This document shows positions 1-64,000 of a DNA stretch of 64,000 nucleotides, piece by piece. The stretch lies in the NCBI GenBank assembly GCA_963700145.1, contig OY969474.1, positions 4,416,001-4,480,000 of the forward strand, given 5' to 3'. Position numbers and translations under genes: made by a program. The stretch is from an uncultured Acidobacteriota bacterium. Lineage in GTDB: Bacteria; Acidobacteriota; Thermoanaerobaculia; Multivoradales; UBA5704. Numbering within the stretch: position 1 is the first letter of the stretch; the number at the start of each line of letters is the position of its first letter. The notes beneath the pieces were generated by a model, which saw only the letters and a program-made list of their open reading frames with translations, was not told the origin of the DNA and ran no database searches.

Positions 1-772
1 CCTTCAGCCATTCCCCCGCGCCGGCCCAGCAGCCGAGGAGCGCCGCGGCGTAGGCCGTCTCGCGGCGGGAGCGGGCGCAGGGCTGGAGGTCCGCCACCGC
101 CTCGGGGCAGCGCTCGGCGCGCGCCAGGGCGAGCCCGCGCACGCAGAGCGCCCGCGGGTCCTCCGGCGCCAGCGTCGCCGCCCGCCGCGCGCGCTCGAGC
201 CCCGGCGCGGCCTGCCCCTCGGCCAGGTCCAGCTCGGCGAGGAGAACGTGCCAGAGCGCCGTCTGGGGTTCCTTCTGCACTCGCGCCTCCAGCTCCTTGC
301 GCCGCTGCTTGGCGGGCAGCGCTGTCAGCTGCGCCTCGGCCTTGCGCAGCGCGAGGCCGGCGAAGACCGGCACCTGCGCCAACGTGGCGGGGGGCATGGC
401 GGCCACGGTGCGCTCCTCGAACGCCGCGCGCACCTCGGCCGGCACCTCGGCCTGCCGGTAGCCGCCGAACCGCTCCTCGAGCTCGACCACCCGGCGGAAG
501 GTCTCGGCGAAGCCGTCGCCGTCCGCCGCCTTGGCCTGCGCCGCGCCGAGGCGGGTCAGGCAGCCGGTGAGAAGGACCGGCTGCTCGAGGTAGCCGAAGC
601 AGGCGAGGCGCAGATCGCGCGCCGCGGCGGCGAACTCGCCCCGGTCGTAGGCGTAGGCGCCGTCGCGCAGCAGGGCGCTGTAGAAGGGATCGATCTCCTG
701 CGCCGCGGCCGGCACGGACGCGCAGAGGATCGACGTGAAAACGAGGGAGGATCGAAGGCTGCGAAACACCAC
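1..772 (-). CDS. Exported TPR-like protein (partial, runs off the left edge)
   Basis: Manual translation from GTG 772 (TTG 775 possible): VVFRSLRSSLVFTSILCASVPAAAQEIDPFYSALLRDGAYAYDRGEF...; signal peptide and TPR-like helices (ARRAATLAPEDPRALCVRGLALA). Not in the ORF track because no stop lies in the window. Confidence 0.7.
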   Translation of the reverse strand, partial: MVFRSLRSSLVFTSILCASVPAAAQEIDPFYSALLRDGAYAYDRGEFAAAARDLRLACFGYLEQPVLLTGCLTRLGAAQAKAADGDGFAETFRRVVELEERFGGYRQAEVPAEVRAAFEERTVAAMPPATLAQVPVFAGLALRKAEAQLTALPAKQRRKELEARVQKEPQTALWHVLLAELDLAEGQAAPGLERARRAATLAPEDPRALCVRGLALARAERCPEAVADLQPCARSRRETAYAAALLGCWAGAGEWLK

Positions 773-783
773 CAAAAGACTCC

Positions 784-1536
784 TCAGACCCGGCTCTCGG
801 TCTGCTGGTGCGCCGCGGCGAGCGGGAGGTCCGCCACCACGGCGCGGGGGTTGTCTTCGGTCAACTGCTGCGCCACCTCCTCGCCCCAGCGCGCGGCGAC
901 CTCGGCACGGGCGCGGCGCAGCCCGGGCGGGCGGCGGTAAGGGTCGTGCGCGTCGCTGGCCAGGAAGTGCGCCAGCCCGGCGTCGATCAGGCGGTGCGCG
1001 GCGGCCTCCGGACGGTGCCCGAAGTCGCCGGTGACGCTCATCGCCGTCACCTGCATCGCCGCCCCCAGCTCGACCAGCCGTTCGACGAGCGGCGTGTCCT
1101 CGGCCAGCCAGGAGATCAGCTCCGGGTGGGCGAGGACCGGCCGCCACCCCGCGATTACCAGCTCGTGCACCAGCTCGATCGCCTGCCGCGCGCGGCAGGC
1201 GCCGTCGAACTCGACGAGCAGGTAGCGCGAGCCGGCGAGCGGCTGGAGACCGCTCTCTGGCAACCGCGCCAGCTCGGCGAGGAGCTGCGAATCGATGCGG
1301 ATCTCGCCTCCCGGCAGGATGCGCGGCCGTGTCCCCACCGCCGCCTGCAGCTCCTCGCGCAACCCGTCGAGCGCGGCGGCGTCGCAGTTCCACCAGACGC
1401 CGCGCCGCTGGTGCGGTGTCGCGACCATCGCCTCGCACCCTTCGGCCGCCGCCAGCCGGCACATCGCGACCGCCATCTCCAGGTCGCGGGCGCCGTCGTC
1501 GATGCCGGGCAAGACGTGGCAGTGCAGGTCGATCAT
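784..1536 (-). CDS. CpsB/CapC-family PHP tyrosine-protein phosphatase (polysaccharide biosynthesis)
   Basis: MIDLHCHVLPGIDDGA, ATPH, LAHPE, LASDAH motifs; lies directly downstream of the Wzc-like kinase. Confidence 0.93.
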   Translation of the reverse strand: MIDLHCHVLPGIDDGARDLEMAVAMCRLAAAEGCEAMVATPHQRRGVWWNCDAAALDGLREELQAAVGTRPRILPGGEIRIDSQLLAELARLPESGLQPLAGSRYLLVEFDGACRARQAIELVHELVIAGWRPVLAHPELISWLAEDTPLVERLVELGAAMQVTAMSVTGDFGHRPEAAAHRLIDAGLAHFLASDAHDPYRRPPGLRRARAEVAARWGEEVAQQLTEDNPRAVVADLPLAAAHQQTESRV

Positions 1537-1558
1537 GTGCCGCGGCCCCTGACGGATC

Positions 1559-3883
1559 CTACGCCGCCGAGCCGGCCGAGCCGGCCTGGGGCTCGCTCTC
1601 GTAGGCGCTGTAGGACTCGTAGTAGCGGTAGCGCTTGCCGGCGGCCCCCTGCGCGCTGCGGAAGCGGTTGAGCACCGCCCCCAGCACCTTGACCTCTGCC
1701 TGGCGCAGCCGGTCGCGGCAGGCCCGCGCGTCCTCGCGCGTCACCTTGCCGGCGCGCAGCGTCAGCACCACGCCGTCGGCCCAGGCGCCGGCGACGATGG
1801 CGTCGGTCACCGGCAGCACCGGCGGCGTGTCGACGACCACGAAATCGAAGCGCGCGCGCACCTGACGCAGCCATTCGCGCATGCGGTCCGAGGCCAGCAG
1901 CTCCGAGGGGTTCGGCGGGATCGGCCCGCACGGCGTGATCCACAGGTTTGGCACCTCGGTGCGCAGGATCACCGCCTCCGCGTCGGCGCCCGCGGTCAGG
2001 TGGTTCACCAGGCCGAGCCGGTTCGAGACCTTGAAGATCTGGTGCAGGCGCGGCTTGCGCAGGTCGCTGTCGACGATCAGCACCTGCCGCCCGAGCTGCG
2101 CCAGGACGACGGCCAGGTTGGTGGCGGTCGCGGTCTTCCCCTCCGAGGCGCCGGCCGAGGTGACGGCCACCACCTTGAGCTCGTCGGCCGAGGAGAGCAG
2201 CAGCGCGGTGCGGAGCGAGCGGTAGGCCTCCGAGATCGGCGTCCGCGGCCGCTCGTGCGGCACGAGCTCGATCTGCGCCGGCTCGGCCTTCTTCTTCTCC
2301 AGCCAGGCCACCGGCGCCCCGCCCGCCGCGCGGGCGCGCGTCGCGGCGTCCCCTTCGGCGCCGTAGGCGTGGCCGTAGCCGTAGCCGTAGCCGCCGCCGT
2401 ACTTCTTCCCCACCTCGGTCAGGTCGGGGATGACCGCCAGGACCGGCATCTCCAGGCGCCGCTCGATCTGCTCCGGGGTCTTTACCGAGCGGTCCAGGAA
2501 CTCGATCAGGAACGCGCAGCCGATCCCCAGGAGCAGGCCGATGAACAGGCCGTAGGTCAGGTCCTGGCGCAGCGAGGGGCGGAACGGCCCTCCCGGCACC
2601 AGGGCCCGGTCGATGATGCGGATGTTCGAGTCGCGGGTGTCTTGCAGGCGCGCCGCGACGTCGGTCTCCGACTGCTTCCGCATCAACTGGTCGAGCATCT
2701 CGCGGCGGCTCTCCACCTCCACCTTGAGGTTGGTGAACTCCACCGCCGCCGAGTTCTGATCGATCGCCTGCGACTTCACGTTGTTCAGCTCGTTGACCAG
2801 CGCCTGCTCCTGGCGCAGCGCCGTCTGATATTCGGCGTAGGCGCTGCCGCGCGCGATGGAGACGCGTTCGTCGATGACGCGGTTGAGGTCCTGGCGCCCC
2901 TTGTCGATCTTGGCCTTGAGCTCCACCATCGACGGCCATTCGGGCTTGAAGGTCTTGAGCTTCATCTCGTACTCGCGCTCCATCCGGATCTGCTCGGCGC
3001 GCTGGTCGCTCACCAGACCGGGGGAGTGACTGTCGGCCACCGCCTCCTTGGGAGCGCTCAGCACCTCCTGGTGCTGCGCCTGCTTCTCCATCCGCCGCCG
3101 CATCGCGTCCATGTAGTCCTTGTTGAGCGTCTCGAGGCGCTGCAGCACGACGTTAGAGCCGGGATCGATGGCGACGATGTCGCTGCGCCGGCTGAAGGCC
3201 TGGAGCCGGGTCTCGCGGTCCTGGATCTCCTGCTTGAGGCCCTCGACCTGCGCCCCCAGGAAGGTGGAGGCCTTGCCGGCGGTGGTGGAGCGGCTCTCGA
3301 TGCCGAGGTCGATGAACTCCTCGGCGAAGGCGTTGGCGGCGCGCGCGGCAAACTCCGGATCGGCCGAGCGGTAGGAAATGTTCACGAGCTGGGTGTTGGC
3401 GATCGGCTGCACCGCGAGGCCGCCGCGCAGCCCTTCCGCAAGCTGCCCGAGCACCGCCTCGTCGTCGGCGGCCGAAGGCGCGGCGCCCTTGGCCGGCTGC
3501 CGCCCGGCCTCGCGATTCGTGCGCGGGTCGCTCATCAGGTCGAGATGGTGGACCACGCGCTCGGCCAAGCCGCGGCTCTCGAGCAGCTTGTACTGGGTCG
3601 GGTAGAACTCCATGTTGTAGTAGTTCTCGAGCCAGGGGTTCTGGTTGCTGCCGACTAGCGGCGTGAGGCTCCGGCGCTCGATCTGCAGTTGCGCGCGCGC
3701 CTCGTACTCCTTCGGTGTGATCAGGAAGTGGATCACCCCCGCGGTCAGGCTGGTGGCGCAGAGCACCGCCACGAGCCGCCAGTGGCGGCGCACCATTCCG
3801 AGGTACTCGGCGATGTTGAACTCCGACTCCGCCGCCGGCGCGGCCGCCGGCGCTTCCTCGAACGGGTTGTTGAGCGCGCTCAA
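1559..3883 (-). CDS. wzc: Wzc/GumC-family polysaccharide co-polymerase and tyrosine autokinase
   Basis: Two TM segments around a coiled-coil domain; Walker A SAGASEGKT, LIVDSDLR, VVVDTPP; C-terminal Tyr cluster RYRYYESYSAY. Start re-called at TTG 3883, overlapping the wza stop (TTGA). Confidence 0.92.
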   Translation of the reverse strand: MSALNNPFEEAPAAAPAAESEFNIAEYLGMVRRHWRLVAVLCATSLTAGVIHFLITPKEYEARAQLQIERRSLTPLVGSNQNPWLENYYNMEFYPTQYKLLESRGLAERVVHHLDLMSDPRTNREAGRQPAKGAAPSAADDEAVLGQLAEGLRGGLAVQPIANTQLVNISYRSADPEFAARAANAFAEEFIDLGIESRSTTAGKASTFLGAQVEGLKQEIQDRETRLQAFSRRSDIVAIDPGSNVVLQRLETLNKDYMDAMRRRMEKQAQHQEVLSAPKEAVADSHSPGLVSDQRAEQIRMEREYEMKLKTFKPEWPSMVELKAKIDKGRQDLNRVIDERVSIARGSAYAEYQTALRQEQALVNELNNVKSQAIDQNSAAVEFTNLKVEVESRREMLDQLMRKQSETDVAARLQDTRDSNIRIIDRALVPGGPFRPSLRQDLTYGLFIGLLLGIGCAFLIEFLDRSVKTPEQIERRLEMPVLAVIPDLTEVGKKYGGGYGYGYGHAYGAEGDAATRARAAGGAPVAWLEKKKAEPAQIELVPHERPRTPISEAYRSLRTALLLSSADELKVVAVTSAGASEGKTATATNLAVVLAQLGRQVLIVDSDLRKPRLHQIFKVSNRLGLVNHLTAGADAEAVILRTEVPNLWITPCGPIPPNPSELLASDRMREWLRQVRARFDFVVVDTPPVLPVTDAIVAGAWADGVVLTLRAGKVTREDARACRDRLRQAEVKVLGAVLNRFRSAQGAAGKRYRYYESYSAYESEPQAGSAGSAA

Positions 3884-4746
3884 AAGAAGGACTCCTTGAC
3901 GACGACGACGTCGCCATTGTGCAGCTCGAGGTCCGGCTCCTTGCCGGCGAGGATGCGCTTGTAGTCGACCGTCAGATCGCCGCCCGCCGCCGCGGCACCG
4001 GGAGCGGCGGCCGCCGCGGCGGCGCGCCGGACGACGATGCGGCTCGCCGCGCGGTCGGTCAGCCCGCCGGCGCGCGCGATCGCCGCCAGCAGCGTCACCC
4101 GGTCGGTGCTCTTGAAAGCGATGGCGCCCGGCGTGGCGACCTCGCCCAGGCAATAGATGGTGACCTCCGAAGTCCCCGGGACGTTGATCAGGTCGTTGGC
4201 GATGATCGGCAGATTGACCTTGGGATCGGCCCGCACCAGCAGGTCGTGAGCGTTGACCACGACCTGATCGGAGAGGCCGTTGTCGGCGTGCCGCAGGATG
4301 TAGATCTTGCCGCCGTGTCCCTCGCTCAGGCCGCCGGCGGCGGTGATCGCCTCGAGCAGCGTCCAGCGGCCGGAGAAGGCGAGGGGCCCGGCTTGCCGCA
4401 CCGCGCCGATGACGGTGATCGGCTTGGAGCGGAACTCGAGCACGTCGACGTTGACGGTGGCGCGCTGCACGTAGCGCGAGAGCAGCTCGCGGAGGCGCGC
4501 CTCCAGCTCCTCGGCGGTCAGGCCGACGGCGGCGACGTCCCCGAGCTGCGGCAGGTTGATCATGCCGTTCTCGCCGACCCGCCGCTCGCCATTGAGCTCC
4601 GGCACCTCGTAGACCTGGATCGCCACCAGGTCCTTGGGACCGATGCGATAGCCGGGCGCGCTCGCCGGCGCCTGCGCGAAGGCAGGCGGCAGGAGGGCTA
4701 GAGAAACGGAGGCCAACAGACTGAGGACGGCAGTTCTCGACTTCAT
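3880..4746 (-). CDS. wza: Polysaccharide biosynthesis/export protein (Wza-like, Poly_export + SLBB)
   Basis: YRIGPKDLVAIQV...GMINLPQLGDVAAVGLT; two SLBB repeats (TLLEAITAAGGL, TLLAAIARAGGL); signal peptide; ends VKESFF. Confidence 0.9.
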   Translation of the reverse strand: MKSRTAVLSLLASVSLALLPPAFAQAPASAPGYRIGPKDLVAIQVYEVPELNGERRVGENGMINLPQLGDVAAVGLTAEELEARLRELLSRYVQRATVNVDVLEFRSKPITVIGAVRQAGPLAFSGRWTLLEAITAAGGLSEGHGGKIYILRHADNGLSDQVVVNAHDLLVRADPKVNLPIIANDLINVPGTSEVTIYCLGEVATPGAIAFKSTDRVTLLAAIARAGGLTDRAASRIVVRRAAAAAAAPGAAAAGGDLTVDYKRILAGKEPDLELHNGDVVVVKESFF

Positions 4747-4823
4747 AGGCTACTCGCTGTGACGCAACAGTTTACGACGAGAGGGACGGGAGTGCAAAAG
4801 AGCTATCGCAATGCGCGCCTAGG

Positions 4824-6098
4824 CTACCACTCACCGCGTCTCCCACCCAGCGTCACGCCGATGCCGAGGAAGGTGACGCTGCGGTCGAGGAGCGGCAGGT
4901 TCGAGTCGAGCTCGAGGCGGCGCGCGGCGACGGTCAGCCGCGCCGAGCGGCCGAGCCCGAAGCCGAGCCCGGCGCCGTAGGCCGAGGTGTCGTCGCGGCG
5001 GTCTGGAACGCCGGGTGCGGCGGCCGTGTAGTCGTGCCGGCCGATCTCGCCGAAGACGGTGAAGTCGGTGCGCCAGCCGAGCCGCACCTGCCCCCCGATC
5101 CCCAGCCGGTCGTCAGTGAAGTACGGGTAGTCGCCGGCCAGCGAGTAGACGAGGCCGCGCCCGCCGTACACCCAGATCGGCAGGCGGCTGTCGCTGTTGA
5201 AGCCGGCCTCGATCGACGCCGTGGTCTCGTCGAAGGGGACGAAGCTCGAGCCCTGCCGCGGCTCGAGCGAGCGCTGCGCCGCCTCGAAGCGCAGGTAGTG
5301 CTCCTCGCGGTCCCACCGTACCTCCAAGACCGGTGAAGTGCCGGCGTTCGAGAGGTCCAACCCATCCTGCTCGAACTCGGCCTGCGAGCGCTCGGCACCG
5401 AGCCCGACGGACCAGCCGCGCGGCATGTGCCAGCGCAGGCCGGCGCGCAGGTAGCTGGCGTCGCGATCGAGCAGGTCGAGCGGCGCCTGGGCGGGGTCCT
5501 TCACCACGTTGCGCGTCCGCGCGACCTCGCCGGAGGCGAAGACCGAGATGCGGCCGGTCGCCTTGAGGTCCAGGGAGAGCCGCCCGCGCTCGCGCCGCAA
5601 GTGGACCTGCTCGGGCACCTCCAGCGAGGCCAGCCGCTGCTGCTGGTCGCGCTCGGCCAGCGCCTCCACGGTCAAGCGGTTGAAGAAGCCGAAGCCGAGG
5701 ACGCCATAGCGGCCGTTGACGCTGCGCCGCTCCTCGAGCTCCTGCCAGGCGACGTATTCCGGCAGCACGTGGGCCGCCCAGATGACCTTCGGTCCGGTGC
5801 GGAGGTAGGCGCGGAGGCCGGCACCGACGGTGCCGGTGAGGTCGGAGGTCTTCTCGTCCTCGCCGGGGGTGCCGAAGGCGTTGTCGACGTACTGCACGTC
5901 GTAGACGCCGATCCAGGGAGTGACGCGCACGACGCCGAGCCGCAGCGGCGCCGCGTCCATCTTGCCTTCCAGCTCCTCCTGGCGCGAGACCGGCCGCCCG
6001 GCGGGGCCGCCGGGCTCCGTATACTGATCGAATTGAGCCAGGGCGGAGCGGGCCTCGACGAGGAGGAGGGCGAGCGCCAGCAGGCGCGCCGTGCGCAA
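4824..6098 (-). CDS. Outer-membrane beta-barrel protein associated with the EPS locus
   Basis: C-terminal half of track ORF 4824..7529; signal peptide LRTARLLALALLLVEARSALAQ, amphipathic beta-strand pattern. Start uncertain (TTG 6098 or 6119, ATG 6140). Confidence 0.72.
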   Translation of the reverse strand: MRTARLLALALLLVEARSALAQFDQYTEPGGPAGRPVSRQEELEGKMDAAPLRLGVVRVTPWIGVYDVQYVDNAFGTPGEDEKTSDLTGTVGAGLRAYLRTGPKVIWAAHVLPEYVAWQELEERRSVNGRYGVLGFGFFNRLTVEALAERDQQQRLASLEVPEQVHLRRERGRLSLDLKATGRISVFASGEVARTRNVVKDPAQAPLDLLDRDASYLRAGLRWHMPRGWSVGLGAERSQAEFEQDGLDLSNAGTSPVLEVRWDREEHYLRFEAAQRSLEPRQGSSFVPFDETTASIEAGFNSDSRLPIWVYGGRGLVYSLAGDYPYFTDDRLGIGGQVRLGWRTDFTVFGEIGRHDYTAAAPGVPDRRDDTSAYGAGLGFGLGRSARLTVAARRLELDSNLPLLDRSVTFLGIGVTLGGRRGEW

Positions 6099-6128
6099 GC
6101 CGTTCGGGTGTCGCGCCAAAGCGCGCGC

Positions 6129-7538
6129 ATGATACGTCATCGCGTCCTGGTCCCCGCGGCGGCGCTCGGCCTCCTGCTGCTCTGGGCGCCCCTTCCCTTC
6201 GGCAGCGTGACACCGGGGGCCGTCGCCGCGCTGGAGGCCGCGTGCTTCGTCGCGTTCGCGCTCGCCGCCGCCACCGCCGCGGACCTGCGGCCGCTGCGCC
6301 GCGCCTGGCCGGTCGCCGCCCCGCTGCTCGGTCTGGCGCTCTGGGGGCTGGTGCAGTCGGCGCCCTGGCCGGTCAGGGTCGTCGAGGCGGTGGCGCCGGA
6401 GCAGGCGTGGCTGGCGCGCGGCGCGACGGAGGCCCTGGCCGCGGGGGCCCACGGCGGCGAGGCGCTGGCGCTCGGCTCCGGCGCGCCGCGGCCGGCGCTC
6501 TCGCTCGCCCCGTCGGCGTCGCGCGCCGCGGCCCTCGCCTGGGCGTCGATCGCCGCGGCGCTCGGCGCGGCGGCCCTCGCCGGCGCCGAGCGGCAGGGGC
6601 GGCGCCTCCTCGCCGCGGCACTCGGCGCGGGGGCGCTCGCCCAGGTCGTGTTTGGCGCCCAGGCCTGGTTCGCGCGCTCGGAGACGATCTGGGGTGTGGA
6701 CGTGCCGGGCGCCGCCACGCGGCTGCGCGGCACCTTCGTCAACCCCGACCACGCCGCCACCTATCTCGGCATCGCCCTGCCGGCCGCCTTCGCCTGGGGG
6801 TGGTGGGCGGCGCGGCGGGCGCGCGAGGAGCCGCACCTCGAGCGCCGGGTGCTCTGGCTGGCGCCGCCGGCGCTCGTCTGGCTCACGCTCTTCGCGGGCC
6901 TCGCCTTCACCGGCTCGCGCGGCGGCCTGGTGGCGGCGGTGACCGGCGCGGCGGTGCAGGGGCTGCTTCTCGCCGTGCGCGGGCGGCTGGCCGGCCGCGG
7001 GGGCTGGCGCTTCGCACCGGTCGGCGTCGTGGCGGCGGCGGTGGGGGTGGGCGTGGTGGCCGTGATCGGCTTGCAGGAAGGGCTCGGGCGAATCCTCGCC
7101 ACCACGCAGTACGACGTCTCCTGGGGCGCGCGCCGGGCGGCCTACGGCGCCACGCTCGACCTCTGGCGCCGCTTCCCCTGGACCGGCAGCGGCCTCGGCA
7201 CCTTCCGCGAGGCCTTCCCGCTCGTCCAGCCGCCCGGGCTCGCCGGCACCTGGCGCCACGCCCACAGCGACCCCGTCGAGCTGCTCGCGACGGCGGGGGT
7301 CGTCGGGGCGCTCCTCCTCGCCGCGGCGCTCGTCCCGCTCCTGCTGCGCCTGGCGCAGGTCCTCCAGCGCGGGCACCGCTCCGAGGACCGCGCCGCCGCT
7401 CTCGCCGCGCTCGGCGCCCTCGCCGCCCTGGCCGTCCACGAGGCGGTCGACTTCGGCCTCACGATCCCCGCCAACGCGCTCACTCTCGCGGTCGTCGTCG
7501 GCGCTGCGCTCGGGGCGCGGACCGAGCACGCCCGCTGA
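6129..7538 (+). CDS. O-antigen ligase/Wzy_C-family membrane protein (copy 1)
   Basis: Polytopic membrane protein from ATG 6129; RLRGTFVNPDH, TGSRGG, GSGLGTF, HAHSD motifs. Confidence 0.88.
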   Translation: MIRHRVLVPAAALGLLLLWAPLPFGSVTPGAVAALEAACFVAFALAAATAADLRPLRRAWPVAAPLLGLALWGLVQSAPWPVRVVEAVAPEQAWLARGATEALAAGAHGGEALALGSGAPRPALSLAPSASRAAALAWASIAAALGAAALAGAERQGRRLLAAALGAGALAQVVFGAQAWFARSETIWGVDVPGAATRLRGTFVNPDHAATYLGIALPAAFAWGWWAARRAREEPHLERRVLWLAPPALVWLTLFAGLAFTGSRGGLVAAVTGAAVQGLLLAVRGRLAGRGGWRFAPVGVVAAAVGVGVVAVIGLQEGLGRILATTQYDVSWGARRAAYGATLDLWRRFPWTGSGLGTFREAFPLVQPPGLAGTWRHAHSDPVELLATAGVVGALLLAAALVPLLLRLAQVLQRGHRSEDRAAALAALGALAALAVHEAVDFGLTIPANALTLAVVVGAALGARTEHAR

Positions 7539-7542
7539 CGGT

Positions 7543-9159
7543 TCAGCGCGGCGGCTGCAGCAGCCGGACCGTTCCCGGCAGGACCTGACCGCCGGCGACG
7601 GGGTAGAGGTCGAGGAGGTGGAGGCCGGCGGCGAGCGGCGCGCGCAGCGCGATGATCTCGCCGCGCCGCGCCGGGAAGCGGCCGGCCACGCCGCCGTCCA
7701 CGCGGAGCTCGACCCAGGCCCCCTCGGCGGGGGCTTCGTCGATCCGGATCTCGAGCCCGCGCGCCGGCTCGCCGGTCAGGAACGCGAGCCGCGCGCGGCC
7801 GCGCTCCCAGGTCCAGGCGGAGGCCGGCCAAGCACCGGCGGCGAGATGGGCGAGCGCTTCCCGCGCCGCCGCCGCGGCCGTCGGATCGCCGGCGGCGCGC
7901 GCCAGCTCGGCCCGCGCCCGCCAGGTGAAGGGGCTGCGGTCCCAGGTGATGTGGACCAGCGCCAGCGCCGTGGCCGCCTCCTCCAGCCGCCCGCGCCGCG
8001 CCAGGGCCCGCGCCTTCTCGATCAGGTAGGGCGCCCAGGCCTCGGTCCACTCCGGCGCCCGCCGCTCGATCCGCTCGGCGCGCTCGAGGTCGCCGCCGGC
8101 GAGCGTCGCGAGCGCCGCCTGCTCGAGCGGCAGGTCGCGGCAGAAGCCGGCGAGCCGCCGCACCGCGGTCGCGCTGAGCGGACAGCCGTCGAGGCGGCAG
8201 CGGTCGAGCACCCAGCCGAGCTGCTCGCGCAGCGGTCCGGCGACGGAGCCTCCGGCCGGGCCCGGCGGGCAGAGCGCGAGCACGCGCGCCAGCAGGTCGG
8301 CGCCGCGCGGACCCTGCTCCGCCCGCGCCGCGACCGTCAGGAAGAGGTTGCGCGCCCCGACCGGGTCGCCGCCGCGCAGCCGCTCCTCGGCCTCGGCCAG
8401 GTCGGCCTCGAGGCGCTCCCGCAGCGACCGCCGCCAGCGGGCGTGCGCGGCGGTCGCTCCCTCCCAGTCGCGGCGCGCGGCGAGGACCCCCTGCAGCTCG
8501 CCCCAGGCTTCCGGCCGCGGCGGCACCAGGGCGAGGGCCGCCGCGCGGCTCGGCGCCACCTCCATCCAGGGTCCGATCAGGGCGCGGAAGGTCTCCTGAT
8601 CGCGAAAGGCGCGCTGCAGGAGCCGGTGCGCGAAGGCGCGTTTCTCCGGCGCCAGGGCGGGCCAGAGCTCGAGGTAGGCGGCGGCGAGGAAGCGCCGCGG
8701 CTCGCGCTTGCCCGGCCCGCGCGCGAGCGCGGCGAGGAGCGGCTCCTCCCACGAGGAGTACGAGGTGAGGAGACGAGGATCGCGCGCCCGCGCCCAGCCC
8801 AGATAGGTCGAGGCCCCGAGCACCGTCGCGGCGTCCCAGGCCGCCGGCCGTGCCGCCAGGACGCGGGAGGCGAGCGCGCGTGCCGCCGCCAGCCGCTCGG
8901 CACCGCCCGGGCCGGCGGCGGTGCGGGGGTCGAGCTCGGCGGCGAGGAGCGCCGTGGCCGCCACCGCCTCGGCGCGGCGCGGGTCGGGCTCGCGGCGGAC
9001 GTCCGCGGCGACGCGGGCGGGCAGCTCGCCGCCCGCCGTGCGCAGGATGCCGGCCAGCTTCTCCTGGTCGGCGCGCCACGCGCTCCAGGGCAGGAGGGGA
9101 AGCGGCGCGGCGAGGAGCGCGATCGCCGCGAGCAGCGCGCGGGCCGGCAGGCGGGGCAC
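7543..9159 (-). CDS. Hypothetical exported helical/TPR-like protein with a C-terminal beta domain
   Basis: N-terminal hydrophobic segment, Ala/Leu/Arg helical repeats, coding-like codon bias. Confidence 0.65.
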   Translation of the reverse strand: MPRLPARALLAAIALLAAPLPLLPWSAWRADQEKLAGILRTAGGELPARVAADVRREPDPRRAEAVAATALLAAELDPRTAAGPGGAERLAAARALASRVLAARPAAWDAATVLGASTYLGWARARDPRLLTSYSSWEEPLLAALARGPGKREPRRFLAAAYLELWPALAPEKRAFAHRLLQRAFRDQETFRALIGPWMEVAPSRAAALALVPPRPEAWGELQGVLAARRDWEGATAAHARWRRSLRERLEADLAEAEERLRGGDPVGARNLFLTVAARAEQGPRGADLLARVLALCPPGPAGGSVAGPLREQLGWVLDRCRLDGCPLSATAVRRLAGFCRDLPLEQAALATLAGGDLERAERIERRAPEWTEAWAPYLIEKARALARRGRLEEAATALALVHITWDRSPFTWRARAELARAAGDPTAAAAAREALAHLAAGAWPASAWTWERGRARLAFLTGEPARGLEIRIDEAPAEGAWVELRVDGGVAGRFPARRGEIIALRAPLAAGLHLLDLYPVAGGQVLPGTVRLLQPPR

Positions 9160-9188
9160 GCCGGTAGTCTAGTGTTCACCTGCGCCTC

Positions 9189-10385
9189 ATGCCCGAAGGC
9201 TTCCGCTTCCACCCGCCGCCGGTCGAGCTCACCGCCGAGCTCCGCTGGCTGCTGCTGCGCGCCTTCGGTCCCGCCGGCGCGCCGCCGCCCGGCCCCGTGG
9301 ACGGCCCGCGCTGCCACGAGCTGGCGCGCCGCTTCGAGCTGGCGGCGCGGGTGGCGCACCGCACGGGGCGCGAGGCGCTGGCGGCCGAGGTCGGCGCGGA
9401 GGCCGCCGCCCGCTTCCAGCGCGACCGCCTCGCCGCCGCCGCCAACGCCCTGAGCCTGGAGGGCGTGGCGCGCGAGCTGGCGGCGACGGCGGCGCGGCTC
9501 GGGATGCCGCTCGTGCTGCTCAAGTTCGCGGCCTTGCATCGGACCGGCGCGGCGCCGCCGGGGAGCCGCTCGGCGGTGGACCTCGACGTCCTCGCTCCCG
9601 CCGCCGGCGCCGGCGAGCTCCAGGCCGCGCTCGTCGCCGCCGGCTACCGCCAGGCGGCGCTCCCCGAGCACGAGCACCACCTCCCGGCCCTCGGCCACCC
9701 CGTGTGCGGAATGGTCGAGGTCCATCGCGCCCTGCCCGGCGTCCGCCTCGCCGCGGCGGGCCGCTCCGCCACCTTCGAAGACCTGGCGGCCCACGCGCTC
9801 CTCGTCCCTTGCCGCGACCTTCCGGGTGACTGCGCCGTGCCGCCGCCGGGGGTGCTGGCCGCTCACGCCCTGGCGCACGGCCTCGCCCAGCACGGGAGCC
9901 AGCCCGCGGCCTACCCGCTGCTCAAGATGGTGGCCGACCTGATCGACCTCGGCTGGGCCGGGCCGGAGGCCGACAGGCTGGCAGCGGCGGCGCGGCCGCT
10001 CGTGGCCGGCGACGTCGCCGGCGAGGAGGTCGCGGCGGCGCGCGGCCTCGCCGCCGCGCTCGCCGCCGGCGACCTGCCGCCCGCCGAGAGCGGCGCGGCG
10101 CTGCTCCTGGCGCACGCCCTGGCCGGCCGGCTCGACCCCGACTACGCCGCGGCGCAGCGCCTCGATCTCTTCGCGGCGCAGCCGAGCGACCGGCCGCGCG
10201 CGACGCGCTGGGCCGGCACTCTCTGGCGCACGCTCGTCCTCACGCGCGGCCAGATCGACGCGGTCTACGGACCGCCGCGCCACCCCGGCGGCTACCTGCT
10301 GCGGCGCCTGGCTCGTCCTTTCGACCTCCTCGTCCGCTTTCTGCGCTACCGCGCCAGCCGCCGCCGCCTCGCCCGCCGCGGCTGA
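9189..10385 (+). CDS. Nucleotidyltransferase-family protein (NTP_transf_5-like)
   Basis: PLVLLKFAAL...RSAVDLDVL, VEVHRAL and KMVADL match the family pattern LKGxxL...RxxxDLDLL...ExH...D. Confidence 0.8.
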   Translation: MPEGFRFHPPPVELTAELRWLLLRAFGPAGAPPPGPVDGPRCHELARRFELAARVAHRTGREALAAEVGAEAAARFQRDRLAAAANALSLEGVARELAATAARLGMPLVLLKFAALHRTGAAPPGSRSAVDLDVLAPAAGAGELQAALVAAGYRQAALPEHEHHLPALGHPVCGMVEVHRALPGVRLAAAGRSATFEDLAAHALLVPCRDLPGDCAVPPPGVLAAHALAHGLAQHGSQPAAYPLLKMVADLIDLGWAGPEADRLAAAARPLVAGDVAGEEVAAARGLAAALAAGDLPPAESGAALLLAHALAGRLDPDYAAAQRLDLFAAQPSDRPRATRWAGTLWRTLVLTRGQIDAVYGPPRHPGGYLLRRLARPFDLLVRFLRYRASRRRLARRG

Positions 10386-10412
10386 AGCCCGCGGGCGGTA
10401 CGATCTGCGCGC

Positions 10413-11750
10413 ATGCCCAAGCGCCCACCGCCGCGACCGCAACGCAAGGCCGAGCGCGCGCGGCGGCCCGCCGCACCGCCGCCGCGCCGCCGCGCGCTCC
10501 AGGCCGCCGAGGTCCTGCTCTGGCTCGTCGTGCTGCTGCCGCCCCTCGTGCTGGTGCCGAGCGCGAAGGAGGTCTTCCGCCTCCCCAAGCTGATGCTCGC
10601 GGAGTGGCTGGCTCTGGCCTCCCTCCTGCCGCTCTGCTGGGAGCTGGCGCGGCGGGCGGAGGTGGGTTGGCGGGAGCTCCTGGACCTGCCGGCGCTCCGC
10701 GCCGTCCTCCCCCTCCTGCTCGTCGCCACGCTCGGGCTCGCCTCGACCGACCATCCGCTCCAGGTCCGCCAGGCGCTGCCCGATCTCTGGATCGGCGCCG
10801 CCTGCCTGGTGGGGTGGAGTGCCGGCTTGCCGGCGCGGCGGCTGGAGCGGCCGCTCGCGGGACTCTTGGTGCCCGGGGCCGTGCTGGCCCTGCTCGGCAT
10901 CTTCCAGTTCCACGGCGTCTACCGTCCCTTCGAGCTCCTCGGTGTGGTCGGGTCCGAGCGGCTGGAGGTGACGTCGCTCGCCGGCAACCCGGGAGAGCTC
11001 GGCGCCTTCCTCGTGTTGGCTACTCTCTGCGGCGGCTGGTGGCTCTCCCGCGCCGCGCCCGGGCCGCTGCGCTGGGCCGGGGCGGCGGCCCTCGCCCTCT
11101 GTCTCTACGGCCTGGCGGTGACCCTGACGCTGGCGGCTCTGGGGGCGCTGGCCGCCGCCGGGCTGGTCTTCGCTGCGCTCGCGCTGCCACCGCGGCGCGC
11201 CGCCGTCCTGCTCGGCGGCGGGCTGGTGGCCGCGGCGCTCCTCGCCGTCGCTCTGCCGCCGTTGCGCGTCCGGCTGGCGGAGAAGTCGGCACAGGTGGTG
11301 GCCGGAGACTGGAACGAGCTGCTGACCGGACGGGTGGACGGCTGGCGCGCCGCACTCTGGATGGTCGAACGGCATCCGCTGACCGGCGTCGGCCACGGCG
11401 CGTTCGCCGCCGAGTTCGTGCCGGCGAAGGAGGCGCTGCTGGCGCGCGGGGTGGGCTTCTACGAGCGGGAGCGGCGGGTCTTCGCCAACGCCCACAGCGA
11501 GCCGCTCGAGGTGGCGGCCACGCTCGGGCTCCCCGGCGTCGCGGCGCTCCTCTGGGGGGTCTGGGTGCTGGCGGCGGCGGCGCGGCGGGTCCGCGAGCCC
11601 CGCCTCGACCGCGCCTTCGTCTGGACGGGGTTGGCGGCGCTCGCCATCCTCTCTCTCGCCCACTTCCCCTTCCGCACCGCGCTGGTGGGCTACCCCGCCA
11701 CCCTCTTCTTCGCCTGGGTGCTGCGCCGCTCCGTGGAGGCCGGCGAATGA
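10413..11750 (+). CDS. O-antigen ligase/Wzy_C-family membrane protein (copy 2)
   Basis: Polytopic; SLAGNP, GVGHGAF, NAHSEPLE, HFPF motifs. Confidence 0.87.
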   Translation: MPKRPPPRPQRKAERARRPAAPPPRRRALQAAEVLLWLVVLLPPLVLVPSAKEVFRLPKLMLAEWLALASLLPLCWELARRAEVGWRELLDLPALRAVLPLLLVATLGLASTDHPLQVRQALPDLWIGAACLVGWSAGLPARRLERPLAGLLVPGAVLALLGIFQFHGVYRPFELLGVVGSERLEVTSLAGNPGELGAFLVLATLCGGWWLSRAAPGPLRWAGAAALALCLYGLAVTLTLAALGALAAAGLVFAALALPPRRAAVLLGGGLVAAALLAVALPPLRVRLAEKSAQVVAGDWNELLTGRVDGWRAALWMVERHPLTGVGHGAFAAEFVPAKEALLARGVGFYERERRVFANAHSEPLEVAATLGLPGVAALLWGVWVLAAAARRVREPRLDRAFVWTGLAALAILSLAHFPFRTALVGYPATLFFAWVLRRSVEAGE

Positions 11751-11751
11751 A

Positions 11752-12201
11752 ATGAGAGGCCGCACTCTCGCCGCGCTCCTCGGGCTGGTCCTGCTCTTCG
11801 GCCTCGCCGCTCACACCACGCGGGCGCGCGACCGCCTCCTCGCCAATCGGATCGTGCGCCAGGTGGAGCTGGTGACGATGGCCGCCGTGCGCTCCGGCAA
11901 CCTCTCGCCGCGCCTGGTCGCGATCAACCTCGCGGCGTTGCGGCGGGCGGCGGCGCTGGATCCCGCGGAGGTGGCGATCCCGATGGCGCGCGGCGGCCAA
12001 TTCATCCTTCTCCGGCGGCCTCACGCGGCGATCGAGGCGTACGGCGAGGCGCTGGCCCTCGAGCCCCGGCCCGAGATCTACTTGAACCTCGCGCGGGCCT
12101 ACCGGGCGGCCGGCGACGCGGCACGCGCGCAGCAGGCTCTCGAGCGGATCTCTCGGCTCGATCCCTACCTCGCCGACACGCCCGACCCGTTGCGGCCCTA
12201 G
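11752..12201 (+). CDS. Membrane-anchored TPR protein
   Basis: AIEAYGEALALEP, YLNLARAY...ALERISRLDP; starts 1 nt after the ligase stop. Confidence 0.8.
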   Translation: MRGRTLAALLGLVLLFGLAAHTTRARDRLLANRIVRQVELVTMAAVRSGNLSPRLVAINLAALRRAAALDPAEVAIPMARGGQFILLRRPHAAIEAYGEALALEPRPEIYLNLARAYRAAGDAARAQQALERISRLDPYLADTPDPLRP

Positions 12202-12827
12202 TCCGTCAGCTTCTCTTCCACCGCGTAGCGCACCAGATCGGCGTTGGTCTTCATGTTCATCTTCTCGAGGATGCGCGCGCGGTAGGTGCTGACCGTCTTG
12301 ACCGAGAGGTGGAGCGTCTCGGCGATCTCGCCCACCGTCTGCCCTTGGCCCATGCGCCGCAGGACCTCGAACTCGCGGTTCGAGAGGGTCTCGTGCGGCG
12401 CCTGGCCGAAGCCGGCGCCGAGGCTCTCGGCGAGCCGCTCGGCGAGAGCGGGGCTGACGTACTTGCCGCCGTTGTGGACCTTGCGGATCGCCTCGACGAG
12501 CTGGCCCGGGGCGACGTCTTTGGTCAGATAGCCGTCGGCGCCCCCTTTGAGGCAGCGGACGGCGTAGTGGTCCTCGGGGTGGACGGTGAGCATGAGGACG
12601 CGCAGCCGGGGGTCGCGTGCCTTGAGCTCCTGCGCCGTCTCGAGCCCCCCCTTGCCGGGCATCGACACGTCGAGGAGGACGACCTCCGGCCTGGTCTCGC
12701 GCGCCCGCTCGAGCGCCTCGTGGCCGGTGCCGGCTTCGGCGACGACGGTCAGCCCGTGGGTCTCGACGATCTTCCGGAGGCCCTCGCGGACGATCTGGTG
12801 GTCGTCGGCGATGAGGATCTTGATCAC
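12198..12827 (-). CDS. NarL/LuxR-family response regulator
   Basis: IKILIADDH, LLDVSMP, GYLTK, LSNREFEV...LSVKTVSTYRARI; start re-called at GTG 12827. Confidence 0.93.
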   Translation of the reverse strand: MIKILIADDHQIVREGLRKIVETHGLTVVAEAGTGHEALERARETRPEVVLLDVSMPGKGGLETAQELKARDPRLRVLMLTVHPEDHYAVRCLKGGADGYLTKDVAPGQLVEAIRKVHNGGKYVSPALAERLAESLGAGFGQAPHETLSNREFEVLRRMGQGQTVGEIAETLHLSVKTVSTYRARILEKMNMKTNADLVRYAVEEKLTD

Positions 12828-12915
12828 GTGATCGAGCGTTCCATCAGCTGCGCGAAGCTTAGCCCAACCCTGGCCTGGCGCTTGGACCGGCGTGAAAAAG
12901 GCTTGCACGGGGTCG

Positions 12916-12942
12916 GGGAAAGCCGGGAAAGCCGGGAAAGCC
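12916..12942. repeat. Perfect 9-bp tandem repeat GGGAAAGCC x3
   Basis: Units at 12916, 12925 and 12934, between the SARP gene and the response regulator. Confidence 0.85.
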
Positions 12943-12963
12943 GACATGGCAGTTTTCTCGAAC

Positions 12964-13842
12964 CTACCGAGCCGCCGCGCTGGACGTGCGATAGCCGCGC
13001 GCGCCAAGCTCCTCGCGAACGATCACCGGCGCCGGCGACTCCTCGGCGAGGATGCGACGGTAGAGCTGCGTCGTCTCGGGCATCGGCGGGACGTCGAGCT
13101 CCGCCGCCAGGAGGCGCCGCAGCGACTCGTAGACCGCGACCGCTCGGCCGCGGCGTCCGGACAGCGCGTACAGGCGCATGAGCTGGCGATGAGGCTCTTC
13201 CGCCAGCGGCTCCATCGCCTGCAGCCGGCGGGCGTAATCGATCCCCGCGCCGTAGCCGCCGTGGCGCAGATGGTGCTCGACGAGGTCGGTGAGCGCCGCC
13301 ACCGCCGCCTCGCGCCAGCGCTCCTGCTCGGCCAGCAGCCACGCCTCGAAGTCGGTGCCGCCGGGGAACCAGAAACCGGCCAGGAAGTCGCCGCCGTAGA
13401 CCTCGACGGCCCGGGCCAGCGCGCCCGGGTCGATCCCGTCCCGGAGATCGCGAGCGCGGCGCAGCGCGCCGGTGAAGATCGTGAGATCGATCCAGGCGCC
13501 GGGCGGGGGAGTGAATGCCAGGCTGTCGTGGCGTGTCGTGAGCGGCGACTGGTTGCCGGCCGGCGGCGTCAGGGTCTGGCGGAGGTTGTAGAAGGCCTGG
13601 CGCAGGTTGTGCCGCGAGGTCGCGGCGTCGGCCTCCGGCCAGAGCAGGGCGCCGAGGCTTTCGCGCGGCAGCGCGCGATCCGGATGGCAGACGAGATAGG
13701 CGAGGAGCGCCCTTGTGCGCCGCGACTCGAAGCACAGCGGCGGCCGCCCGCGGTAGCCTACCTCGAAGCTGCCGAGGAGCCGGACCTCCAGCCGCGCGGC
13801 GCTCTCCCGATCCCGACGCTGGACCGCGGCGCGCCCGTTCAT
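12964..13842 (-). CDS. SARP/AfsR-family transcriptional activator (winged HTH + BTAD)
   Basis: LEVRLLGSF, ALLAYL...RESLGALLWP, YGGDFLAG, EPLAEEPHRQLMRLY, LAAELDVPP. Start ATG 13842 (13875 possible). Confidence 0.9.
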   Translation of the reverse strand: MNGRAAVQRRDRESAARLEVRLLGSFEVGYRGRPPLCFESRRTRALLAYLVCHPDRALPRESLGALLWPEADAATSRHNLRQAFYNLRQTLTPPAGNQSPLTTRHDSLAFTPPPGAWIDLTIFTGALRRARDLRDGIDPGALARAVEVYGGDFLAGFWFPGGTDFEAWLLAEQERWREAAVAALTDLVEHHLRHGGYGAGIDYARRLQAMEPLAEEPHRQLMRLYALSGRRGRAVAVYESLRRLLAAELDVPPMPETTQLYRRILAEESPAPVIVREELGARGYRTSSAAAR

Positions 13843-13987
13843 CGCTTTCCCCGCCGCCTTCCCTGCCGTTCCCATGTAGGCAGACTAGACACCGCGGCGG
13901 CGGGGCTCTGCCGGCCGGACGCTTCACCTCGTGTCGGCCTCCCGCGAGGACGCGCTGTCGGCGCCCGTCCTACGGCGCGTCGGACAT

Positions 13988-14004
13988 CTGACGGCGTCCT
14001 GACG
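13988..14004. promoter_or_regulatory. Candidate SARP operator: CTGACG direct repeat at 11-bp spacing
   Basis: CTGACG at 13988 and 13999 in the divergent SARP/C25 intergenic region. SARPs bind short direct repeats one helical turn apart. Confidence 0.45.
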
Positions 14005-14024
14005 CCGGTATGCCACGATGCGCT

Positions 14025-14066
14025 CACGAAACGGCCAGAGGTGCCCACGAAACGGCCAGAGGTGCC
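14025..14066. repeat. Perfect 21-bp tandem duplication CACGAAACGGCCAGAGGTGCC x2
   Basis: Copies at 14025-14045 and 14046-14066, upstream of the C25 gene. Confidence 0.9.
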
Positions 14067-14133
14067 AATGCTCGACGCGGGATGTGAAGTGTGCGAGAAT
14101 TCACCCTCAACAGCCGGGAAGGGATGACGTGCA

Positions 14134-17100
14134 ATGAATACTCATAAGTCTATTCTTGTCGGAGTTTGCGCGTTGGCACTGTGGGCGCTCGCCGCGCCGG
14201 TGCAGGCAGTGATCCAGTGCAGCTCGCCGACCCAGTGCTGCCTCGACGACCTCAACGACGCGGGCGCGGTGTGCACGGCCAACGACGTGACGTTCGTCCT
14301 CGTCGGTCTCGGCACCCAAAACGACGGCTGCACCGACACCAGCGACACGGTGAGCATCTTCCTGGGTGCGATCGTCAAGAACACCACCGCCGGCACGCGC
14401 TACGACATCGGTATGTGGATCTCCACCGACGGCGATCCCAACGGCGACGGGGCGCTCACCGGTCAGTGCGCCCGCGAGATGCTCACTCCCGCTTCGCCGA
14501 CGACTTACGTCGACAACGGCATCGCGCCCACCTGCCTGGGGAGCGACGGGAACCTCCTGGACCTCGGGCGCGCGATCGCCGGTCCGAACGGCACGGAGGC
14601 CAACGGCTACTACCTCACGGCGGAGAGCGCCGGCGTCCAGGACGCCTGCGGCGACCTCGCCAAGGGGAGCTCGACCGGCTGCGACACCAACGGTGATGGG
14701 ATTTGGGACGACTCCGTCATGAACTTCACCACGGCGGTCACCGTCCCCTGCGACGACATCGACAACAGCGGTGGGGGTACCTCCGGCGACGGCTTCGTCA
14801 ACCTCCCGACCTGCGCCTCCTGGGGGCAACAGGAAGACGAGGTCGACGACGACGGCGATGACCTGTGCGAGTCGGCGAACGAGATCGAGAACGGCACCCC
14901 CTCCAAGTGCAACTGTGAGGACTCCAACTCGACGATCCCGGTCCCGCGCCTGGCCTGCAACGTCCCCCAGACGGTTTGCAGCCCGGCCAGTATCCAGGTC
15001 GGTCAGTCGACGACCTGCACGGTACGGATGCAGAACAATTCGACCTGCACCCCGGTGATCGTCACTACACCCTCGAACGAGCGCGAGCGCTGCGGCACGG
15101 GGAGCTTCGTCCGCTTCCGCACCGACTTCCCGGAGGCGCTCGGCACGGTCTCGAACGTGTTGATCAATGGTGTCGCGCCGACCGTCCCCGGCGACGGCGT
15201 CGTGACCACCGGCGACGACCACATCCTGTGGACTCCCCGCAGCGGCCCGATCTACTCCGAAAACTCGGCCGGCGTCATGGGCCCGGGCGACGTCGAGACC
15301 CTGACCTACACTTTCACCGCCACCGCGCCGTCGACCGGGACAACCACAATGTCGACGCAGGGCTGGTGGTCCAACAACTCCCTGTTCACCCCGGAGGTGG
15401 CGCAGGCCGCGCTCACCTGCAGCGCGCTGCTGACCACCCCGGTGACCGTGGCCTCCTTCCGCGCCGACCGCACGGGCGGCGTCACCAACTTCGAGTGGAC
15501 GACCGCCACCGAGGTCGGCAACGTCGGCTTCAACCTGCTGGCGCAGACGGCGAAGGGCTGGGAGCGGATCAACCGCGAGCCGATCGCCTCCAAGGTCGTC
15601 GACTCGACACTGCCGCAGAGCTACCGCTACGAGGCCTCCGGTCTCAAGGCCACGGCCTTCCGGCTGGAGGAGATCGACCTCGCGGGCACCGTCGTACCGC
15701 GCGGCGAGTTCACGCTCGGCCAGCCGTACGGCGTGCGGCCGCGGCCGCAGGCGATCGACTGGCAGACGCCGGCGGTACAGGGCGGCAAGAAGTTCGCCGC
15801 GGCGGCCGCCAAGGGCGGCGGCAGCGTCGGCGGCGCCGTCGACAGCGTGAACCTGCTGGTCGGCCAGACCGGAATCCAGCGCGTCAGCTACGAAGCGCTG
15901 GCCGGCGCCGGCCTCGACCTCGCCAGCGTCAACGCCAACCACATCGCGCTGCTCAACCGCGGCGCGGCAGTGCCGCTGCGCCTGGCCGCGCCGGCCGGAA
16001 ACGGCAAGAAGCCCTCCTCCTTCGGTCCCGGGGGCCACGTCGAGTTCTGGGGCGAGGCCCTCGACACCCTGTACACCGGCACCAACGTCTACACCCTGCG
16101 GCGCGAGCCCAGCAGCTCGCGCTCCATCGGCACCGATGCCCGCACGCCGAGCGGCACGCCGCCCGCCTTCTACATGGAGACGACGCGGGTCGAGCGCAAC
16201 GCGCAGTACAGCTTCGGCTCGCCGATCGCCGACCCCTGGTACGACACGCGGATGCTCGCCTTCTCGGCGCCCGCCAGCTTCTCCTTCACGGTCAACGCCG
16301 ACGACTACGTCGCCGGCGCGGCGCCGGCGACCCTGACGGTCGAGCTGTGGGGCTCGTCGGTGTGGCCGGCCGCTCCCGATCACCACTTGCGCGTGGCGCT
16401 CAACGGCGTCCAGGTGGCCGACGCCACCTTCGACGGGCGCGCGGCGCACACCGTCACCGTGCCGGTGCCGGCGGGCGTCCTCCAGGCCGGGGCCAACAGC
16501 TTGACGCTGACGGTGCCGGGCGACCTCGGCACCCAGTTCGACCTGCAGAGCCTTGAGAGCTACTCGCTGAGCTATCCACGGGCCTTCGCGGCCCGCGGCG
16601 GCCGGCTGGAGTTCACTTCCGCCGGTCCCGCCTTCCGCGTGACCGGGCTGGGCAGCTCCGCGGTCGTGGCCTACCGCCTCGACGCCGGCGGGCCGGTGCA
16701 GCTCACCGGCGTGCAGGTGCAGGCGAGCGGCGGCGGCTACGCGGCCACCTTCCCCGGCGGCGCCGCGGCGGCCCGTTACGCCGTCGCCGATGCCTCGGGA
16801 GTCTCCGCCCCGGGCCTGCAGGCGGGCCGCCCGCAGACCGACATCACGAGCGGCAACGCCGACTACCTCGTCATTGCCCACCCGTCCTTCACTGGCGGGT
16901 TGGGATCGCTGGTCAACCTGCACCAGTCGGCGGGGCGCTCGGTCAAGGTGGTGAACGTCGAGGACGTCTACGCGCAGTTCGGGCACGGCATCTTCGACCC
17001 GCAGCCGATCCGCGACTACATCGCCCACGCGGTGAACCGGATGGGCACCGAATACGTGCTGCTGGTCGGCGGCGACAGCTACGACTACCGCAACTACCTG

Positions 17101-17898
17101 GGCGCCGGCTCGGTCAGCTTCCTGCCGACGCTCTACGTCGCCACCGGCAACCAGATCTTCTTCGCGCCGGCCGACCCGCTGTTGGCTGACGCCGACGGCG
17201 ACCGGGTGCCGGACGTGGCCATCGGACGGTTCCCGGTGCGGACGGCGGCGGAGCTGGACGCGATGATCGCCAAGACCTGGGACTACGCCGGCAAGGACTA
17301 CAACGGTACGGCAATCATGGCGGCGGACCTCTTCGACCAGCGCGCCAAGATGTCGTTCAAGTTCCACAGCGACCAGATCCTGGAGAAGCTCGGCGGCGAC
17401 TGGACGGCGCAGAAGGCCTACCTCGACGACATCAGCCTGGCCGACGCCCGGTCGCGGCTGCTGGCCTCGCTCAACCAGGGGACGGCGCTGACTTCCTACG
17501 TCGGGCACTCCGGGCCGACGGCGTGGACCTTCTCGGGCCTCTTCTCGAGCGGCGACGCGACCGGTCTGAACAACGCGGGCCGGCCGACGGTCGTCGTGCA
17601 GTGGGGGTGCTGGAACGCCTACCACGTCGAGCCGCTCTACAACACCTTGGGGCACAGCTTCCTGCTCTTCGGCGACCGCGGCGCGGCGGCGGTCCTGGGC
17701 TCGGCGACCCTGATGGAGACGGCGTCGGCGCAGCGCCTCAGCGACAAGCTGGCGCCGCTGATCGGTGCCCCGGGCCGGAGCCTCGGCAGTGCGGTGACGG
17801 CGGCCAAGCAGGAGCTGGCGCGCGAAGCGCCGGAGCTGGCCGACGCGATTCTCGGTTGGACGATCCTCGGCGACCCGGCGCTGGTGATCGAGCCGTAA
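14134..17898 (+). CDS. Secreted C25-family (gingipain/PorU-like) cysteine peptidase with a Cys-rich N-terminal region
   Basis: Signal peptide; ADYLVIAH, VEDVYAQFGHG, YVLLVGGD, PDVAIGRFPV, YVGHS (His), QWGCWN (Cys), WTILGDPAL; 20 Cys in the mature N-terminal ~430 aa. Confidence 0.88.
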   Translation: MNTHKSILVGVCALALWALAAPVQAVIQCSSPTQCCLDDLNDAGAVCTANDVTFVLVGLGTQNDGCTDTSDTVSIFLGAIVKNTTAGTRYDIGMWISTDGDPNGDGALTGQCAREMLTPASPTTYVDNGIAPTCLGSDGNLLDLGRAIAGPNGTEANGYYLTAESAGVQDACGDLAKGSSTGCDTNGDGIWDDSVMNFTTAVTVPCDDIDNSGGGTSGDGFVNLPTCASWGQQEDEVDDDGDDLCESANEIENGTPSKCNCEDSNSTIPVPRLACNVPQTVCSPASIQVGQSTTCTVRMQNNSTCTPVIVTTPSNERERCGTGSFVRFRTDFPEALGTVSNVLINGVAPTVPGDGVVTTGDDHILWTPRSGPIYSENSAGVMGPGDVETLTYTFTATAPSTGTTTMSTQGWWSNNSLFTPEVAQAALTCSALLTTPVTVASFRADRTGGVTNFEWTTATEVGNVGFNLLAQTAKGWERINREPIASKVVDSTLPQSYRYEASGLKATAFRLEEIDLAGTVVPRGEFTLGQPYGVRPRPQAIDWQTPAVQGGKKFAAAAAKGGGSVGGAVDSVNLLVGQTGIQRVSYEALAGAGLDLASVNANHIALLNRGAAVPLRLAAPAGNGKKPSSFGPGGHVEFWGEALDTLYTGTNVYTLRREPSSSRSIGTDARTPSGTPPAFYMETTRVERNAQYSFGSPIADPWYDTRMLAFSAPASFSFTVNADDYVAGAAPATLTVELWGSSVWPAAPDHHLRVALNGVQVADATFDGRAAHTVTVPVPAGVLQAGANSLTLTVPGDLGTQFDLQSLESYSLSYPRAFAARGGRLEFTSAGPAFRVTGLGSSAVVAYRLDAGGPVQLTGVQVQASGGGYAATFPGGAAAARYAVADASGVSAPGLQAGRPQTDITSGNADYLVIAHPSFTGGLGSLVNLHQSAGRSVKVVNVEDVYAQFGHGIFDPQPIRDYIAHAVNRMGTEYVLLVGGDSYDYRNYLGAGSVSFLPTLYVATGNQIFFAPADPLLADADGDRVPDVAIGRFPVRTAAELDAMIAKTWDYAGKDYNGTAIMAADLFDQRAKMSFKFHSDQILEKLGGDWTAQKAYLDDISLADARSRLLASLNQGTALTSYVGHSGPTAWTFSGLFSSGDATGLNNAGRPTVVVQWGCWNAYHVEPLYNTLGHSFLLFGDRGAAAVLGSATLMETASAQRLSDKLAPLIGAPGRSLGSAVTAAKQELAREAPELADAILGWTILGDPALVIEP

Positions 17899-17934
17899 CC
17901 TTCAAGGGCACGGCGCTTCCTATGACGTCCTGCG

Positions 17935-17971
17935 ACGCCCGACGGCCCGGTCCGTCGGGCGTTTTCATTTT
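17935..17971 (+). terminator. Intrinsic terminator after the C25 gene
   Basis: Stem ACGCCCGACGG/CCGTCGGGCGT, 6-nt loop, followed by TTTCATTTT. Confidence 0.7.
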
Positions 17972-17974
17972 CAT

Positions 17975-19858
17975 ATGTCCGGCCTGCTGCTGATCCATCA
18001 CCGCGACGGGCGGCCGGTCGAACGGCCGCTCGCGGCGCGGCTCCTGGCGGCCCTCGACCACCGCGGCCCGGACAGCCGCGACATCTGCTGGGTCTCCGGC
18101 GCCGCCCTCGGCCACCAGCATTTCTGGACCACCCCCGAGGAGATCGGCGAGCGCCAGCCGCTCGGCGACGCGGCACGCGGCGTCCACCTGGCGCTCGACG
18201 GCCGGCTCGACAACCGCGAGGAGCTGATCGCGGCCCTGCCGGACGATCCCGGCACGGAGCTCTCCGACGCCGCGCTCGTGCTGCGCGCCTATCTCACCTG
18301 GGGCGAGGAGCTCTTCACCCGCCTGCTCGGGCCGCTCGCCGTCGTCGTGCTCGACCTCCAGCGGCGGCGGGTGGTCTGCGGCCGCGACGCCCTCGGCGAC
18401 CGCACGCTCTTCTATTACCTCGACCGGCAGGTGCTCGCCGTGGCCTCCGAAGCGCACGCGCTGCTCGGCCATCCGAGCGTGTCGTCGCGGCTCGACGAGG
18501 CGACCGTGGCGCGCTTCTACGCTCTCCGGGCGCCGGCCCACGGCGCTTCGTTCTTCGCCGACGTGCACGAGCTGCCGCCGGCCCACGGCCTCTCCGTCGG
18601 CCCCGAAGGCGCCCGGCAGTGGCGCCATTGGAGCCCGCGCGTCGAGGCGTCGCCGCACCGCCGGAGCGACGCCGACCACGTCGCGGAGTTCCGCGCGGTG
18701 CTGCGCGAGAGCGTGCGCTGCCGGCTGCGTGCCGACGGGCCCTCTGCGGTGCTGATGAGCGGCGGCCTCGACTCGACCTCGGTCGCGGCGCTCGCCGCGC
18801 GCGAGACGGCCGACGCGGACCCGAGACGGCGGCCCCTCGCGGTCTCCTGGGTCTTCAACGAGCTGACGTCGATCGACGAGCGCTCCTACATGGATCCGGT
18901 GGTCGAGGCGGCCGGCCTCGCAACCCTGCGCTTCGCCGGCGACGACGCCTGGCCGCTCGCCGATCCCGAGACCTGGCCGCACCACCCCGACGCGCCGCTC
19001 GAAGGGCTGTTTCGCCGCTTGCGCCAGCGCGCCTACGCCGCCGCGGCCGGCGCGGGCCGCCGGGTGCTGCTCACCGGGGAGTACGGCGACAACCTCTACA
19101 CCGGCCACGTCGACTGGCTGAGCGACTTGGTCCGCGAGGGCCGCTGGCTGGCCGCCGGGCGTGGTCTCCTCTCGGGTCTGCGGCCGGAGAACCGGCGGGC
19201 GCCCGGCGCGACGGTCGGCGACGCAGTCGTCCGTGCCCTGGGCGGGCGGCGGTACGAGCCGCAGGCACCCGACTGGCTGACGGTCGAGGCCCTCGCTCAT
19301 CTCGATGGCGAGGACGAGTCCGCCCCGCTCGGCCTCACCGCCGGGCGCCGCGAGCGCTGGGACGCCCTGCTCGACGGCCGCAGCTCGCAGGCCGTCGCAC
19401 TCGAGACTGCCAACGCCGCCCGCGCCGGCATCGAGCTGCGCCGTCCGTACCGCGACCGCCGCCTGGTCGAGCTCTGTCTGGGGCTCCCGGCGCACCTCGT
19501 CTTCCGCCCGGGCTGGTTGAAATGGATCTTGCGGCAGGCCATGGCGGGGATCCTTCCCGAGGCGGTCCGCCGGCGCCGCCACGGCAGCTCGCTCTTCCCG
19601 CTCTGCCGCCGCGGGCTCGTCGAGCGCGAGGCGGCGACGGCGGACGCGCTGCTGCAATCGCCCATAGCGATATGGCCGCGATACGTCCGCGCCGATTGGC
19701 TGGCGGCGGCCTATCCCCGCGCTCTCGCCGAGCAGCGCCAAGGCGTCGCGGCTGTGATAGCGTGGCGCTGTATCTGCATGGAGTTGTGGAGCCAACGCCG
19801 TCGCGGCGAGGCGTTCGTCGCCTCTGCCGTGCCGGCGGAACTTTTCATGGTGGGATGA
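17975..19858 (+). CDS. Lasso peptide cyclase (asparagine-synthetase-like, C protein)
   Basis: AsnB fold with N-terminus MSG (no catalytic Cys); SGGLDS PP-loop, LLTGEYGD, RRPYRDRRLVE; adjacent to precursor, RRE and B2. Confidence 0.88.
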   Translation: MSGLLLIHHRDGRPVERPLAARLLAALDHRGPDSRDICWVSGAALGHQHFWTTPEEIGERQPLGDAARGVHLALDGRLDNREELIAALPDDPGTELSDAALVLRAYLTWGEELFTRLLGPLAVVVLDLQRRRVVCGRDALGDRTLFYYLDRQVLAVASEAHALLGHPSVSSRLDEATVARFYALRAPAHGASFFADVHELPPAHGLSVGPEGARQWRHWSPRVEASPHRRSDADHVAEFRAVLRESVRCRLRADGPSAVLMSGGLDSTSVAALAARETADADPRRRPLAVSWVFNELTSIDERSYMDPVVEAAGLATLRFAGDDAWPLADPETWPHHPDAPLEGLFRRLRQRAYAAAAGAGRRVLLTGEYGDNLYTGHVDWLSDLVREGRWLAAGRGLLSGLRPENRRAPGATVGDAVVRALGGRRYEPQAPDWLTVEALAHLDGEDESAPLGLTAGRRERWDALLDGRSSQAVALETANAARAGIELRRPYRDRRLVELCLGLPAHLVFRPGWLKWILRQAMAGILPEAVRRRRHGSSLFPLCRRGLVEREAATADALLQSPIAIWPRYVRADWLAAAYPRALAEQRQGVAAVIAWRCICMELWSQRRRGEAFVASAVPAELFMVG

Positions 19859-20067
19859 CGATGAAGCCCGAGGAAACGTCGATGAAGCCAGAGACCGCGA
19901 GGACCTTGCTGCAGCCAGAGACCGCAGGGATGCCGGCGCCGAGCCGGCGTGCCTACACGCGCCCGCGGCTCGAGGTTCTGGGCGACATCCGGGACCTCAC
20001 TCTGGGCGGTACTCCGGGCGTCGGCGACAGCGGCGATCCGGTGAACTTCGATCCCCCTCAGCCCTAG
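19855..20067 (+). CDS. Lasso peptide precursor (70 aa)
   Basis: MTMKPEETSMKPETARTLLQPETAGMPAPSRRAYTRPRLEVLGDIRDLTL-GGTPGVGDSGDPVNFDPPQP. Leader motif YxxPxL...G-x5-T with Thr at -2; core Gly1 and Asp8. ATGA overlap with the cyclase stop. Confidence 0.88.
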   Translation: MTMKPEETSMKPETARTLLQPETAGMPAPSRRAYTRPRLEVLGDIRDLTLGGTPGVGDSGDPVNFDPPQP

Positions 20068-20074
20068 CAGGCCC

Positions 20075-20878
20075 GTGACCGGGCTCACAGACGTCCCTCC
20101 TCTGACCCGACGAGGCTCGGGCGGCGAGAGCGCCGTGCTGTTCGACGGCGAGGCGCCGGTTGCCGGGCAGACGCGCCGCGTGCGCTGCGTCCTCCAGCCT
20201 GACGTCTACCGCATCGAGATTGAAGGCGCCGGCACCTTCGCCGTGGCGCGCACCGGCGGCGCCGTCACGGTGCTCGGCGGCGCCGCGGCCGGCACGGCTG
20301 CCGGCGACACGGCCCTCGCGGCGGCGCTCGCCGGTCCGCCGCTCGCGCTCGGCTTCGCCCTCCGCGGCACGTTCTGTCTCCACGCCAGCGCCGTCGAACG
20401 GGAGGGGCGCGCGATCGCTTTCCTCGGCGAATCGGGGGCGGGCAAGTCGACTCTGGCCCGGCTGTTGGCGGGCTTGCCGGACGGCGGCTGGCGGCGGCTC
20501 GCCGACGACCTGCTGCCGGTAGCGCTTTCGCCAGGCGGGCCGGAGGCGCGGCCGCGCTTCCCCCAGCCGGGGATCGGCGGCGCCGCCGCCGCGGCGCTCC
20601 CGGAGCGCCTGCCGCTCGCCGCGGTCTACGTGCTCGCCGGGCCCGCCGGCGAGGTTGCGATCACCCCTCTGGCCGGCCGCGCCGGAGCGCTGGCGCTGGT
20701 CCGGCACACGGTGGCCGCCCGCCTCTTCGCCGCCGACCTCCTCGCCCGCCACCTGGAGCACGCCGCTGCGGTCGCCGCCGCCGCGCCGGTGCGGGTCCTG
20801 ACCTACCCGTGGACGGCGGACGCTCTCGCCGCGGTCGCGGCGGCGCTGGCGGCGGCGCTGGAGCGGCGCGATGGCTGA
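20075..20878 (+). CDS. HPr-kinase-like kinase (lasso tailoring kinase)
   Basis: LHASAV, GESGAGKST Walker A, LADDL; lies between precursor and RRE. Confidence 0.82.
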   Translation: MTGLTDVPPLTRRGSGGESAVLFDGEAPVAGQTRRVRCVLQPDVYRIEIEGAGTFAVARTGGAVTVLGGAAAGTAAGDTALAAALAGPPLALGFALRGTFCLHASAVEREGRAIAFLGESGAGKSTLARLLAGLPDGGWRRLADDLLPVALSPGGPEARPRFPQPGIGGAAAAALPERLPLAAVYVLAGPAGEVAITPLAGRAGALALVRHTVAARLFAADLLARHLEHAAAVAAAAPVRVLTYPWTADALAAVAAALAAALERRDG

Positions 20879-21164
20879 GACGGAGCTGGCCGCCGGCACC
20901 CGCCTCCGCCCGCGCGACGGCGTCCTCTTCCGCGACCTCGACGGCGAGGCGGTCCTCCTCGACTCGACGCGCGGCACCTACTTCGGCCTCAACGAGGTGG
21001 GGACCCGCGCCTGGGCCCTGCTCGCCGGCGGCGCCACGCTGGCGGAGGCCCTCGCCGTCCTCCTCGCCGACTTCGAGGCGCCGCGCGAGCAGGTCTGGCC
21101 CGACCTGCAGGCGCTGGTGCGCGAGCTCGCCCGCCATGAGCTGGTGGAAGTCGTCGCGCCGTAA
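20871..21164 (+). CDS. PqqD-family RiPP recognition element (lasso B1/E)
   Basis: DLDGEAVLLD...YFGLNEVGTRAWALL...DLQALVRELARHELV; 97 aa. Confidence 0.92.
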   Translation: MAETELAAGTRLRPRDGVLFRDLDGEAVLLDSTRGTYFGLNEVGTRAWALLAGGATLAEALAVLLADFEAPREQVWPDLQALVRELARHELVEVVAP

Positions 21165-21594
21165 GCTGGCGCGCTTCGCGGCGCTCTCCTGGCGCGACCG
21201 CGCCACCCTGCTCGCCGTCTTCGGCTCCCTCCTCGCCGTCGAGGCGGCGCTCCGCCTCCTCGGGCTGGCGCGGACGCGGCGGCTCTTCGCCCCGCGCCGC
21301 GGCCGCGTGCCGCCGCCCGCCGCTGCCGAGGTCGAGCGCCTCGCCGCTCTCGCGGTGGCCGCCTGTCGCGCCGTCTATCCCGCCGCCTGCCTGCCGCGCG
21401 CGCTCGCCCTGCAGCGCCTCCTCGCCGGCCGCGGCGCCCCGGCCGCGCTCAAGATCGGCGTTCGCCGCGACGGCGAGGAGCTGGCGGCCCACGCCTGGGT
21501 CGAGGTCGACGGGCGGCCGGTGGGGGAGCCGGCGGGGATCGAGGAGCGGTTCGCGGAGCTGCGGGACGCGCGAGGGTCGTCACACCCCGCGTGA
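21136..21594 (+). CDS. Lasso peptide B2 leader peptidase (transglutaminase-like)
   Basis: ACLPRALAL, LKIGVRR, AHAWVEVDG (Cys-His catalytic motifs); start re-called at ATG 21136. Confidence 0.92.
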   Translation: MSWWKSSRRKLARFAALSWRDRATLLAVFGSLLAVEAALRLLGLARTRRLFAPRRGRVPPPAAAEVERLAALAVAACRAVYPAACLPRALALQRLLAGRGAPAALKIGVRRDGEELAAHAWVEVDGRPVGEPAGIEERFAELRDARGSSHPA

Positions 21595-22974
21595 GGTGAG
21601 CACGATCTTCAAGGTCCGCAGCAGGATCGAGAGGTCCAGCCAGAAGCTCCAATTGGCCATGTAGGCGAGGTCGTAGCGCAGCTTGTTCTGTGCGCTCGAG
21701 TGGTAGTCGCCGTTGACCTGCGCCAAGCCGGTCAATCCCGGCGAGAGAGTGAAGCGCTCGGCGTATCCCGGCACCTCGCGCAGGTAACGCTGCACGAACC
21801 CCGGCCGCTCGGGGCGCGGCCCCACCAGGCTCATCTCGCCGACCAGGACGTTCCACAGCTGGGGAAACTCGTCGAGGCGGTAGCGGCGGAGGAAGCCGCC
21901 GATCGACGTCAGCCGCGGGTCGTCCAGCGTCGCCATCACCTCGCCGCTCGCGGTCTCGGCGTCCGCGCGCATGGTGCGGAGCTTGTGCAGCGTGAAGAGG
22001 CGCTGCCCGCGGCCCACCCGCGTCTGGCGGTAGAGGACGGGGCCCGGGGAGGTGAGGTGCACCGCCAGCGCGCAGAGCGCCATGACCGGCAGGGCGGCGG
22101 CGAAGAGGAGCGATCCCCCGGCGAGGTCGAGCAGCCGCTTGAGCGGCCGGTTCAGGAGCCACTCCGACTCGCGCACCACCTCGATGAGCGGCAGGTCGTG
22201 CACCCAGCGATAGCGCATGCGCCCGATCAGGCTTTCGAAGGGACCCGGCAGCAGCAGGATGTTGGTGTGGTCGGGGCGGGTGCCGGCGAGGCGGTCCACC
22301 AGCAGGGTCTGCCAGCCGGTGCCGGCGGGGGCGAGGATCAGGTCGTCGATGAGGCCGGCGGCGAGGAGCGCCGCCAGGTCGTCGTGCGCTCCCAGGCGCG
22401 GTCCCAGCGCCGGCTCGTCGGCGGGCGGCCGGCCGGCGGCCTCCTCGTCCGGCGTCGGCACGAACCCGACCACCTGCACGCCGAGGCCCTGGCCCGCGAT
22501 GGCGCGCGCGAGCTCCGCCGCCGCCTCGCCGGCGCCGACGATCGCCACCCGCCGCTCACGCAGCGGCACGAGGCGGAGCAGCGCCAGCCGCCAGACGAGG
22601 AGGAGGAGCCAGTCGATGAGGATGTAGAGCAACAGGATCGAACGCGGGAACTCGCGGTTGGTGAAGAAGAAGTAGCCGATCAGCACCGCGATCTGGATCG
22701 CCAGCGCGGCGGCCAGCGCGCGCGCCAGCTCGGGGCGGTTGCGCCGCCGCGGCTCGTCGTAGAGACCGAGGGCGTAGAGACAGCCGAGCTGCGCGAGAAG
22801 CACGGCCGGCCACTCGCGAAAGAGGAAGGCGAGGCGGTCGCGCGGCAGGAGCGCTTCGGTGAACGGAAGCGGCAGATGGATGCGGAGCTGGAAAGCGAGC
22901 CAGAGTGCCGCCAGCGCCAGCGCCGCGTCGCCGGCCAGGCGCAGCGCGCGCAGGCCCAGAGGGGCACGGGTCAC
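21580..22974 (-). CDS. Undecaprenyl-phosphate sugar phosphotransferase (priming glycosyltransferase, WcaJ/CpsE-like)
   Basis: N-terminal TMs; KRLLDL, YRQTRVG, KLRTM, RLDEFPQLWNVLVGEMSLVGPRP, PGLTGLAQV, YDLAY. Confidence 0.93.
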   Translation of the reverse strand: MTRAPLGLRALRLAGDAALALAALWLAFQLRIHLPLPFTEALLPRDRLAFLFREWPAVLLAQLGCLYALGLYDEPRRRNRPELARALAAALAIQIAVLIGYFFFTNREFPRSILLLYILIDWLLLLVWRLALLRLVPLRERRVAIVGAGEAAAELARAIAGQGLGVQVVGFVPTPDEEAAGRPPADEPALGPRLGAHDDLAALLAAGLIDDLILAPAGTGWQTLLVDRLAGTRPDHTNILLLPGPFESLIGRMRYRWVHDLPLIEVVRESEWLLNRPLKRLLDLAGGSLLFAAALPVMALCALAVHLTSPGPVLYRQTRVGRGQRLFTLHKLRTMRADAETASGEVMATLDDPRLTSIGGFLRRYRLDEFPQLWNVLVGEMSLVGPRPERPGFVQRYLREVPGYAERFTLSPGLTGLAQVNGDYHSSAQNKLRYDLAYMANWSFWLDLSILLRTLKIVLTSRGV

Positions 22975-23019
22975 GCGACGACTTTACATGACGCGCGTCG
23001 CCCGCTAGGCTGATCGATC

Positions 23020-23496
23020 ATGCGCCAGAACGTCTCGTCCGCCTGTGCGGTGCTCGCGGTCCTCCTCTGCGCCGGCGCCGTCGCGGCGCAGGAGCGCAGC
23101 CTTCGTTTCGAGAAGACCGTCGACTGGCAGCTCGGCAAGCCGATCGCGCTGAACGCCACGGTCGGCCCGGTGCGAGTCGCGAGCGTCGAGTTCCGGAAAG
23201 GGGAGGCGGGGGGCGGCGGGCCGGGCGGCGCGATCCTCGGCAGGCTGCGCGGCGCCTCCGAGACGGAGGCCACCGTGACCGCCGCCTTCGACACCGAGAA
23301 CCCCTCCGCCGACGAGTGGGTGGTGACGTACACCCTCGACTTCCTCGACGCCAAGGGGAAGCTCATCGACCGGGCGAGCGGCAAGGAGCAGTTCGAGGGG
23401 GAAGCCGACGTCTACCGCCTCGACCACGCCATCCTCGAGTACGTCCTCCCCTTCGTCGACCGGGTGAAGGTGCGGCTCGAGGCCAAGTACGACTAG
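23020..23496 (+). CDS. Hypothetical exported beta-rich protein
   Basis: Signal peptide ending AVAA-Q; coding bias; abuts metF. Confidence 0.72.
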   Translation: MRQNVSSACAVLAVLLCAGAVAAQERSLRFEKTVDWQLGKPIALNATVGPVRVASVEFRKGEAGGGGPGGAILGRLRGASETEATVTAAFDTENPSADEWVVTYTLDFLDAKGKLIDRASGKEQFEGEADVYRLDHAILEYVLPFVDRVKVRLEAKYD

Positions 23497-24471
23497 GTGA
23501 AAGTCACCGAGCACCTGGCCCGCGCCAGCGGCCCGCTGATCAGCTTCGAGATCATCCCGCCGCTGCGCGGCGGCAACGTGCAGGGCCTGCTGGCGCTGAT
23601 CGACGACCTCGTCCGCTTCCGCCCCCCGTTCATCGACATCACCAGCCACGCCGCCGAGGCGGTGGTGGACGAGACCCCGCTCGGCCTGCAGCGCCGGGTC
23701 AAGCGCAAGCGCCCGGGCACCCTGGGCGTCTGCGCGCTGATCCAGAACAAGTACCAGATCGACGCCGTGCCGCACATCCTCTGCCGGGGCTTCACCCGCG
23801 AGGAGACCGAGGACTTCCTGATCGAGCTCAAGTACCTGGGCATCGACAACGTGCTCGCGGTGCGCGGCGACGACAGCGGCTATCAGAAGCCGCTCCAGTA
23901 CGGGCGCAGCGCCAACCTCTACGCCGTCGACCTGGTGCGGCAGATCTGCGCCATGAACTGCGGCAAGTACCTGGAGGAGGAGTTGCTCGACGCCGAGCCT
24001 TCGAGCTTCTGCATCGGCGTCGGCGGCTACCCGGAGAAGCACTTCGAGGCCCCCAACCTGCAGCTCGACGTCCGCCACGCCAAGGAGAAAGTGGACGCCG
24101 GCGCGCACTACATCGTGACCCAGATGTTCTTCGACAACCGGCACTACTTCCGCTTCGTCGAGCTGTGCCGGGCGGCGGGCATCGAGGTGCCGATCATCCC
24201 CGGGCTCAAGATCCTCTCCTCGCGCAACCAGCTCGCCTCGATCCCGCGCAACTTCTACGTCGAGATCCCCGCGGACCTCGCCGACGCGGTGCTCGACGCC
24301 GACCCCGAGCACGCCCTCGACGTCGGCGTCGAATGGGCGCTCGGACAGGTCGAGGACCTCCTCGCCCACGGCGTGCCGTCGGTCCACTTCTACATCATGC
24401 AGAGCGCCAAGGCGGTCAGCCGCCTCCTCTCCCGCCTCGAGCTCGGCGTCCGCGCCGGGCGCGAGGTGTAG
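23497..24471 (+). CDS. metF: 5,10-methylenetetrahydrofolate reductase
   Basis: ISFEIIPP, VPHILC, LAVRGD, GGYPEKH, KVDAGA, VTQMFFD, VHFY. Confidence 0.93.
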   Translation: MKVTEHLARASGPLISFEIIPPLRGGNVQGLLALIDDLVRFRPPFIDITSHAAEAVVDETPLGLQRRVKRKRPGTLGVCALIQNKYQIDAVPHILCRGFTREETEDFLIELKYLGIDNVLAVRGDDSGYQKPLQYGRSANLYAVDLVRQICAMNCGKYLEEELLDAEPSSFCIGVGGYPEKHFEAPNLQLDVRHAKEKVDAGAHYIVTQMFFDNRHYFRFVELCRAAGIEVPIIPGLKILSSRNQLASIPRNFYVEIPADLADAVLDADPEHALDVGVEWALGQVEDLLAHGVPSVHFYIMQSAKAVSRLLSRLELGVRAGREV

Positions 24472-24544
24472 CGGCGGGACGCCTCGAGCGGGCGCCGCCG
24501 GCATCGAACCCGCGCTAGCGACCGAAAACCAAGGAGCGTCACCC

Positions 24545-25507
24545 ATGAAACCGCGTTCACCAGAACCCCGCCCGACGGCCCGAGCGCTGCTTCTCGCCCT
24601 CGGCCTGATCGTCGCCGCGACCGCCTGCGCCAGCGTCGATCCGGTGCCCTTCACCCAGTTCGCGTCGTCGCTCCAGCCGCTGCGCGCCGGCAGCGACACC
24701 CAGGCAGGGGCGGCAGCCGACGCCAGCCGCGAGGAGCTCATCCAAAAAGTAGCCGCCGGGGAAGTCAGCCCGGCCGACCTCCAGCTCGAGTTCGGCGAGG
24801 CCGATCCTTTCAGCACGACCTACGGTTTTGCCGAGAGGGAGCCCAACTTCGCCAAGCTCATGCGGTTTCGCCAAGGGCTCTCGGCGCTCAACGACGCCAT
24901 GACCGCCTACGCCCAGTCCCTCGCGGTGCTGGCGGGCGGAGGCGAAGGGGGCGACATCCTGCCCACGACCGCCCAGTTCGATCAGTTGGCCCGGGACCTC
25001 AACGCCAATGCCGGCACGGCCGCTGCCGCGCTCGGCGTGCGGCTCGACCCCGGCAGGCAGGCGCTCTTGAGCACCGCCGCGATCGAGCTTTTCAAGGGCT
25101 ACATCGAGAGCAAGCGGCGCAAGGATCTCGCCAAGGCGATCGCGGAGGTTCAGCCGCAGGTGGACGAGTTTTCGAGCGCGGCCCAGGAAGCAGTCCGCTT
25201 TCTCGCGTTGATGGTCGGGACTGACTACACCAAGGAGGTCTTGCCCCTCGCGACGGCGTCGCCGCCCAACGCGACGCCCATCCTGACGTTGAACGACTCG
25301 ACCCAGGCGACCCTCGCGGCCCTCGAATCGTTGTCGCGGAGCTATGGGGCGCTACCGGCGGCGCACCGCGACCTCGCGGCGGCCGCCGCGAAGAGAAAGA
25401 CCGGCCTCGCCGGCCTCGTCGCCCTGGGAGACGAGGCGATCCGGCTGCAAGGTCTCCTGACCGAGCTCAAGGCGGCAAACGCCGCAGCCGCAGGTCCGAC
25501 CCAGTAA
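24545..25507 (+). CDS. Hypothetical helical lipoprotein
   Basis: Lipobox-like ATAC after a hydrophobic segment; RBS AAGGAG upstream. Confidence 0.75.
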   Translation: MKPRSPEPRPTARALLLALGLIVAATACASVDPVPFTQFASSLQPLRAGSDTQAGAAADASREELIQKVAAGEVSPADLQLEFGEADPFSTTYGFAEREPNFAKLMRFRQGLSALNDAMTAYAQSLAVLAGGGEGGDILPTTAQFDQLARDLNANAGTAAAALGVRLDPGRQALLSTAAIELFKGYIESKRRKDLAKAIAEVQPQVDEFSSAAQEAVRFLALMVGTDYTKEVLPLATASPPNATPILTLNDSTQATLAALESLSRSYGALPAAHRDLAAAAAKRKTGLAGLVALGDEAIRLQGLLTELKAANAAAAGPTQ

Positions 25508-25520
25508 CAAGGAGAATCCG

Positions 25521-25877
25521 ATGAACCAGGAAATCGAAGCCAAGCTCGACGTCCTCGCGGGCATGAACTCGTCGGTGGGGAAGCTCACCAACGTCCAGAT
25601 CCGCTTGACCCTCGCCGGAGAAGCCGCCCTCGCCCAGCAGATCGACGCCAAGCGCAAGGCGCTGCTCGATCAGATCGAAGTCCTTCAGGGTCAGGTCGCC
25701 GACCAATGGACGGTCCAGGCCGCGACGCTCGCCGATGGGCTGCGCGAGGCCAACACCAAGGTCCAGGCGCGAATCCGCAACATCCAGAACAAAGTCGACA
25801 TCGCCAAGAACGCGGTCCAGATCATCGGCCAGATCGACGGCGCCCTGGGGTTCTTGAAGAGCGTGGTGCCAGATTGA
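25521..25877 (+). CDS. Small coiled-coil hypothetical protein
   Basis: RBS AAGGAG; heptad-like 118 aa; follows the lipoprotein gene by 13 nt. Confidence 0.75.
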   Translation: MNQEIEAKLDVLAGMNSSVGKLTNVQIRLTLAGEAALAQQIDAKRKALLDQIEVLQGQVADQWTVQAATLADGLREANTKVQARIRNIQNKVDIAKNAVQIIGQIDGALGFLKSVVPD

Positions 25878-25888
25878 CGCCTGGAACT

Positions 25889-25917
25889 TTGACAACCCTC
25901 GGCGCCTGAGCTACGCT
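25889..25917 (+). promoter_or_regulatory. Sigma70-type promoter for the riboswitch-metH transcript
   Basis: TTGACA (25889-25894), 17-nt spacer, TACGCT (25912-25917); the riboswitch begins 7 nt later. Confidence 0.75.
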
Positions 25918-25923
25918 GCCTCT

Positions 25924-26060
25924 CGCATTGCGAGCGGCCCGGCGCCTCCGCTGACGAGCGCCGGGCTCGGCAACCTGGGACGGACACCCAAGGTGCCCTC
26001 CCGCTTCTAGCTGGAACGAAGCGGGGATGCGGCCGGGATTCTCCGGCAACCAACTGTCCG
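25924..26060 (+). ncRNA. SAM-I-clan riboswitch, SAM-I/IV architecture
   Basis: P1 CGCAT/ATGCG; P3 GGCAACC...GGTGCC; P4 CCCGCTTC/GAAGCGGG; P5 GCCGG/CCGGC; P3 loop CGGACA complementary to 3' TGTCCG (PK-2); upstream of metH. Confidence 0.85.
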
Positions 26061-26069
26061 GCGGCCAAG

Positions 26070-26107
26070 CCCGTCTCGCGATGCAGCGCGAGGCGGGTTT
26101 TCGTTTT
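26070..26107 (+). terminator. Riboswitch expression-platform terminator
   Basis: Stem CCCGTCTCGCG/CGCGAGGCGGG followed by TTTTCGTTTT, 23 nt before the metH ATG. Confidence 0.78.
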
Positions 26108-26130
26108 GTGGCCCGCACGAGGAGCCGAGC

Positions 26131-29100
26131 ATGGACGTCCCGATCCCTTCCCGCCCCGACGACCTCGAGGAGCGCGCCGCGCGTCTCCACGCCGCCCTCG
26201 CCGAGCGCGTCCTGGTGCTCGACGGCGCCACCGGCACGGCGCTCCAGGCGGAGTCGCTCAGCGCCGAGGACTTCGGCGGGCCCGACCTCGAAGGGTGCAA
26301 CGAGAACCTCTGCGCCACCCGACCGGACGTCGTGGACCGCGTCCACGAGGGCTACCTCGCGGCCGGCGCCGACGTCGTCGAGACCAACACCTTCGGCGGC
26401 ACGCCGCTGGTGCTCGCAGAGTACGGCCTGGCCGACCAGGCTTTCGCGCTCAACCGCGCCGCCGCCGCCATCGCCCGCGCCGCCTGCGCCCGCTGGGAGA
26501 GCCCGGAGAAGCCGCGCTTCGTCTGCGGCTCGATGGGCCCGACGACCAAGGCCATCTCGGTCACCGGCGGCGTCACCTTCGAGGAGCTGCAGGAGCACTT
26601 CCGCGTCCAGGCGCTGGGGCTGATGGCCGGCGGCGCCGACTACCTGCTGCTCGAAACCCAGCAGGACACCCGCAACGTCAAGGCCGGTCTCCTGGGGATC
26701 GAGACGGCGTTCGCGCAGGCCGGGTGGCAGCTGCCGGTGGCGGTGTCGGCGACGATCGAGGCGACCGGCACGATGCTCGGCGGCCAGGACGCCGAGGCGC
26801 TCGCCGTCTCGCTCCTCCACGCCGACCTCCTCTACGTCGGCCTCAACTGCGCCACCGGCCCGGAGCGGATGACCGACCACATCCGCACGCTCGCCGAGCT
26901 GTCGCGCACCCGCGTCGCCTGCGTGCCCAACGCCGGCCTGCCGGACGAGGAGGGCCGCTACAACGAGGGGCCGGAGGAGATCGCGCGCGTCCTCGGCCGC
27001 TTTCTCGACGCCGGCTGGCTCAATCTGGTCGGCGGTTGCTGCGGCACGACGGCGGCGCACGTCGCGGCGCTCGCCGCGATTGCGCGCGGACGGCGGCCGC
27101 GGCCGGTGCCCGACCACCAGCGCGCCCTTATCGCCGGCCTCGAGGCGGTCGAGCTCACCGCCGACAACCGGCCGCTCCTGGTCGGCGAGCGCACGAACGT
27201 CCTCGGCAGCCGGCAGTTCAAGCGGCTGATCGCGGCCGGCGACTGGGAGGGGGCGGCGGAGGTGGCGCGCGCGCAGGTGCGTGCCGGCGGGCAGGTGCTG
27301 GACGTCTGCCTGCAGGACCCCGACCGCGACGAGCGCGCCGACGCCGAGGCCTTCCTCGACCGCCTGGTGCGCGTCGTCAAGGCGCCGATCATGATCGACA
27401 CCACCGACGCCGCGGTCATGGAGCGGTCCCTCACCTACTGCCAGGGGAAGGCGGTGCTCAACTCCATCAACCTGGAGGACGGCCTCGCGCGCTTCGAGCG
27501 CGTGGTGCCGCTGGCGCGGCGCTACGGCGCGGCGGTCGTCGTCGGCACGATCGACGAGCAGGGGATGGCGGTCACCGTCGAGCGCAAGCTGGAGGTGGCG
27601 CGCCGCAGCTTCCGTCTCCTGACCGAGGACTTCGGTCTGCGCGCCGAAGACATCTGGTGGGACGCGCTGGTCTTCCCCTGCGGCACCGGCGACGCGAGCT
27701 ACCTCGGCTCCGCCGGCCAGACGATCGAGGGCGTGCGGCGGCTCAAGGAGGAGTTCCCGGAGACGCGCACCGTCCTCGGCGTCTCGAACGTCAGCTTCGG
27801 CCTGCCGCCGGCCGGCCGCGAAGTGCTCAACTCGGTCTTCCTCTACCACTGCACCAAAGCCGGGCTCGACGCCGCGATCGTCAACTCCGAGCGCCTCGCC
27901 CGCTACGCCGACGTCCCGGAGGAGGAGCGCGCGCTCGCCGAGGCGCTGATCTTCCTGCCGGTCGGGGACGTGGCCGCCGGGGACCGGGCGGTCGAGACCT
28001 TCACCGCCCACTTCCGCGGCCGCACCGCGGCGCCGGCCAAGCCGCGGGCCGAGCTGCCGCTCGCCGAGCGCCTGGCGCGCGCCGTCGTCGAGGGGAGCAA
28101 GGTGGGGCTCGAGGACGACCTGGCGCAGGCGCTGGTCGACCCGCGCTGGCCGACGCCGCTCGAGGTCATCAACGGCCCGCTGATGGCGGGGATGAGCGAG
28201 GTGGGGCGCCTGTTCAACGCCAACCAGCTCATCGTCGCCGAGGTGCTGCAGAGCGCCGAAGTGATGAAGGCGGCGGTCTCCTACCTCGAGCCGCACATGG
28301 AGAAGGCCGGCAGCTCGACGCGCGGCAAGATCCTCCTCGCCACCGTCAAGGGGGACGTCCACGACATCGGCAAGAACCTGGTGGACATCGTGCTCACCAA
28401 CAACGGCTTCACGGTGGTGAACCTGGGGATCAAGGTGCCGTCGGAGCGCTTGATCGAGGCGGCGCGCGAGCACCGGCCGGACGTCATCGGCCTCTCGGGG
28501 CTGCTGGTCAAGAGCGCGCAGCAGATGGTGCTCACCGCCGGCGACCTCTCGGCGGTGGGGATCGACACGCCGCTCCTGGTCGGCGGCGCCGCCCTCACCC
28601 GCCGCTTCACCCACCGCAAGATCGCGCAGGCCTACGGCGGCCTCTGCACCTACGCCAAGGACGCAATGCACGGCCTGAAGCTCGTCGAGCGCCTGCTCGA
28701 CGGCGCGGCGCGGCCGGAGCTCGAGCAGGAGGTGGCGGAGCTGATCGCCGCCGACGCCGAGCCGGCGGCGGCGGTCGCGGAGGGGGCGGTTGCGGAGGGG
28801 GAGGCGGCGGCCGGCGCGCCAGCGGTGCGGCGGGACCTCGCGGCCCCTCCGCCCCCCGATTTGGAGCGCCACGCGGAGGAGCTCGACCTCGACGCGGTCT
28901 GGGAGTACCTGAACCCGCAAATGGTCTACGGCAAGCACCTGGGTCTCAAGGGTGTCGTCGCGAAGCTCGAAGCCGAAGGCGACCCCAAGCTCGCCAAGCT
29001 CCAGGCGGTCGTCGCCGAGCTGCAGCAGCTGGCGCGCGAAGGGGCGATGCGGGCGCGGGCCGTCTGGCGGTTCCTCCCCGCCGCGGCGGAGGGCGACCGC

Positions 29101-29613
29101 CTCAGCCTCTTCGACCCCGCGACCGGCCGGTTGGCGGCGGCCTGGGAGCTGCCGCGCCAGACGCGCAACGGCGGCCTGTGCCTCACCGACTACGTCCTGC
29201 CCGGCGATCACGTCGCCCTCTTCGTCACCACCGCCGGGCACGGCGTGCGGGAGCGGGTCGAGCGCTGGAAGGCCGCCGGCGAGTACCTGAAGAGCCACGC
29301 CTTCGCGGCGCTGGCGCTCGAGACCGCCGAGGCCGCGGCCGAGTGGCTGCACGCGCGGCTGCGGAAGGAGTGGGGCTTCCCCGACCCGCCCGACCTGTCG
29401 CTCCAGCAGAAGCTCGCCGCCCGCTACCGCGGCAAGCGCTACAGCTTCGGCTACCCGGCCTGCCCCGACCTCGCCTTCCAGCGCCAGCTCTTCGCCGCCC
29501 TCGGCCCCGAGGAGATCGGCGTCGAGCTCACCGAAGGCGACATGATGGATCCGGAAGCGAGCGTCTCCGCGCTCGTGTTCCAGCATCCAGATGCAAGATA
29601 TTTTGGAGTTTGA
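26131..29613 (+). CDS. metH: Cobalamin-dependent methionine synthase
   Basis: LDGATGT, GLNCATG, GGCCGT, GERTN, ATVKGDVHDIGKNLV (B12 motif), RYSFGYPACPDL. Confidence 0.96.
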   Translation: MDVPIPSRPDDLEERAARLHAALAERVLVLDGATGTALQAESLSAEDFGGPDLEGCNENLCATRPDVVDRVHEGYLAAGADVVETNTFGGTPLVLAEYGLADQAFALNRAAAAIARAACARWESPEKPRFVCGSMGPTTKAISVTGGVTFEELQEHFRVQALGLMAGGADYLLLETQQDTRNVKAGLLGIETAFAQAGWQLPVAVSATIEATGTMLGGQDAEALAVSLLHADLLYVGLNCATGPERMTDHIRTLAELSRTRVACVPNAGLPDEEGRYNEGPEEIARVLGRFLDAGWLNLVGGCCGTTAAHVAALAAIARGRRPRPVPDHQRALIAGLEAVELTADNRPLLVGERTNVLGSRQFKRLIAAGDWEGAAEVARAQVRAGGQVLDVCLQDPDRDERADAEAFLDRLVRVVKAPIMIDTTDAAVMERSLTYCQGKAVLNSINLEDGLARFERVVPLARRYGAAVVVGTIDEQGMAVTVERKLEVARRSFRLLTEDFGLRAEDIWWDALVFPCGTGDASYLGSAGQTIEGVRRLKEEFPETRTVLGVSNVSFGLPPAGREVLNSVFLYHCTKAGLDAAIVNSERLARYADVPEEERALAEALIFLPVGDVAAGDRAVETFTAHFRGRTAAPAKPRAELPLAERLARAVVEGSKVGLEDDLAQALVDPRWPTPLEVINGPLMAGMSEVGRLFNANQLIVAEVLQSAEVMKAAVSYLEPHMEKAGSSTRGKILLATVKGDVHDIGKNLVDIVLTNNGFTVVNLGIKVPSERLIEAAREHRPDVIGLSGLLVKSAQQMVLTAGDLSAVGIDTPLLVGGAALTRRFTHRKIAQAYGGLCTYAKDAMHGLKLVERLLDGAARPELEQEVAELIAADAEPAAAVAEGAVAEGEAAAGAPAVRRDLAAPPPPDLERHAEELDLDAVWEYLNPQMVYGKHLGLKGVVAKLEAEGDPKLAKLQAVVAELQQLAREGAMRARAVWRFLPAAAEGDRLSLFDPATGRLAAAWELPRQTRNGGLCLTDYVLPGDHVALFVTTAGHGVRERVERWKAAGEYLKSHAFAALALETAEAAAEWLHARLRKEWGFPDPPDLSLQQKLAARYRGKRYSFGYPACPDLAFQRQLFAALGPEEIGVELTEGDMMDPEASVSALVFQHPDARYFGV

Positions 29614-29658
29614 GTTTGCGTGTGCTCCAAAGGGAAGTCCGCCCGCTGCTTAATCGGC

Positions 29659-30546
29659 TTACTCTGACTTCGGCGCGATCGAGATCGGCTGGTAGTCGCC
29701 AGGAATGAGACTGCCGGGCTGGTGGGGGAGGCGGCTCGAGCGGCCGTCGCGCGGGGGGAAGCGCGGGTCGGGGCGGGGGAGGAGCACCGGGCCGCCGTCG
29801 CCGGGGTCGGGCCGGCCGTCGCCGTGCGGCGGCGGGAAGACGCCGGGCAGGACCAGGATCGGCCAGCCGACGGCGACCGGCAGCGCCACCACCACCGGCC
29901 GCGGCTCCAGCAGATCGCGCGCGAGCTGCACCTCGGCGAGGTCCAGCAGCCGGTCGGTGCGGGCGGCGCGCGCGGCCTCCCTCGCCTCCGCGCGCCGGCT
30001 GTGGCGCTCCTGCTCCTCGCGCTCGCGCGCCCGCAGCCGCTCGTCGTGCTCGGCGCGGGTGATCCAGGCGCCGCCGTGCTCGACGAAACCGCGCCGCCGC
30101 ATCGACTCGGCGTAGGGGATCCACCGCGCCAGCTCGCGGTCGTAGACGTAGCCCAGCCCGCGCAGCAGCGGCTCCAGCGCGGCGAGCTGCGGGTCCAGCC
30201 GGGCCGCCTGCAGGGCCGCCTCGCGCGTCGCCGTCGCCAGCCCCTGCGCCTTCGCCCAGCGCGCCAGCTCGACCCAGTCGGCCGCGGTCGCGTCGGGATC
30301 GCGGCGCAGCGCCTTCTCCCGTGCCAGGAACTCCGCGAACGGCGCCTCGCCCTTCTCGACCCGCGCCACGGCGCTCCGCGGCAGGCTGAGCTCGCCGCCC
30401 GGCATGCGGATGCGCACCTGCGTCGCGGTGACCTCGGCGATCACCCCTTCGAAGGAGTTGCCGTTGTTGAGGAAGACATCGTCGGCGGCGGCGGGGAGCG
30501 CGGCGGCGGACCCGAAGAGGAGGAGGGGAAGGAGCCGTAGGCGCAT
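29659..30546 (-). CDS. Hypothetical exported protein
   Basis: Signal peptide, DDVFLNNGNSFEG small beta domain, helical middle, Pro-rich tail; RBS AAAGGA. Confidence 0.72.
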   Translation of the reverse strand: MRLRLLPLLLFGSAAALPAAADDVFLNNGNSFEGVIAEVTATQVRIRMPGGELSLPRSAVARVEKGEAPFAEFLAREKALRRDPDATAADWVELARWAKAQGLATATREAALQAARLDPQLAALEPLLRGLGYVYDRELARWIPYAESMRRRGFVEHGGAWITRAEHDERLRAREREEQERHSRRAEAREAARAARTDRLLDLAEVQLARDLLEPRPVVVALPVAVGWPILVLPGVFPPPHGDGRPDPGDGGPVLLPRPDPRFPPRDGRSSRLPHQPGSLIPGDYQPISIAPKSE

Positions 30547-30582
30547 CGACGTCCTTTCTACGCTTGGGCGAGCGCCAGTATC

Positions 30583-33399
30583 CTACACCCTCCCGCCCCC
30601 CGGCCGCCGGCGCGTCGCGTAGACGGCGGCGCCCGCCGCGACGGCGGCGAAGACGGCCGCCGCGATCCACCGCTCCGCCGGCCGCGGCCGCGCCGGCACC
30701 AGCTCGCCGTCGCCGAGCACCACCAGCCCCGCCCAAGCCGCGGCGGGGGCGCCGGCGCGGATTCGCTCGGTCTGCGCCGCGCGCAGCGCCGCGGCCAGGC
30801 TCTCACCCCTCCCCAGGTGGCGGTAGAAGCTCGAGAAGAGCGCCTCGGCCTCGTCGTCGCGCAGCGGCCAGAGGCTCGCCACCACGGCGTGCGCCCCGGC
30901 CTGGAAGAAGGCGCGCGCCAGGCCCATCACCCCTTCGCCGCGCAGCAGGCGCCCGGAAGCGCTGCGGCAGGAGGCGAGCACGACGGTGTCGCCCGCGAGG
31001 TCTAGCTCGACGATCTCGCGCGCCTGCAGCAGGCCGTCCTCGCCGCGCGCTCCCGGCGCCAGCAGCACGCCCGAGCTCTCCGGCTGCTCGTCGTCGAGGA
31101 GCGCGTGCACCGCGAAGTGGAGGAGGCCGAAACCGCCGCCGCCGCGCTTCAAGAACGCTTCCGAGGCCTCCTCGCCGACGCGCAGCACGCTCCCCCGGCC
31201 GAGGTGCCGGACCACGGCCCGCCCTTCGTCGCGCGCGTAGGGCAGCGGCGGCAGGGCCTGCATGGCGGCGAAGACGGCGGCGCGCTCGGCGGGCGCGCCG
31301 CGGCGGCCTGCGGCCACGCTCGCGGAAGCCGCCTTCCCGGCGCCGGGGGCCGGCGGGTCTGCGAGCGCCAGCGCGGGCCGCGCGCCCGGCAGCGGCCGGC
31401 TCGCCCGCCAGCGCAGCCAGAGCGTGGCGGAGGGGACGACGGTGAGCTGGTAGCGCGTCGCCAGCGGCGCGCCGTCCGCGCCGCGCAGCGCCGCGAACGG
31501 CAGGCGGTGGAGGTCGTCGTCCGGGACCAGGACCAGGCGCTGGACGCCGGCCGGCAGGTCGCCCAGCGCCCGCGCCAGGAGGCGGTCGTGGAGCGCGCGG
31601 GCGGCGGTCGCCTCGCGATCCGGTGCCCGGGCCGCGAAGAGCCCGTCGAACATCGCCAGCGTCGGACGCAGCTCGACGCGTCCGGGGAGGCGGTAGGCGC
31701 GGGCGCCGTGGCGCGTGACGGCGAGCAGCCAGGCGCCGCCGGCGAACTGTCCCGCCGTGTCGCCCCAGGGAGCGATCTGGAAGGAGAGCAGGGCCTCGTC
31801 GGTGCCGAGCGCCCCCTGCACGCGCGCCAGCGATGCGAAGTCCGGCCGGCGGTGGGCGGCGAGGTCCCCGGCTCCCTCGGCGAGCCGCTCGCGCAGCTCC
31901 GCCTCCGCGAGCTCCAGCCGCTGCTGCTCGCGGCGGGCCGCTTCGCGTGGCGCCGCCGGTAGACCGGGCTCGAGCAGCCGTCGCTGTACCCGCGCCAGCT
32001 CTTCGAGGACGGCGGCGCGGCGCGCGGCGAGAGCCGGATCGGAGCGCGGCGCCTTGCCGGCGGCGACCAGCGCTTCCACCAGCGAGCGCGCCCGCATCCG
32101 CTCCGTCACCGAGAAGGCGGCGGCGAGAGTGTCCGGGCCGTGCTCTCTTTGCAGGAGCCGTCCCGAGAGCCAGTGGTAGTCCTCGGCCCAGGTCGAGAAC
32201 AGCTCGGCCCTCCGGCCGGTGTTGCGCTGCACGTCGTGCAGCGCCTCGATCACGTCGAGCGCCGCGCGACCCTCGGCGAGCGCCCCCTCCGGCGCGCCGT
32301 CGGCCCACGCCAGCCGCATCCGCTCCCGCCAGCAGAGGATCAGCGACCATGGGCTCGCGGCCGCATGCGCCTGCTGGAAGGCGCGCTCGAGGGTCGAGCG
32401 CGCCGCCCGCGGGTCGCGCTCGGCGAGGCGGCGGGTGAGGGTGTGGAGGCAGTAGCTGCGGGCGCGGTCGGTCGCCGCGACGTCGAGGCAGCTCGCCAGG
32501 TGCGCGAGCGCCGCGTCGCCGGTTTCCGTCATCGCCAGCAGGTGGTGGGCCTGCGCCGCGACGTCGCGGTCGCCGGCGGCGGTCGCTACGGCCAGCGCCT
32601 TGCGGGCGAGGGCCTGCGCCTCACGCACCGCGTCCGGCGACGGCAGCTCGGCGGCCTCCTCGAACGCCACGCGGGCGACGCCGTAGCGGGCGTTGCTCTC
32701 GCCGAGAGCGTCCTCCGCTTCCGCGGTCAGCGCGGCGAGCCGCTGGTAGGAGTCTCGGGCCTCTCGCCGCCGGCCCAGCTCCAAGGCCACCAGCGCATGC
32801 TGCGCGAGCCAATCGCGCCGGGCGTAGTAGTCGCCCGCGGGGAAGATCGCCGTCTCGGCCTGGTCCAGCAGCAGGGCGGCGCGTCCGAGGTCGCCGCCGG
32901 TGTCGTAGAGATGGCGCGCGAGCAGCACCTTGGCGCGCGCGGCGAGCTCCGCATCGTCCGAAGCTTCGGCGACCGACACGACGCGCTCGGCCTCCGCGCT
33001 CGCCGCCCCCATTTTTCCCTGTTCCGTGAGCATCACGTAGAGGTTGTTGCGCGCCTTGAGCTCGCCGGCCGCATCGCGCCGGGCGGCGAACGCGGCCGCG
33101 GCGCGACGGTAGGAGGCCTCCGCGCGGTGCGGCTCGGACCACCGGATGTTGCCGAGATAGAAAGGGATCCAGGGAGCGTCTGGAAAGCGCGGCAGGAACG
33201 CTTCGAGGCGGCGGCCCGCTTCCGCCGCGTGCCCCTGCTCCGTTGCCACCGTCCAGAAGCAGGCGGCGGCGTCGCGCGATTCCGGCTTCGCCGCGAGACT
33301 CGCTTCGCAGCGGTCTAGCGCGACGGGGCCGCCGGCCGCCGCCGACAGCGGCCAGAGGAGGAGGAGAGCGCTGAGGGACCGGACCTTCACCCGCCGCAT
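30583..33399 (-). CDS. Exported TPR-CHAT (caspase-like) protease with a C-terminal membrane anchor
   Basis: LVLVPDDDLHRLPF, HFAVHA (His), VVLASCRS (Cys), GLARAFFQAGA, VASLW, WAGLVVLGDG; signal peptide and C-terminal TM + RRR. Alternative start GTG 33390. Confidence 0.9.
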   Translation of the reverse strand: MRRVKVRSLSALLLLWPLSAAAGGPVALDRCEASLAAKPESRDAAACFWTVATEQGHAAEAGRRLEAFLPRFPDAPWIPFYLGNIRWSEPHRAEASYRRAAAAFAARRDAAGELKARNNLYVMLTEQGKMGAASAEAERVVSVAEASDDAELAARAKVLLARHLYDTGGDLGRAALLLDQAETAIFPAGDYYARRDWLAQHALVALELGRRREARDSYQRLAALTAEAEDALGESNARYGVARVAFEEAAELPSPDAVREAQALARKALAVATAAGDRDVAAQAHHLLAMTETGDAALAHLASCLDVAATDRARSYCLHTLTRRLAERDPRAARSTLERAFQQAHAAASPWSLILCWRERMRLAWADGAPEGALAEGRAALDVIEALHDVQRNTGRRAELFSTWAEDYHWLSGRLLQREHGPDTLAAAFSVTERMRARSLVEALVAAGKAPRSDPALAARRAAVLEELARVQRRLLEPGLPAAPREAARREQQRLELAEAELRERLAEGAGDLAAHRRPDFASLARVQGALGTDEALLSFQIAPWGDTAGQFAGGAWLLAVTRHGARAYRLPGRVELRPTLAMFDGLFAARAPDREATAARALHDRLLARALGDLPAGVQRLVLVPDDDLHRLPFAALRGADGAPLATRYQLTVVPSATLWLRWRASRPLPGARPALALADPPAPGAGKAASASVAAGRRGAPAERAAVFAAMQALPPLPYARDEGRAVVRHLGRGSVLRVGEEASEAFLKRGGGGFGLLHFAVHALLDDEQPESSGVLLAPGARGEDGLLQAREIVELDLAGDTVVLASCRSASGRLLRGEGVMGLARAFFQAGAHAVVASLWPLRDDEAEALFSSFYRHLGRGESLAAALRAAQTERIRAGAPAAAWAGLVVLGDGELVPARPRPAERWIAAAVFAAVAAGAAVYATRRRPGGGRV

Positions 33400-33446
33400 G
33401 CTACGGGTCTGGGCGGACGGTCTCGCGACCGCCCGCCCAGGCTGGC

Positions 33447-33644
33447 TCAGCGAGCCGTCCTGCCCGTCGGCCCGCCGGTCCCACCCCCGCCCGAGCCGCT
33501 GTTCGTAGTGTTGACCTCCGTCTCCGGGCCGGTCTTGGGGCCGGAGCGGGCGGCGCCGCAGTAGAGCGCGCCGAACTGGAAGCCTCGGGTCGCGTCGCTG
33601 CCCCCGAAGGTGCTGCTTTCACGCTGGCTCTCGTAGCTGAACAT
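33447..33644 (-). CDS. Small Gly/Ser/Thr-rich peptide (65 aa), function unknown
   Basis: GGAGG 5 nt before ATG 33644: MFSYESQRESSTFGGSDATRGFQFGALYCGAARSGPKTGPETEVNTTNSGSGGGGTGGPTGRTAR. Confidence 0.55.
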   Translation of the reverse strand: MFSYESQRESSTFGGSDATRGFQFGALYCGAARSGPKTGPETEVNTTNSGSGGGGTGGPTGRTAR

Positions 33645-33834
33645 GACTGCCTCCCGAGTTCTGGGTTCCGCCGCGGTGTCCGCGTCGGTTTCCAATCGGC
33701 GGTGGCTTCTTTGCCCCCGCCTGAACAAGATCAACGTCCTGGCGTGCCCCGTCCCCTCAATGTTCACTCCGGACGGTTCGCACTCGTGAACAAACATTCA
33801 TTGTCTTTCGTCGTCGTCAGGGAATCGTCATCTC

Positions 33835-34515
33835 TCAGCGCAGCTCGATGTCGAACGTCTCGGAGCCGATCTCTTCGCCGTCGGCCCGCACGGCCGTGAC
33901 GTGCCAGAACAGCTTGCTGCCCGGAGGGAGACCGGCCAGCTTCGCCGCCGGCACCAGCAGCTCGCGCCGCTCGAGACGGCGGGCGACGGCAACTTCCCGC
34001 AAGAGGTCGTCGGTCGTCACGCGCACGTCGTAGAGCGCGCCTTCGGGGCCCTCCCAGCGGAGGAGGAACCGCTCGCGCGGCAGGGCGTCTCCGACCAGCG
34101 GGCGGATCGCGCCTTGCTCGCCGCCGCGCATGGCGAGGGGCTGGCGCTCCTCGCGCCGCTCCTCGAATACGACGCCGACGACCACCAGGAGGCAGGCCGC
34201 CGCGGCCGCCGGCACGAGGAAGCGGACCTGCCGCGTCCAGGGGCGGCGCAGCGGCACGACCGGCGCCTCGCCGGCCCGCCGCTCCCGCGCCAGCTCGGCG
34301 GCGAGGCGCCAGTCCTCGGCGCAGGCGGCGCAGACCGCGACGTGGTCGAGCAACGCGTCGCGCTCGGCGTCGGGAAGCTCGCCGCGCACCGCCGCCCAGA
34401 GCCGCTCGGGATGCGGGCAGTCTTCTCCCGCGGCGTCCGCGGACGGCCCCTCCGCCGCGAAGGCGCGGCGCAGGGCCTCGAGATCGAGTCGGTTTGAGTG
34501 TGTCCCTTGGTTCAT
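33835..34515 (-). CDS. Zinc-finger (ZAS/zf-HC2) transmembrane anti-sigma factor
   Basis: CP...HVAVCAAC, one TM helix (FLVPAAAAACLLVVVGVVF), extracytoplasmic beta domain; ATGA overlap with the sigma stop. Confidence 0.85.
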   Translation of the reverse strand: MNQGTHSNRLDLEALRRAFAAEGPSADAAGEDCPHPERLWAAVRGELPDAERDALLDHVAVCAACAEDWRLAAELARERRAGEAPVVPLRRPWTRQVRFLVPAAAAACLLVVVGVVFEERREERQPLAMRGGEQGAIRPLVGDALPRERFLLRWEGPEGALYDVRVTTDDLLREVAVARRLERRELLVPAAKLAGLPPGSKLFWHVTAVRADGEEIGSETFDIELR

Positions 34516-35033
34516 CTTCGTACCCCCTGCGCTTCCAGGCACCGCCTCAGGTCGGCCATGCCGCGGTAGACCAGGTTCTCTGTCTGCTTGAACGGCCCTT
34601 TCATGAGCTCGGCCACCTCCGGCACGGAGTGCCCCAGCAGGTGGAGGGTCACCGCCCGCCGGCGGGCCGCGAGCAGCTCGCCAAGGCAGTCGCGGATGGC
34701 CTTCCCCAGCTCGCGGCTGGCGGTCCACCGCTCGGGGTCGACACCCGGCGCCCGGAGCGGCAGCTCGGGGTCCTGTTCCAGCGGCACCTCGCGCCGCCGG
34801 CGCAGACGCCGGATCTCGTCGACGACGGCGCTGTAGGCCGCCTTCTTGAGATAGAACGGCGAGAGGTCGCGTTCTCCCTCACGCCGCTCCAGCACGTCCA
34901 TGACCCGCATGAGGGCCGTCTGCGCGACGTCGTCCGCACGGTCGGCGAGCCAGCGCGGGCAGACGCGCCGCACGGCGCGCGCGATGTCTTCGCGCAAACG
35001 CTCGATCTCCTGAGGCGGGAGAGACCAGGCCAT
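34512..35033 (-). CDS. ECF sigma-70 factor
   Basis: ADDVAQTAL, YSAVVDEIRR (region 2); CLGELLAARRRAVTL...EVAELM...YRG (region 4). Confidence 0.9.
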   Translation of the reverse strand: MAWSLPPQEIERLREDIARAVRRVCPRWLADRADDVAQTALMRVMDVLERREGERDLSPFYLKKAAYSAVVDEIRRLRRRREVPLEQDPELPLRAPGVDPERWTASRELGKAIRDCLGELLAARRRAVTLHLLGHSVPEVAELMKGPFKQTENLVYRGMADLRRCLEAQGVRR

Positions 35034-35109
35034 CGGGGCTGCGTGGATACCGCTAAACTATCATTCCTGGGCGGTTTGCCGCCGGCATCCGTAAACACTC
35101 CGTCACCCC

Positions 35110-36300
35110 ATGACACGCCGTCCGCAGCTCGCCGCGCTCCTCGTGCTCCTGCCGCTCTTGGCCGCGGCGGCGCCGCTCGCCGCCGCCGCCCCCGCTGCGG
35201 CCCCCGCCGGCGCGGCGGACCTCCTCGCCGCCGCCGAGCGCGCCCACGCGGCGGCCGCCGCGGCCGTCGCCGGCGCCCCGGGCTGGATGGGGCCGCGCCA
35301 CTCGGGGCACGCCGCCGTGGCCCGCGGCCTCGACGAGGTCCACGCCGCGCTCGCCGCGGCGCGCGCGGCGCTCGTGGCCCGCGAAGCCGGCCTGCCCCGC
35401 GCCCTGCGGCGGGGGAGCGTGGCCTTGGCCGGGCTGCGGGTCGCCTGGGGCCGTGCCGGGCTCGCCGCGCCGGCGGCGAGCCGCCGCCTGCGCGAGCTGG
35501 CGGTGACGTTCGACGCCCTGCGCGCCTGCTGCGGGCCGGAGAGCGCCCGCGCCCGCCGCGGCGGCCCGCTGACGCCCGCCGAGCGCGAGCGCCTCGCCGC
35601 GGTGCAGGCGGCGCGGCGCGCCTTCGCCACCGCCCTCGAGCCTCTCGGCGCCCGCGCCGCGGCGCGCGGCGACCGGCGGCTCGCCGGCGAGCTCCGGCGC
35701 TGGATCGCGCAGTCGGAGCGCATCGCCGCGGCGCCGCCGGCGGTCGAGACCCTGCTCGAGGCGGTCTGGCTCGCCGACCATCTCCACGGTGAATGGACGG
35801 CCACGACGCCGCACGTCCCGCCGCCGGACCGCGGCGACTGGCTGGCCGCCCACGCGGCGGTCGAAGAGGTGCTCGGCGAGTCGGAGGTGGGCTACCTGGC
35901 GGTGGCCGACCTCGGCGGCGCCTCCGCGCCGTTGGAGGTCGAGCCCGCGGCCCCGGAGGGCGGCGCGACGCCGGCGGGTGTCGAGCTGCAGGTGCTGGCG
36001 CCGACGCCCGCGCCGGTCGTCCTCTTTCAGCCGTCGGAGCTGGAGGAGAGCTGGGCCGAAGAGGAAGAAGAGAAGGAAGAGGAAGCGAGCGTGGAGGCGG
36101 GCGAAGAGCCCGTCGAAGACGCGCCGGCCCCCGCCGCCGAGGAGAGCGCCGAAGCCACCGAGCCGGCCGAGGAGGGCCCCGTCACGATCGAGGTCGTCAG
36201 CGAGTCCGGCGAGGTGCTGACACTCGAGCTCGGCGAAGAGGGCGAGCCGGCCGCCGAGACCCCCGAGCCCGCTCCCGTCCCGCCGCCTCAGCCGTTGTAG
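35110..36300 (+). CDS. Hypothetical exported protein with an acidic, probably disordered C-terminus
   Basis: Signal peptide; Ala-rich helices; Glu-rich tail EEEEEKEEE. Confidence 0.6.
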   Translation: MTRRPQLAALLVLLPLLAAAAPLAAAAPAAAPAGAADLLAAAERAHAAAAAAVAGAPGWMGPRHSGHAAVARGLDEVHAALAAARAALVAREAGLPRALRRGSVALAGLRVAWGRAGLAAPAASRRLRELAVTFDALRACCGPESARARRGGPLTPAERERLAAVQAARRAFATALEPLGARAAARGDRRLAGELRRWIAQSERIAAAPPAVETLLEAVWLADHLHGEWTATTPHVPPPDRGDWLAAHAAVEEVLGESEVGYLAVADLGGASAPLEVEPAAPEGGATPAGVELQVLAPTPAPVVLFQPSELEESWAEEEEEKEEEASVEAGEEPVEDAPAPAAEESAEATEPAEEGPVTIEVVSESGEVLTLELGEEGEPAAETPEPAPVPPPQPL

Positions 36301-36857
36301 ATCGGCCCGCCGCCGCTGCGGTAGAGCTCCAGCACCTCGCGCGCCTCGGCCCGCAGCACGCCGCGCACGATCTCGACGCCGCGCTCGGCGAGGTATTCGT
36401 AGGACTCCAGGAAGACCGGCCCCTCCTCGAAGGAGAGGCGCGAGGCGTCGTCGCGGTGGGCGCCGCAGACCAGCCGCTTGACGCCGCTCCAAAGCGTCGC
36501 TCCCAGGCACATCGCGCACGGGTCGCAGGAGGTCACCAGCTCGTGCTCCGGCATCCCGGGACCGCCGAGCGTGTAGGAGCCCACCCGCCGTTGCGCCATC
36601 ATCAGCGCCACCATCTCGCCGTGCAGCGTGCAGTTGCCGAGCCGCACGACGCTGTTGACCCCCGCCGCCACCAGCGCGCCGCTGGCGCGCTCGAAGACCG
36701 CCGCCCCGAACGGGCCGCCGGTGCCGCGCAGCACGTTCTCGCGCGACAGCGTCACCGCCAGCCGCATCCGCTCCTCGTCGCCGGCGTAGCGGCGCTCCCA
36801 ATCGACCGCCGCCGGCAGCCAGTCGGGGTAGGTGACGCAGACCTCGGTCGGGGGCAT
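36288..36857 (-). CDS. Nucleoside/nucleobase deaminase (dCMP/cytidine deaminase fold)
   Basis: GGPFGAAV, HGE, PCAMC zinc motifs; start re-called at ATG 36857. Confidence 0.9.
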   Translation of the reverse strand: MPPTEVCVTYPDWLPAAVDWERRYAGDEERMRLAVTLSRENVLRGTGGPFGAAVFERASGALVAAGVNSVVRLGNCTLHGEMVALMMAQRRVGSYTLGGPGMPEHELVTSCDPCAMCLGATLWSGVKRLVCGAHRDDASRLSFEEGPVFLESYEYLAERGVEIVRGVLRAEAREVLELYRSGGGPIYNG

Positions 36858-36924
36858 GAGCGCGCGAGAGCTTAGCAGGAGCCCGGGGGCAAACTTTTCG
36901 TCTTTCCCCTCGTCTGTAAGGGGC

Positions 36925-39207
36925 ATGTCGCCTGAGATCGGGTGTGCCCGGCGCCGTCCCCTCGCCTTCGCCCTCCTTGCCTTCCTCTCCACCGCCGCCG
37001 TCCTGGCCCAGGACGCGCCGCCGCCGCCGGCCGACACGTCCGGCAGCCCGCCGCTCACCATCCGGCGCGCCGCCGGCGAGATCGTGGTGGACGGCAAGCT
37101 CGGCGACCCCGGCTGGGAGGGCGCCTCGCGGGTGGACACCTGGTTCGAGACCAACCCCGGCGACAGCGTCGAGCCGAAGGTGCCGCACGTCGGCTGGCTG
37201 GCCTACGACGACCGCTTCTTCTACGCCGCTTTCGAGTTCGCCGACCCCGAGCCGGGGAAGATCCGCGCCCCCTACGCCGAGCGCGACAACGTCCCCAGCA
37301 CCACCGACTACGGCGGCGTCATCATCGACACCCGCAACGACCGCAAGTCGGCGCAGATGTTCCTCGCCAACCCGCGCGGCATCCAGTACGACGCGCTGAC
37401 CAACGACGCCGCCGGCGAGGACAGCTCGCCCGACTTCTTCTGGGACTCTGAAGCGAGCATCACCGACAAGGGGTGGATCCTCGAGCTGCGCATCCCGTTC
37501 TCGTCGCTGCGCTACGACGGCGACGCCGACCCGCAGACCTGGGGGATCCTGCTCTACCGCAACTGGCCGCGCGACTTCCGCTACCAGATGTTCTCGGCCA
37601 AGCTGCCGCGCGGCGGCAACTGCTTCATCTGCCGCCGCAACGACCTGACCGGCCTCGAGGGGCTGCCGCGCGGCGGCCACGTGGTGGCGGCGCCCTTCCT
37701 CGCCGCCAGCCAGCTCTCGCTGCCCGAGGCGGGGCTGGGCACGCCGCTCGAAGACGGGGACGCCGAGGCCGAGCCCGGGCTCGACGTCAAATGGATCCCC
37801 GACCCCGACCTGGCGCTCGACGCCACCCTGAACCCCGACTTCTCGCAGGTCGAGTCCGACGCGGCGCAGATCGCCGCCAACGAGCGCTTCGCCCTCTTCT
37901 TCCCCGAGAAGCGGCCCTTCTTCCTCGAAGGCATCGACCTCTTCTCGACCAACTTCCGCGCCGTCCACACGCGCTCGATCACCGCCCCGCGCTGGGGGGC
38001 GCGGGCGACGGGGAAGTGGGGCGACACCGCCTACACGGCGCTGGTCGCCGAGGACCGCGGCGGCGGCCTGGTGATCATCCCTGGGCGGCAGGAGTCGAGC
38101 TTCGCGCTGCAGGACTTCGAGTCGCTGGTAGGTGTGGCCCGCGTGCGCCACGACATCGGGGACTCTTACCTGAGCTTCCTCGCCACCGCGCGCGAGATCG
38201 ACGGCGGCGGCAGCAACCGGGTCTACGGCCCCGACTTCCGCTGGCAGCCCAACGCCAGCGACACGGTCAGCGGCCAGTTCCTGCTCGCCGAGAGCCAGAC
38301 CCCCGAGCGCCCCGACCTCGCCGCCGAGTGGGACGGCCGGCGCCTGTCGGGCTACGCCACCGACCTCTGGTGGTCGCACTCGACGACCGCCGTCGACTGG
38401 TTCCTCGATTACACCGACGTCGACGACGAGTACCGCGCCGACAACGGCTTCCGGCCGCAGGTCGGCTACCGCACCGGCTTCGGCGAAGCGGGCTACACCT
38501 TCCGCCCCACCGGCTTCCTGCGCCGCGTGCGCACCTTCCTCATCGCCACCTACACCGAGGACCACGACGGCGCCCTGCTCAACAGCCAGGTCTCGCCGGG
38601 GGTGGGGATCGACGGCCGCTGGAACTCCTTCCTGCGCTTCCGCTACGCCTTCGACGAGGTGGCGAGCGGCGTCCAGACCTTCGAGCGCGAGCAGTTCCAC
38701 TTCCAGATCGACGCCAGCCCGTCGCGGCGGGTGAGCTTCGTCTCGCTCTTCGGCAACGTCGGCGAGGAGATCGACTTCCTGCACTCGCGCCTCGGCGACG
38801 GCGGCACGGCGTCCCTGCGCGTCACGGTCAACGCCACCGACCACCTCGAGCTGCGTCTCAACGGCGACCGCCGCTGGCTCGACGTGCGCGGCGCGGACGG
38901 CCGCAGCGGGCGGCTCTTCACCGCCGACGTCGGTCGCATCCGCGCCACCTACACCTTCACGGCGCGCGCCTACCTGCGCCTGATCGGCCAGTGGGTGGAG
39001 ACCGAGAACGACCCGGCGCTCTTCAGCTTCCCGGTGGCCGAGCGCACCGGCGACTTCTCCGGCTCGGCGCTCTTCGCCTACAAGCTCAACTGGCAGACGG
39101 TGCTGTTCGTGGGCTACGGCGACAACCGGACGCTCGTCGACGGCGACCGGCTGGAGCCGGCGAACCGGCAGGTGTTCCTGAAGGTCTCCTACGCCTTCCA
39201 GCGCTAG
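36925..39207 (+). CDS. CBM9-like/DUF5916 outer-membrane protein
   Basis: IVVDGKLGDPGW, ELRIPFSSLRY, NPDFSQVESD, FPEKRPFFLEG; C-terminal barrel strand FLKVSYAF. Confidence 0.85.
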   Translation: MSPEIGCARRRPLAFALLAFLSTAAVLAQDAPPPPADTSGSPPLTIRRAAGEIVVDGKLGDPGWEGASRVDTWFETNPGDSVEPKVPHVGWLAYDDRFFYAAFEFADPEPGKIRAPYAERDNVPSTTDYGGVIIDTRNDRKSAQMFLANPRGIQYDALTNDAAGEDSSPDFFWDSEASITDKGWILELRIPFSSLRYDGDADPQTWGILLYRNWPRDFRYQMFSAKLPRGGNCFICRRNDLTGLEGLPRGGHVVAAPFLAASQLSLPEAGLGTPLEDGDAEAEPGLDVKWIPDPDLALDATLNPDFSQVESDAAQIAANERFALFFPEKRPFFLEGIDLFSTNFRAVHTRSITAPRWGARATGKWGDTAYTALVAEDRGGGLVIIPGRQESSFALQDFESLVGVARVRHDIGDSYLSFLATAREIDGGGSNRVYGPDFRWQPNASDTVSGQFLLAESQTPERPDLAAEWDGRRLSGYATDLWWSHSTTAVDWFLDYTDVDDEYRADNGFRPQVGYRTGFGEAGYTFRPTGFLRRVRTFLIATYTEDHDGALLNSQVSPGVGIDGRWNSFLRFRYAFDEVASGVQTFEREQFHFQIDASPSRRVSFVSLFGNVGEEIDFLHSRLGDGGTASLRVTVNATDHLELRLNGDRRWLDVRGADGRSGRLFTADVGRIRATYTFTARAYLRLIGQWVETENDPALFSFPVAERTGDFSGSALFAYKLNWQTVLFVGYGDNRTLVDGDRLEPANRQVFLKVSYAFQR

Positions 39208-39225
39208 CCAGCGCAGGCGGAGGGA

Positions 39226-39465
39226 CTAGTTGGGCGGGGACTCGCTCTCCAGGGCCTGCAGCCGGGCGAAGGTGGCGCCGGCGAGGAGCGCCGAGCGCCC
39301 CGCCGCCAGCGCCTGCAGCGCCTCGAGCGGCGGCACGAAGTTCTGCGCGTCGCGGCAGAGCGGGTCGGCGCAGTGCCGCCAGCGACCGGCATGGCCGTGG
39401 CGGACGTGCTCGGCCGCCGCGCGCAGGTTGGACCGCACGACGAGGTTGAAGTGGCGGTCGGTCAC
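39226..39465 (-). CDS. Small hypothetical protein (possible His/Cys metal site)
   Basis: 79 aa, HVRHGH...HCADPLC; GGAG upstream of GTG. Confidence 0.5.
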   Translation of the reverse strand: MTDRHFNLVVRSNLRAAAEHVRHGHAGRWRHCADPLCRDAQNFVPPLEALQALAAGRSALLAGATFARLQALESESPPN

Positions 39466-39550
39466 GCCGTTCTCCTTCCCAAACGGAAAATGACTTCCCT
39501 GATTTTAGGGCAGGCCGGCGGGGATGACTAATCGAAGTGCTGCGATGCGA

Positions 39551-40906
39551 TTAACTTTTTGTTCGCAGCGGCGCGGCGGGCTCGACCACCAGCATGGGCG
39601 CGGTGGTGCCGCCCAGGACGTCGCGCGCCACGGTGACCGGCTCGCTCCCCACCGCCCGCACCCGCGAGAGGACGTCGAAAAGGCTGTCCTCCCAGACCAG
39701 GTCGGGGAGCGGATCGCCGAGGCGGTCGCCGTCGAGCCGGCGGACGCCGCAGGCGGTGGCGCGGAAGCGGAGCTGCATGGGGTCGAAGCTCTCCAGCGGA
39801 TCGAGCGCCCCGATCCAGAGCCCGCCTTCGGCAGCGCGCGCCAGCTCCTCCCAGCCGGCGCCGCCGGGGACGAGGGCGAGGTGGTCGGGGCGCGCCTCGT
39901 CGTGCGAGACGGCGTGCGGGGTGACCGGCAGCCCGAGCTCGCGCCCGAGCGGCGCGTCGACCGCCGGTGTGCGCGCCACGCCGCGGGCGATCAGCTCGAC
40001 CGGCACCGCCGGCGTGCCGGCGATGTCGAAGGGGAACGGCAGGGCGCGCGGATCGAGCGGGTCGTCGCGCAGCGTGATCGCGGGGTGGAAGACCTGCGTC
40101 CCCAGCCGCCCGCGCAGCGCCGCCCGCCCTTCGTGGAAGGAGAGCGCCGAGAGAGTGAGCTGACAGAGGAGGTCGAGGAGGCGCGCCACCGCTTCCTGCG
40201 AGAGGAGGAGGGGCGGCGTCCCCGCCGGCGGCGCCGCCGGCTGCCACGGGGCGTGGCGCTCGCGGGCCCGCGCGAAGACCCGCGGCAGGTCGAGGCCGGC
40301 GAGCGAGCGCGCCGCGGCGTGCGCCGAGCCGGCGCCGGGGCCGCGGCCGCAGCTCACCTGGAGGGTCGCCGCGGTGGCGCGCGCGGCGCGGCGCAGGCCG
40401 CCGCTGCCGACGACCGCCACCCGCCCCTCCATCCAGGCGAGCCAGGCGAGCTCCCCTTTGCCCACCAGCCGGTGGACGCGGTCGCGCGCCCAGGGGCCGG
40501 CCAGGCGGGCGAGCTCGGGGTCGAAGAGCGGCGAGGCGCCGACGGGAATGATAGCCGGGCCCGCCGGCTCCGCCGCGCTCGCCGCCTGGGGCGCGGCACC
40601 GTTGCCCGCAACCGCCGCGCTCGGCGTCATCCGCGCGTGCGCCAGCGCCTGCCGCACCGCCGCGTCGAGGTCGGAGAGGCCGGCGGCGCCGGTGCGGTGG
40701 AGCCCGGTCCGGCCGCGCTCGCGCACCCGCACGAAGACCGTGCGCTCGCGCCGCTCGAAGGTATCGCGCCGGCGCTTGCCGTTGCTCTCGAGGTGGCGCA
40801 CCGCCTCGACCCAGGCCAGCTCGGTGGAGTCGGCGGGGGAGCCCTCGATCACCCGCTCGAGGCGGTCCACCATCTCGTCGAGCGGCGCGAGCTCCGGGAC
40901 GGGCAC
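39551..40906 (-). CDS. TldE/PmbA-family protein
   Basis: ITLRDDPL, PFDIAGTP, ELIARGV, GLPVTPHA pattern; no HExxxH. Start re-called at GTG 40906. Confidence 0.8.
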   Translation of the reverse strand: MPVPELAPLDEMVDRLERVIEGSPADSTELAWVEAVRHLESNGKRRRDTFERRERTVFVRVRERGRTGLHRTGAAGLSDLDAAVRQALAHARMTPSAAVAGNGAAPQAASAAEPAGPAIIPVGASPLFDPELARLAGPWARDRVHRLVGKGELAWLAWMEGRVAVVGSGGLRRAARATAATLQVSCGRGPGAGSAHAAARSLAGLDLPRVFARARERHAPWQPAAPPAGTPPLLLSQEAVARLLDLLCQLTLSALSFHEGRAALRGRLGTQVFHPAITLRDDPLDPRALPFPFDIAGTPAVPVELIARGVARTPAVDAPLGRELGLPVTPHAVSHDEARPDHLALVPGGAGWEELARAAEGGLWIGALDPLESFDPMQLRFRATACGVRRLDGDRLGDPLPDLVWEDSLFDVLSRVRAVGSEPVTVARDVLGGTTAPMLVVEPAAPLRTKS

Positions 40907-41001
40907 CGAGCCAGTGTAGCAGCGGCGCCGCGCGCCCCCGGATGGCTTATCCTTTGCACCTTGAGCGCACCACGATGCCGTCCGTCCACCGCGGAAACGC
41001 C

Positions 41002-42669
41002 GTGAAATCAATAGTTATGCTGTGCGCGATGGGGCTCGCCGGAGTCGCCGCCGCCACCGCCGAGGACGGCGCCGACCTCATCTTGGAACACGGCGTCTTC
41101 TACCCCGTCGAGCCGCCGGGCCGGGTCGAGGGGAGCCTGGCGGTGCGCGGCGGGCGGATCGCCTACCTGGGGCCGGACGCCGGCGCCGTGCCGCTGCGCG
41201 GACCGGCGACCCGCGTCGTCGACCTGGCGGGGCGGGCCGTCACCCCCGGGCTGATCGACGCCCACTCCCACCTCACCGGTCTCGGCGCCCGCCTGGCGCA
41301 GGTGGACCTCGCCGGCGTTCCGACCTACGAGGAGGTGGTGCGGCGGGTGCGCGCGGCGGCGGCCGCGATCCCGGCCGGCGGCTGGGTGCGCGGCCGCGGC
41401 TGGGACCAGAACCTCTGGCCCGAAAGGGACTTCCCGAACCACGCCGCGCTCTCGGCCGCGGTCCCCGACCACCCGGTCTGGCTGACCCGCGTCGACGGCC
41501 ACGCCGCCCTCTTGAACGCGCGCGCGCTGGAGCTGCTGGGGATCGGCGCCGCCACCGCCGACCCGGCGGGCGGACGCATCCTGCGCGACGCCGCCGGCCA
41601 GGCGACCGGGGTGCTGATCGACAACGCGATGGACCTCGCCGCCGGGCGCCTGCCGGTGCCGTCGGCGGTGGAGCTTGCCGAGGCGCTCACGGCGGCCGCC
41701 CGCCACTGCCTGGAGCGCGGGCTCACCACGGTCACCGACATGGGCGTGAGCCAGCCGGTCTACGAGGCCTACGCCGGCCTCCGCCGCGAGGGGCGCCTGC
41801 CGCTGCGCGCCGCGCTCTTCCTGACCGACGACGAGGCGCTCCTCGCGCGCTGGTTCGAGCGCGGCCCGGAGCTGGACCCCGAGGCGCGGCTCCAAGTGCG
41901 CGGCGTCAAGCTCTACGCCGACGGCGCGCTCGGCAGCCGCGGCGCGGCGCTCGTCGAGCCCTACGCCGACGACCCCGCCAACCTCGGGCTCCTGGTGACC
42001 CCGGGCGGGCGCCTGGAGGAGGTCACGCGCCGCGCCCTCCACCACGGCTTCCAGGTCGGCGTGCACGCGATCGGCGATCGCGGCGCGCTGGTGGCGCTCG
42101 ACGCCCTCGAGCGCGCCGGCGGCGGCGCCCGCCCCGAGGCGCGGCTGCGGCTCGAGCACGCGCAGGTGCTGCGCCTGCAGGACATCGAGCGGCTGGCGCG
42201 GCTGGGGGTCCTCGCCTCGATGCAGCCGACGCACGCCACCTCCGACATGCCCTGGGCCGAGGCGCGCGTCGGACCCGTGCGCCTGGCCGGCGCCTACGCC
42301 TGGCGGAAGGTGCTCGACGCCGGCGGCCGGCTGGCGCTGGGCAGCGACTTCCCGGTCGAGGCCGCCGACCCGCTCCTCGGGCTCTACGCCGCCGTCACCC
42401 GCCAGGACCTCAAGGGGCGGCCGGCGGACGGCTGGCTCCCCGCCGAGCGGCTGACCCGCGAGGAGGCGCTGCGCGGCTTCACGCTCGACGCCGCCTACTC
42501 GCTCTTCCTCGACGGCGAGGTGGGGTCGCTGGCGGTGGGCAAGCGCGCCGACCTCGTCGTCTTCGGCGCCGACCCGATGCAGGTGCCGGCGGCGGAGATC
42601 CCGCGCGTGCCGGTCGACCTCGTGCTGGTGGACGGCGCGGTGGCGTTCGCGCGCCAGGGGGCGCCGTGA
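41002..42669 (+). CDS. Amidohydrolase family 3 (YtcJ-like), exported
   Basis: PGLIDAHSH, VKLYADGALGS, HAIGD, EHAQ, GSDFP, GKRADLVV. Confidence 0.9.
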   Translation: MKSIVMLCAMGLAGVAAATAEDGADLILEHGVFYPVEPPGRVEGSLAVRGGRIAYLGPDAGAVPLRGPATRVVDLAGRAVTPGLIDAHSHLTGLGARLAQVDLAGVPTYEEVVRRVRAAAAAIPAGGWVRGRGWDQNLWPERDFPNHAALSAAVPDHPVWLTRVDGHAALLNARALELLGIGAATADPAGGRILRDAAGQATGVLIDNAMDLAAGRLPVPSAVELAEALTAAARHCLERGLTTVTDMGVSQPVYEAYAGLRREGRLPLRAALFLTDDEALLARWFERGPELDPEARLQVRGVKLYADGALGSRGAALVEPYADDPANLGLLVTPGGRLEEVTRRALHHGFQVGVHAIGDRGALVALDALERAGGGARPEARLRLEHAQVLRLQDIERLARLGVLASMQPTHATSDMPWAEARVGPVRLAGAYAWRKVLDAGGRLALGSDFPVEAADPLLGLYAAVTRQDLKGRPADGWLPAERLTREEALRGFTLDAAYSLFLDGEVGSLAVGKRADLVVFGADPMQVPAAEIPRVPVDLVLVDGAVAFARQGAP

Positions 42670-43382
42670 AGCGCGCGGCCTGCCTGGCCCTCGCCGCCCT
42701 GCTCTTCGCCGGCGCCCCGGCGGCGGCCGCCGACCCCTTCGCGCGCTCGCGCCGGGAGATGGTCGAGCAGCAGATCCGCTCCCGCGGCATCGTGCAGCCG
42801 GACGTGCTGCGCGCCATGGAGCAGGTGCCGCGCCACCTCTTCGCGCCGCGGCCGCTCCAGGAGCAGGCCTACGCCGACGAGGCGCTGGCGGTGGGCGCCG
42901 GGCGGAGCATCTACCAGCCCTACATCGTGGCGATGATGACCCAGCTCCTCGACCTCGACCGCAACGACAAGGTGCTGGAGGTGGGGACCGGCTCGGGCTA
43001 CCACGCCGCGGTCTTGTCGCGCGTGGCGCGCCAGGTCTACTCGATCGAGATCGACGCCGGCGTGGCGCAGCAGGCGATCCGCCGGCTCGGCGAGCTCGGC
43101 TACCGCAACGTCGAGGTGCGGGTCGGGGACGGCTACCTGGGGTGGCCGGCGTGGGCGCCCTACGACGCCATCCTCCTCTCCGCCGCGCCGCCGCACATCC
43201 CGCAGCCGCTCCTCGACCAGCTCCGCGTCGGCGGCAAGATGGTGGCGCCGGTCGGGGAGTTCTTCCAGGACCTGCTGGTCATCACCAAGACCGCCGACGG
43301 CCTGGAGAAGCGGAGCGTCATCCCGGTGGTGCTGTCGCCGATGCGGGGCAAGGTGCGCGATGTGCATCGGCCCCGCCGCTAG
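42666..43382 (+). CDS. pcm: Protein-L-isoaspartate O-methyltransferase (copy 1, with signal peptide)
   Basis: VPRHLF, QPYIVA, VLEVGTGSGY, GDGYLGW, YDAI; GTG 42666 overlaps the upstream stop. Confidence 0.9.
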   Translation: MKRAACLALAALLFAGAPAAAADPFARSRREMVEQQIRSRGIVQPDVLRAMEQVPRHLFAPRPLQEQAYADEALAVGAGRSIYQPYIVAMMTQLLDLDRNDKVLEVGTGSGYHAAVLSRVARQVYSIEIDAGVAQQAIRRLGELGYRNVEVRVGDGYLGWPAWAPYDAILLSAAPPHIPQPLLDQLRVGGKMVAPVGEFFQDLLVITKTADGLEKRSVIPVVLSPMRGKVRDVHRPRR

Positions 43383-44124
43383 GCGGCGGGCGCGGCGGAC
43401 GGCCGGCACCCTGGCCGCTCTCCTGGCGGTCGGAGCGGGATGCGCCATGGCAAGCGACCCCACCTTGGTGGCCCGGCGGCGGATGGTCGAGGAGCAGATC
43501 CGCGGGCGCGGCATCACCGACGCGCGCCTCCTGGCGGTGCTCGCGGAGGTGCCGCGCCACCTCTTCGTGCCGGAGGCGGAGCGGTCCGCGGCCTACGGCG
43601 ACCACCCGCTGCCGATCGGCGCCGGGCAGACGATCTCGCAGCCCTACATCGTCGCCCTGATGACCTCGCTGCTGGACCTGAAGCCCGGCTCCAGAGTGCT
43701 GGAGATCGGCACCGGCTCCGGCTACCAAGCCGCCGTCCTGTCGCGCCTGGTGCGCGAGGTCTACTCGATCGAGATCGTGCCGGAGCTGGGGGAGCGGGCG
43801 CGGAAGACCCTGGGCGAGCTCGGCTACGGCAACGTCCAGGTGCGGATCGGCGACGGCTACCGCGGCTGGCCCGAGGCCGCGCCCTTCGACGCCGTCCTCT
43901 TGACCGCCGCCCCCACCGACGTGCCGCAGCCGCTCCTCGACCAGCTGAAGGTGGGCGGCAAGATGGTGCTGCCGATCGGCCGCTGGTGGCAGGAGCTGGT
44001 GGTGCTGACGAAGACCCCGAAAGGCATCGTGCGCGAAGAGGTCGCGCCGGTCCGCTTCGTGCCGATGACCGGCGAGGCGGAGGACGGGCCGCCCGCGCGG
44101 CCGCCGGAAACGCCCGGCACGTAG
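43360..44124 (+). CDS. pcm: Protein-L-isoaspartate O-methyltransferase (copy 2)
   Basis: VPRHLFVP, QTISQPYIVA, VLEIGTGSGYQAA, GDGYRGWPEAAPFD, VRFVPM. Confidence 0.93.
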   Translation: MCIGPAARRRARRTAGTLAALLAVGAGCAMASDPTLVARRRMVEEQIRGRGITDARLLAVLAEVPRHLFVPEAERSAAYGDHPLPIGAGQTISQPYIVALMTSLLDLKPGSRVLEIGTGSGYQAAVLSRLVREVYSIEIVPELGERARKTLGELGYGNVQVRIGDGYRGWPEAAPFDAVLLTAAPTDVPQPLLDQLKVGGKMVLPIGRWWQELVVLTKTPKGIVREEVAPVRFVPMTGEAEDGPPARPPETPGT

Positions 44125-44149
44125 GCCGGGCGCTACGTCCGGTCCGGTA

Positions 44150-44177
44150 GCGCCCGGGCCACGTCCCGGGCGTTTTT
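44150..44177 (+). terminator. Intrinsic terminator after the pcm pair
   Basis: GCGCCCGGG/CCCGGGCGT stem followed by a T run. Confidence 0.6.
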
Positions 44178-44182
44178 GCGTC

Positions 44183-45243
44183 TCAGCCGCCGGGCGCGCA
44201 GCCGCCGCGCGCCGCTTCCGCCGCAAGCGTCAGGCGCTCCCGCTCGCCGCCGTCCGGCGCCGCGGCGGCGGCCTCGGCGTAGGCGGCCGCGGCCTCGGCG
44301 CAGCGCCCCTGGGCCTGGAGGGCGCGCGCCAGGGTGTCGAGCGGCAGGTGGCGGTCGGCGCCGCCGGCGGCCAGGGCGCGCCGCGCCAGCTCTTCGGCCT
44401 CGGCCTCCCGCCCGTCGTGCTGCTCGAGCAGCAGCCAGGCGAGGTTGTTGAGGGCGTCGCCGCTCGCCGGGTCGAGCGCCAGCGCCTGGCGGTAGGCGGC
44501 TTCGGCCAGCGCCGGCTCCTTGCGGCCGGCTTCGGCGTTGCCCAGGTTGGTCCAGACCAGCGCCGAAGGCGCCTCGTCGAGGAGCTTGCGGTAGAGCGCC
44601 ACCGCCTCCTCGACCCGCCCCGCCGCCTCCAGCGCCACCGCGTAGCGCACCATCCGGTCGGCCGGCGTCTCGGTCGTGCCGGCGGCCGCGTCGGCGGGGG
44701 CGATGAGGAGCGTCGTGTGCTTGGTCGGTCGCCAGGCGCGGTCGAGCTTTTCGAAGGTCGTCCAGCGCGGCGTCTCGTCGCCGAACTGCACGCGCACCAG
44801 GTCCTGGCCCGGCGCGATGCCGTCGGCAACGATGTAATGGTAGTAGTCGTGCGCCAAGCCGGGGGCTTCGAGCACCTTGAGCATCAGGATGGCCGGCCGT
44901 CCCGCCAGCAGCTCGCTCTTCACCAGCTCGGCGCTGCCCTCCACCATGCGCGCGGCGTAGCCGCGGCGGCGAGCCTCCAGCACCAGGTCGAGCGTCAGCA
45001 CGCCGTCGTTGCGCCCTCGCGGCAGCGCCGCCTCCAGCTCCTCGAAGGTCGCCGCGTCGCCGTAGTAGCCGAGGACGACCTTGAGGCTGCCGGCGCCGCA
45101 GCTCTCGACGCCGAAGCTCTGCACCGGCACGCCAGGCAGCACCCGGGCGTCGGCGCCCGGGCGCTGCGAGCGGGGGGCAGGACGGCGCACCCGCCGGCCG
45201 CGAGCCCGGCCAGCAGGAGCGCCGTCGCAGAGGTGAGACGCAC
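44183..45243 (-). CDS. PA2778-like lipoprotein: C39-like cysteine peptidase + TPR, apparent 1-nt frameshift at 45172-45177
   Basis: Signal MRLTSATALLLAGLAAGGC in one frame. VPVQSFGVESCGAGSL, YYHYIVADG and TPRs (ALNNLAWLL) lie in another frame. The frames join across a C6 run. Confidence 0.8.
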
Positions 45244-45249
45244 CGGTCG

Positions 45250-45621
45250 CTAGGCGATGGCGACGATCGCCAGCACGATGACGCCCGCGACGACGATCCA
45301 GATCCACCACGGCCACTGCCCGGCGGCCTGGAGCTGCTCGACCTGGTTGGCGAGCGCCGACAGCTCTTCGGGAGCGAGCTGGGCCAGCCGCAGGTTGGCC
45401 TCCTCGCGGGTGAAGCCTTGCGCGGCCAGCGCCGCCGCCACTTCCTCCTGGTCGATGACGGAGGCGAGGCTGGCGAGGTCGCTCTCGCGCTCGACCAGTG
45501 TCTGGTCGGGCGCGGTCTTCGAGGGAGCCGGCAGCGCGTAGGCCGCCGGCGCCAAGGCGGCGGCGAACAGCAGCATTGCGAAGCCGGCGAGGATCAGGTG
45601 ACGGAGCCGTACGCTGTGCAT
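45250..45621 (-). CDS. PA2779-like protein (copy 2)
   Basis: Signal peptide, EEANLRLAQLAPEELSALANQVEQLQAAG plus hydrophobic C-terminus; GGAGG RBS. Confidence 0.8.
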   Translation of the reverse strand: MHSVRLRHLILAGFAMLLFAAALAPAAYALPAPSKTAPDQTLVERESDLASLASVIDQEEVAAALAAQGFTREEANLRLAQLAPEELSALANQVEQLQAAGQWPWWIWIVVAGVIVLAIVAIA

Positions 45622-45632
45622 TCGAGCCTCCC

Positions 45633-46001
45633 TTAGGCGACCGCGACGATTGCGACGACGATGAGGACCGCGACGAGGATCCAGATCCAGTAAGGCACCT
45701 GCCCGGCGGCCTGGAGCTGCTCGACCTGGTTGGCGAGCGCCCCGAGCTCCTCGGGGGCGAGCTGGGCCAATCGCAAATTGGCCTCCTCGCGGGTGAAGCC
45801 CTGCGCGGCGAGGACCGCCATGACCTCCTCCTGCTCGAGGACGCCGGTGACGGTCGCGAGGTCGGCCTCGCGCTCGGCCAGCGTCTGGTCGGGGGCGGTC
45901 TTCGAGGGCGCCGGCAGCGCGGCGGCCGGCGTCAGGGCGCCGGCGAGCAGCAGGACGGCGAGACCGGCGAGGAACAGATGGGGACGTCGTGAGCTGTGCA
46001 T
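45633..46001 (-). CDS. PA2779-like protein (copy 1)
   Basis: Near-identical paralog of the downstream gene; GGAGG RBS before ATG 46001. Confidence 0.8.
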   Translation of the reverse strand: MHSSRRPHLFLAGLAVLLLAGALTPAAALPAPSKTAPDQTLAEREADLATVTGVLEQEEVMAVLAAQGFTREEANLRLAQLAPEELGALANQVEQLQAAGQVPYWIWILVAVLIVVAIVAVA

Positions 46002-46124
46002 CGGGGCCTCCTCTGTAGGGTCGGTTTTCCGGCGACGCCGGCGCAACCACCCCGCCCCGCCGCCTGTCTGGCCGCTTGGGGCGTGCAAGCCGGGTGCCCG
46101 GACGGAGGGGGAACGCCGGCCCGC

Positions 46125-46697
46125 CTAGGGCTCCCGGCGGAGGCGCACCGTCCAGTCCGCCAGCTCCGCGAGCAGCCGGCCGACGAACTCCCGGGTCTTC
46201 TCGTCGGTCAGCCGGCCTTCGGCGTCGAACTTCTCGTGCGCCCGGTAGACCAGGATCTCCGGCTGCAGCACCGCCGGGTTCTGAGTGAAGACGAAGGCCT
46301 GGCGGAGCTGCGTCTGCGCCCGCGCCGTGCCGGTGACGGCGGGGCTGGCGCCGAAGATCGCCGCCGGCTTGCCGGCCAGCACCGAGGCCCGCGGCGGGCG
46401 CGAGGCCCAGTCGATGGCGTTCTTGAGCACGCCGGGCACGCCGTGGTTGTACTCGGGCGTGGCGATGAGCAGGGCGTCGGCCTCGCCGATCGCGCGCTTG
46501 AGCGCCTGCACCGGCTCGGGGTCGCCCGCGGCCTCCACGTCCTCGTTGAAGAGCGGGACCTCGGCCAGTCGGTCGAAGACCCGGATCTCCATCCCCGCCG
46601 GCGCCAGCTCCTGCGCCGCCCGCAGCAGCGCGCGGTTGTACGACTTCCGCCGCAAGCTGCCGGCGATGCCGCAGACGACGAGCGGGGGCGCGCTCAT
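46125..46697 (-). CDS. NADPH-dependent FMN reductase (ChrR-like)
   Basis: GSLRRKSYN, ATPEYNHGVPGVLKNAIDWASR; start re-called at ATG 46697. Confidence 0.92.
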   Translation of the reverse strand: MSAPPLVVCGIAGSLRRKSYNRALLRAAQELAPAGMEIRVFDRLAEVPLFNEDVEAAGDPEPVQALKRAIGEADALLIATPEYNHGVPGVLKNAIDWASRPPRASVLAGKPAAIFGASPAVTGTARAQTQLRQAFVFTQNPAVLQPEILVYRAHEKFDAEGRLTDEKTREFVGRLLAELADWTVRLRREP

Positions 46698-46805
46698 GCA
46701 GTCGAGGCTAGCAGGTCGCCGCTCGCCGCGAGCCGGCGAGTAACCTGTACCGGCCGCCGACGTATCTCTCGGCAGCCGCCAACCTTTCGACCGAGGAGGC
46801 CGACC

Positions 46806-48608
46806 GTGCCCGAGTCCCGCCGTTCGCCGCTGGCGATCCTGCTCTCCCTTACCTTGACGCTCCTTGCCGTCCCGGCCTGCGCGGCGCCGCCGCCGCCGCC
46901 GGCGCCCGCGGCGGGCGACGCCGCGTTCGTCGCCGAGACCCGGGAGTACCTCGGGCGGCTCGCCAAGCTCGGGTTCGCCGGCGTCGTCCTGGTGGCGCGC
47001 AACGGCGCGCCGCTGCTGGCCGAGGGGTACGGGCTGGCGGACCGGGAGCGCGGGATTCCCTGGGGCCCGGGGACGGTCTCCGACATCGGCTCGATCACCA
47101 AGCAGTTCACCGCCGCCGCCATCCTCTCGCTCGCCGAGGAGGGCCGCCTGCGGGTGACCGACCCGCTCACCGCCCACTTCGAGGGCGTGCCGGAGGACAA
47201 GCGCGCCATCACCCTGCACCAGCTCCTCACCCACTCCTCGGGCATCGTGGACCTCGCCGGCGAGGGCGACTGGGACCCGATCCTGCGCGACGAGTTCGTG
47301 CGGCGCATCTTCGCCCAGCCGCTCGCCTTCCCGCCCGGCGGCGGGTACGAGTACTCGAACGCCGGCTACAGCCTGCTCGGCGCCATCATCGAGCGCCTGA
47401 GCGGCGGCTCGTACGAGCGCTTCGTGCGCGAGCGGCTCTTCCTGCCGCACGGGCTCTACGAGACCGGGTACGTGCTCGCCGGCTGGGGCGACAGGCGGAT
47501 GGCGCAGGGCTACGAGGGCGCGGAGAAGTGGGGCACGACCCTCGACCGCCCGCTCGCCGAGGACGGCCCGTTCTGGGTGCTGCGCGCCAACGGCGGCATC
47601 CACACGACGGCCTACGACATGCTGCGCTGGGCCGAGGCGCTGCTCGCCGGGCGCGTGCTCTCGGCCGCCTCGCGCGAGCAGCTGTGGACGCCGCACGTCG
47701 CGGAGGAGCAGGGCGGCGACAGCTTCTACGGCTACGGCTGGGCGGTGCAGGACGTCGAGGGCTTCCGCGTCGTCACCCACAACGGCGGCAACGGCGTCTT
47801 CTTCGCCGACCTGGCGCTGGTGCCGGACGCCGGGATCGTCGTCTTCCTCCAGACCAACGTCCTCGCCGGCAACCGGTACGTGCAGCAGCTCCTCGGCCGC
47901 ATCGGCTTCCGGCTGGCGGCGGGGCGGCCCTACCCGGAGGTCCCCAACGTCGTACCGGCCGACCCCGCGCGCCTCGCTGAGCTGGCGGGCGACTGGGCGC
48001 TGGCGGAGGGCGGCCGCCTGCGCGCCACGGCGGAGGCCGACGCCCTCCTGCTCGAGCCGCTCGACGCGCCGGCCTTCGCCCGTCTACTCTCGATCCCGCC
48101 GCAGGACGCCGCCGACCGGGCGCTCGGCGCCGAGCGCAACCGCCGGCTGGACGAAGCGGTGCCCGCCCTGCTGGCGGGCGACGCGGCGCCGCTCCACCGC
48201 CTCTACGGCGCGGGCGCCGACGTCACCCTGGAGCGGCTGAGCGCGGTGTGGGCCGAACGGCTCGCGGCCTTCGCCGAGCGCCGCGGCGCCGCCCGCGGCG
48301 CGGAGGTGCTGGGGACGGCGCGCCGCGAGGACCGCCACTTCACCGTCGTCCGCTTCCGCTTCGCGCGCGGCGTCGAGGACGTCGCCTTCGTCTGGCAGGG
48401 CGAGCCGCAGGGGCGCCTCCTGGGGATCTCGATCGGCGGCCTCGAGCCGCGCCTGCGCTTCCGCGGCGAGGCGGCCGGCGGCTACGCCGCGTGGGACCCG
48501 CGCTCCGGCGCCACCGTGCCGCTGCGCGTCGAGGGCGCCGGCCCCGCGGCGCGCCTCCTCATCGGCGAGGGCGACCGGGCGGCCGCCGCGACGCGGGCCG
48601 CGCAATGA
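46806..48608 (+). CDS. Serine hydrolase, beta-lactamase class C-like, exported
   Basis: GSITK (SxxK), LLTHSSG, YSNAGY, HNGG; GAGGAGG RBS before GTG 46806. Confidence 0.9.
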   Translation: MPESRRSPLAILLSLTLTLLAVPACAAPPPPPAPAAGDAAFVAETREYLGRLAKLGFAGVVLVARNGAPLLAEGYGLADRERGIPWGPGTVSDIGSITKQFTAAAILSLAEEGRLRVTDPLTAHFEGVPEDKRAITLHQLLTHSSGIVDLAGEGDWDPILRDEFVRRIFAQPLAFPPGGGYEYSNAGYSLLGAIIERLSGGSYERFVRERLFLPHGLYETGYVLAGWGDRRMAQGYEGAEKWGTTLDRPLAEDGPFWVLRANGGIHTTAYDMLRWAEALLAGRVLSAASREQLWTPHVAEEQGGDSFYGYGWAVQDVEGFRVVTHNGGNGVFFADLALVPDAGIVVFLQTNVLAGNRYVQQLLGRIGFRLAAGRPYPEVPNVVPADPARLAELAGDWALAEGGRLRATAEADALLLEPLDAPAFARLLSIPPQDAADRALGAERNRRLDEAVPALLAGDAAPLHRLYGAGADVTLERLSAVWAERLAAFAERRGAARGAEVLGTARREDRHFTVVRFRFARGVEDVAFVWQGEPQGRLLGISIGGLEPRLRFRGEAAGGYAAWDPRSGATVPLRVEGAGPAARLLIGEGDRAAAATRAAQ

Positions 48609-48640
48609 AAAACGCCCCCGGGGAGGGCTCCCCGGGGGCG
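48608..48640 (-). terminator. Intrinsic terminator between convergent genes
   Basis: Stem CGCCCCCGGGGAG/CTCCCCGGGGGCG with an A5 run on the left (T run on the minus strand). Confidence 0.75.
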
Positions 48641-48666
48641 CGATGCTGCGGCGCGAGGGCCTCGGT

Positions 48667-51033
48667 CTAGAGGCTCAGCTTCCAGGTGCCGCGGCCGAGG
48701 GTGCCGGCCACCAGGACGTTGTTCTCTGCGTCGTAGTCCAGGTCGAAGATCGGCACGTTCGGCATACCGGTCCCAAGGGGCGACCAGACGTCGAACCCGT
48801 CGGCCTCGTACGACACGTAGATGCCGTTGAACGTGCTCACCACCAGGGCGTCGTTCGACCCGCGGGGGATGTACTCGATCCCGCGCAAGGCGATGGGTGC
48901 GAACGACTGGATGTTGCCCGAGACGTCGGTCCACGTCGTCCCGCCGTCGAGCGTCTGGAAGACCTGGGTCGTGTTGGTCAGGTAGATGGCGCCCGCGTTC
49001 GCCGGGTCGATGACGATGTCGCGGATCGTTCTCCCCACGGTGCGCGGATAGCTGAGGACCTCGGTCAGGGGAGCCGGATGAGCGGCGGTGCGGATGAAGA
49101 GACGGTCTTGAGCGGTTCCGGGCGGAGAGCCCGCGCCCACCACCAGCAGGTCCGGATTGCCCAGCCCGCCATAGGAGACCGCGTCGACGCCGTTACCGTT
49201 GATTTGGATCGGTGCGAGGAACCGGATGGTGTCCCCCTGGTCGAGCGACTCGTAGACCCCGTTGGCGCCGCCGAACACGATCCGCGTCGGCGTAATCGCA
49301 TTGAGCTCCACCGGCGTCGTGAACTGCCCCACGAACGCCGGGCCGCCCCCGACGACCGTGAGGTTCGGGAAGACGAACGCCACGAGGTCGTTGGTCGCAT
49401 CCCAGAAGCTGCGGAGGAACGCCTGCAGGCCCTGGGCGCTGTCGTAGCGGATCGACTGGCCGGGGGCCGCCGTCACGTTGTCGACCGCGGTGTCGCCGCC
49501 GTCACCGGAGAGCAGCACGAACCAGTCGGTGCTGTCCTCGGAGTCCTGGTGCGGGTCGTCGTTGTCCTGCGTGCCGACGAAGCCGACGTCGGCCAGGGTG
49601 TCGAAGGAGTTGTCGTGCACCTCCGTCACCTGCAGGTCGCCGACGATCGTGAACCAGTTGCCGGCCGCGGTGGCCGGGCTGGTGCGCCGGTAGACGCCGC
49701 CGTCGTCGGTCTCGATGATGTTGCCATTGGCGTCGAAGGTCATCTCCCGCGAGTCGGCGTGCGGCGAGCTGTTCGAGGCGGTGCCGACGTGGGTGAGCGG
49801 CGTGCACTGGCTGCCCGGTGCCAGCGACGCGTCGCAGCGGAACAGGCGGCCCGAGAAGTTCTGGGCGCCGATCGTGTTGGGGAACTGCGGCGGGAACGAC
49901 AGGCCCTCCTCGAGGCGGAACGGCTGCCGGTCGCCGCCGAGGTAGACGAGGTTGTGGTTGGTCCGGTCGGCGAGGATCGACAGGTGGATCGAGCCCTGCG
50001 CGCCGGGATGGATGCCGACGTTGTTGGGGCCGGTCCGCGGAAGGTCCATGGCGGTCCAGGTGGTGCCGCCGTCGCCGGAGCGGAAGAGCCCCGCCAGGCG
50101 TCCGGGGTTGACGATCGCGCAGTAGACGTTGTTGTTCAAGCCCGCCGAGAACTCGGTGTTGCTCGCCGAGTTGGTGAGCACGGCGTCCATCGCCGCGTTG
50201 CTGACCTTGGCCCAGGTGGCGCCGGTGTCGAGGCTGCGGTAGACGCCGTTCGTCCCGCCGACGAGGTTGGCGAAGGTGACGCTGGTGAAGAGCCGCGCCG
50301 GGTTGGTGGAATCGACCACCAAGTCGTGCGTGACGCCGCCGGGAAGTCCCGTCGCCGTGCCGTTGCCGTTGGAGATTTGGGTGAAGGTGGCGCCGCCGTT
50401 GGTGCTGCGCCAGATCCCGAGGCTCGTGACCAGGTTGGGTTCGGCCTCGTTGACCGAGACGACGATCGTGTTGCCCTGCGCCACCAGGCCCGAGATGTTC
50501 TTGAGCAGGAGGACGCCGCCGCCGGTGACCGACGTCCAGCTCGAGCCGCCGTCCGTCGTCTTGTACAGCCCGACCCGGTTGCCGCCCAGGCGGCCGAACG
50601 AGCTGTAGCGGCCGACGCCGGCCCAGATCGTGTTCGACGTCGCGTCCGTGGTGTCGAACGCCATGGCGCCGATCGCCGAGGTCGCCAGCGTGTCGGTGAG
50701 CGGCAGCCAGTTCGGATTGTTGGACTGGGCGTTCGTCGTCTTCCAGATGCCGCCGTTGACGGCACCGATGTAGAGGATCCTGTGATCCGTGGGATGCGCG
50801 AGAACGGTGTGGATGGCCCCCACGATCTTGTTGTTCGGATTCGCGTTTTCGGACTGGCCCTTGACCGCCGGACCGGGGCCCTGCGCCGTCCACGCAATGG
50901 GGCCGATCGGCGGTTGGCCGGAGGCGGCGATGGGCAGCGCCAGCGCCACGGTGACGGCGAAGAGAGCGCACAAACCGGTGACCGCCCGCAGGCGGCCGCC
51001 CGGGAACTCGAAGCGCGAGGTACTCCTCAGCAT
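48667..51033 (-). CDS. Secreted BNR/Asp-box beta-propeller protein (GH74/VPS10-like)
   Basis: Repeated SxDGGxxW boxes, GAVNGGIWKT, HADSR, AGTLGRGTWK; start re-called at ATG 51033. Confidence 0.85.
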   Translation of the reverse strand: MLRSTSRFEFPGGRLRAVTGLCALFAVTVALALPIAASGQPPIGPIAWTAQGPGPAVKGQSENANPNNKIVGAIHTVLAHPTDHRILYIGAVNGGIWKTTNAQSNNPNWLPLTDTLATSAIGAMAFDTTDATSNTIWAGVGRYSSFGRLGGNRVGLYKTTDGGSSWTSVTGGGVLLLKNISGLVAQGNTIVVSVNEAEPNLVTSLGIWRSTNGGATFTQISNGNGTATGLPGGVTHDLVVDSTNPARLFTSVTFANLVGGTNGVYRSLDTGATWAKVSNAAMDAVLTNSASNTEFSAGLNNNVYCAIVNPGRLAGLFRSGDGGTTWTAMDLPRTGPNNVGIHPGAQGSIHLSILADRTNHNLVYLGGDRQPFRLEEGLSFPPQFPNTIGAQNFSGRLFRCDASLAPGSQCTPLTHVGTASNSSPHADSREMTFDANGNIIETDDGGVYRRTSPATAAGNWFTIVGDLQVTEVHDNSFDTLADVGFVGTQDNDDPHQDSEDSTDWFVLLSGDGGDTAVDNVTAAPGQSIRYDSAQGLQAFLRSFWDATNDLVAFVFPNLTVVGGGPAFVGQFTTPVELNAITPTRIVFGGANGVYESLDQGDTIRFLAPIQINGNGVDAVSYGGLGNPDLLVVGAGSPPGTAQDRLFIRTAAHPAPLTEVLSYPRTVGRTIRDIVIDPANAGAIYLTNTTQVFQTLDGGTTWTDVSGNIQSFAPIALRGIEYIPRGSNDALVVSTFNGIYVSYEADGFDVWSPLGTGMPNVPIFDLDYDAENNVLVAGTLGRGTWKLSL

Positions 51034-51285
51034 GTGCCGTTTCCTTTCTTGTGCATGACGCCCTCGCGGGCATCGTCTACGAAAGGCAACGGCGACTGTC
51101 GAACGCGGCGCGACGCTGGCGATCCAGAGGCTCCTGATCGGTCCCCCGGGTGCGCGCCACCCGGGACGGGCGGAGGGCCTCTCCTCTTGCACTCTGAAGC
51201 CCGTGGAGATTACCATGAGCGAAGCGACGGCGACGACACAGCGAGAGGCGCTGGCAAGGAAGCAACAAAGCAACAAGGAGTCCAC

Positions 51286-52323
51286 GTGAACCAAGCCAAG
51301 CGGTGGCCACACCGGCCGTATCGGAGTCGGTGTGTCCCTTCGTTCGTCCTTCTGTCCCTCCTCGCAATCCTCCTCCTGCCGGGCGCCGCGTTGGGTCAGG
51401 CTAAGTCGTTGCGCTCGGCCGACGGCGCCGCGCTGCTCGAAGGCGTGGTGGTGTCGCCGCGGCACGGCCTCGCGTACGTGATGCGGCCCGGCGGCGGCAT
51501 CGACGCGGTCGATCTCGCCAGCGGCAAGGTGCGCTGGCGCAGCGACCTCGCGGCCAAGCCCGTGGCGCTTGCCGACGACCGGCTCCTCGCGCAGGCCGAG
51601 GGCCGCGGCAACGCCCTCGACCTCGTCGTCCTCGACGCGCGCAACGGCGCCTCCCGCAACAACGTGCGCATGGCGCTCCCGGCCGGCGTTGCCGCTTCCG
51701 TCGTCGACACGCCCGCGGGCTCGTTCCGCGTCCAGGCCGCGCGCGAGGCTTCCGGTCTCGTGGTGCGCTGGGAATCCGTGGGCGCGGCCGGCAAGATGCC
51801 GGCGCAGGGCTACCTCCCCGCCGTCAACGAAGCGGAGGCGCCGGGAGCTTCCCTCGCCGTCGTCACCGGCGCGGCGGTCCTCGACCTGACGGCGCCCTCG
51901 ATGCGCATGCAGGCCCAGCCGTCGGTCGTGACCGGGACGTCCCCGACGCTCAAACGCGCCAGCCTCGAAGAGCTGCGCGCGGAGACGGGCGCCGGGCGGC
52001 AGTTCCTCTCCGCCGACGGCCGCCACTACCTGGTCACCGAGCCGGTCAAGTCGGCCGAGTTCACCCTCTACAAGCACCGCTGGACGGTGTACGAGCGCGC
52101 CGGTGGCGCCCGGCTCGGCTCGGTGCCGGCGCTGGCCGCCGCGACGCCGTTCCTGGTCGTGGGCGAGACGCTCTACCACACGGCCCCGGCCCACGTCATG
52201 GTCAAGGAGGGCAAGCTCGTCGAGCACGCGACGTCCCTCCGCGCCGTGAACCTGGCGACGGGCGCCGAGAAGTGGACCACGGCGGTTCGCGAGACGTCGT
52301 TCCGCGGGCCGTTCCCTCCGTAG
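51286..52323 (+). CDS. Exported PQQ-like beta-propeller protein
   Basis: AVDLASGKVRW and AVNLATGAEKW repeats; AAGGAG RBS before GTG 51286. Confidence 0.72.
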   Translation: MNQAKRWPHRPYRSRCVPSFVLLSLLAILLLPGAALGQAKSLRSADGAALLEGVVVSPRHGLAYVMRPGGGIDAVDLASGKVRWRSDLAAKPVALADDRLLAQAEGRGNALDLVVLDARNGASRNNVRMALPAGVAASVVDTPAGSFRVQAAREASGLVVRWESVGAAGKMPAQGYLPAVNEAEAPGASLAVVTGAAVLDLTAPSMRMQAQPSVVTGTSPTLKRASLEELRAETGAGRQFLSADGRHYLVTEPVKSAEFTLYKHRWTVYERAGGARLGSVPALAAATPFLVVGETLYHTAPAHVMVKEGKLVEHATSLRAVNLATGAEKWTTAVRETSFRGPFPP

Positions 52324-52386
52324 CCTGAATTCAGCAGAGCGCGGGGCGCGTCGCGACGAGCGGCGCGCCCCGTCGCTCCGCGGCCC

Positions 52387-52734
52387 GTGCCGACCGATCC
52401 CGACCGCTACGCCCGCATCTACGCCGTCGTCCGCCAGGTCCCCGAGGGCCGCGTCGCGACCTACGGTCAGATCGCGGCGCTGGCGGGGCTCGCCGGCCAC
52501 GCCCGCCAGGTCGGCTACGCCCTGCACGCCCTCCCCGACGGCGCCGACGTGCCCTGGCAGCGGGTGATCAACGCCCGCGGCGAGGTCAGCCCGCGCTCGA
52601 GCGGCGGTTGGGCGGCAGGCCTGCAGCGGCACTTGCTCGAAGAGGAGGGCGTCGCCTTCGACGCCCGCGGCCGCGTCGACCTCGCGCGCTGCCGCTGGGA
52701 GCCGGACGAGCGGCCCACGCGCCGCAGGCGCTGA
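52387..52734 (+). CDS. Alkyltransferase-like (ATL/MGMT-family) DNA-binding protein
   Basis: VPEGRVATYGQIA, ARQVG, VPWQRV with Trp in place of the catalytic Cys. Confidence 0.9.
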   Translation: MPTDPDRYARIYAVVRQVPEGRVATYGQIAALAGLAGHARQVGYALHALPDGADVPWQRVINARGEVSPRSSGGWAAGLQRHLLEEEGVAFDARGRVDLARCRWEPDERPTRRRR

Positions 52735-52813
52735 AAACGCGCGCGGGGCTTGTAGGATCCGCGGCGATTAGAGCCCGGCGCGAAAGCCTTCGCGCCTAGG
52801 AGGACCCCCCGCG

Positions 52814-55800
52814 ATGACCAGTTTCCGCCGCGTCTCGACGCTGCTTGCCCTTGCCGTCTGCTTCGCCGCCGCCGCGCTCGCCGAGCCGACGCCGCCGGCG
52901 CTCGTCGCCGAGAGGGAGGCCGAGCCGGACAAGGGCCCCCTCCACGGTCTCGAGTACCGGCTGCTGGGGCCGGCGATCGGCGGCCGCGTGTCGCGTGTGG
53001 CCGGCGTGCCCGGCGACCCCTCGACCTGGTTCGCGGCCACCGCGGCCGGCGGCGTCTGGCGCTCGACGAACGGCGGCCACCAATGGCAGCCGGTGTTCGA
53101 CGACCAGCCGGTGTCGTCGATGGGCTCGATCGCCGTCGCGCCGTCCGACCCCAACGTCCTCTACGCCGGCGCCGGCGAGGCCAACATCCGCGGCAACGTC
53201 GGCAAGGGCGACGGCATCTACAAGTCGACCGACCGCGGCAAGAGCTGGCGCAAGGTGCTGGCGCTCGACGGCCAGATCGGGACGATGGCCGTCGATCCGC
53301 GCGACGCCGACGTCGCCTTCGCGGCGGTCCTCGGCAGCCCCTTCGGCCCCGGGCGCCAGCGCGGCGTCTTCCGCACCACCGACGGCGGCGCCAGCTGGCG
53401 CAACGTCCTTTTCGTCGACGAGAAGACCGGCGCCTCCGACGTCACCCTCGACCCGACGAACCCGCGCACCGTCTTCGCCGGCTTCTGGCAGACCCGGCGC
53501 TACCCCTGGAAGCTCGAGAGCGGCGGCCCCGGCAGCGGCTTGTGGGTCTCGCGCGACGGCGGCGACAGGTGGAAGCGGCTCACCGGCGGCGGCCTGCCCG
53601 AAGGGATCTGGGGCAAGGTCGGCGTGCGCGTCGCGCCCTCCGATCCGCGGCGGGTCTACGCCCTGATCGAGGCCGAGAGCGGCGGCCTCTTCCGCTCCGA
53701 CGACGGCGGCGAGAGCTGGACGCTGGCCAACTCCTCGCGCGGCCTGCGCCAGCGCGCCTGGTACTACACCTGCCTGACCGTCGATCCCAAGAACCCCGAC
53801 GTCGTCTGGTTCCCCGAGGTGTCGATGCTCAAGACGGTGGACGGCGGCAGCCAGATTCGCGCGGTCAAGGGCGGCGGCTGGGACTTCCACGACGTCTGGA
53901 TCGACCCGCTCGAGCCGCGGCGGATGATCGCCGGCAGCGACGCCGGGGTGTCGCTGTCGAGCGATGGCGGCGAGACCTGGTTCGTCCCGTCGATCCCGAT
54001 CGCCCAGCTCTACCACATCACGACCGACACCCGCGTGCCCTACCGCGTCCTCGGCGCGGTGCAGGACTGGGGGACGGTGTCGGGGCCGAGCAACAGCCTG
54101 CACGGCGGCGGCGTGCTGCTCTCCGATTGGCACGGCGTCGGCGGCGGCGAGGCGGGGCACGTGGCGGCCGATCCCTCCGACCCGCAGGTGGTGTGGGCCG
54201 GCGAGTACCTCGGCTTCATCTCGCGCTACGACGAGCGCACCGGCATCGCGCCGGCGGTCGGCATCTACCCCGACAACGGCAGCGGCCGCCCCGCCGCCGA
54301 CCTCCGCTACCGCTTCCAGTGGACGGCGCCGATCCTCGTCTCGCCGCACGACCCGAAGACCGTCTATCACGCCGGCAACGTCCTCTTCCGCACCACCGAC
54401 GGCGGCCAGCACTGGCAGGCGATCAGCCCCGACCTGACGCGCGACGACCCCGAGAAGCAGCAGTGGTCGGGCGGCCCGATCACCGGCGACATCACCGGCG
54501 TCGAGTTCTACGACACCATCTTCGCCGTCGCCGAGTCGCCGCTCGCGAAGGGCCTCCTCTGGGCGGGGAGCGACGACGGCCTGGTGCACGTCAGCCGCGA
54601 CGGCGGCGCCAACTGGACCAAGGTGACGCCGCCGGGGATGCCGGAGTGGGCGACGGTGGCGGGGATCGAGGCGTCGCGCTGGGACGCCGGCACCGCCTAC
54701 GTCGTCGCCGACAACCACCGCCTCGACGATTCCCGCCCCTACCTCTGGGTGACCACCGACTACGGCGCGAGCTGGCGCCCGCTGACGCGCGGGCTCGACC
54801 CCGGCGTCTACCTCCACGTCGTGCGCGAGGACACGGCGCGCCGCGGCATGCTCTACCTGGGCACCGAGCGCGGCGTCGCGGTGTCGCGCGACGGCGGCGC
54901 GAGCTGGCAGCCGCTCAAGCTCAACCTACCGACGGTGGCGGTCCACGACCTGGTGGTCAAGGGCGACGACCTCGTCGTCGGCACCACCGGCCGCTCGATC
55001 TGGGTCCTCGACGACCTGACGCCGGTGCGCGAGTGGACCGACGCCGTCGCCAAGGGCGCCGTCCACCTCTTCCCGCCGCGCCCGGCGACCGCCTGGCGCA
55101 TCGCCGACGCGCCCTTCGGCAGTGACGCTGGCGGCGCCTCGAACCCGCCATTCGGCGCCGTCGTCACCTACTGGCTCAAGGAGAAGCCGAAGGCGCCGCT
55201 CAAGCTGGAAGTCCTCGACGCCGGCGGCGCGGTCGTCCGCACCCTGACCAGCGAGGTCGAGACGCCGCCGATCGGCCCCGACCACCCCGACTGGGACCCC
55301 GACTCCAAGCTCGAGGCGGCGCTCTCGGCCGAGCCGGGGATCCACCGCGCGGTCTGGGATTTGGCGCTCGAAGGGGCGCCCTACATCCCCAAGGCGATGG
55401 TCGACACCGGCGACCCGCACGACGGACCGCAGGCGCTGCCGGGGAGCTACACCCTGCGCTTGACCGCCGACGGCACGACGCTCGAGCAGCCGCTGCGCGT
55501 CGAGCCCGACCCGCGGCTCGGCGTCTCCGCCGCCGACCGGGAGGCGCAGCTCGCCTTCCTGCTCGGCCTGCGCGAGCGCATGGCCGAGATCGCCCGCAGG
55601 GTCGAGACCATCCGCAGCGTGCGCGGCCAGCTCGAGGCCCGCGCCGCGCTCCTCGCCGGCGACGCCCGCAACTCCGACCTCGTCGAGCTCGGCAAGCAGG
55701 TCGTCACGAAGCTCACGGCGATCGAAGGGAAGCTCCACAACCCGACCGCCGAGGTGACCTACGACATCCTGGCCGGCCGCGACGGCGGCGCCCAGCTCCA

Positions 55801-56011
55801 CTCCCGCTACTCCTGGCTGAACTGGGGCTCGAATGACCACCCCGGCCCGCCCACGCAAGGCATGCTGGAGGTCAAGGCGACGCTCGACGAGGAGCTGGCG
55901 GCGCAGCGCAAAGCGCTCGACGAGCTGACGGCCGGCGACCTGGCGCGGCTGCAGGCGCTCGCAGCGGAGCGGGGGCTGGGGTACCTGGTCGGGGCGAACC
56001 CCCCAGGCTGA
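52814..56011 (+). CDS. Large VPS10/BNR-repeat glycosyl-hydrolase-like protein
   Basis: LGPAIGGRV, many SxDGGxxW boxes, YRFQWTAPI, GRSIWVLDDL, C-terminal helical bundle. Confidence 0.88.
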   Translation: MTSFRRVSTLLALAVCFAAAALAEPTPPALVAEREAEPDKGPLHGLEYRLLGPAIGGRVSRVAGVPGDPSTWFAATAAGGVWRSTNGGHQWQPVFDDQPVSSMGSIAVAPSDPNVLYAGAGEANIRGNVGKGDGIYKSTDRGKSWRKVLALDGQIGTMAVDPRDADVAFAAVLGSPFGPGRQRGVFRTTDGGASWRNVLFVDEKTGASDVTLDPTNPRTVFAGFWQTRRYPWKLESGGPGSGLWVSRDGGDRWKRLTGGGLPEGIWGKVGVRVAPSDPRRVYALIEAESGGLFRSDDGGESWTLANSSRGLRQRAWYYTCLTVDPKNPDVVWFPEVSMLKTVDGGSQIRAVKGGGWDFHDVWIDPLEPRRMIAGSDAGVSLSSDGGETWFVPSIPIAQLYHITTDTRVPYRVLGAVQDWGTVSGPSNSLHGGGVLLSDWHGVGGGEAGHVAADPSDPQVVWAGEYLGFISRYDERTGIAPAVGIYPDNGSGRPAADLRYRFQWTAPILVSPHDPKTVYHAGNVLFRTTDGGQHWQAISPDLTRDDPEKQQWSGGPITGDITGVEFYDTIFAVAESPLAKGLLWAGSDDGLVHVSRDGGANWTKVTPPGMPEWATVAGIEASRWDAGTAYVVADNHRLDDSRPYLWVTTDYGASWRPLTRGLDPGVYLHVVREDTARRGMLYLGTERGVAVSRDGGASWQPLKLNLPTVAVHDLVVKGDDLVVGTTGRSIWVLDDLTPVREWTDAVAKGAVHLFPPRPATAWRIADAPFGSDAGGASNPPFGAVVTYWLKEKPKAPLKLEVLDAGGAVVRTLTSEVETPPIGPDHPDWDPDSKLEAALSAEPGIHRAVWDLALEGAPYIPKAMVDTGDPHDGPQALPGSYTLRLTADGTTLEQPLRVEPDPRLGVSAADREAQLAFLLGLRERMAEIARRVETIRSVRGQLEARAALLAGDARNSDLVELGKQVVTKLTAIEGKLHNPTAEVTYDILAGRDGGAQLHSRYSWLNWGSNDHPGPPTQGMLEVKATLDEELAAQRKALDELTAGDLARLQALAAERGLGYLVGANPPG

Positions 56012-56083
56012 GGCTCAAGCGCCCGGGCGGCAGGTGATTGCGCGTGCGACGCAGCAGGGCGATTCGCTCGGTCCCCGTAACCC

Positions 56084-57739
56084 TCAGGGCTTCGAGGTCT
56101 TGTCTCGTCGCACGTACGCCAAGGGCAAGTTCATGTCGAAGCCTTGCTCGCTGTACGATGGGTGCTGTTCTCCTGCCGTCCCTTCCGGCACCTTTGCCCG
56201 GACGTAGTCGACCAGCTCGCTGGCCGTGATCACACCATCGGCAGGATTGTCGTCCGCGGAGCCGCCAAGTCCGAGGAGAATCGCATTTGTAAACACGCCA
56301 TGGGCGAGCGTCGCCATTTCCAGTGAGTTTTCGTGCGCCTGGCTCGCCGTCAGCACCAGCCGTCCTTTCTTCCTCGCCAGCACCTCGAGATACTTGTTGA
56401 AAAAGTTGAGATTCTTGCCGTTATTCACGCCGCCTCGGTCCAGCACGGCGCCGCTGTGGCAGGTGTCGGCAATTACCACGATGCGCTGAGAGCGGATGGT
56501 GTAGTCCATGACGTTGCCCAGGTCCCACATCGGGATTGCCGTTCCCCCCAGATTCCCGACATCGGAGTCGTGAGCCAGGAAGAAGAAATTATCGGGGTTG
56601 CTCGAATCCTGCACGCCGTGTCCCGCCAAAAAGATCAGGACCAGGTCATCCGGTTGCGTTCCAGCCAGGAAGCTGAAGAGCGCCGTGCGGATTCCCTGGT
56701 GGGTCGCGCGCTGGTCGCTGAGGAATTGCACCCGGTCGGGGCGGAAACCTCCTTTCTCGGTCAGGAAATCGCGGATGGCCTGAGCGTCACGGTCGGCATA
56801 CCGGAGGTCGAGGTCGTCCGCCAGATAATCGGAAATTCCAATGACGACCGCCCACTTCTCGCCGGCCACCGCGGTGGGCGCGCTGGGCGCTCGCCGGTAG
56901 ATCCTGTAGATGCTGCGGGAGAGGACTGTGTAACCGTGCACCACCTCGACGTCCAACCGGTTCTGCCCCAGCTCGAGCTCCACGCTGCCCTCCAACGTCG
57001 GCAGGCTCTTGTCGCCAACTTTCACTCCTCTGGCGCCGGATCCACCACTCCAACTGCCGATGGAGAAGGTTCTCTCGACGCCCTCCTCGCCTGCCCAGTT
57101 GACCCGTAGCGACACCGATTCCTCGCGGTGGGGAAAGCGCGCTTGGAGGAAGACCCGCCTGGCCGTCGTGACGCCCTTGTCGAGCCTGCTCAGCCGACCA
57201 TCCTCGAGCTCTTCGAGCACCACCACGCCCTCCGTGCCCATCTCCGCCCGTGCCAGGGAGCCGTCGCCGCCTGCGAGGCGCTGGTGCGTCTGCCAGGCCT
57301 GCGGCTCCTTGGGCGGCGCGATGACCCATCTGGCGTACAGCGGATCGGCCCCGGGTTTGGGCACGACCTTGATCTCCAACGTGTTGTCCGCCGCGTTCAG
57401 GGCGTAGTGCCTTCCCTGGTGGAGCGAGAGATCGATGTCGCAGAGCACTTCGTCCTGGCGAGCCCTGATCGTCTGGACGAGCCCGGTGCCGATGGTGTTG
57501 ATCTTCGGAAACGCCTGATGGACCCGGAGCAACGGGATGTGCAGGACGAGGCGCCGGATTTTCTCGGGCTCGGGGACGCGCAGGACTCCTGGCGCATATC
57601 TCCGCTCGCCGAGCTCCGGCAGCTCGAGCTGGATACCGCCCGGCGGGAGCGTCGCTTCGACACCCTCGCCGGGAGTGGTGGAGACCCACAGCCAGAACAG
57701 CGCCGTTCCCAGCAAGGCGATCCGGGTTGCGGTTCGCAA
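56084..57739 (-). CDS. Exported caspase-family (C14) protease with N-terminal beta domains
   Basis: KWAVVIGISDY, LRYADRDA, FLAGHG (His), ADTCHSG (Cys), HGVFT, DGVITASEL, QHP. Confidence 0.9.
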   Translation of the reverse strand: MRTATRIALLGTALFWLWVSTTPGEGVEATLPPGGIQLELPELGERRYAPGVLRVPEPEKIRRLVLHIPLLRVHQAFPKINTIGTGLVQTIRARQDEVLCDIDLSLHQGRHYALNAADNTLEIKVVPKPGADPLYARWVIAPPKEPQAWQTHQRLAGGDGSLARAEMGTEGVVVLEELEDGRLSRLDKGVTTARRVFLQARFPHREESVSLRVNWAGEEGVERTFSIGSWSGGSGARGVKVGDKSLPTLEGSVELELGQNRLDVEVVHGYTVLSRSIYRIYRRAPSAPTAVAGEKWAVVIGISDYLADDLDLRYADRDAQAIRDFLTEKGGFRPDRVQFLSDQRATHQGIRTALFSFLAGTQPDDLVLIFLAGHGVQDSSNPDNFFFLAHDSDVGNLGGTAIPMWDLGNVMDYTIRSQRIVVIADTCHSGAVLDRGGVNNGKNLNFFNKYLEVLARKKGRLVLTASQAHENSLEMATLAHGVFTNAILLGLGGSADDNPADGVITASELVDYVRAKVPEGTAGEQHPSYSEQGFDMNLPLAYVRRDKTSKP

Positions 57740-57754
57740 GGGAAGGACCTCCCT

Positions 57755-59245
57755 CTAATTTTTGGGCTGCCGTTTCTCTGCCGGCTGGACTTTCCCGTCG
57801 ATTTTCGCGTCCCCCATGAGCTGGTACGGTACGTTGGAGCTGACGTTGTTGACCTTGTACGCGATCCAGCTAAGGTCGCCGGTCAGATCGAGGTAGTCGT
57901 AGACGAACCGCATTTCGGGCGGCAGAGTGCCGCCCATGTTGCGCTGGTAGAGAACGACGTAGCTCTTGAGCGCCCTCTGGATCTCCGGGTAGCGCTGAGG
58001 ATCCTCGCGGCTGAGCAGCTCGACAGCGTACTGGAGATAGACCTCGGGAAAGCGATGGCGTACCTCGTCGAACTCCAGCGCCGACTTGAGGTAGCTCGCG
58101 GCTCGGGCGACGTCCTCGTCGCTGCGGCCCACCGTCCGGTAGAGCACCCCGAGACCGTACATAGTGAGCGGATCGTCCGTGCGCACGGAGGCTGCCTCCT
58201 CGAGATTCGCACGGGCGATGACGAAGAGGTCCCTCTCCAGAGCCAGCAGGCCGTTGTCTCGTTTGAGCTCCGCCATGAGCTGGCTGTAGCGCGGCGAGGA
58301 CATCCTGAATCCATTGCCGCCGAGGATGCGGGCGACGACCTGCTGGTAGGGGCCGCCGAGGAGCTCCTTGACCTTGTCGGAGCGCTGAGGAAGGTCTTCG
58401 GCATTCCCGAAGGCCAGCTCGACGGCCGCGCCGCTGCGGCGGACGATGTCGCCGACCTTCGCCATGAGGGTCGGTGCCTCTCGGGCATCGAAGCCGTGCT
58501 GCAGCAGAGCCTGGGTGGCGAACTCATCGGACTCTAGCTGGATGCTCCTCAGGAAACGGTGATTCCGGAAGGCTGCAGCGATGCTGACTCCGATATGAGC
58601 TCCTCCCAACCCGACCAAGCTCCCTTGAAGGATGTCTTGCTTGCCGCCCACGATGCCGCCGGCCACGGCACCTGCCACCGTTCCGATCATCCGGATCCGG
58701 TCGGCCCTCTTCTGCGCCTTCTCCTCCTCGATGATCTGGTTGAGGTGATGAGAGAGAAAAACGTGACCCGCCTCGTGCATGAGCAGGAAAGCCAGCTGCG
58801 ACTCGTTGTCGAGAAGCGAGATCATTCCTGTGCTCAAGTAGACCGTGCCGGTCGCCAGGGTGTCGGCGTAGGGGAGAGGGTCCTCGACGATCTTGAAGCT
58901 GACGAAGATGTTCTCCGAGGCCTCCCGCGGGATGAGCGACTGCCCCAGCCGGTTGACATAGGCCTGGAGGCTGGGATTGGGGTAGAGCCTGGGGCGGACC
59001 TCGCTCCGATTCCGCGTCTCGGCGGTCTGCGAGTCCTCCATCACCAGCTGAACCCAGCGATCCTTGGCTCTTTCCTGCATCTCGCTCTTCAGGCTGCCGA
59101 GCATCGTTAGCGGATCGCGCTCGTGCAGAAGGGAGCCAAGATCGAGCGTTGTGCTGACTTGGCCAAGCACTCTTGCCGGCGCGACGAGCAGGAGGGATAC
59201 GACTGCCAGAGTGAGGATTGCTTGCCGTCCATGTCTCATGGGCAT
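57755..59245 (-). CDS. Exported M48-family zinc metalloprotease with a TPR-like C-terminus
   Basis: LQAYVNRLGQSL, ESQLAFLLMHEAGH (HExxH), ELESD-like QLESD; AAAGGAG RBS before ATG 59245. Confidence 0.85.
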   Translation of the reverse strand: MPMRHGRQAILTLAVVSLLLVAPARVLGQVSTTLDLGSLLHERDPLTMLGSLKSEMQERAKDRWVQLVMEDSQTAETRNRSEVRPRLYPNPSLQAYVNRLGQSLIPREASENIFVSFKIVEDPLPYADTLATGTVYLSTGMISLLDNESQLAFLLMHEAGHVFLSHHLNQIIEEEKAQKRADRIRMIGTVAGAVAGGIVGGKQDILQGSLVGLGGAHIGVSIAAAFRNHRFLRSIQLESDEFATQALLQHGFDAREAPTLMAKVGDIVRRSGAAVELAFGNAEDLPQRSDKVKELLGGPYQQVVARILGGNGFRMSSPRYSQLMAELKRDNGLLALERDLFVIARANLEEAASVRTDDPLTMYGLGVLYRTVGRSDEDVARAASYLKSALEFDEVRHRFPEVYLQYAVELLSREDPQRYPEIQRALKSYVVLYQRNMGGTLPPEMRFVYDYLDLTGDLSWIAYKVNNVSSNVPYQLMGDAKIDGKVQPAEKRQPKN

Positions 59246-59444
59246 CACTCCTTTGGGCGTTACGGTTAGCAGCCGCGGCATTCGCTCGGCAGCGACTTCC
59301 TCATAGAGACAGCATCGCAACCAAAATGTTCGAGCGCATTCCGGCGATCGAGATGCGCGCGGAAGATCCTGCCAGGAGGCTCGCAGCCGATCAGCCGGGG
59401 GATTGAGCTACGTGACCGGGGCGAACGACGCGGGCTGAGGTTCA

Positions 59445-59975
59445 CTCGCCCCGGCGGCGGGGATGCGCTCCCCGGAAGGTGGGGAGACTGTCCGCGGCCT
59501 TCGGACAGGCGGTACGGCGTCGGGAACAAGCGTTCCGGTGGGCGGAACACGCGGGAAGACGCCCGGGGAGTGCACCCCGGCCGTTGGGGCAAGCGTACCG
59601 GCGTGCGGGATGCACCCCCCGGCCGCGCGGATGCACCCCCCGGACGCTGGGGAGACTGCACGCGGCCTTTGGGCAAGCGGTACGGCGCCCGGGGCAAGCG
59701 CCCAGAGAGGAAAAATGCACGGGAAAACGCCGGGGTGGTGCATCCCCGGCGTCGGGGCAAGCGTCCGGGCGAGGGAAATGCACCATTTCTTTCTCCGGAT
59801 GCACCATTTTCCCGCCAAAACGACCTCCGACCCTGCGGGGGAGGCCTTCGGAGCCTTCGGGGAGGCCGTACGGACGCTCGGATGGTGCATCCCCGGGCCA
59901 AAATGGTGCATAAACCCTTCGGGGGAGCTTGTACCAGGCGTTTTCTGGTGCATCCCCGGCCCTCGGTGGTGCAAA
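59445..59975. repeat. Degenerate array with strict 21-bp periodicity, including a 168-bp (8x21) internal duplication
   Basis: TGCAC at 59611/59632/59716/59779/59800 and CAAGCG at 59527/59590/59674/59695/59758 all share one phase mod 21. Blocks starting at 59461 and 59629 are homologous. Confidence 0.85.
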
Positions 59976-59977
59976 AC

Positions 59978-62872
59978 TCACGAAGTGCCGGTTTGAGCCG
60001 GCGCCTCGGCAAGGCGCCGCTCGAGCCAGGCGACCTCCCGCTCGCGGCGGCCGTAGCCGCAAGCGCGGACAAGCTCGCCAGCGCGGTCGAGGTGGCGGCG
60101 GGCGGCGGCGAGGTCGCCGGTGGCGAGATGGAGGCGGGTCCACTCCAGGTGAGCGTCGGCCTCGAAGAGGCGCATCGAGCCGCGCTCGGTGATCTCTTGG
60201 GCCTCGCGGAGGTCGGCCGCGGCGGCAGGGAAGTCGGCGGCCAGGCGGCGGAGGGCGGCGCGGGCGAGGAGGCCATGTGCGAGATAGTCCTCCTGGCCGG
60301 CCTGCCGCAGCCCGTCAACGGCCCGGTCAAGGTGCTCCGCGGATTGGCGGAAGTCCGGCGACGTGGCGGGCGTCGTCAGCGCCAGACCGAGGTGAGCGCG
60401 GCCGAGGGAAAGGTGATCGAGGGCGATGTCGATTACCGAATCGCTCGGAAGACGCCAGTTGAAGAACTGCTCAGCCCGCTCCCGCACCTTCTCGGCAGCC
60501 TCCCGGTACCGCGCTTCCACCCCCTCCAGCCCCGCCCCGTCCTCCGGCTCCGCCCAGCCGAGCAGGAGGTCGCAGTACCGATAGCCCTGGAACGAGTAGA
60601 GCCGCGGATACTGCGGCTGCATCTCCGCCTGCATCGTCTCGGCCTCGCGGAAGGCCGCCGCGCTCTCCTCCCACCGGCCCGCCTGGTGCAGGGCATCGGC
60701 CAGCGTCGTCCGATTGATCATCCGCTGGCCGGCATCGCCGCTGCGGTCGGCCAGCTCGACGCTCTCCTCACCGGCCGCCACGGCGTCGGCCACCTCGCCC
60801 AGGGTGAGGGTCAACTCGCTGAAATTGCTGGCGGAGATGGCGGCGTTCTCCCAGTTCTTCTCGGCGATGCGGGCCTCCAACCCCGCCCGCATCGGCTGGA
60901 CCGCTTCCGGCAGGCGCCCCAGGGCGCGAAGGTCATAGCCGGCCTCGTTCAAGAGCCACGCCCGGTCCTGCGCGGTAAGCCGGGTGGACGGCTGGTCCCA
61001 GGGACGATCGAAGAAGGCGGCCAGGGCCGTCAACTCGGCGCCGAGGGCCCCGAGCTTCCTCGTGCTGAAGAACTCGTTCCCGCGCATGATCCGCTGCTTA
61101 TACACCTCGTCGCATGCTCCCTGCTCCCGTCCCGCCCGACAGCCATGGACCACCGCGACGTAGAGCGGCAGCATCGCCGCGAGGGTCTCCGGATACTCCG
61201 GCGCCGCCTTCTTGTAGTGCTCATAGAGCCGCTCGTTCCCCGCCCGCCATGCCTCCGGCGCCTCCTGCCGCAACCGCTCCCCGAAGTGCTCGCGCACGAG
61301 CGGATGGGCGTCGAGGGCGCCCTGATCCCGGACGTCGCCGTCCTCGGACGCCGCCACCAGCCGCGCCTGCCGCAGGCGCGCCAGGGCGAGGTTCCACGCT
61401 TTTCCCTCGCCAGCGCCGATCCCCTCCGTCAGCACCGGGATCGCCGGCGCCGCCCGCAGCGCCGCGAGCGCCTTGGCCTCGGCCGGCCGGTCGAAGAGCC
61501 CGAGCAGGCGGAGCACCTGGAGCTCTGGGCCCGATCCGAACCACCGCTCGTAGGAGGCCATCACGTTCTTGGCGTGCTCGCCGCCCTCGATCCCCTCGTC
61601 GAGCACGGCGGCCTCCCAGCGCCGGCGGACGTCGCCGCCGCAGACGTCCCGCAGGTAGGTGCCGAGGAGAGTCAGGGCCAAGCCGTGACCCCGGAGCTCC
61701 TCCGACGCCGCCCGCAGCTCCTTGTCCGAGCCCTCGACCCCGAGCCTCTTCAGCAGCTCCGCCCCGGCCGGCGCCGGCAGCTCGTCGAGGTCCACCGCCT
61801 CCACCTCCGCGCGTCCGGCGACGTCGGTCACCGCCAGGCGGCTGGTGATGACGCAGAGCCCGGGGTTCTCCGCCGCCAGCTCCTTGACCAGCGCCTGCAC
61901 CGCCGGGTCCTTGATCCGCCCGGTCTGCGCACCCGGCGGGTGCTGGAGCGGCTCAAGTCCGTCGAGCACCAGGAGCGTCCGCGCTTCGCGGACAAGTCCG
62001 GCGAGCACCTCCCCCTTCTTCCACGGCGAGGTGATCGGCTCGCCCTTGTAGCCCAGCCAGTCGAGCGCGTACTCGCTGAACGCTTCGCTCGAGGCCCCGG
62101 CAGCCTGGGTTCCCTGGCTGTAGAACGACCACCCGAGCACCCTCTCCGCCCCCCGCCAGCCGTCTCGCTGCATTCCATCGAGCCAGCGGTTCACCAGCGC
62201 CGACTTCCCGGCCCCGCCCAGAGCGACGAAGCTGATGACATTGGTGTCGCCTGCCCAGGCGGCGTCGAGGTGGGCGAGCTCGTCTTCGCGGGCGACGAAA
62301 GTCGGGCCGGTCGAGGGGAGCTTGGCGGTTGAGATGCGCGGCGGCGCCGGTGCTGCCTTGGGGCGGCTTCGCGGAGGCCGCTCTCGCACGGGGCCCACCG
62401 GCGGCTCTACTACATCGGGCTGATCCGTCAGGCGGCGAAGGAGCGCGTCGTAACCTTCTGCGGTGGCAACCCTGTACTTCGGAAAATCACGGAGGAACAC
62501 GGGGATGTGCTCGGCGTCCGACGCATCGAAGATGACGGGGATGAACTTCGTGTTGCGCAGGGCGGCCTCGTAAAGCGCTTGGCTGATGATCGCGCCTTCC
62601 CAGGCCACGCCCAGCCCTTTGCCCGGCTCCTCTCGCCTGCGGAGCCGCCGCTCGTACGTGTCCGTCGCCACCACTAGTACGAAGTCGGCCGCGTCAATCT
62701 GATCCTCCATCCAGAGCCGCCAGCCCTGTTCAGGGACGACTACATACAGATCGAGGCGAGCGTCTAGCCCGTCGCCACGCAACCGATCCGCCAACCCGAG
62801 CACGCGCTCGCCATGGGCGGGGTTGCCCGCCTCATGGGCATAGCTGATGAACACCCTCGCCGACCGCGCCAT
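59978..62872 (-). CDS. SEFIR/TIR - STAND NTPase - TPR protein (NLR-like)
   Basis: VFISYAH...LADRLRGDG...ADFVLVV...GVAWEG; FVARE, GGAGKS, LLVLDGLE, ITSR, GHGLALTL; C-terminal TPRs. Confidence 0.87.
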   Translation of the reverse strand: MARSARVFISYAHEAGNPAHGERVLGLADRLRGDGLDARLDLYVVVPEQGWRLWMEDQIDAADFVLVVATDTYERRLRRREEPGKGLGVAWEGAIISQALYEAALRNTKFIPVIFDASDAEHIPVFLRDFPKYRVATAEGYDALLRRLTDQPDVVEPPVGPVRERPPRSRPKAAPAPPRISTAKLPSTGPTFVAREDELAHLDAAWAGDTNVISFVALGGAGKSALVNRWLDGMQRDGWRGAERVLGWSFYSQGTQAAGASSEAFSEYALDWLGYKGEPITSPWKKGEVLAGLVREARTLLVLDGLEPLQHPPGAQTGRIKDPAVQALVKELAAENPGLCVITSRLAVTDVAGRAEVEAVDLDELPAPAGAELLKRLGVEGSDKELRAASEELRGHGLALTLLGTYLRDVCGGDVRRRWEAAVLDEGIEGGEHAKNVMASYERWFGSGPELQVLRLLGLFDRPAEAKALAALRAAPAIPVLTEGIGAGEGKAWNLALARLRQARLVAASEDGDVRDQGALDAHPLVREHFGERLRQEAPEAWRAGNERLYEHYKKAAPEYPETLAAMLPLYVAVVHGCRAGREQGACDEVYKQRIMRGNEFFSTRKLGALGAELTALAAFFDRPWDQPSTRLTAQDRAWLLNEAGYDLRALGRLPEAVQPMRAGLEARIAEKNWENAAISASNFSELTLTLGEVADAVAAGEESVELADRSGDAGQRMINRTTLADALHQAGRWEESAAAFREAETMQAEMQPQYPRLYSFQGYRYCDLLLGWAEPEDGAGLEGVEARYREAAEKVRERAEQFFNWRLPSDSVIDIALDHLSLGRAHLGLALTTPATSPDFRQSAEHLDRAVDGLRQAGQEDYLAHGLLARAALRRLAADFPAAAADLREAQEITERGSMRLFEADAHLEWTRLHLATGDLAAARRHLDRAGELVRACGYGRREREVAWLERRLAEAPAQTGTS

Positions 62873-62966
62873 TCGGAGGTTCTCCAGCATTGAGCGTAGC
62901 ACTGGCGCTTACCGCTCACCGCTCATGGAAGAATCACGACCGCCGTCATTCCCGGAGGACTCCCAT

Positions 62967-63395
62967 ATGGCTACACCGAACATCGCCGCGAAGTGGATCA
63001 GTTGGGCCCCGCGGCTCCTCAGTGTGCTCCGCATCGTGGCCGCGTTCATCTTCATCCCGTCGGGCACGATGAAGCTCTTCGCCTTCCCGGCGGGGATCCC
63101 CGACGGCGGCACCGTGCCGTTGCTGTCGCAGATGGGGATCGGCGCCCTCATCGAGGTCGTCGGCGGCGCCTTGCTCCTCGTCGGGCTCTTCACGCGCCCC
63201 GTCGCGTTCATCCTGAGCGGCGAGATGGCGGTGGCCTACTTCCAGTTCCACTCTCCGCAGAGCTTCTGGCCGACCATCAACCAGGGCATCCCCGCGGCGC
63301 TCTTCTGCTTCGTCTTCCTCTACATCTCCTCCGCCGGCCCGGGACCTTGGAGCCTGGACGCGGCGCTGAGGAAGAAAGCCCCGCCGCCTGCATGA
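62967..63395 (+). CDS. DoxX-family membrane protein
   Basis: LSVLRIVAAFIF...GLFTRPVAFILSGEMAVAYF...GPGPWSLD; GGAGG RBS. Confidence 0.9.
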   Translation: MATPNIAAKWISWAPRLLSVLRIVAAFIFIPSGTMKLFAFPAGIPDGGTVPLLSQMGIGALIEVVGGALLLVGLFTRPVAFILSGEMAVAYFQFHSPQSFWPTINQGIPAALFCFVFLYISSAGPGPWSLDAALRKKAPPPA

Positions 63396-64000
63396 CGGAC
63401 CTCTCCGCGCCCGTCGCGCCCGTGCCCTCGGCTGTCGGCGAGCTGCCCGTTCCGGCGGCGCCGCCGGAGAAGCGTCGCTACGACCGCTCGATCGTCGAGG
63501 GCCCGCTACGGCCCGCGGTGTGGAAGATCGCCTGGCCGACGATGCTGACCAACATCGTCGGCGGGCTCCAGGGCATCGTCGATCACGTGCTGGTGGGGAA
63601 CCTCGTCGGCTTCACGGCCAACGCGGCGATCGGCGTCGCCTGGCAGATCTTCCTCATCGTCATCATCTTCATCACGTCGCTGTTCACCGGGATGAGCGTG
63701 CTCGTGGCCCGGTTCGCCGGGGCCGGCGACGAAGACAAGGTCAACCGCACCGTCTACCAGGCGTTCCTGACCGCCATCGGGATCTCGCTCGGCATCATGG
63801 CGCCGATCGGTTACTTCCTGTCGCCGTGGCTGCTCGATCTGGTGAACGCCGCGCCCGCGGTGCAGGCGGAAGCGCTGCCGTTCCTGCGCATCATGTTCGT
63901 CTTCAGCAGCGGCATGCTGGTCTACTTCATGCTGAGCGGCGCCCTGCGCTCCGCCGGCGACGCGCGGACCCCGATGATCCTCGGCGTCACCATGACGGTG
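63392..64000 (+). CDS. MATE-family efflux transporter (partial, runs off the right edge)
   Basis: Manual translation: EGPLRPAVWKIAWPTMLTN...VDHVLVGNLVG...ALRSAGDARTPM; ATGA overlap with doxX. Confidence 0.9.
   Translation, partial: MTDLSAPVAPVPSAVGELPVPAAPPEKRRYDRSIVEGPLRPAVWKIAWPTMLTNIVGGLQGIVDHVLVGNLVGFTANAAIGVAWQIFLIVIIFITSLFTGMSVLVARFAGAGDEDKVNRTVYQAFLTAIGISLGIMAPIGYFLSPWLLDLVNAAPAVQAEALPFLRIMFVFSSGMLVYFMLSGALRSAGDARTPMILGVTMTV

Follow-up and report, generated by a model that had tools for sequence, protein, structure and literature searches.

Genes for a lasso peptide and genes for polysaccharide export are interleaved in the bacterial genome analysed here (G000), and this layout raises the question whether the peptide and the glycan belong to one system or are separate pathways that share a stretch of chromosome. 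The window, i.e., the entire 64,000-nt stretch of DNA that was analysed, encodes a cyclase, a precursor, a kinase, an RRE and a B2 protein at positions 17975-21594. From this arrangement the initial annotation had proposed that the lasso peptide is phosphorylated or nucleotidylated and joined to, or exported with, an undecaprenyl-diphosphate-linked glycan, acting as a surface decoration or signal. We compared the locus with relative genomes and loci (given other G and L numbers where they must be told apart). Our best explanation as a whole, to which we assign a probability of roughly 60%, is that positions 12964-21594 form a self-contained kinase-type lasso cluster (SARP regulator, C25 peptidase, cyclase, precursor, kinase, RRE and B2) with the C25 peptidase as its partner, and that the flanking exopolysaccharide (EPS) genes are a separate pathway.

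Organization of the lasso peptide cluster

The annotated lasso cassette proved to be genuine by its Pfam and NCBIfam matches, the precursor motif, and the kinase motif and fold. The asparagine synthetase-like cyclase (17975-19858, + strand) has NF033535 as its best family (E = 1.1e-111; Asn_synthase, E = 2.1e-36), yet its score of 374.5 bits is below the "exception" cut-off of 525. The ATG of the 70-aa precursor (19855-20067, +) overlaps the cyclase stop codon at 19855. The precursor carries the leader motif YxxPxLxxxGxxxxxT and a 20-aa core, GGTPGVGDSGDPVNFDPPQP, with a predicted Gly1-Asp8 ring; the leader/core region reads AYTRPRLEVLGDIRDLTL followed by GGTPGVGD..., with Thr at leader position -2. 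The leader and core pattern is common to 16 aligned precursors, and 17/17 precursors of the clade share the core pattern G-x-S/T-x-G-x-G/N-D/E-S/T, so that the Thr3 and Ser9 of the window core correspond to Ser or Thr throughout. The RRE (B1, PqqD-like; 20871-21164, +) matches PF05402 (E = 6.2e-15, 55.7 bits, cut-off 23.4) and reaches 48.3 bits in the lasso-specific NF033530, under the cut-off of 70. B2, a transglutaminase-like leader peptidase (21136-21594, +, the start being probably 21136), scores 76.4 bits in NF033537 (cut-off 33) and E = 3.8e-24 in PF13471, and as the single match in G000 it is the sole B2 of the genome. By the sequence features of cyclase, precursor, RRE and B2 taken together, the locus is a class II lasso cluster with split B. 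Counted against our best explanation are the sub-threshold scores of the cyclase and RRE in these curated models and the finding that RRE and B2 are missing from most clade loci other than those of the genus members and G034.

Two regulatory genes accompany the cassette: a response regulator with a LuxR/GerE output domain (12198-13007, -; Response_reg, E = 2.3e-31; GerE, E = 1.1e-17) and a SARP/BTAD transcriptional activator (12964-13875, -; BTAD, E = 4.4e-26). The latter is divergent from the C25 gene across a 258-nt intergenic region, and a BTAD gene adjoins the C25 gene in G004 and G034 too. The first gene list had omitted both regulators and the 1254-aa C25 peptidase. The annotated lack of an ABC exporter and of an isopeptidase was borne out among the Pfam-searched ORFs: neither an S9 peptidase (isopeptidase) nor an ABC exporter was found among 20 further window ORFs, and the sole ABC-signature match in the window was an ORF without a Walker A motif.

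Kinase and predicted phosphorylation

The HPr-kinase-fold kinase (20075-20878, +) contains the motif H...GxxGxGKS...DD, which matches the description of BsfK in PMC10368454, and its residues H103, G118, G121, G123, K124, S125, D144 and D145 are invariant in 13/13 orthologs. The structure model (pLDDT 86) has HprK/P 1kkl and 3tqf as best PDB matches in Foldseek (E = 5e-5). Since the cluster is a genuine kinase-type lasso cluster, phosphorylation of its product is plausible.

The bsf lasso cluster of Bradymonas sediminis comprises A, B1, B2, C, D, K and N, and BsfK is described as phosphorylating core Ser3, accepting Thr3, and being enhanced by the RRE (Duan et al. 2023, PMC10368454). As far as that description extends, the window resembles bsf in the split B1/B2, the HprK-like kinase motif (BsfK being compared by description, not by alignment), a precursor that does not end in Ser, and a hydroxyl at core position 3. 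It differs in its canonical leader Thr(-2), which is Ile(-2) in bsf, in the absence of a lasso-type N from the genome and of a detected ABC exporter D from the window, and in the addition of a secreted PorU-like C25 peptidase and a SARP regulator. By analogy with Bsf, the product is most likely a Thr3-phosphorylated lasso peptide that would work with the exported PorU-like enzyme.

In the paeninodin and pseudomycoidin clusters of Firmicutes, as summarized in a review (PMC8498205), the kinase acts on a C-terminal Ser, and in pseudomycoidin a nucleotidyltransferase adds a hexose to the phosphate. These clusters share with the window an HPr-kinase-family kinase acting on a lasso precursor, and they provide a precedent for a sugar-bearing phosphate; the window differs from them, as described there, in having no C-terminal Ser and no lasso-linked nucleotidyltransferase, and in phylum and gene order. 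A paeninodin-type phosphosite was rejected because the window core ends in Pro (...PPQP) and 0/17 clade precursors end in Ser.

The flanking nucleotidyltransferase

The initial annotation counted a nucleotidyltransferase among the flanking genes. The gene in question (9189-10385, +), 7.6 kb upstream of the cyclase, does encode a divergent NTP_transf_5 protein with a weak PF14907 match (54.5 bits); as a lasso-type N enzyme it was rejected, because a profile built from 19 lasso-linked N proteins found no match in G000 or in any C25-type locus. Its best blastp hit among those 19 proteins had E = 3e-5, and its ortholog in G034 is coupled to a WecA-type transferase. With no lasso-type N in the genome, the nucleotidylated form of the peptide has no basis here, and of the two proposed modifications only phosphorylation keeps its plausibility. 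N is present in 0/15 C25-type loci vs 27/38 other kinase-lasso loci. Assignment to the pseudomycoidin-type phospho-glycosylated class was likewise rejected, N being neither in the cluster nor fused to B2.

Sets of HprK-related kinase A, PqqD and nucleotidyltransferase genes lie near EPS loci, and they had been regarded as having no assigned role. We sampled 40 kinase-lasso loci of the phylum, drawn from 40 genera other than that of the window; a cyclase was found in 37/40, a PF14907-type N in 27/40, and a polyprenyl-phosphate glycosyl-1-phosphate transferase (PGT), sought within 10 kb, in 10/40. In this sample such sets are thus lasso clusters and no role-less orphans. The window has an HprK-like kinase and a PqqD protein as these sets do, but its kinase scores 33.2 bits in HprK-related kinase A (TIGR04352) against a cut-off of 200.

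Polysaccharide genes around the cluster

The lasso cassette is indeed nested in a polysaccharide locus, with cpsB-wzc-wza and Wzy_C genes on one side and a PGT gene on the other. The export module consists of a CpsB/CapC-type PHP tyrosine phosphatase (784-1536, -; PF19567, CpsB_CapC, E = 6.9e-52), a Wzc-type co-polymerase/tyrosine kinase (1559-3796, -; Wzz, GNVR and AAA_31/CbiA) and a Wza-type outer-membrane polysaccharide export protein (3880-4746, -; Poly_export, E = 6.9e-22, two SLBB domains). For wzc, the ORFs 1533-2939/3153-3917 were discarded in favor of the GC3-rich frame 1559-3796(-) (GC3 0.92), whose start is either 3796 or 3889. Two membrane proteins of the Wzy_C (O-antigen ligase/polymerase) family are encoded at 6129-7538 (+; PF04932, E = 3e-18) and 10413-11750 (+; PF04932, E = 1.8e-16). 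The cpsB, wzc, wza and two Wzy_C genes of the annotated neighbor list were thereby upheld; the "OM barrel" of that list, a 438-aa secreted protein (4824-6140, -) with a signal-peptide-like N-terminus and a C-terminal Trp, had no family match in the Pfam search and is at most a putative outer-membrane barrel. A 538-aa Ala/Arg-rich protein (7543-9159, -) gave no match in Pfam/NCBIfam searches; it has orthologs in G004, G002 and G001, its gene being kept alongside the EPS genes inside the genus. A 149-aa protein with a hydrophobic N-terminus (11752-12201, +; GC3 0.92) has orthologs in G004 and G002.

On the far side of the cluster, the PGT gene (21580-22974, -) encodes a large WcaJ/WbaP-type enzyme (Bac_transf, E = 3e-62; CoA_binding_3; TIGR03025, 377.9 bits, over the cut-off). 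It overlaps B2, as annotated, by 15 nt at the 3' ends, and since the two genes are convergent they are not co-transcribed. The other PGTs of the genome number only two, both megabases distant. The 40 kb upstream contain GT2 and GT4 glycosyltransferases, an epimerase, a carbamoyltransferase, a PAPS synthase and a flippase-like gene whose Polysacc_synt match is weak (E = 3.4e-5, under the cut-off). The hallmarks of Wzx/Wzy-dependent capsule/EPS loci (Wza, Wzc, phosphatase, Wzy-family protein, PGT and glycosyltransferases) are all present at 784-11750, 21580-22974 and in those 40 kb; we interpret them as a separate Wzx/Wzy-type pathway of ~50 kb that encloses the lasso cluster in this genus. The region departs from known loci of this type in that its priming transferase is cut off from the rest by a RiPP cluster of 9 kb that has regulators of its own, and in that a second kinase-lasso-like cluster closes its opposite end.

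Linkage of lasso and glycan genes

Several of these features favor the peptide-glycan conjugate of the initial annotation. The cluster sits between export/polymerase genes and the only PGT nearby, the searched window ORFs yielded no exporter, the EPS region has a second lasso-like cluster at its far end, and pseudomycoidin is a glycosylated phospho-lasso peptide (PMC8498205). Inside the genus, the 4 members in which the PGT junction is visible all retain it, and the B2/PGT overlap, found also in G004, G002 and G003, persists although the cyclases are only ~51-56% identical. In G034 and G009 a WecA-type priming transferase lies ~4-8 kb from the module. In the phylum sample the 10/40 loci with a PGT compare with 0.42 expected (Poisson P = 3e-11) and with 0/20 control windows (Fisher P = 0.011); a small PGT lies within the operon in L047, L135, L143 and L153. 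A looser link between kinase-lasso and glycan genes across the phylum is therefore real.

The co-occurrence with EPS genes in relatives by which the proposal was to be judged nevertheless fails outside the genus. PGT, Wza and Wzc were found in 0/13 same-clade loci there (10-20 kb flanks), and the neighbors at nine of the 13 are mostly housekeeping or unrelated genes by Pfam; PGT, Wza and Wzc accompany this clade only inside the genus of the window. The kinase tree places the window within the C25 clade and at a distance from the PGT-linked clades, which means that its PGT junction arose separately; the window PGT, moreover, is a large WcaJ-type enzyme with a convergent gene and not one of the small kind encoded in operons, and the NTP_transf_5 protein is not a lasso-type N. 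In G004 the lasso part, BTAD gene included, and the EPS part are separated by an 8.7-kb insertion. We therefore consider a glycan conjugate unlikely. Chemical coupling of the peptide to the glycan is not indicated; because the placement fits the phylum-wide closeness to priming transferases, shared regulation or a shared envelope function of the lasso cluster and the EPS pathway is plausible.

PorU-like C25 peptidase

The gene at 14134-17898 (+), ending 76 nt upstream of the cyclase gene, encodes a 1254-aa C25 cysteine peptidase (PF01364, E = 1.1e-61) with a signal peptide. An accessory in need of explanation, it had no role in the initial proposal. Its candidate catalytic residues are His1125 (codon at 17506) and Cys1159 (codon at 17608), and the motifs GHS and QWGCWN are invariant in 13/13 homologs. 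The best PDB sequence match is PorU (E = 9e-6, His and Cys aligned), and the best fold match is PorU 6za2 (Foldseek E = 3.9e-27, 803 columns, TM 0.48/0.38). The PorU-like fold spans the whole 821-aa region, whereas gingipains match the catalytic part only. Sequence and model thus point to a catalytic His/Cys dyad within the multi-domain architecture of PorU. Like PorU, the type IX sortase of Porphyromonas gingivalis, and the gingipains RgpB and Kgp, the protein is a secreted member of family C25; it differs from PorU in stopping directly after the catalytic domain, in being encoded in a lasso operon, and in scoring below the cut-offs of the curated models NF033707 (144 bits, cut-off 420) and NF052324 (140 bits, cut-off 450). 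A search of the genome for PorV gave no match, with the control itself matching weakly, and the SprA and CTD models matched neither the genome nor the control genomes.

In related bacteria the PorU-like C25 peptidase, and not the set of sugar genes, is the constant partner of this lasso clade. By tblastn, C25 occurs in 9/10 of the best cyclase loci. Among 40 relatives there are 24 strong C25 matches (at least 445 bits), at least 15 of them within 10 kb of a cyclase on the same contig. Strong matches occur in 16 genomes, and in at least 15 of these, from 12 genera and 8 families, C25 adjoins the cyclase; adjacency was scored among the cyclase matches listed, 45 more being outside the count, and a few adjacencies may have been missed. 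The genomes are related and thus non-independent samples, which overstates the statistics. Further cases occur in three Thermoanaerobaculia-labelled MAGs and in G225. Most loci have C25 upstream and in the same orientation; in G021, L043 and L045 it lies between the cyclase and kinase genes, and in G009 it is divergent. The kinases linked to C25 group in a single clade (14 rows, SH-aLRT 99). The clade spans at least 12 genera, the N usual in kinase-type clusters being missing and C25 being the conserved extra. Nine of the 24 strong matches are not beside a listed cyclase (four in G036, two in G037, two in G032 and one in G026), and G036 encodes a cyclase, precursor and kinase but has no C25 near them; C25 is thus not linked in every case, nor is it strictly required.

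Protease inhibition is known for some lasso peptides, and there are cysteine proteases encoded beside specific inhibitors. The peptide could be a dedicated inhibitor or regulator that keeps the exported C25 protease latent or tuned, C25 being its target instead of its processor. The tight linkage to cyclase, precursor and kinase despite rearrangement agrees with this, as do the title of structure 6za2, which names a latent form, and the conservation of the core in 17/17 precursors, as expected for a fit to a conserved active site (GHS, QWGCWN). Since G036 keeps its lasso genes without C25, nine C25 paralogs stand without lasso genes, and a cytoplasmic peptide would need an export route to a secreted protease, we regard inhibition as improbable.

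Both neighborhoods could also be passive, the cluster being an ordinary antimicrobial-type RiPP cluster with C25 kept by inherited synteny and the EPS genes a variable accessory island. The lasso genes diverge much faster than their flanks, as accessory cargo would: identities to G002 are 51% for the cyclase, 57% for the kinase and 51% for C25 vs 76% for the PGT and 87% for MTHFR. Members of the genus differ in their regulators and in the inserts between the two halves, and with the C25-linked kinases in one clade much of the count could stem from one ancestral juxtaposition. The C25 adjacency, however, survives at least three gene orders and 8 families, the loss of N coincides with the presence of C25, and PGT enrichment is seen again in distinct parts of the kinase tree and outside the phylum, in Solirubrobacterales, while controls show none, all of which makes a passive arrangement hard to credit.

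Proposed pathway

In our preferred reading, that of a lasso cluster with a C25 partner beside a separate EPS pathway, the kinase, aided by the RRE, would phosphorylate the leader-bound precursor, most likely at Thr3 by analogy with BsfK, with Ser9 as the alternative. B2 and the RRE would cut off the leader after Thr(-2), and the cyclase would link Gly1 to Asp8; the resulting threaded peptide of 20 residues would then leave the cell. Outside the cytoplasm the C25 enzyme may process the peptide, attach it, or be controlled by it, and this is the least certain step. The cluster is a variant of the known kinase-type lasso pathway, and the C25 peptidase is its new companion.

PorU attaches its cargo to anionic LPS. 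A distinctly speculative extension, to which we give little credence, is that C25 is a RiPP sortase: after cleaving the variable tail at the C-terminus of the exported phospho-lasso peptide, it would pass the peptide on to a surface glycan that bears an amine. The acceptor would be the product of the EPS/O-antigen-like locus that encloses the cluster in the genus, and in sister clades the kinase with N and/or a small in-operon PGT would build a sugar-phosphate bridge on a phospho-serine. If true, peptides would here be displayed by a system that is not part of type IX secretion.

Gene organization of the window

At a window GC content of 0.66-0.80, reading frames were chosen by third-position GC, and gene identities were assigned by Pfam and NCBIfam searches. 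The polysaccharide (EPS) half of the locus begins on the minus strand with cpsB (784-1536), wzc (1559-3796, with Wzz, GNVR and P-loop domains), wza (3880-4746) and a gene for a secreted 438-aa protein without a family match (4824-6140), the putative outer membrane barrel of the initial annotation. It continues with a first Wzy_C gene (6129-7538, plus strand), a gene for a 538-aa protein of no assigned identity (7543-9159, minus), a weak NTP_transf_5 match (9189-10385, plus; 54.5 bits), a second Wzy_C gene (10413-11750, plus) and a gene for a 149-aa protein (11752-12201, plus), and is followed by genes for a LuxR-type response regulator (12198-13007) and a SARP/BTAD activator (12964-13875), both on the minus strand. 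The lasso half is on the plus strand and consists of a Peptidase_C25 protein of 1254 aa (14134-17898), the lasso cyclase (17975-19858), the precursor (19855-20067), recognized by its leader motif and core, a P-loop protein that is the kinase (20075-20878), the PqqD-like RRE (20871-21164) and the leader peptidase B2 (21136-21594). The spacing between consecutive genes from C25 to B2 is, in order, a 76 nt gap, an ATGA overlap, a 7 nt gap, an 8-nt overlap and a 29-nt overlap. A gene for a large WcaJ/WbaP-type priming sugar transferase (polyprenyl-phosphate glycosyl-1-phosphate transferase, PGT; 21580-22974, minus) is convergent with B2, the two 3' ends overlapping by 15 nt.

These gene calls confirm, with corrections, that the lasso cluster is located beside EPS export genes and a priming transferase. 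The two ORFs initially taken as wzc (1533-2939 and 3153-3917) are in the wrong frame; they match no families, have a GC3 of 0.46-0.47, and were replaced by the frame 1559-3796. The reported lack of an ABC exporter or an isopeptidase holds as well: the genes called over all 64 kb include neither an ABC exporter nor a prolyl-oligopeptidase-type isopeptidase. Further right are genes for a CHAT-domain protein (30583-33399, minus), a TPR protein with a weak Peptidase_C39-like match (44183-45316, minus; E 7e-5), a caspase-like (C14) protein (56084-57739, minus) and a SEFIR/TIR-TPR protein (59978-62902, minus), which may serve in defence or signalling, unrelated to the lasso finding.

The best-supported reading of the locus is a phospho-lasso pathway similar to that of bsf, the lasso cluster of Bradymonas sediminis, with an exported PorU-like cysteine enzyme as the accessory of a clade, i.e., the kinase-type lasso loci linked to C25; in the genus of the window, the pathway is situated inside a large Wzx/Wzy region. 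The gene content is observed and the functional steps are what we infer from it.

The C25 peptidase is the conserved partner of the lasso genes

Forty relatives were searched with the cyclase, and the window proteins were compared with up to 20 kb on each side of the ten best loci. C25 was found in nine of the ten best cyclase loci, and EPS genes in only two of those ten (G004 and G002, both of the same genus as the window). When the same 40 genomes were searched with the conserved 821-aa part of C25, the matches fell into two classes, the strong class scoring at least 445 bits. Among the cyclase matches listed, at least 15 of the 24 strong C25 matches are on the same contig as a cyclase match and within 10 kb of it. 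Among the matches listed, this adjacency occurs in at least 15 of the 16 genomes holding a strong C25 match, in 12 genera and eight families, and the remaining nine strong matches are paralogs (four in G036, two each in G037 and G032, one in G026). The window gene is the sole strong C25 gene of its own genome, G000. The same C25-lasso module was present in three Thermoanaerobaculia-labelled MAGs (L042, L043, L045) and in G225, a genome from another family of the phylum. The locus search with a cyclase alignment relied on the generic SGGLDS motif and returned at least 80 loci, mostly ordinary AsnB genes, of which L042-L061 were useful.

C25 is upstream of and co-oriented with the cyclase in most loci, between cyclase and kinase in G021, L043 and L045, and divergent in G009, and the adjacency is retained through all gene orders seen. 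The C25-linked kinases form one clade of 14 rows (SH-aLRT 99) in a quick IQ-TREE search with SH-aLRT as the only support measure; in this tree, one Thermoanaerobaculia-labelled MAG adjoins a same-family genome. Together with the labels of the module-bearing MAGs, this suggests that the window comes from the Thermoanaerobaculia (Acidobacteriota). At G036:C13 (L028/L029), a cyclase, precursor and kinase of the C25 clade are found with no C25 gene nearby, and the four strong paralogs of G036 are located on contigs C43, C33 and C47, two in tandem on C43. In three C25-type loci, a protein of 1210-1238 aa is encoded directly 3' of the kinase (L035:7250-10882, L043:17309-21025 and L045:17218-20928), the FG-GAP repeat assignment resting on Pfam for the L035 and L043 proteins. 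An FG-GAP protein borders the bsf cluster too, where it was taken as uninvolved (Duan et al. 2023, PMC10368454).

The window C25 protein carries a Sec signal peptide, a feature shared by most homologs. The motifs GHS and QWGCWN, invariant in 13/13 C25 homologs, place His1125 and Cys1159 of the window protein. Its sole PDB sequence match is PorU (6za2, E 9e-6), with the His and Cys aligned, and a model of residues 434-1254 (pLDDT 81.2) matches PorU over 803 columns (E 3.9e-27); gingipains match the model in the catalytic part only (E about 1e-17 to 1e-14). The protein scores 144 bits against a curated PorU cut-off of 420 bits. In G000 there was no match to PorV, and none to SprA or the CTD model, for which control genomes were equally silent. 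PorU is a sortase that fixes proteins to lipopolysaccharide. C25 may trim or transfer the variable tail of the peptide, or be its target; both are compatible with these features.

The usual view of lasso peptides is that of free antibiotics, either pumped out or held in check by an isopeptidase. In this clade there is no exporter, isopeptidase or lasso-type nucleotidyltransferase (N), and the conserved extra component is a large secreted PorU-like enzyme, suggesting that lasso maturation or function includes an extracellular step. Such a step is so far undescribed, as a search of the full text of open-access articles (without supplements) detected no paper tying lasso peptides to C25, PorU, gingipains, sugar transferases or EPS genes.

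Kinase and phosphorylation site

Sequence searches with the window kinase detect the P-loop only. An alignment of 13 kinase orthologs has invariant H103, G118, G121, G123, K124, S125, D144 and D145, and the AlphaFold model built from the ortholog alignment (pLDDT 86.4, pTM 0.83) has HPr kinase/phosphorylase as its top PDB matches (1kkl_B, E 5.2e-5; 3tqf), followed by PEP carboxykinase. The bsf kinase BsfK carries the same motif (Duan et al. 2023, PMC10368454).

The window precursor consists of a canonical YxxPxLxxxGxxxxxT leader and the core GGTPGVGDSGDPVNFDPPQP. All 17 recovered clade precursors share G1, S/T3, G5, D/E8 and S/T9, and none of the 17 has a C-terminal Ser, the residue on which earlier lasso work put the phosphate, according to a review (PMC8498205). 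As described by Duan et al. 2023, BsfK phosphorylates core Ser3 on the leader-bound precursor, accepts Thr3, and is enhanced by the RRE. By analogy with BsfK, and in view of the conserved S/T3 and the missing C-terminal Ser, Thr3 is most likely the phosphorylation site of the window peptide, with Ser9 as the alternative.

Lasso clusters without B2

Among the clade loci, those of the window's genus and of G034 alone contain both RRE and B2; the G032 locus has an RRE without B2, and neither gene was found within the fetched flanks of nine other clade loci. Of nine genomes with a B2-less locus that were searched, eight encode a B2 elsewhere, often next to a second cyclase, and none was found in G027. 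G000 itself has one B2 gene and a second kinase-type lasso-like cluster at G000:C1:4376797-4385785 (L185, L186), 30-39 kb to the left of the window. In it, the genes for a BTAD-AAA regulator and for a secreted SdrD_B-like protein of 686 aa are divergently oriented; after the latter come a cyclase-like gene, a lasso-type precursor with the core SGANDPPADSIVGGSTQTG, another cyclase-like gene and an HprK-like kinase; this cluster has no RRE or B2. Substitution of B2 by C25 was rejected as the main reading, since the C25 proteins carry signal peptides and are exported but ATP-dependent lasso ring closure is cytoplasmic, and the B2 genes elsewhere and the second cluster of G000 also speak against it. 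Given those B2 genes, and a B2-less cluster in a genome with a single B2, the ordinary explanation for such loci is a B2 supplied by another locus of the genome. Lasso clusters without B2 are thus common in this lineage, which bears on the way genome-mining tools define a lasso cluster.

Nucleotidyltransferase genes

PF14907 (NTP_transf_5) genes were detected by the Pfam model inside at least 21 of 40 kinase-lasso windows sampled from the phylum, and a profile of 19 such proteins detected N in 27/40 loci, in 0/20 control windows, at no C25-type locus, and nowhere in G000. From these profile matches, N is a common member of kinase-lasso clusters of the phylum, as it is in bsf and pseudomycoidin. 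An opposite conclusion, that N is unlinked to lasso clusters, came from an insensitive 4-sequence profile (0/40) and was rejected in view of the Pfam and 19-sequence results. The C25 clade lacks N, unlike bsf and pseudomycoidin: N was found in 0/15 C25-clade loci vs 27/38 others (Fisher P 1e-6, related genomes not being independent). The window PF14907 protein reaches at best E 3e-5 and 35.8 bits against lasso-linked N, compared with a median of 78 bits among N proteins. The nucleotidyltransferase noted near the cluster, a weak PF14907 match (54.5 bits), is therefore not a lasso-type N and belongs with the EPS genes.

Polysaccharide context in the genus and in relatives

The 40 kb upstream of the window encodes GT2 and GT4 transferases, a glutamine-hydrolysing true AsnB, a flippase-like protein, an epimerase, a carbamoyltransferase, a methyltransferase and a PAPS synthase, and the two lasso-type clusters of G000 bracket this EPS region, so that the lasso cassette was accurately described as nested in an EPS locus. 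The other two Bac_transf genes of G000 are at 1.43 and 3.74 Mb. The PAPS synthase, a bifunctional ATP sulfurylase/APS kinase, is just left of the window (L187:948-2456, i.e., G000:C1:4412948-4414456), and its position within the EPS region is a hint that the polysaccharide may be sulfated.

The B2/PGT junction is present in the genus in G004, G002 and G003. In G004, an approximately 8.7-kb insertion of some seven ORFs that is absent from the window (G004:C69 ~23055-31792, L023) separates the lasso half and its BTAD gene from the EPS half with the LuxR gene. G002 gave no match to the BTAD or LuxR regulator; its cyclase ortholog (G002:C6:33136-35115; L012, L040/L041) was recovered as two fragments and contains one in-frame TGA; it may be broken or mis-assembled, although the other genes of the cluster are intact. 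In G003 no strong cyclase match was found, and the contig ends 275 nt past PGT, where B2 is already visible. The genus search for an EPS locus without lasso genes covered contigs that end near PGT (G003) or are too short (G001).

Co-occurrence of the lasso and EPS export genes, proposed as a check in relatives, was not found beyond the genus. PGT, Wza and Wzc were found in the fetched flanks of none of 13 clade loci outside it (G034, G028, G036, G032, G037, G021, G009, G030, L042, L043, L045, L125 and L162), the Wza and Wzc profiles being less sensitive single-sequence ones; G012, G020, G026, G027, G035 and G039, with flanks fetched to 1.5 kb only, are outside this count. Pfam searches of selected neighbours identified GroES/EL, subtilase, DUF885 and rhomboid in G034; GGDEF, cytochrome c, TrmO, RluD and pilin/secretin in G032; the FG-GAP protein (1210-1238 aa), an M48 peptidase and cyclophilin in G021 and L043; a Ser/Thr kinase and others in G037; glyoxylate-cycle enzymes in G028; FeeM-like, caspase-like and M12 peptidase proteins in G030; and DUF5916 and a recombinase in L042. 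A WecA/MraY-type Glycos_transf_4 gene is found beyond GroEL, at a distance of about 4-8 kb from the C25-lasso module, in G034 (L024:8910-11287) and G009 (L036:5582-6760); in G034 it is translationally coupled to an ortholog of the window's divergent NTP_transf_5 gene, and a GT1 transferase is also near the module. The covalent peptide-glycan product initially proposed is only a candidate, one made more interesting by the PorU-like fold of C25.

Linkage of kinase-lasso loci to priming sugar transferases across the phylum

Kinase homologs were detected by a kinase profile in 140/301 sampled genomes of the phylum. Forty loci of about 20 kb outside the window's order were taken from the best-scoring kinase matches listed, one per genus; further matches within the same genus, and any match ranked lower or unlisted, are outside the sample. 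In-house profiles found the cyclase in 37 of them, RRE in 33, B2 in 31, PGT in 10, and Wza, Wzc and C25 in two each. With 114 Bac_transf genes in these 40 genomes, 0.42 PGT-bearing loci are expected by chance (Poisson P 3e-11), and 20 displaced control windows taken from them contained no PGT, Wza or Wzc (Fisher P 0.011); the counts come from species-representative genomes, many of them fragmented, and the statistics treat related genomes as independent. The HprK-like kinase/PqqD/nucleotidyltransferase sets that had been described as lying near EPS loci without an assigned role do tend to be linked to PGT, but in this phylum they are lasso clusters, a quarter of which are beside or contain a PGT gene, and glycosyl-phosphate tailoring of RiPPs becomes directly testable in them.

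PGT-linked kinase rows are mainly apart from the C25 clade (an all-PGT clade of five, the pair L047 and L153, and Solirubrobacterales rows), and the window's genus is the sole PGT-adjacent branch within it. The PGT tendency is accordingly real and recurrent, and the window junction, judged by its place in the kinase tree, is a separate genus-level instance. A convergent PGT as in the window is found in L156 and L160, and L056, a Solirubrobacterales MAG, has a DegT aminotransferase and a small PGT after the lasso genes. In L047, L135, L143 and L153, a small PGT opens the operon and is followed by an approximately 400-aa protein, RRE, B2, cyclase, an approximately 380-aa protein and kinase; in L047 the former protein is an FAD oxidoreductase and the latter a PRMT-like methyltransferase. 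In this operon, the PGT appears to serve the lasso cluster as a tailoring gene. The PGT-first operon recurs in other genera of the phylum, and also in L151, L152 and L164. The PGT-linked precursors of L135 and L143 both terminate in ...ACL (GRSGSGGESGNPSMMQKACL and SLGSTRIESGVPAKAMACL), sharing a Cys close to the C-terminus, which is uncommon among lasso cores.
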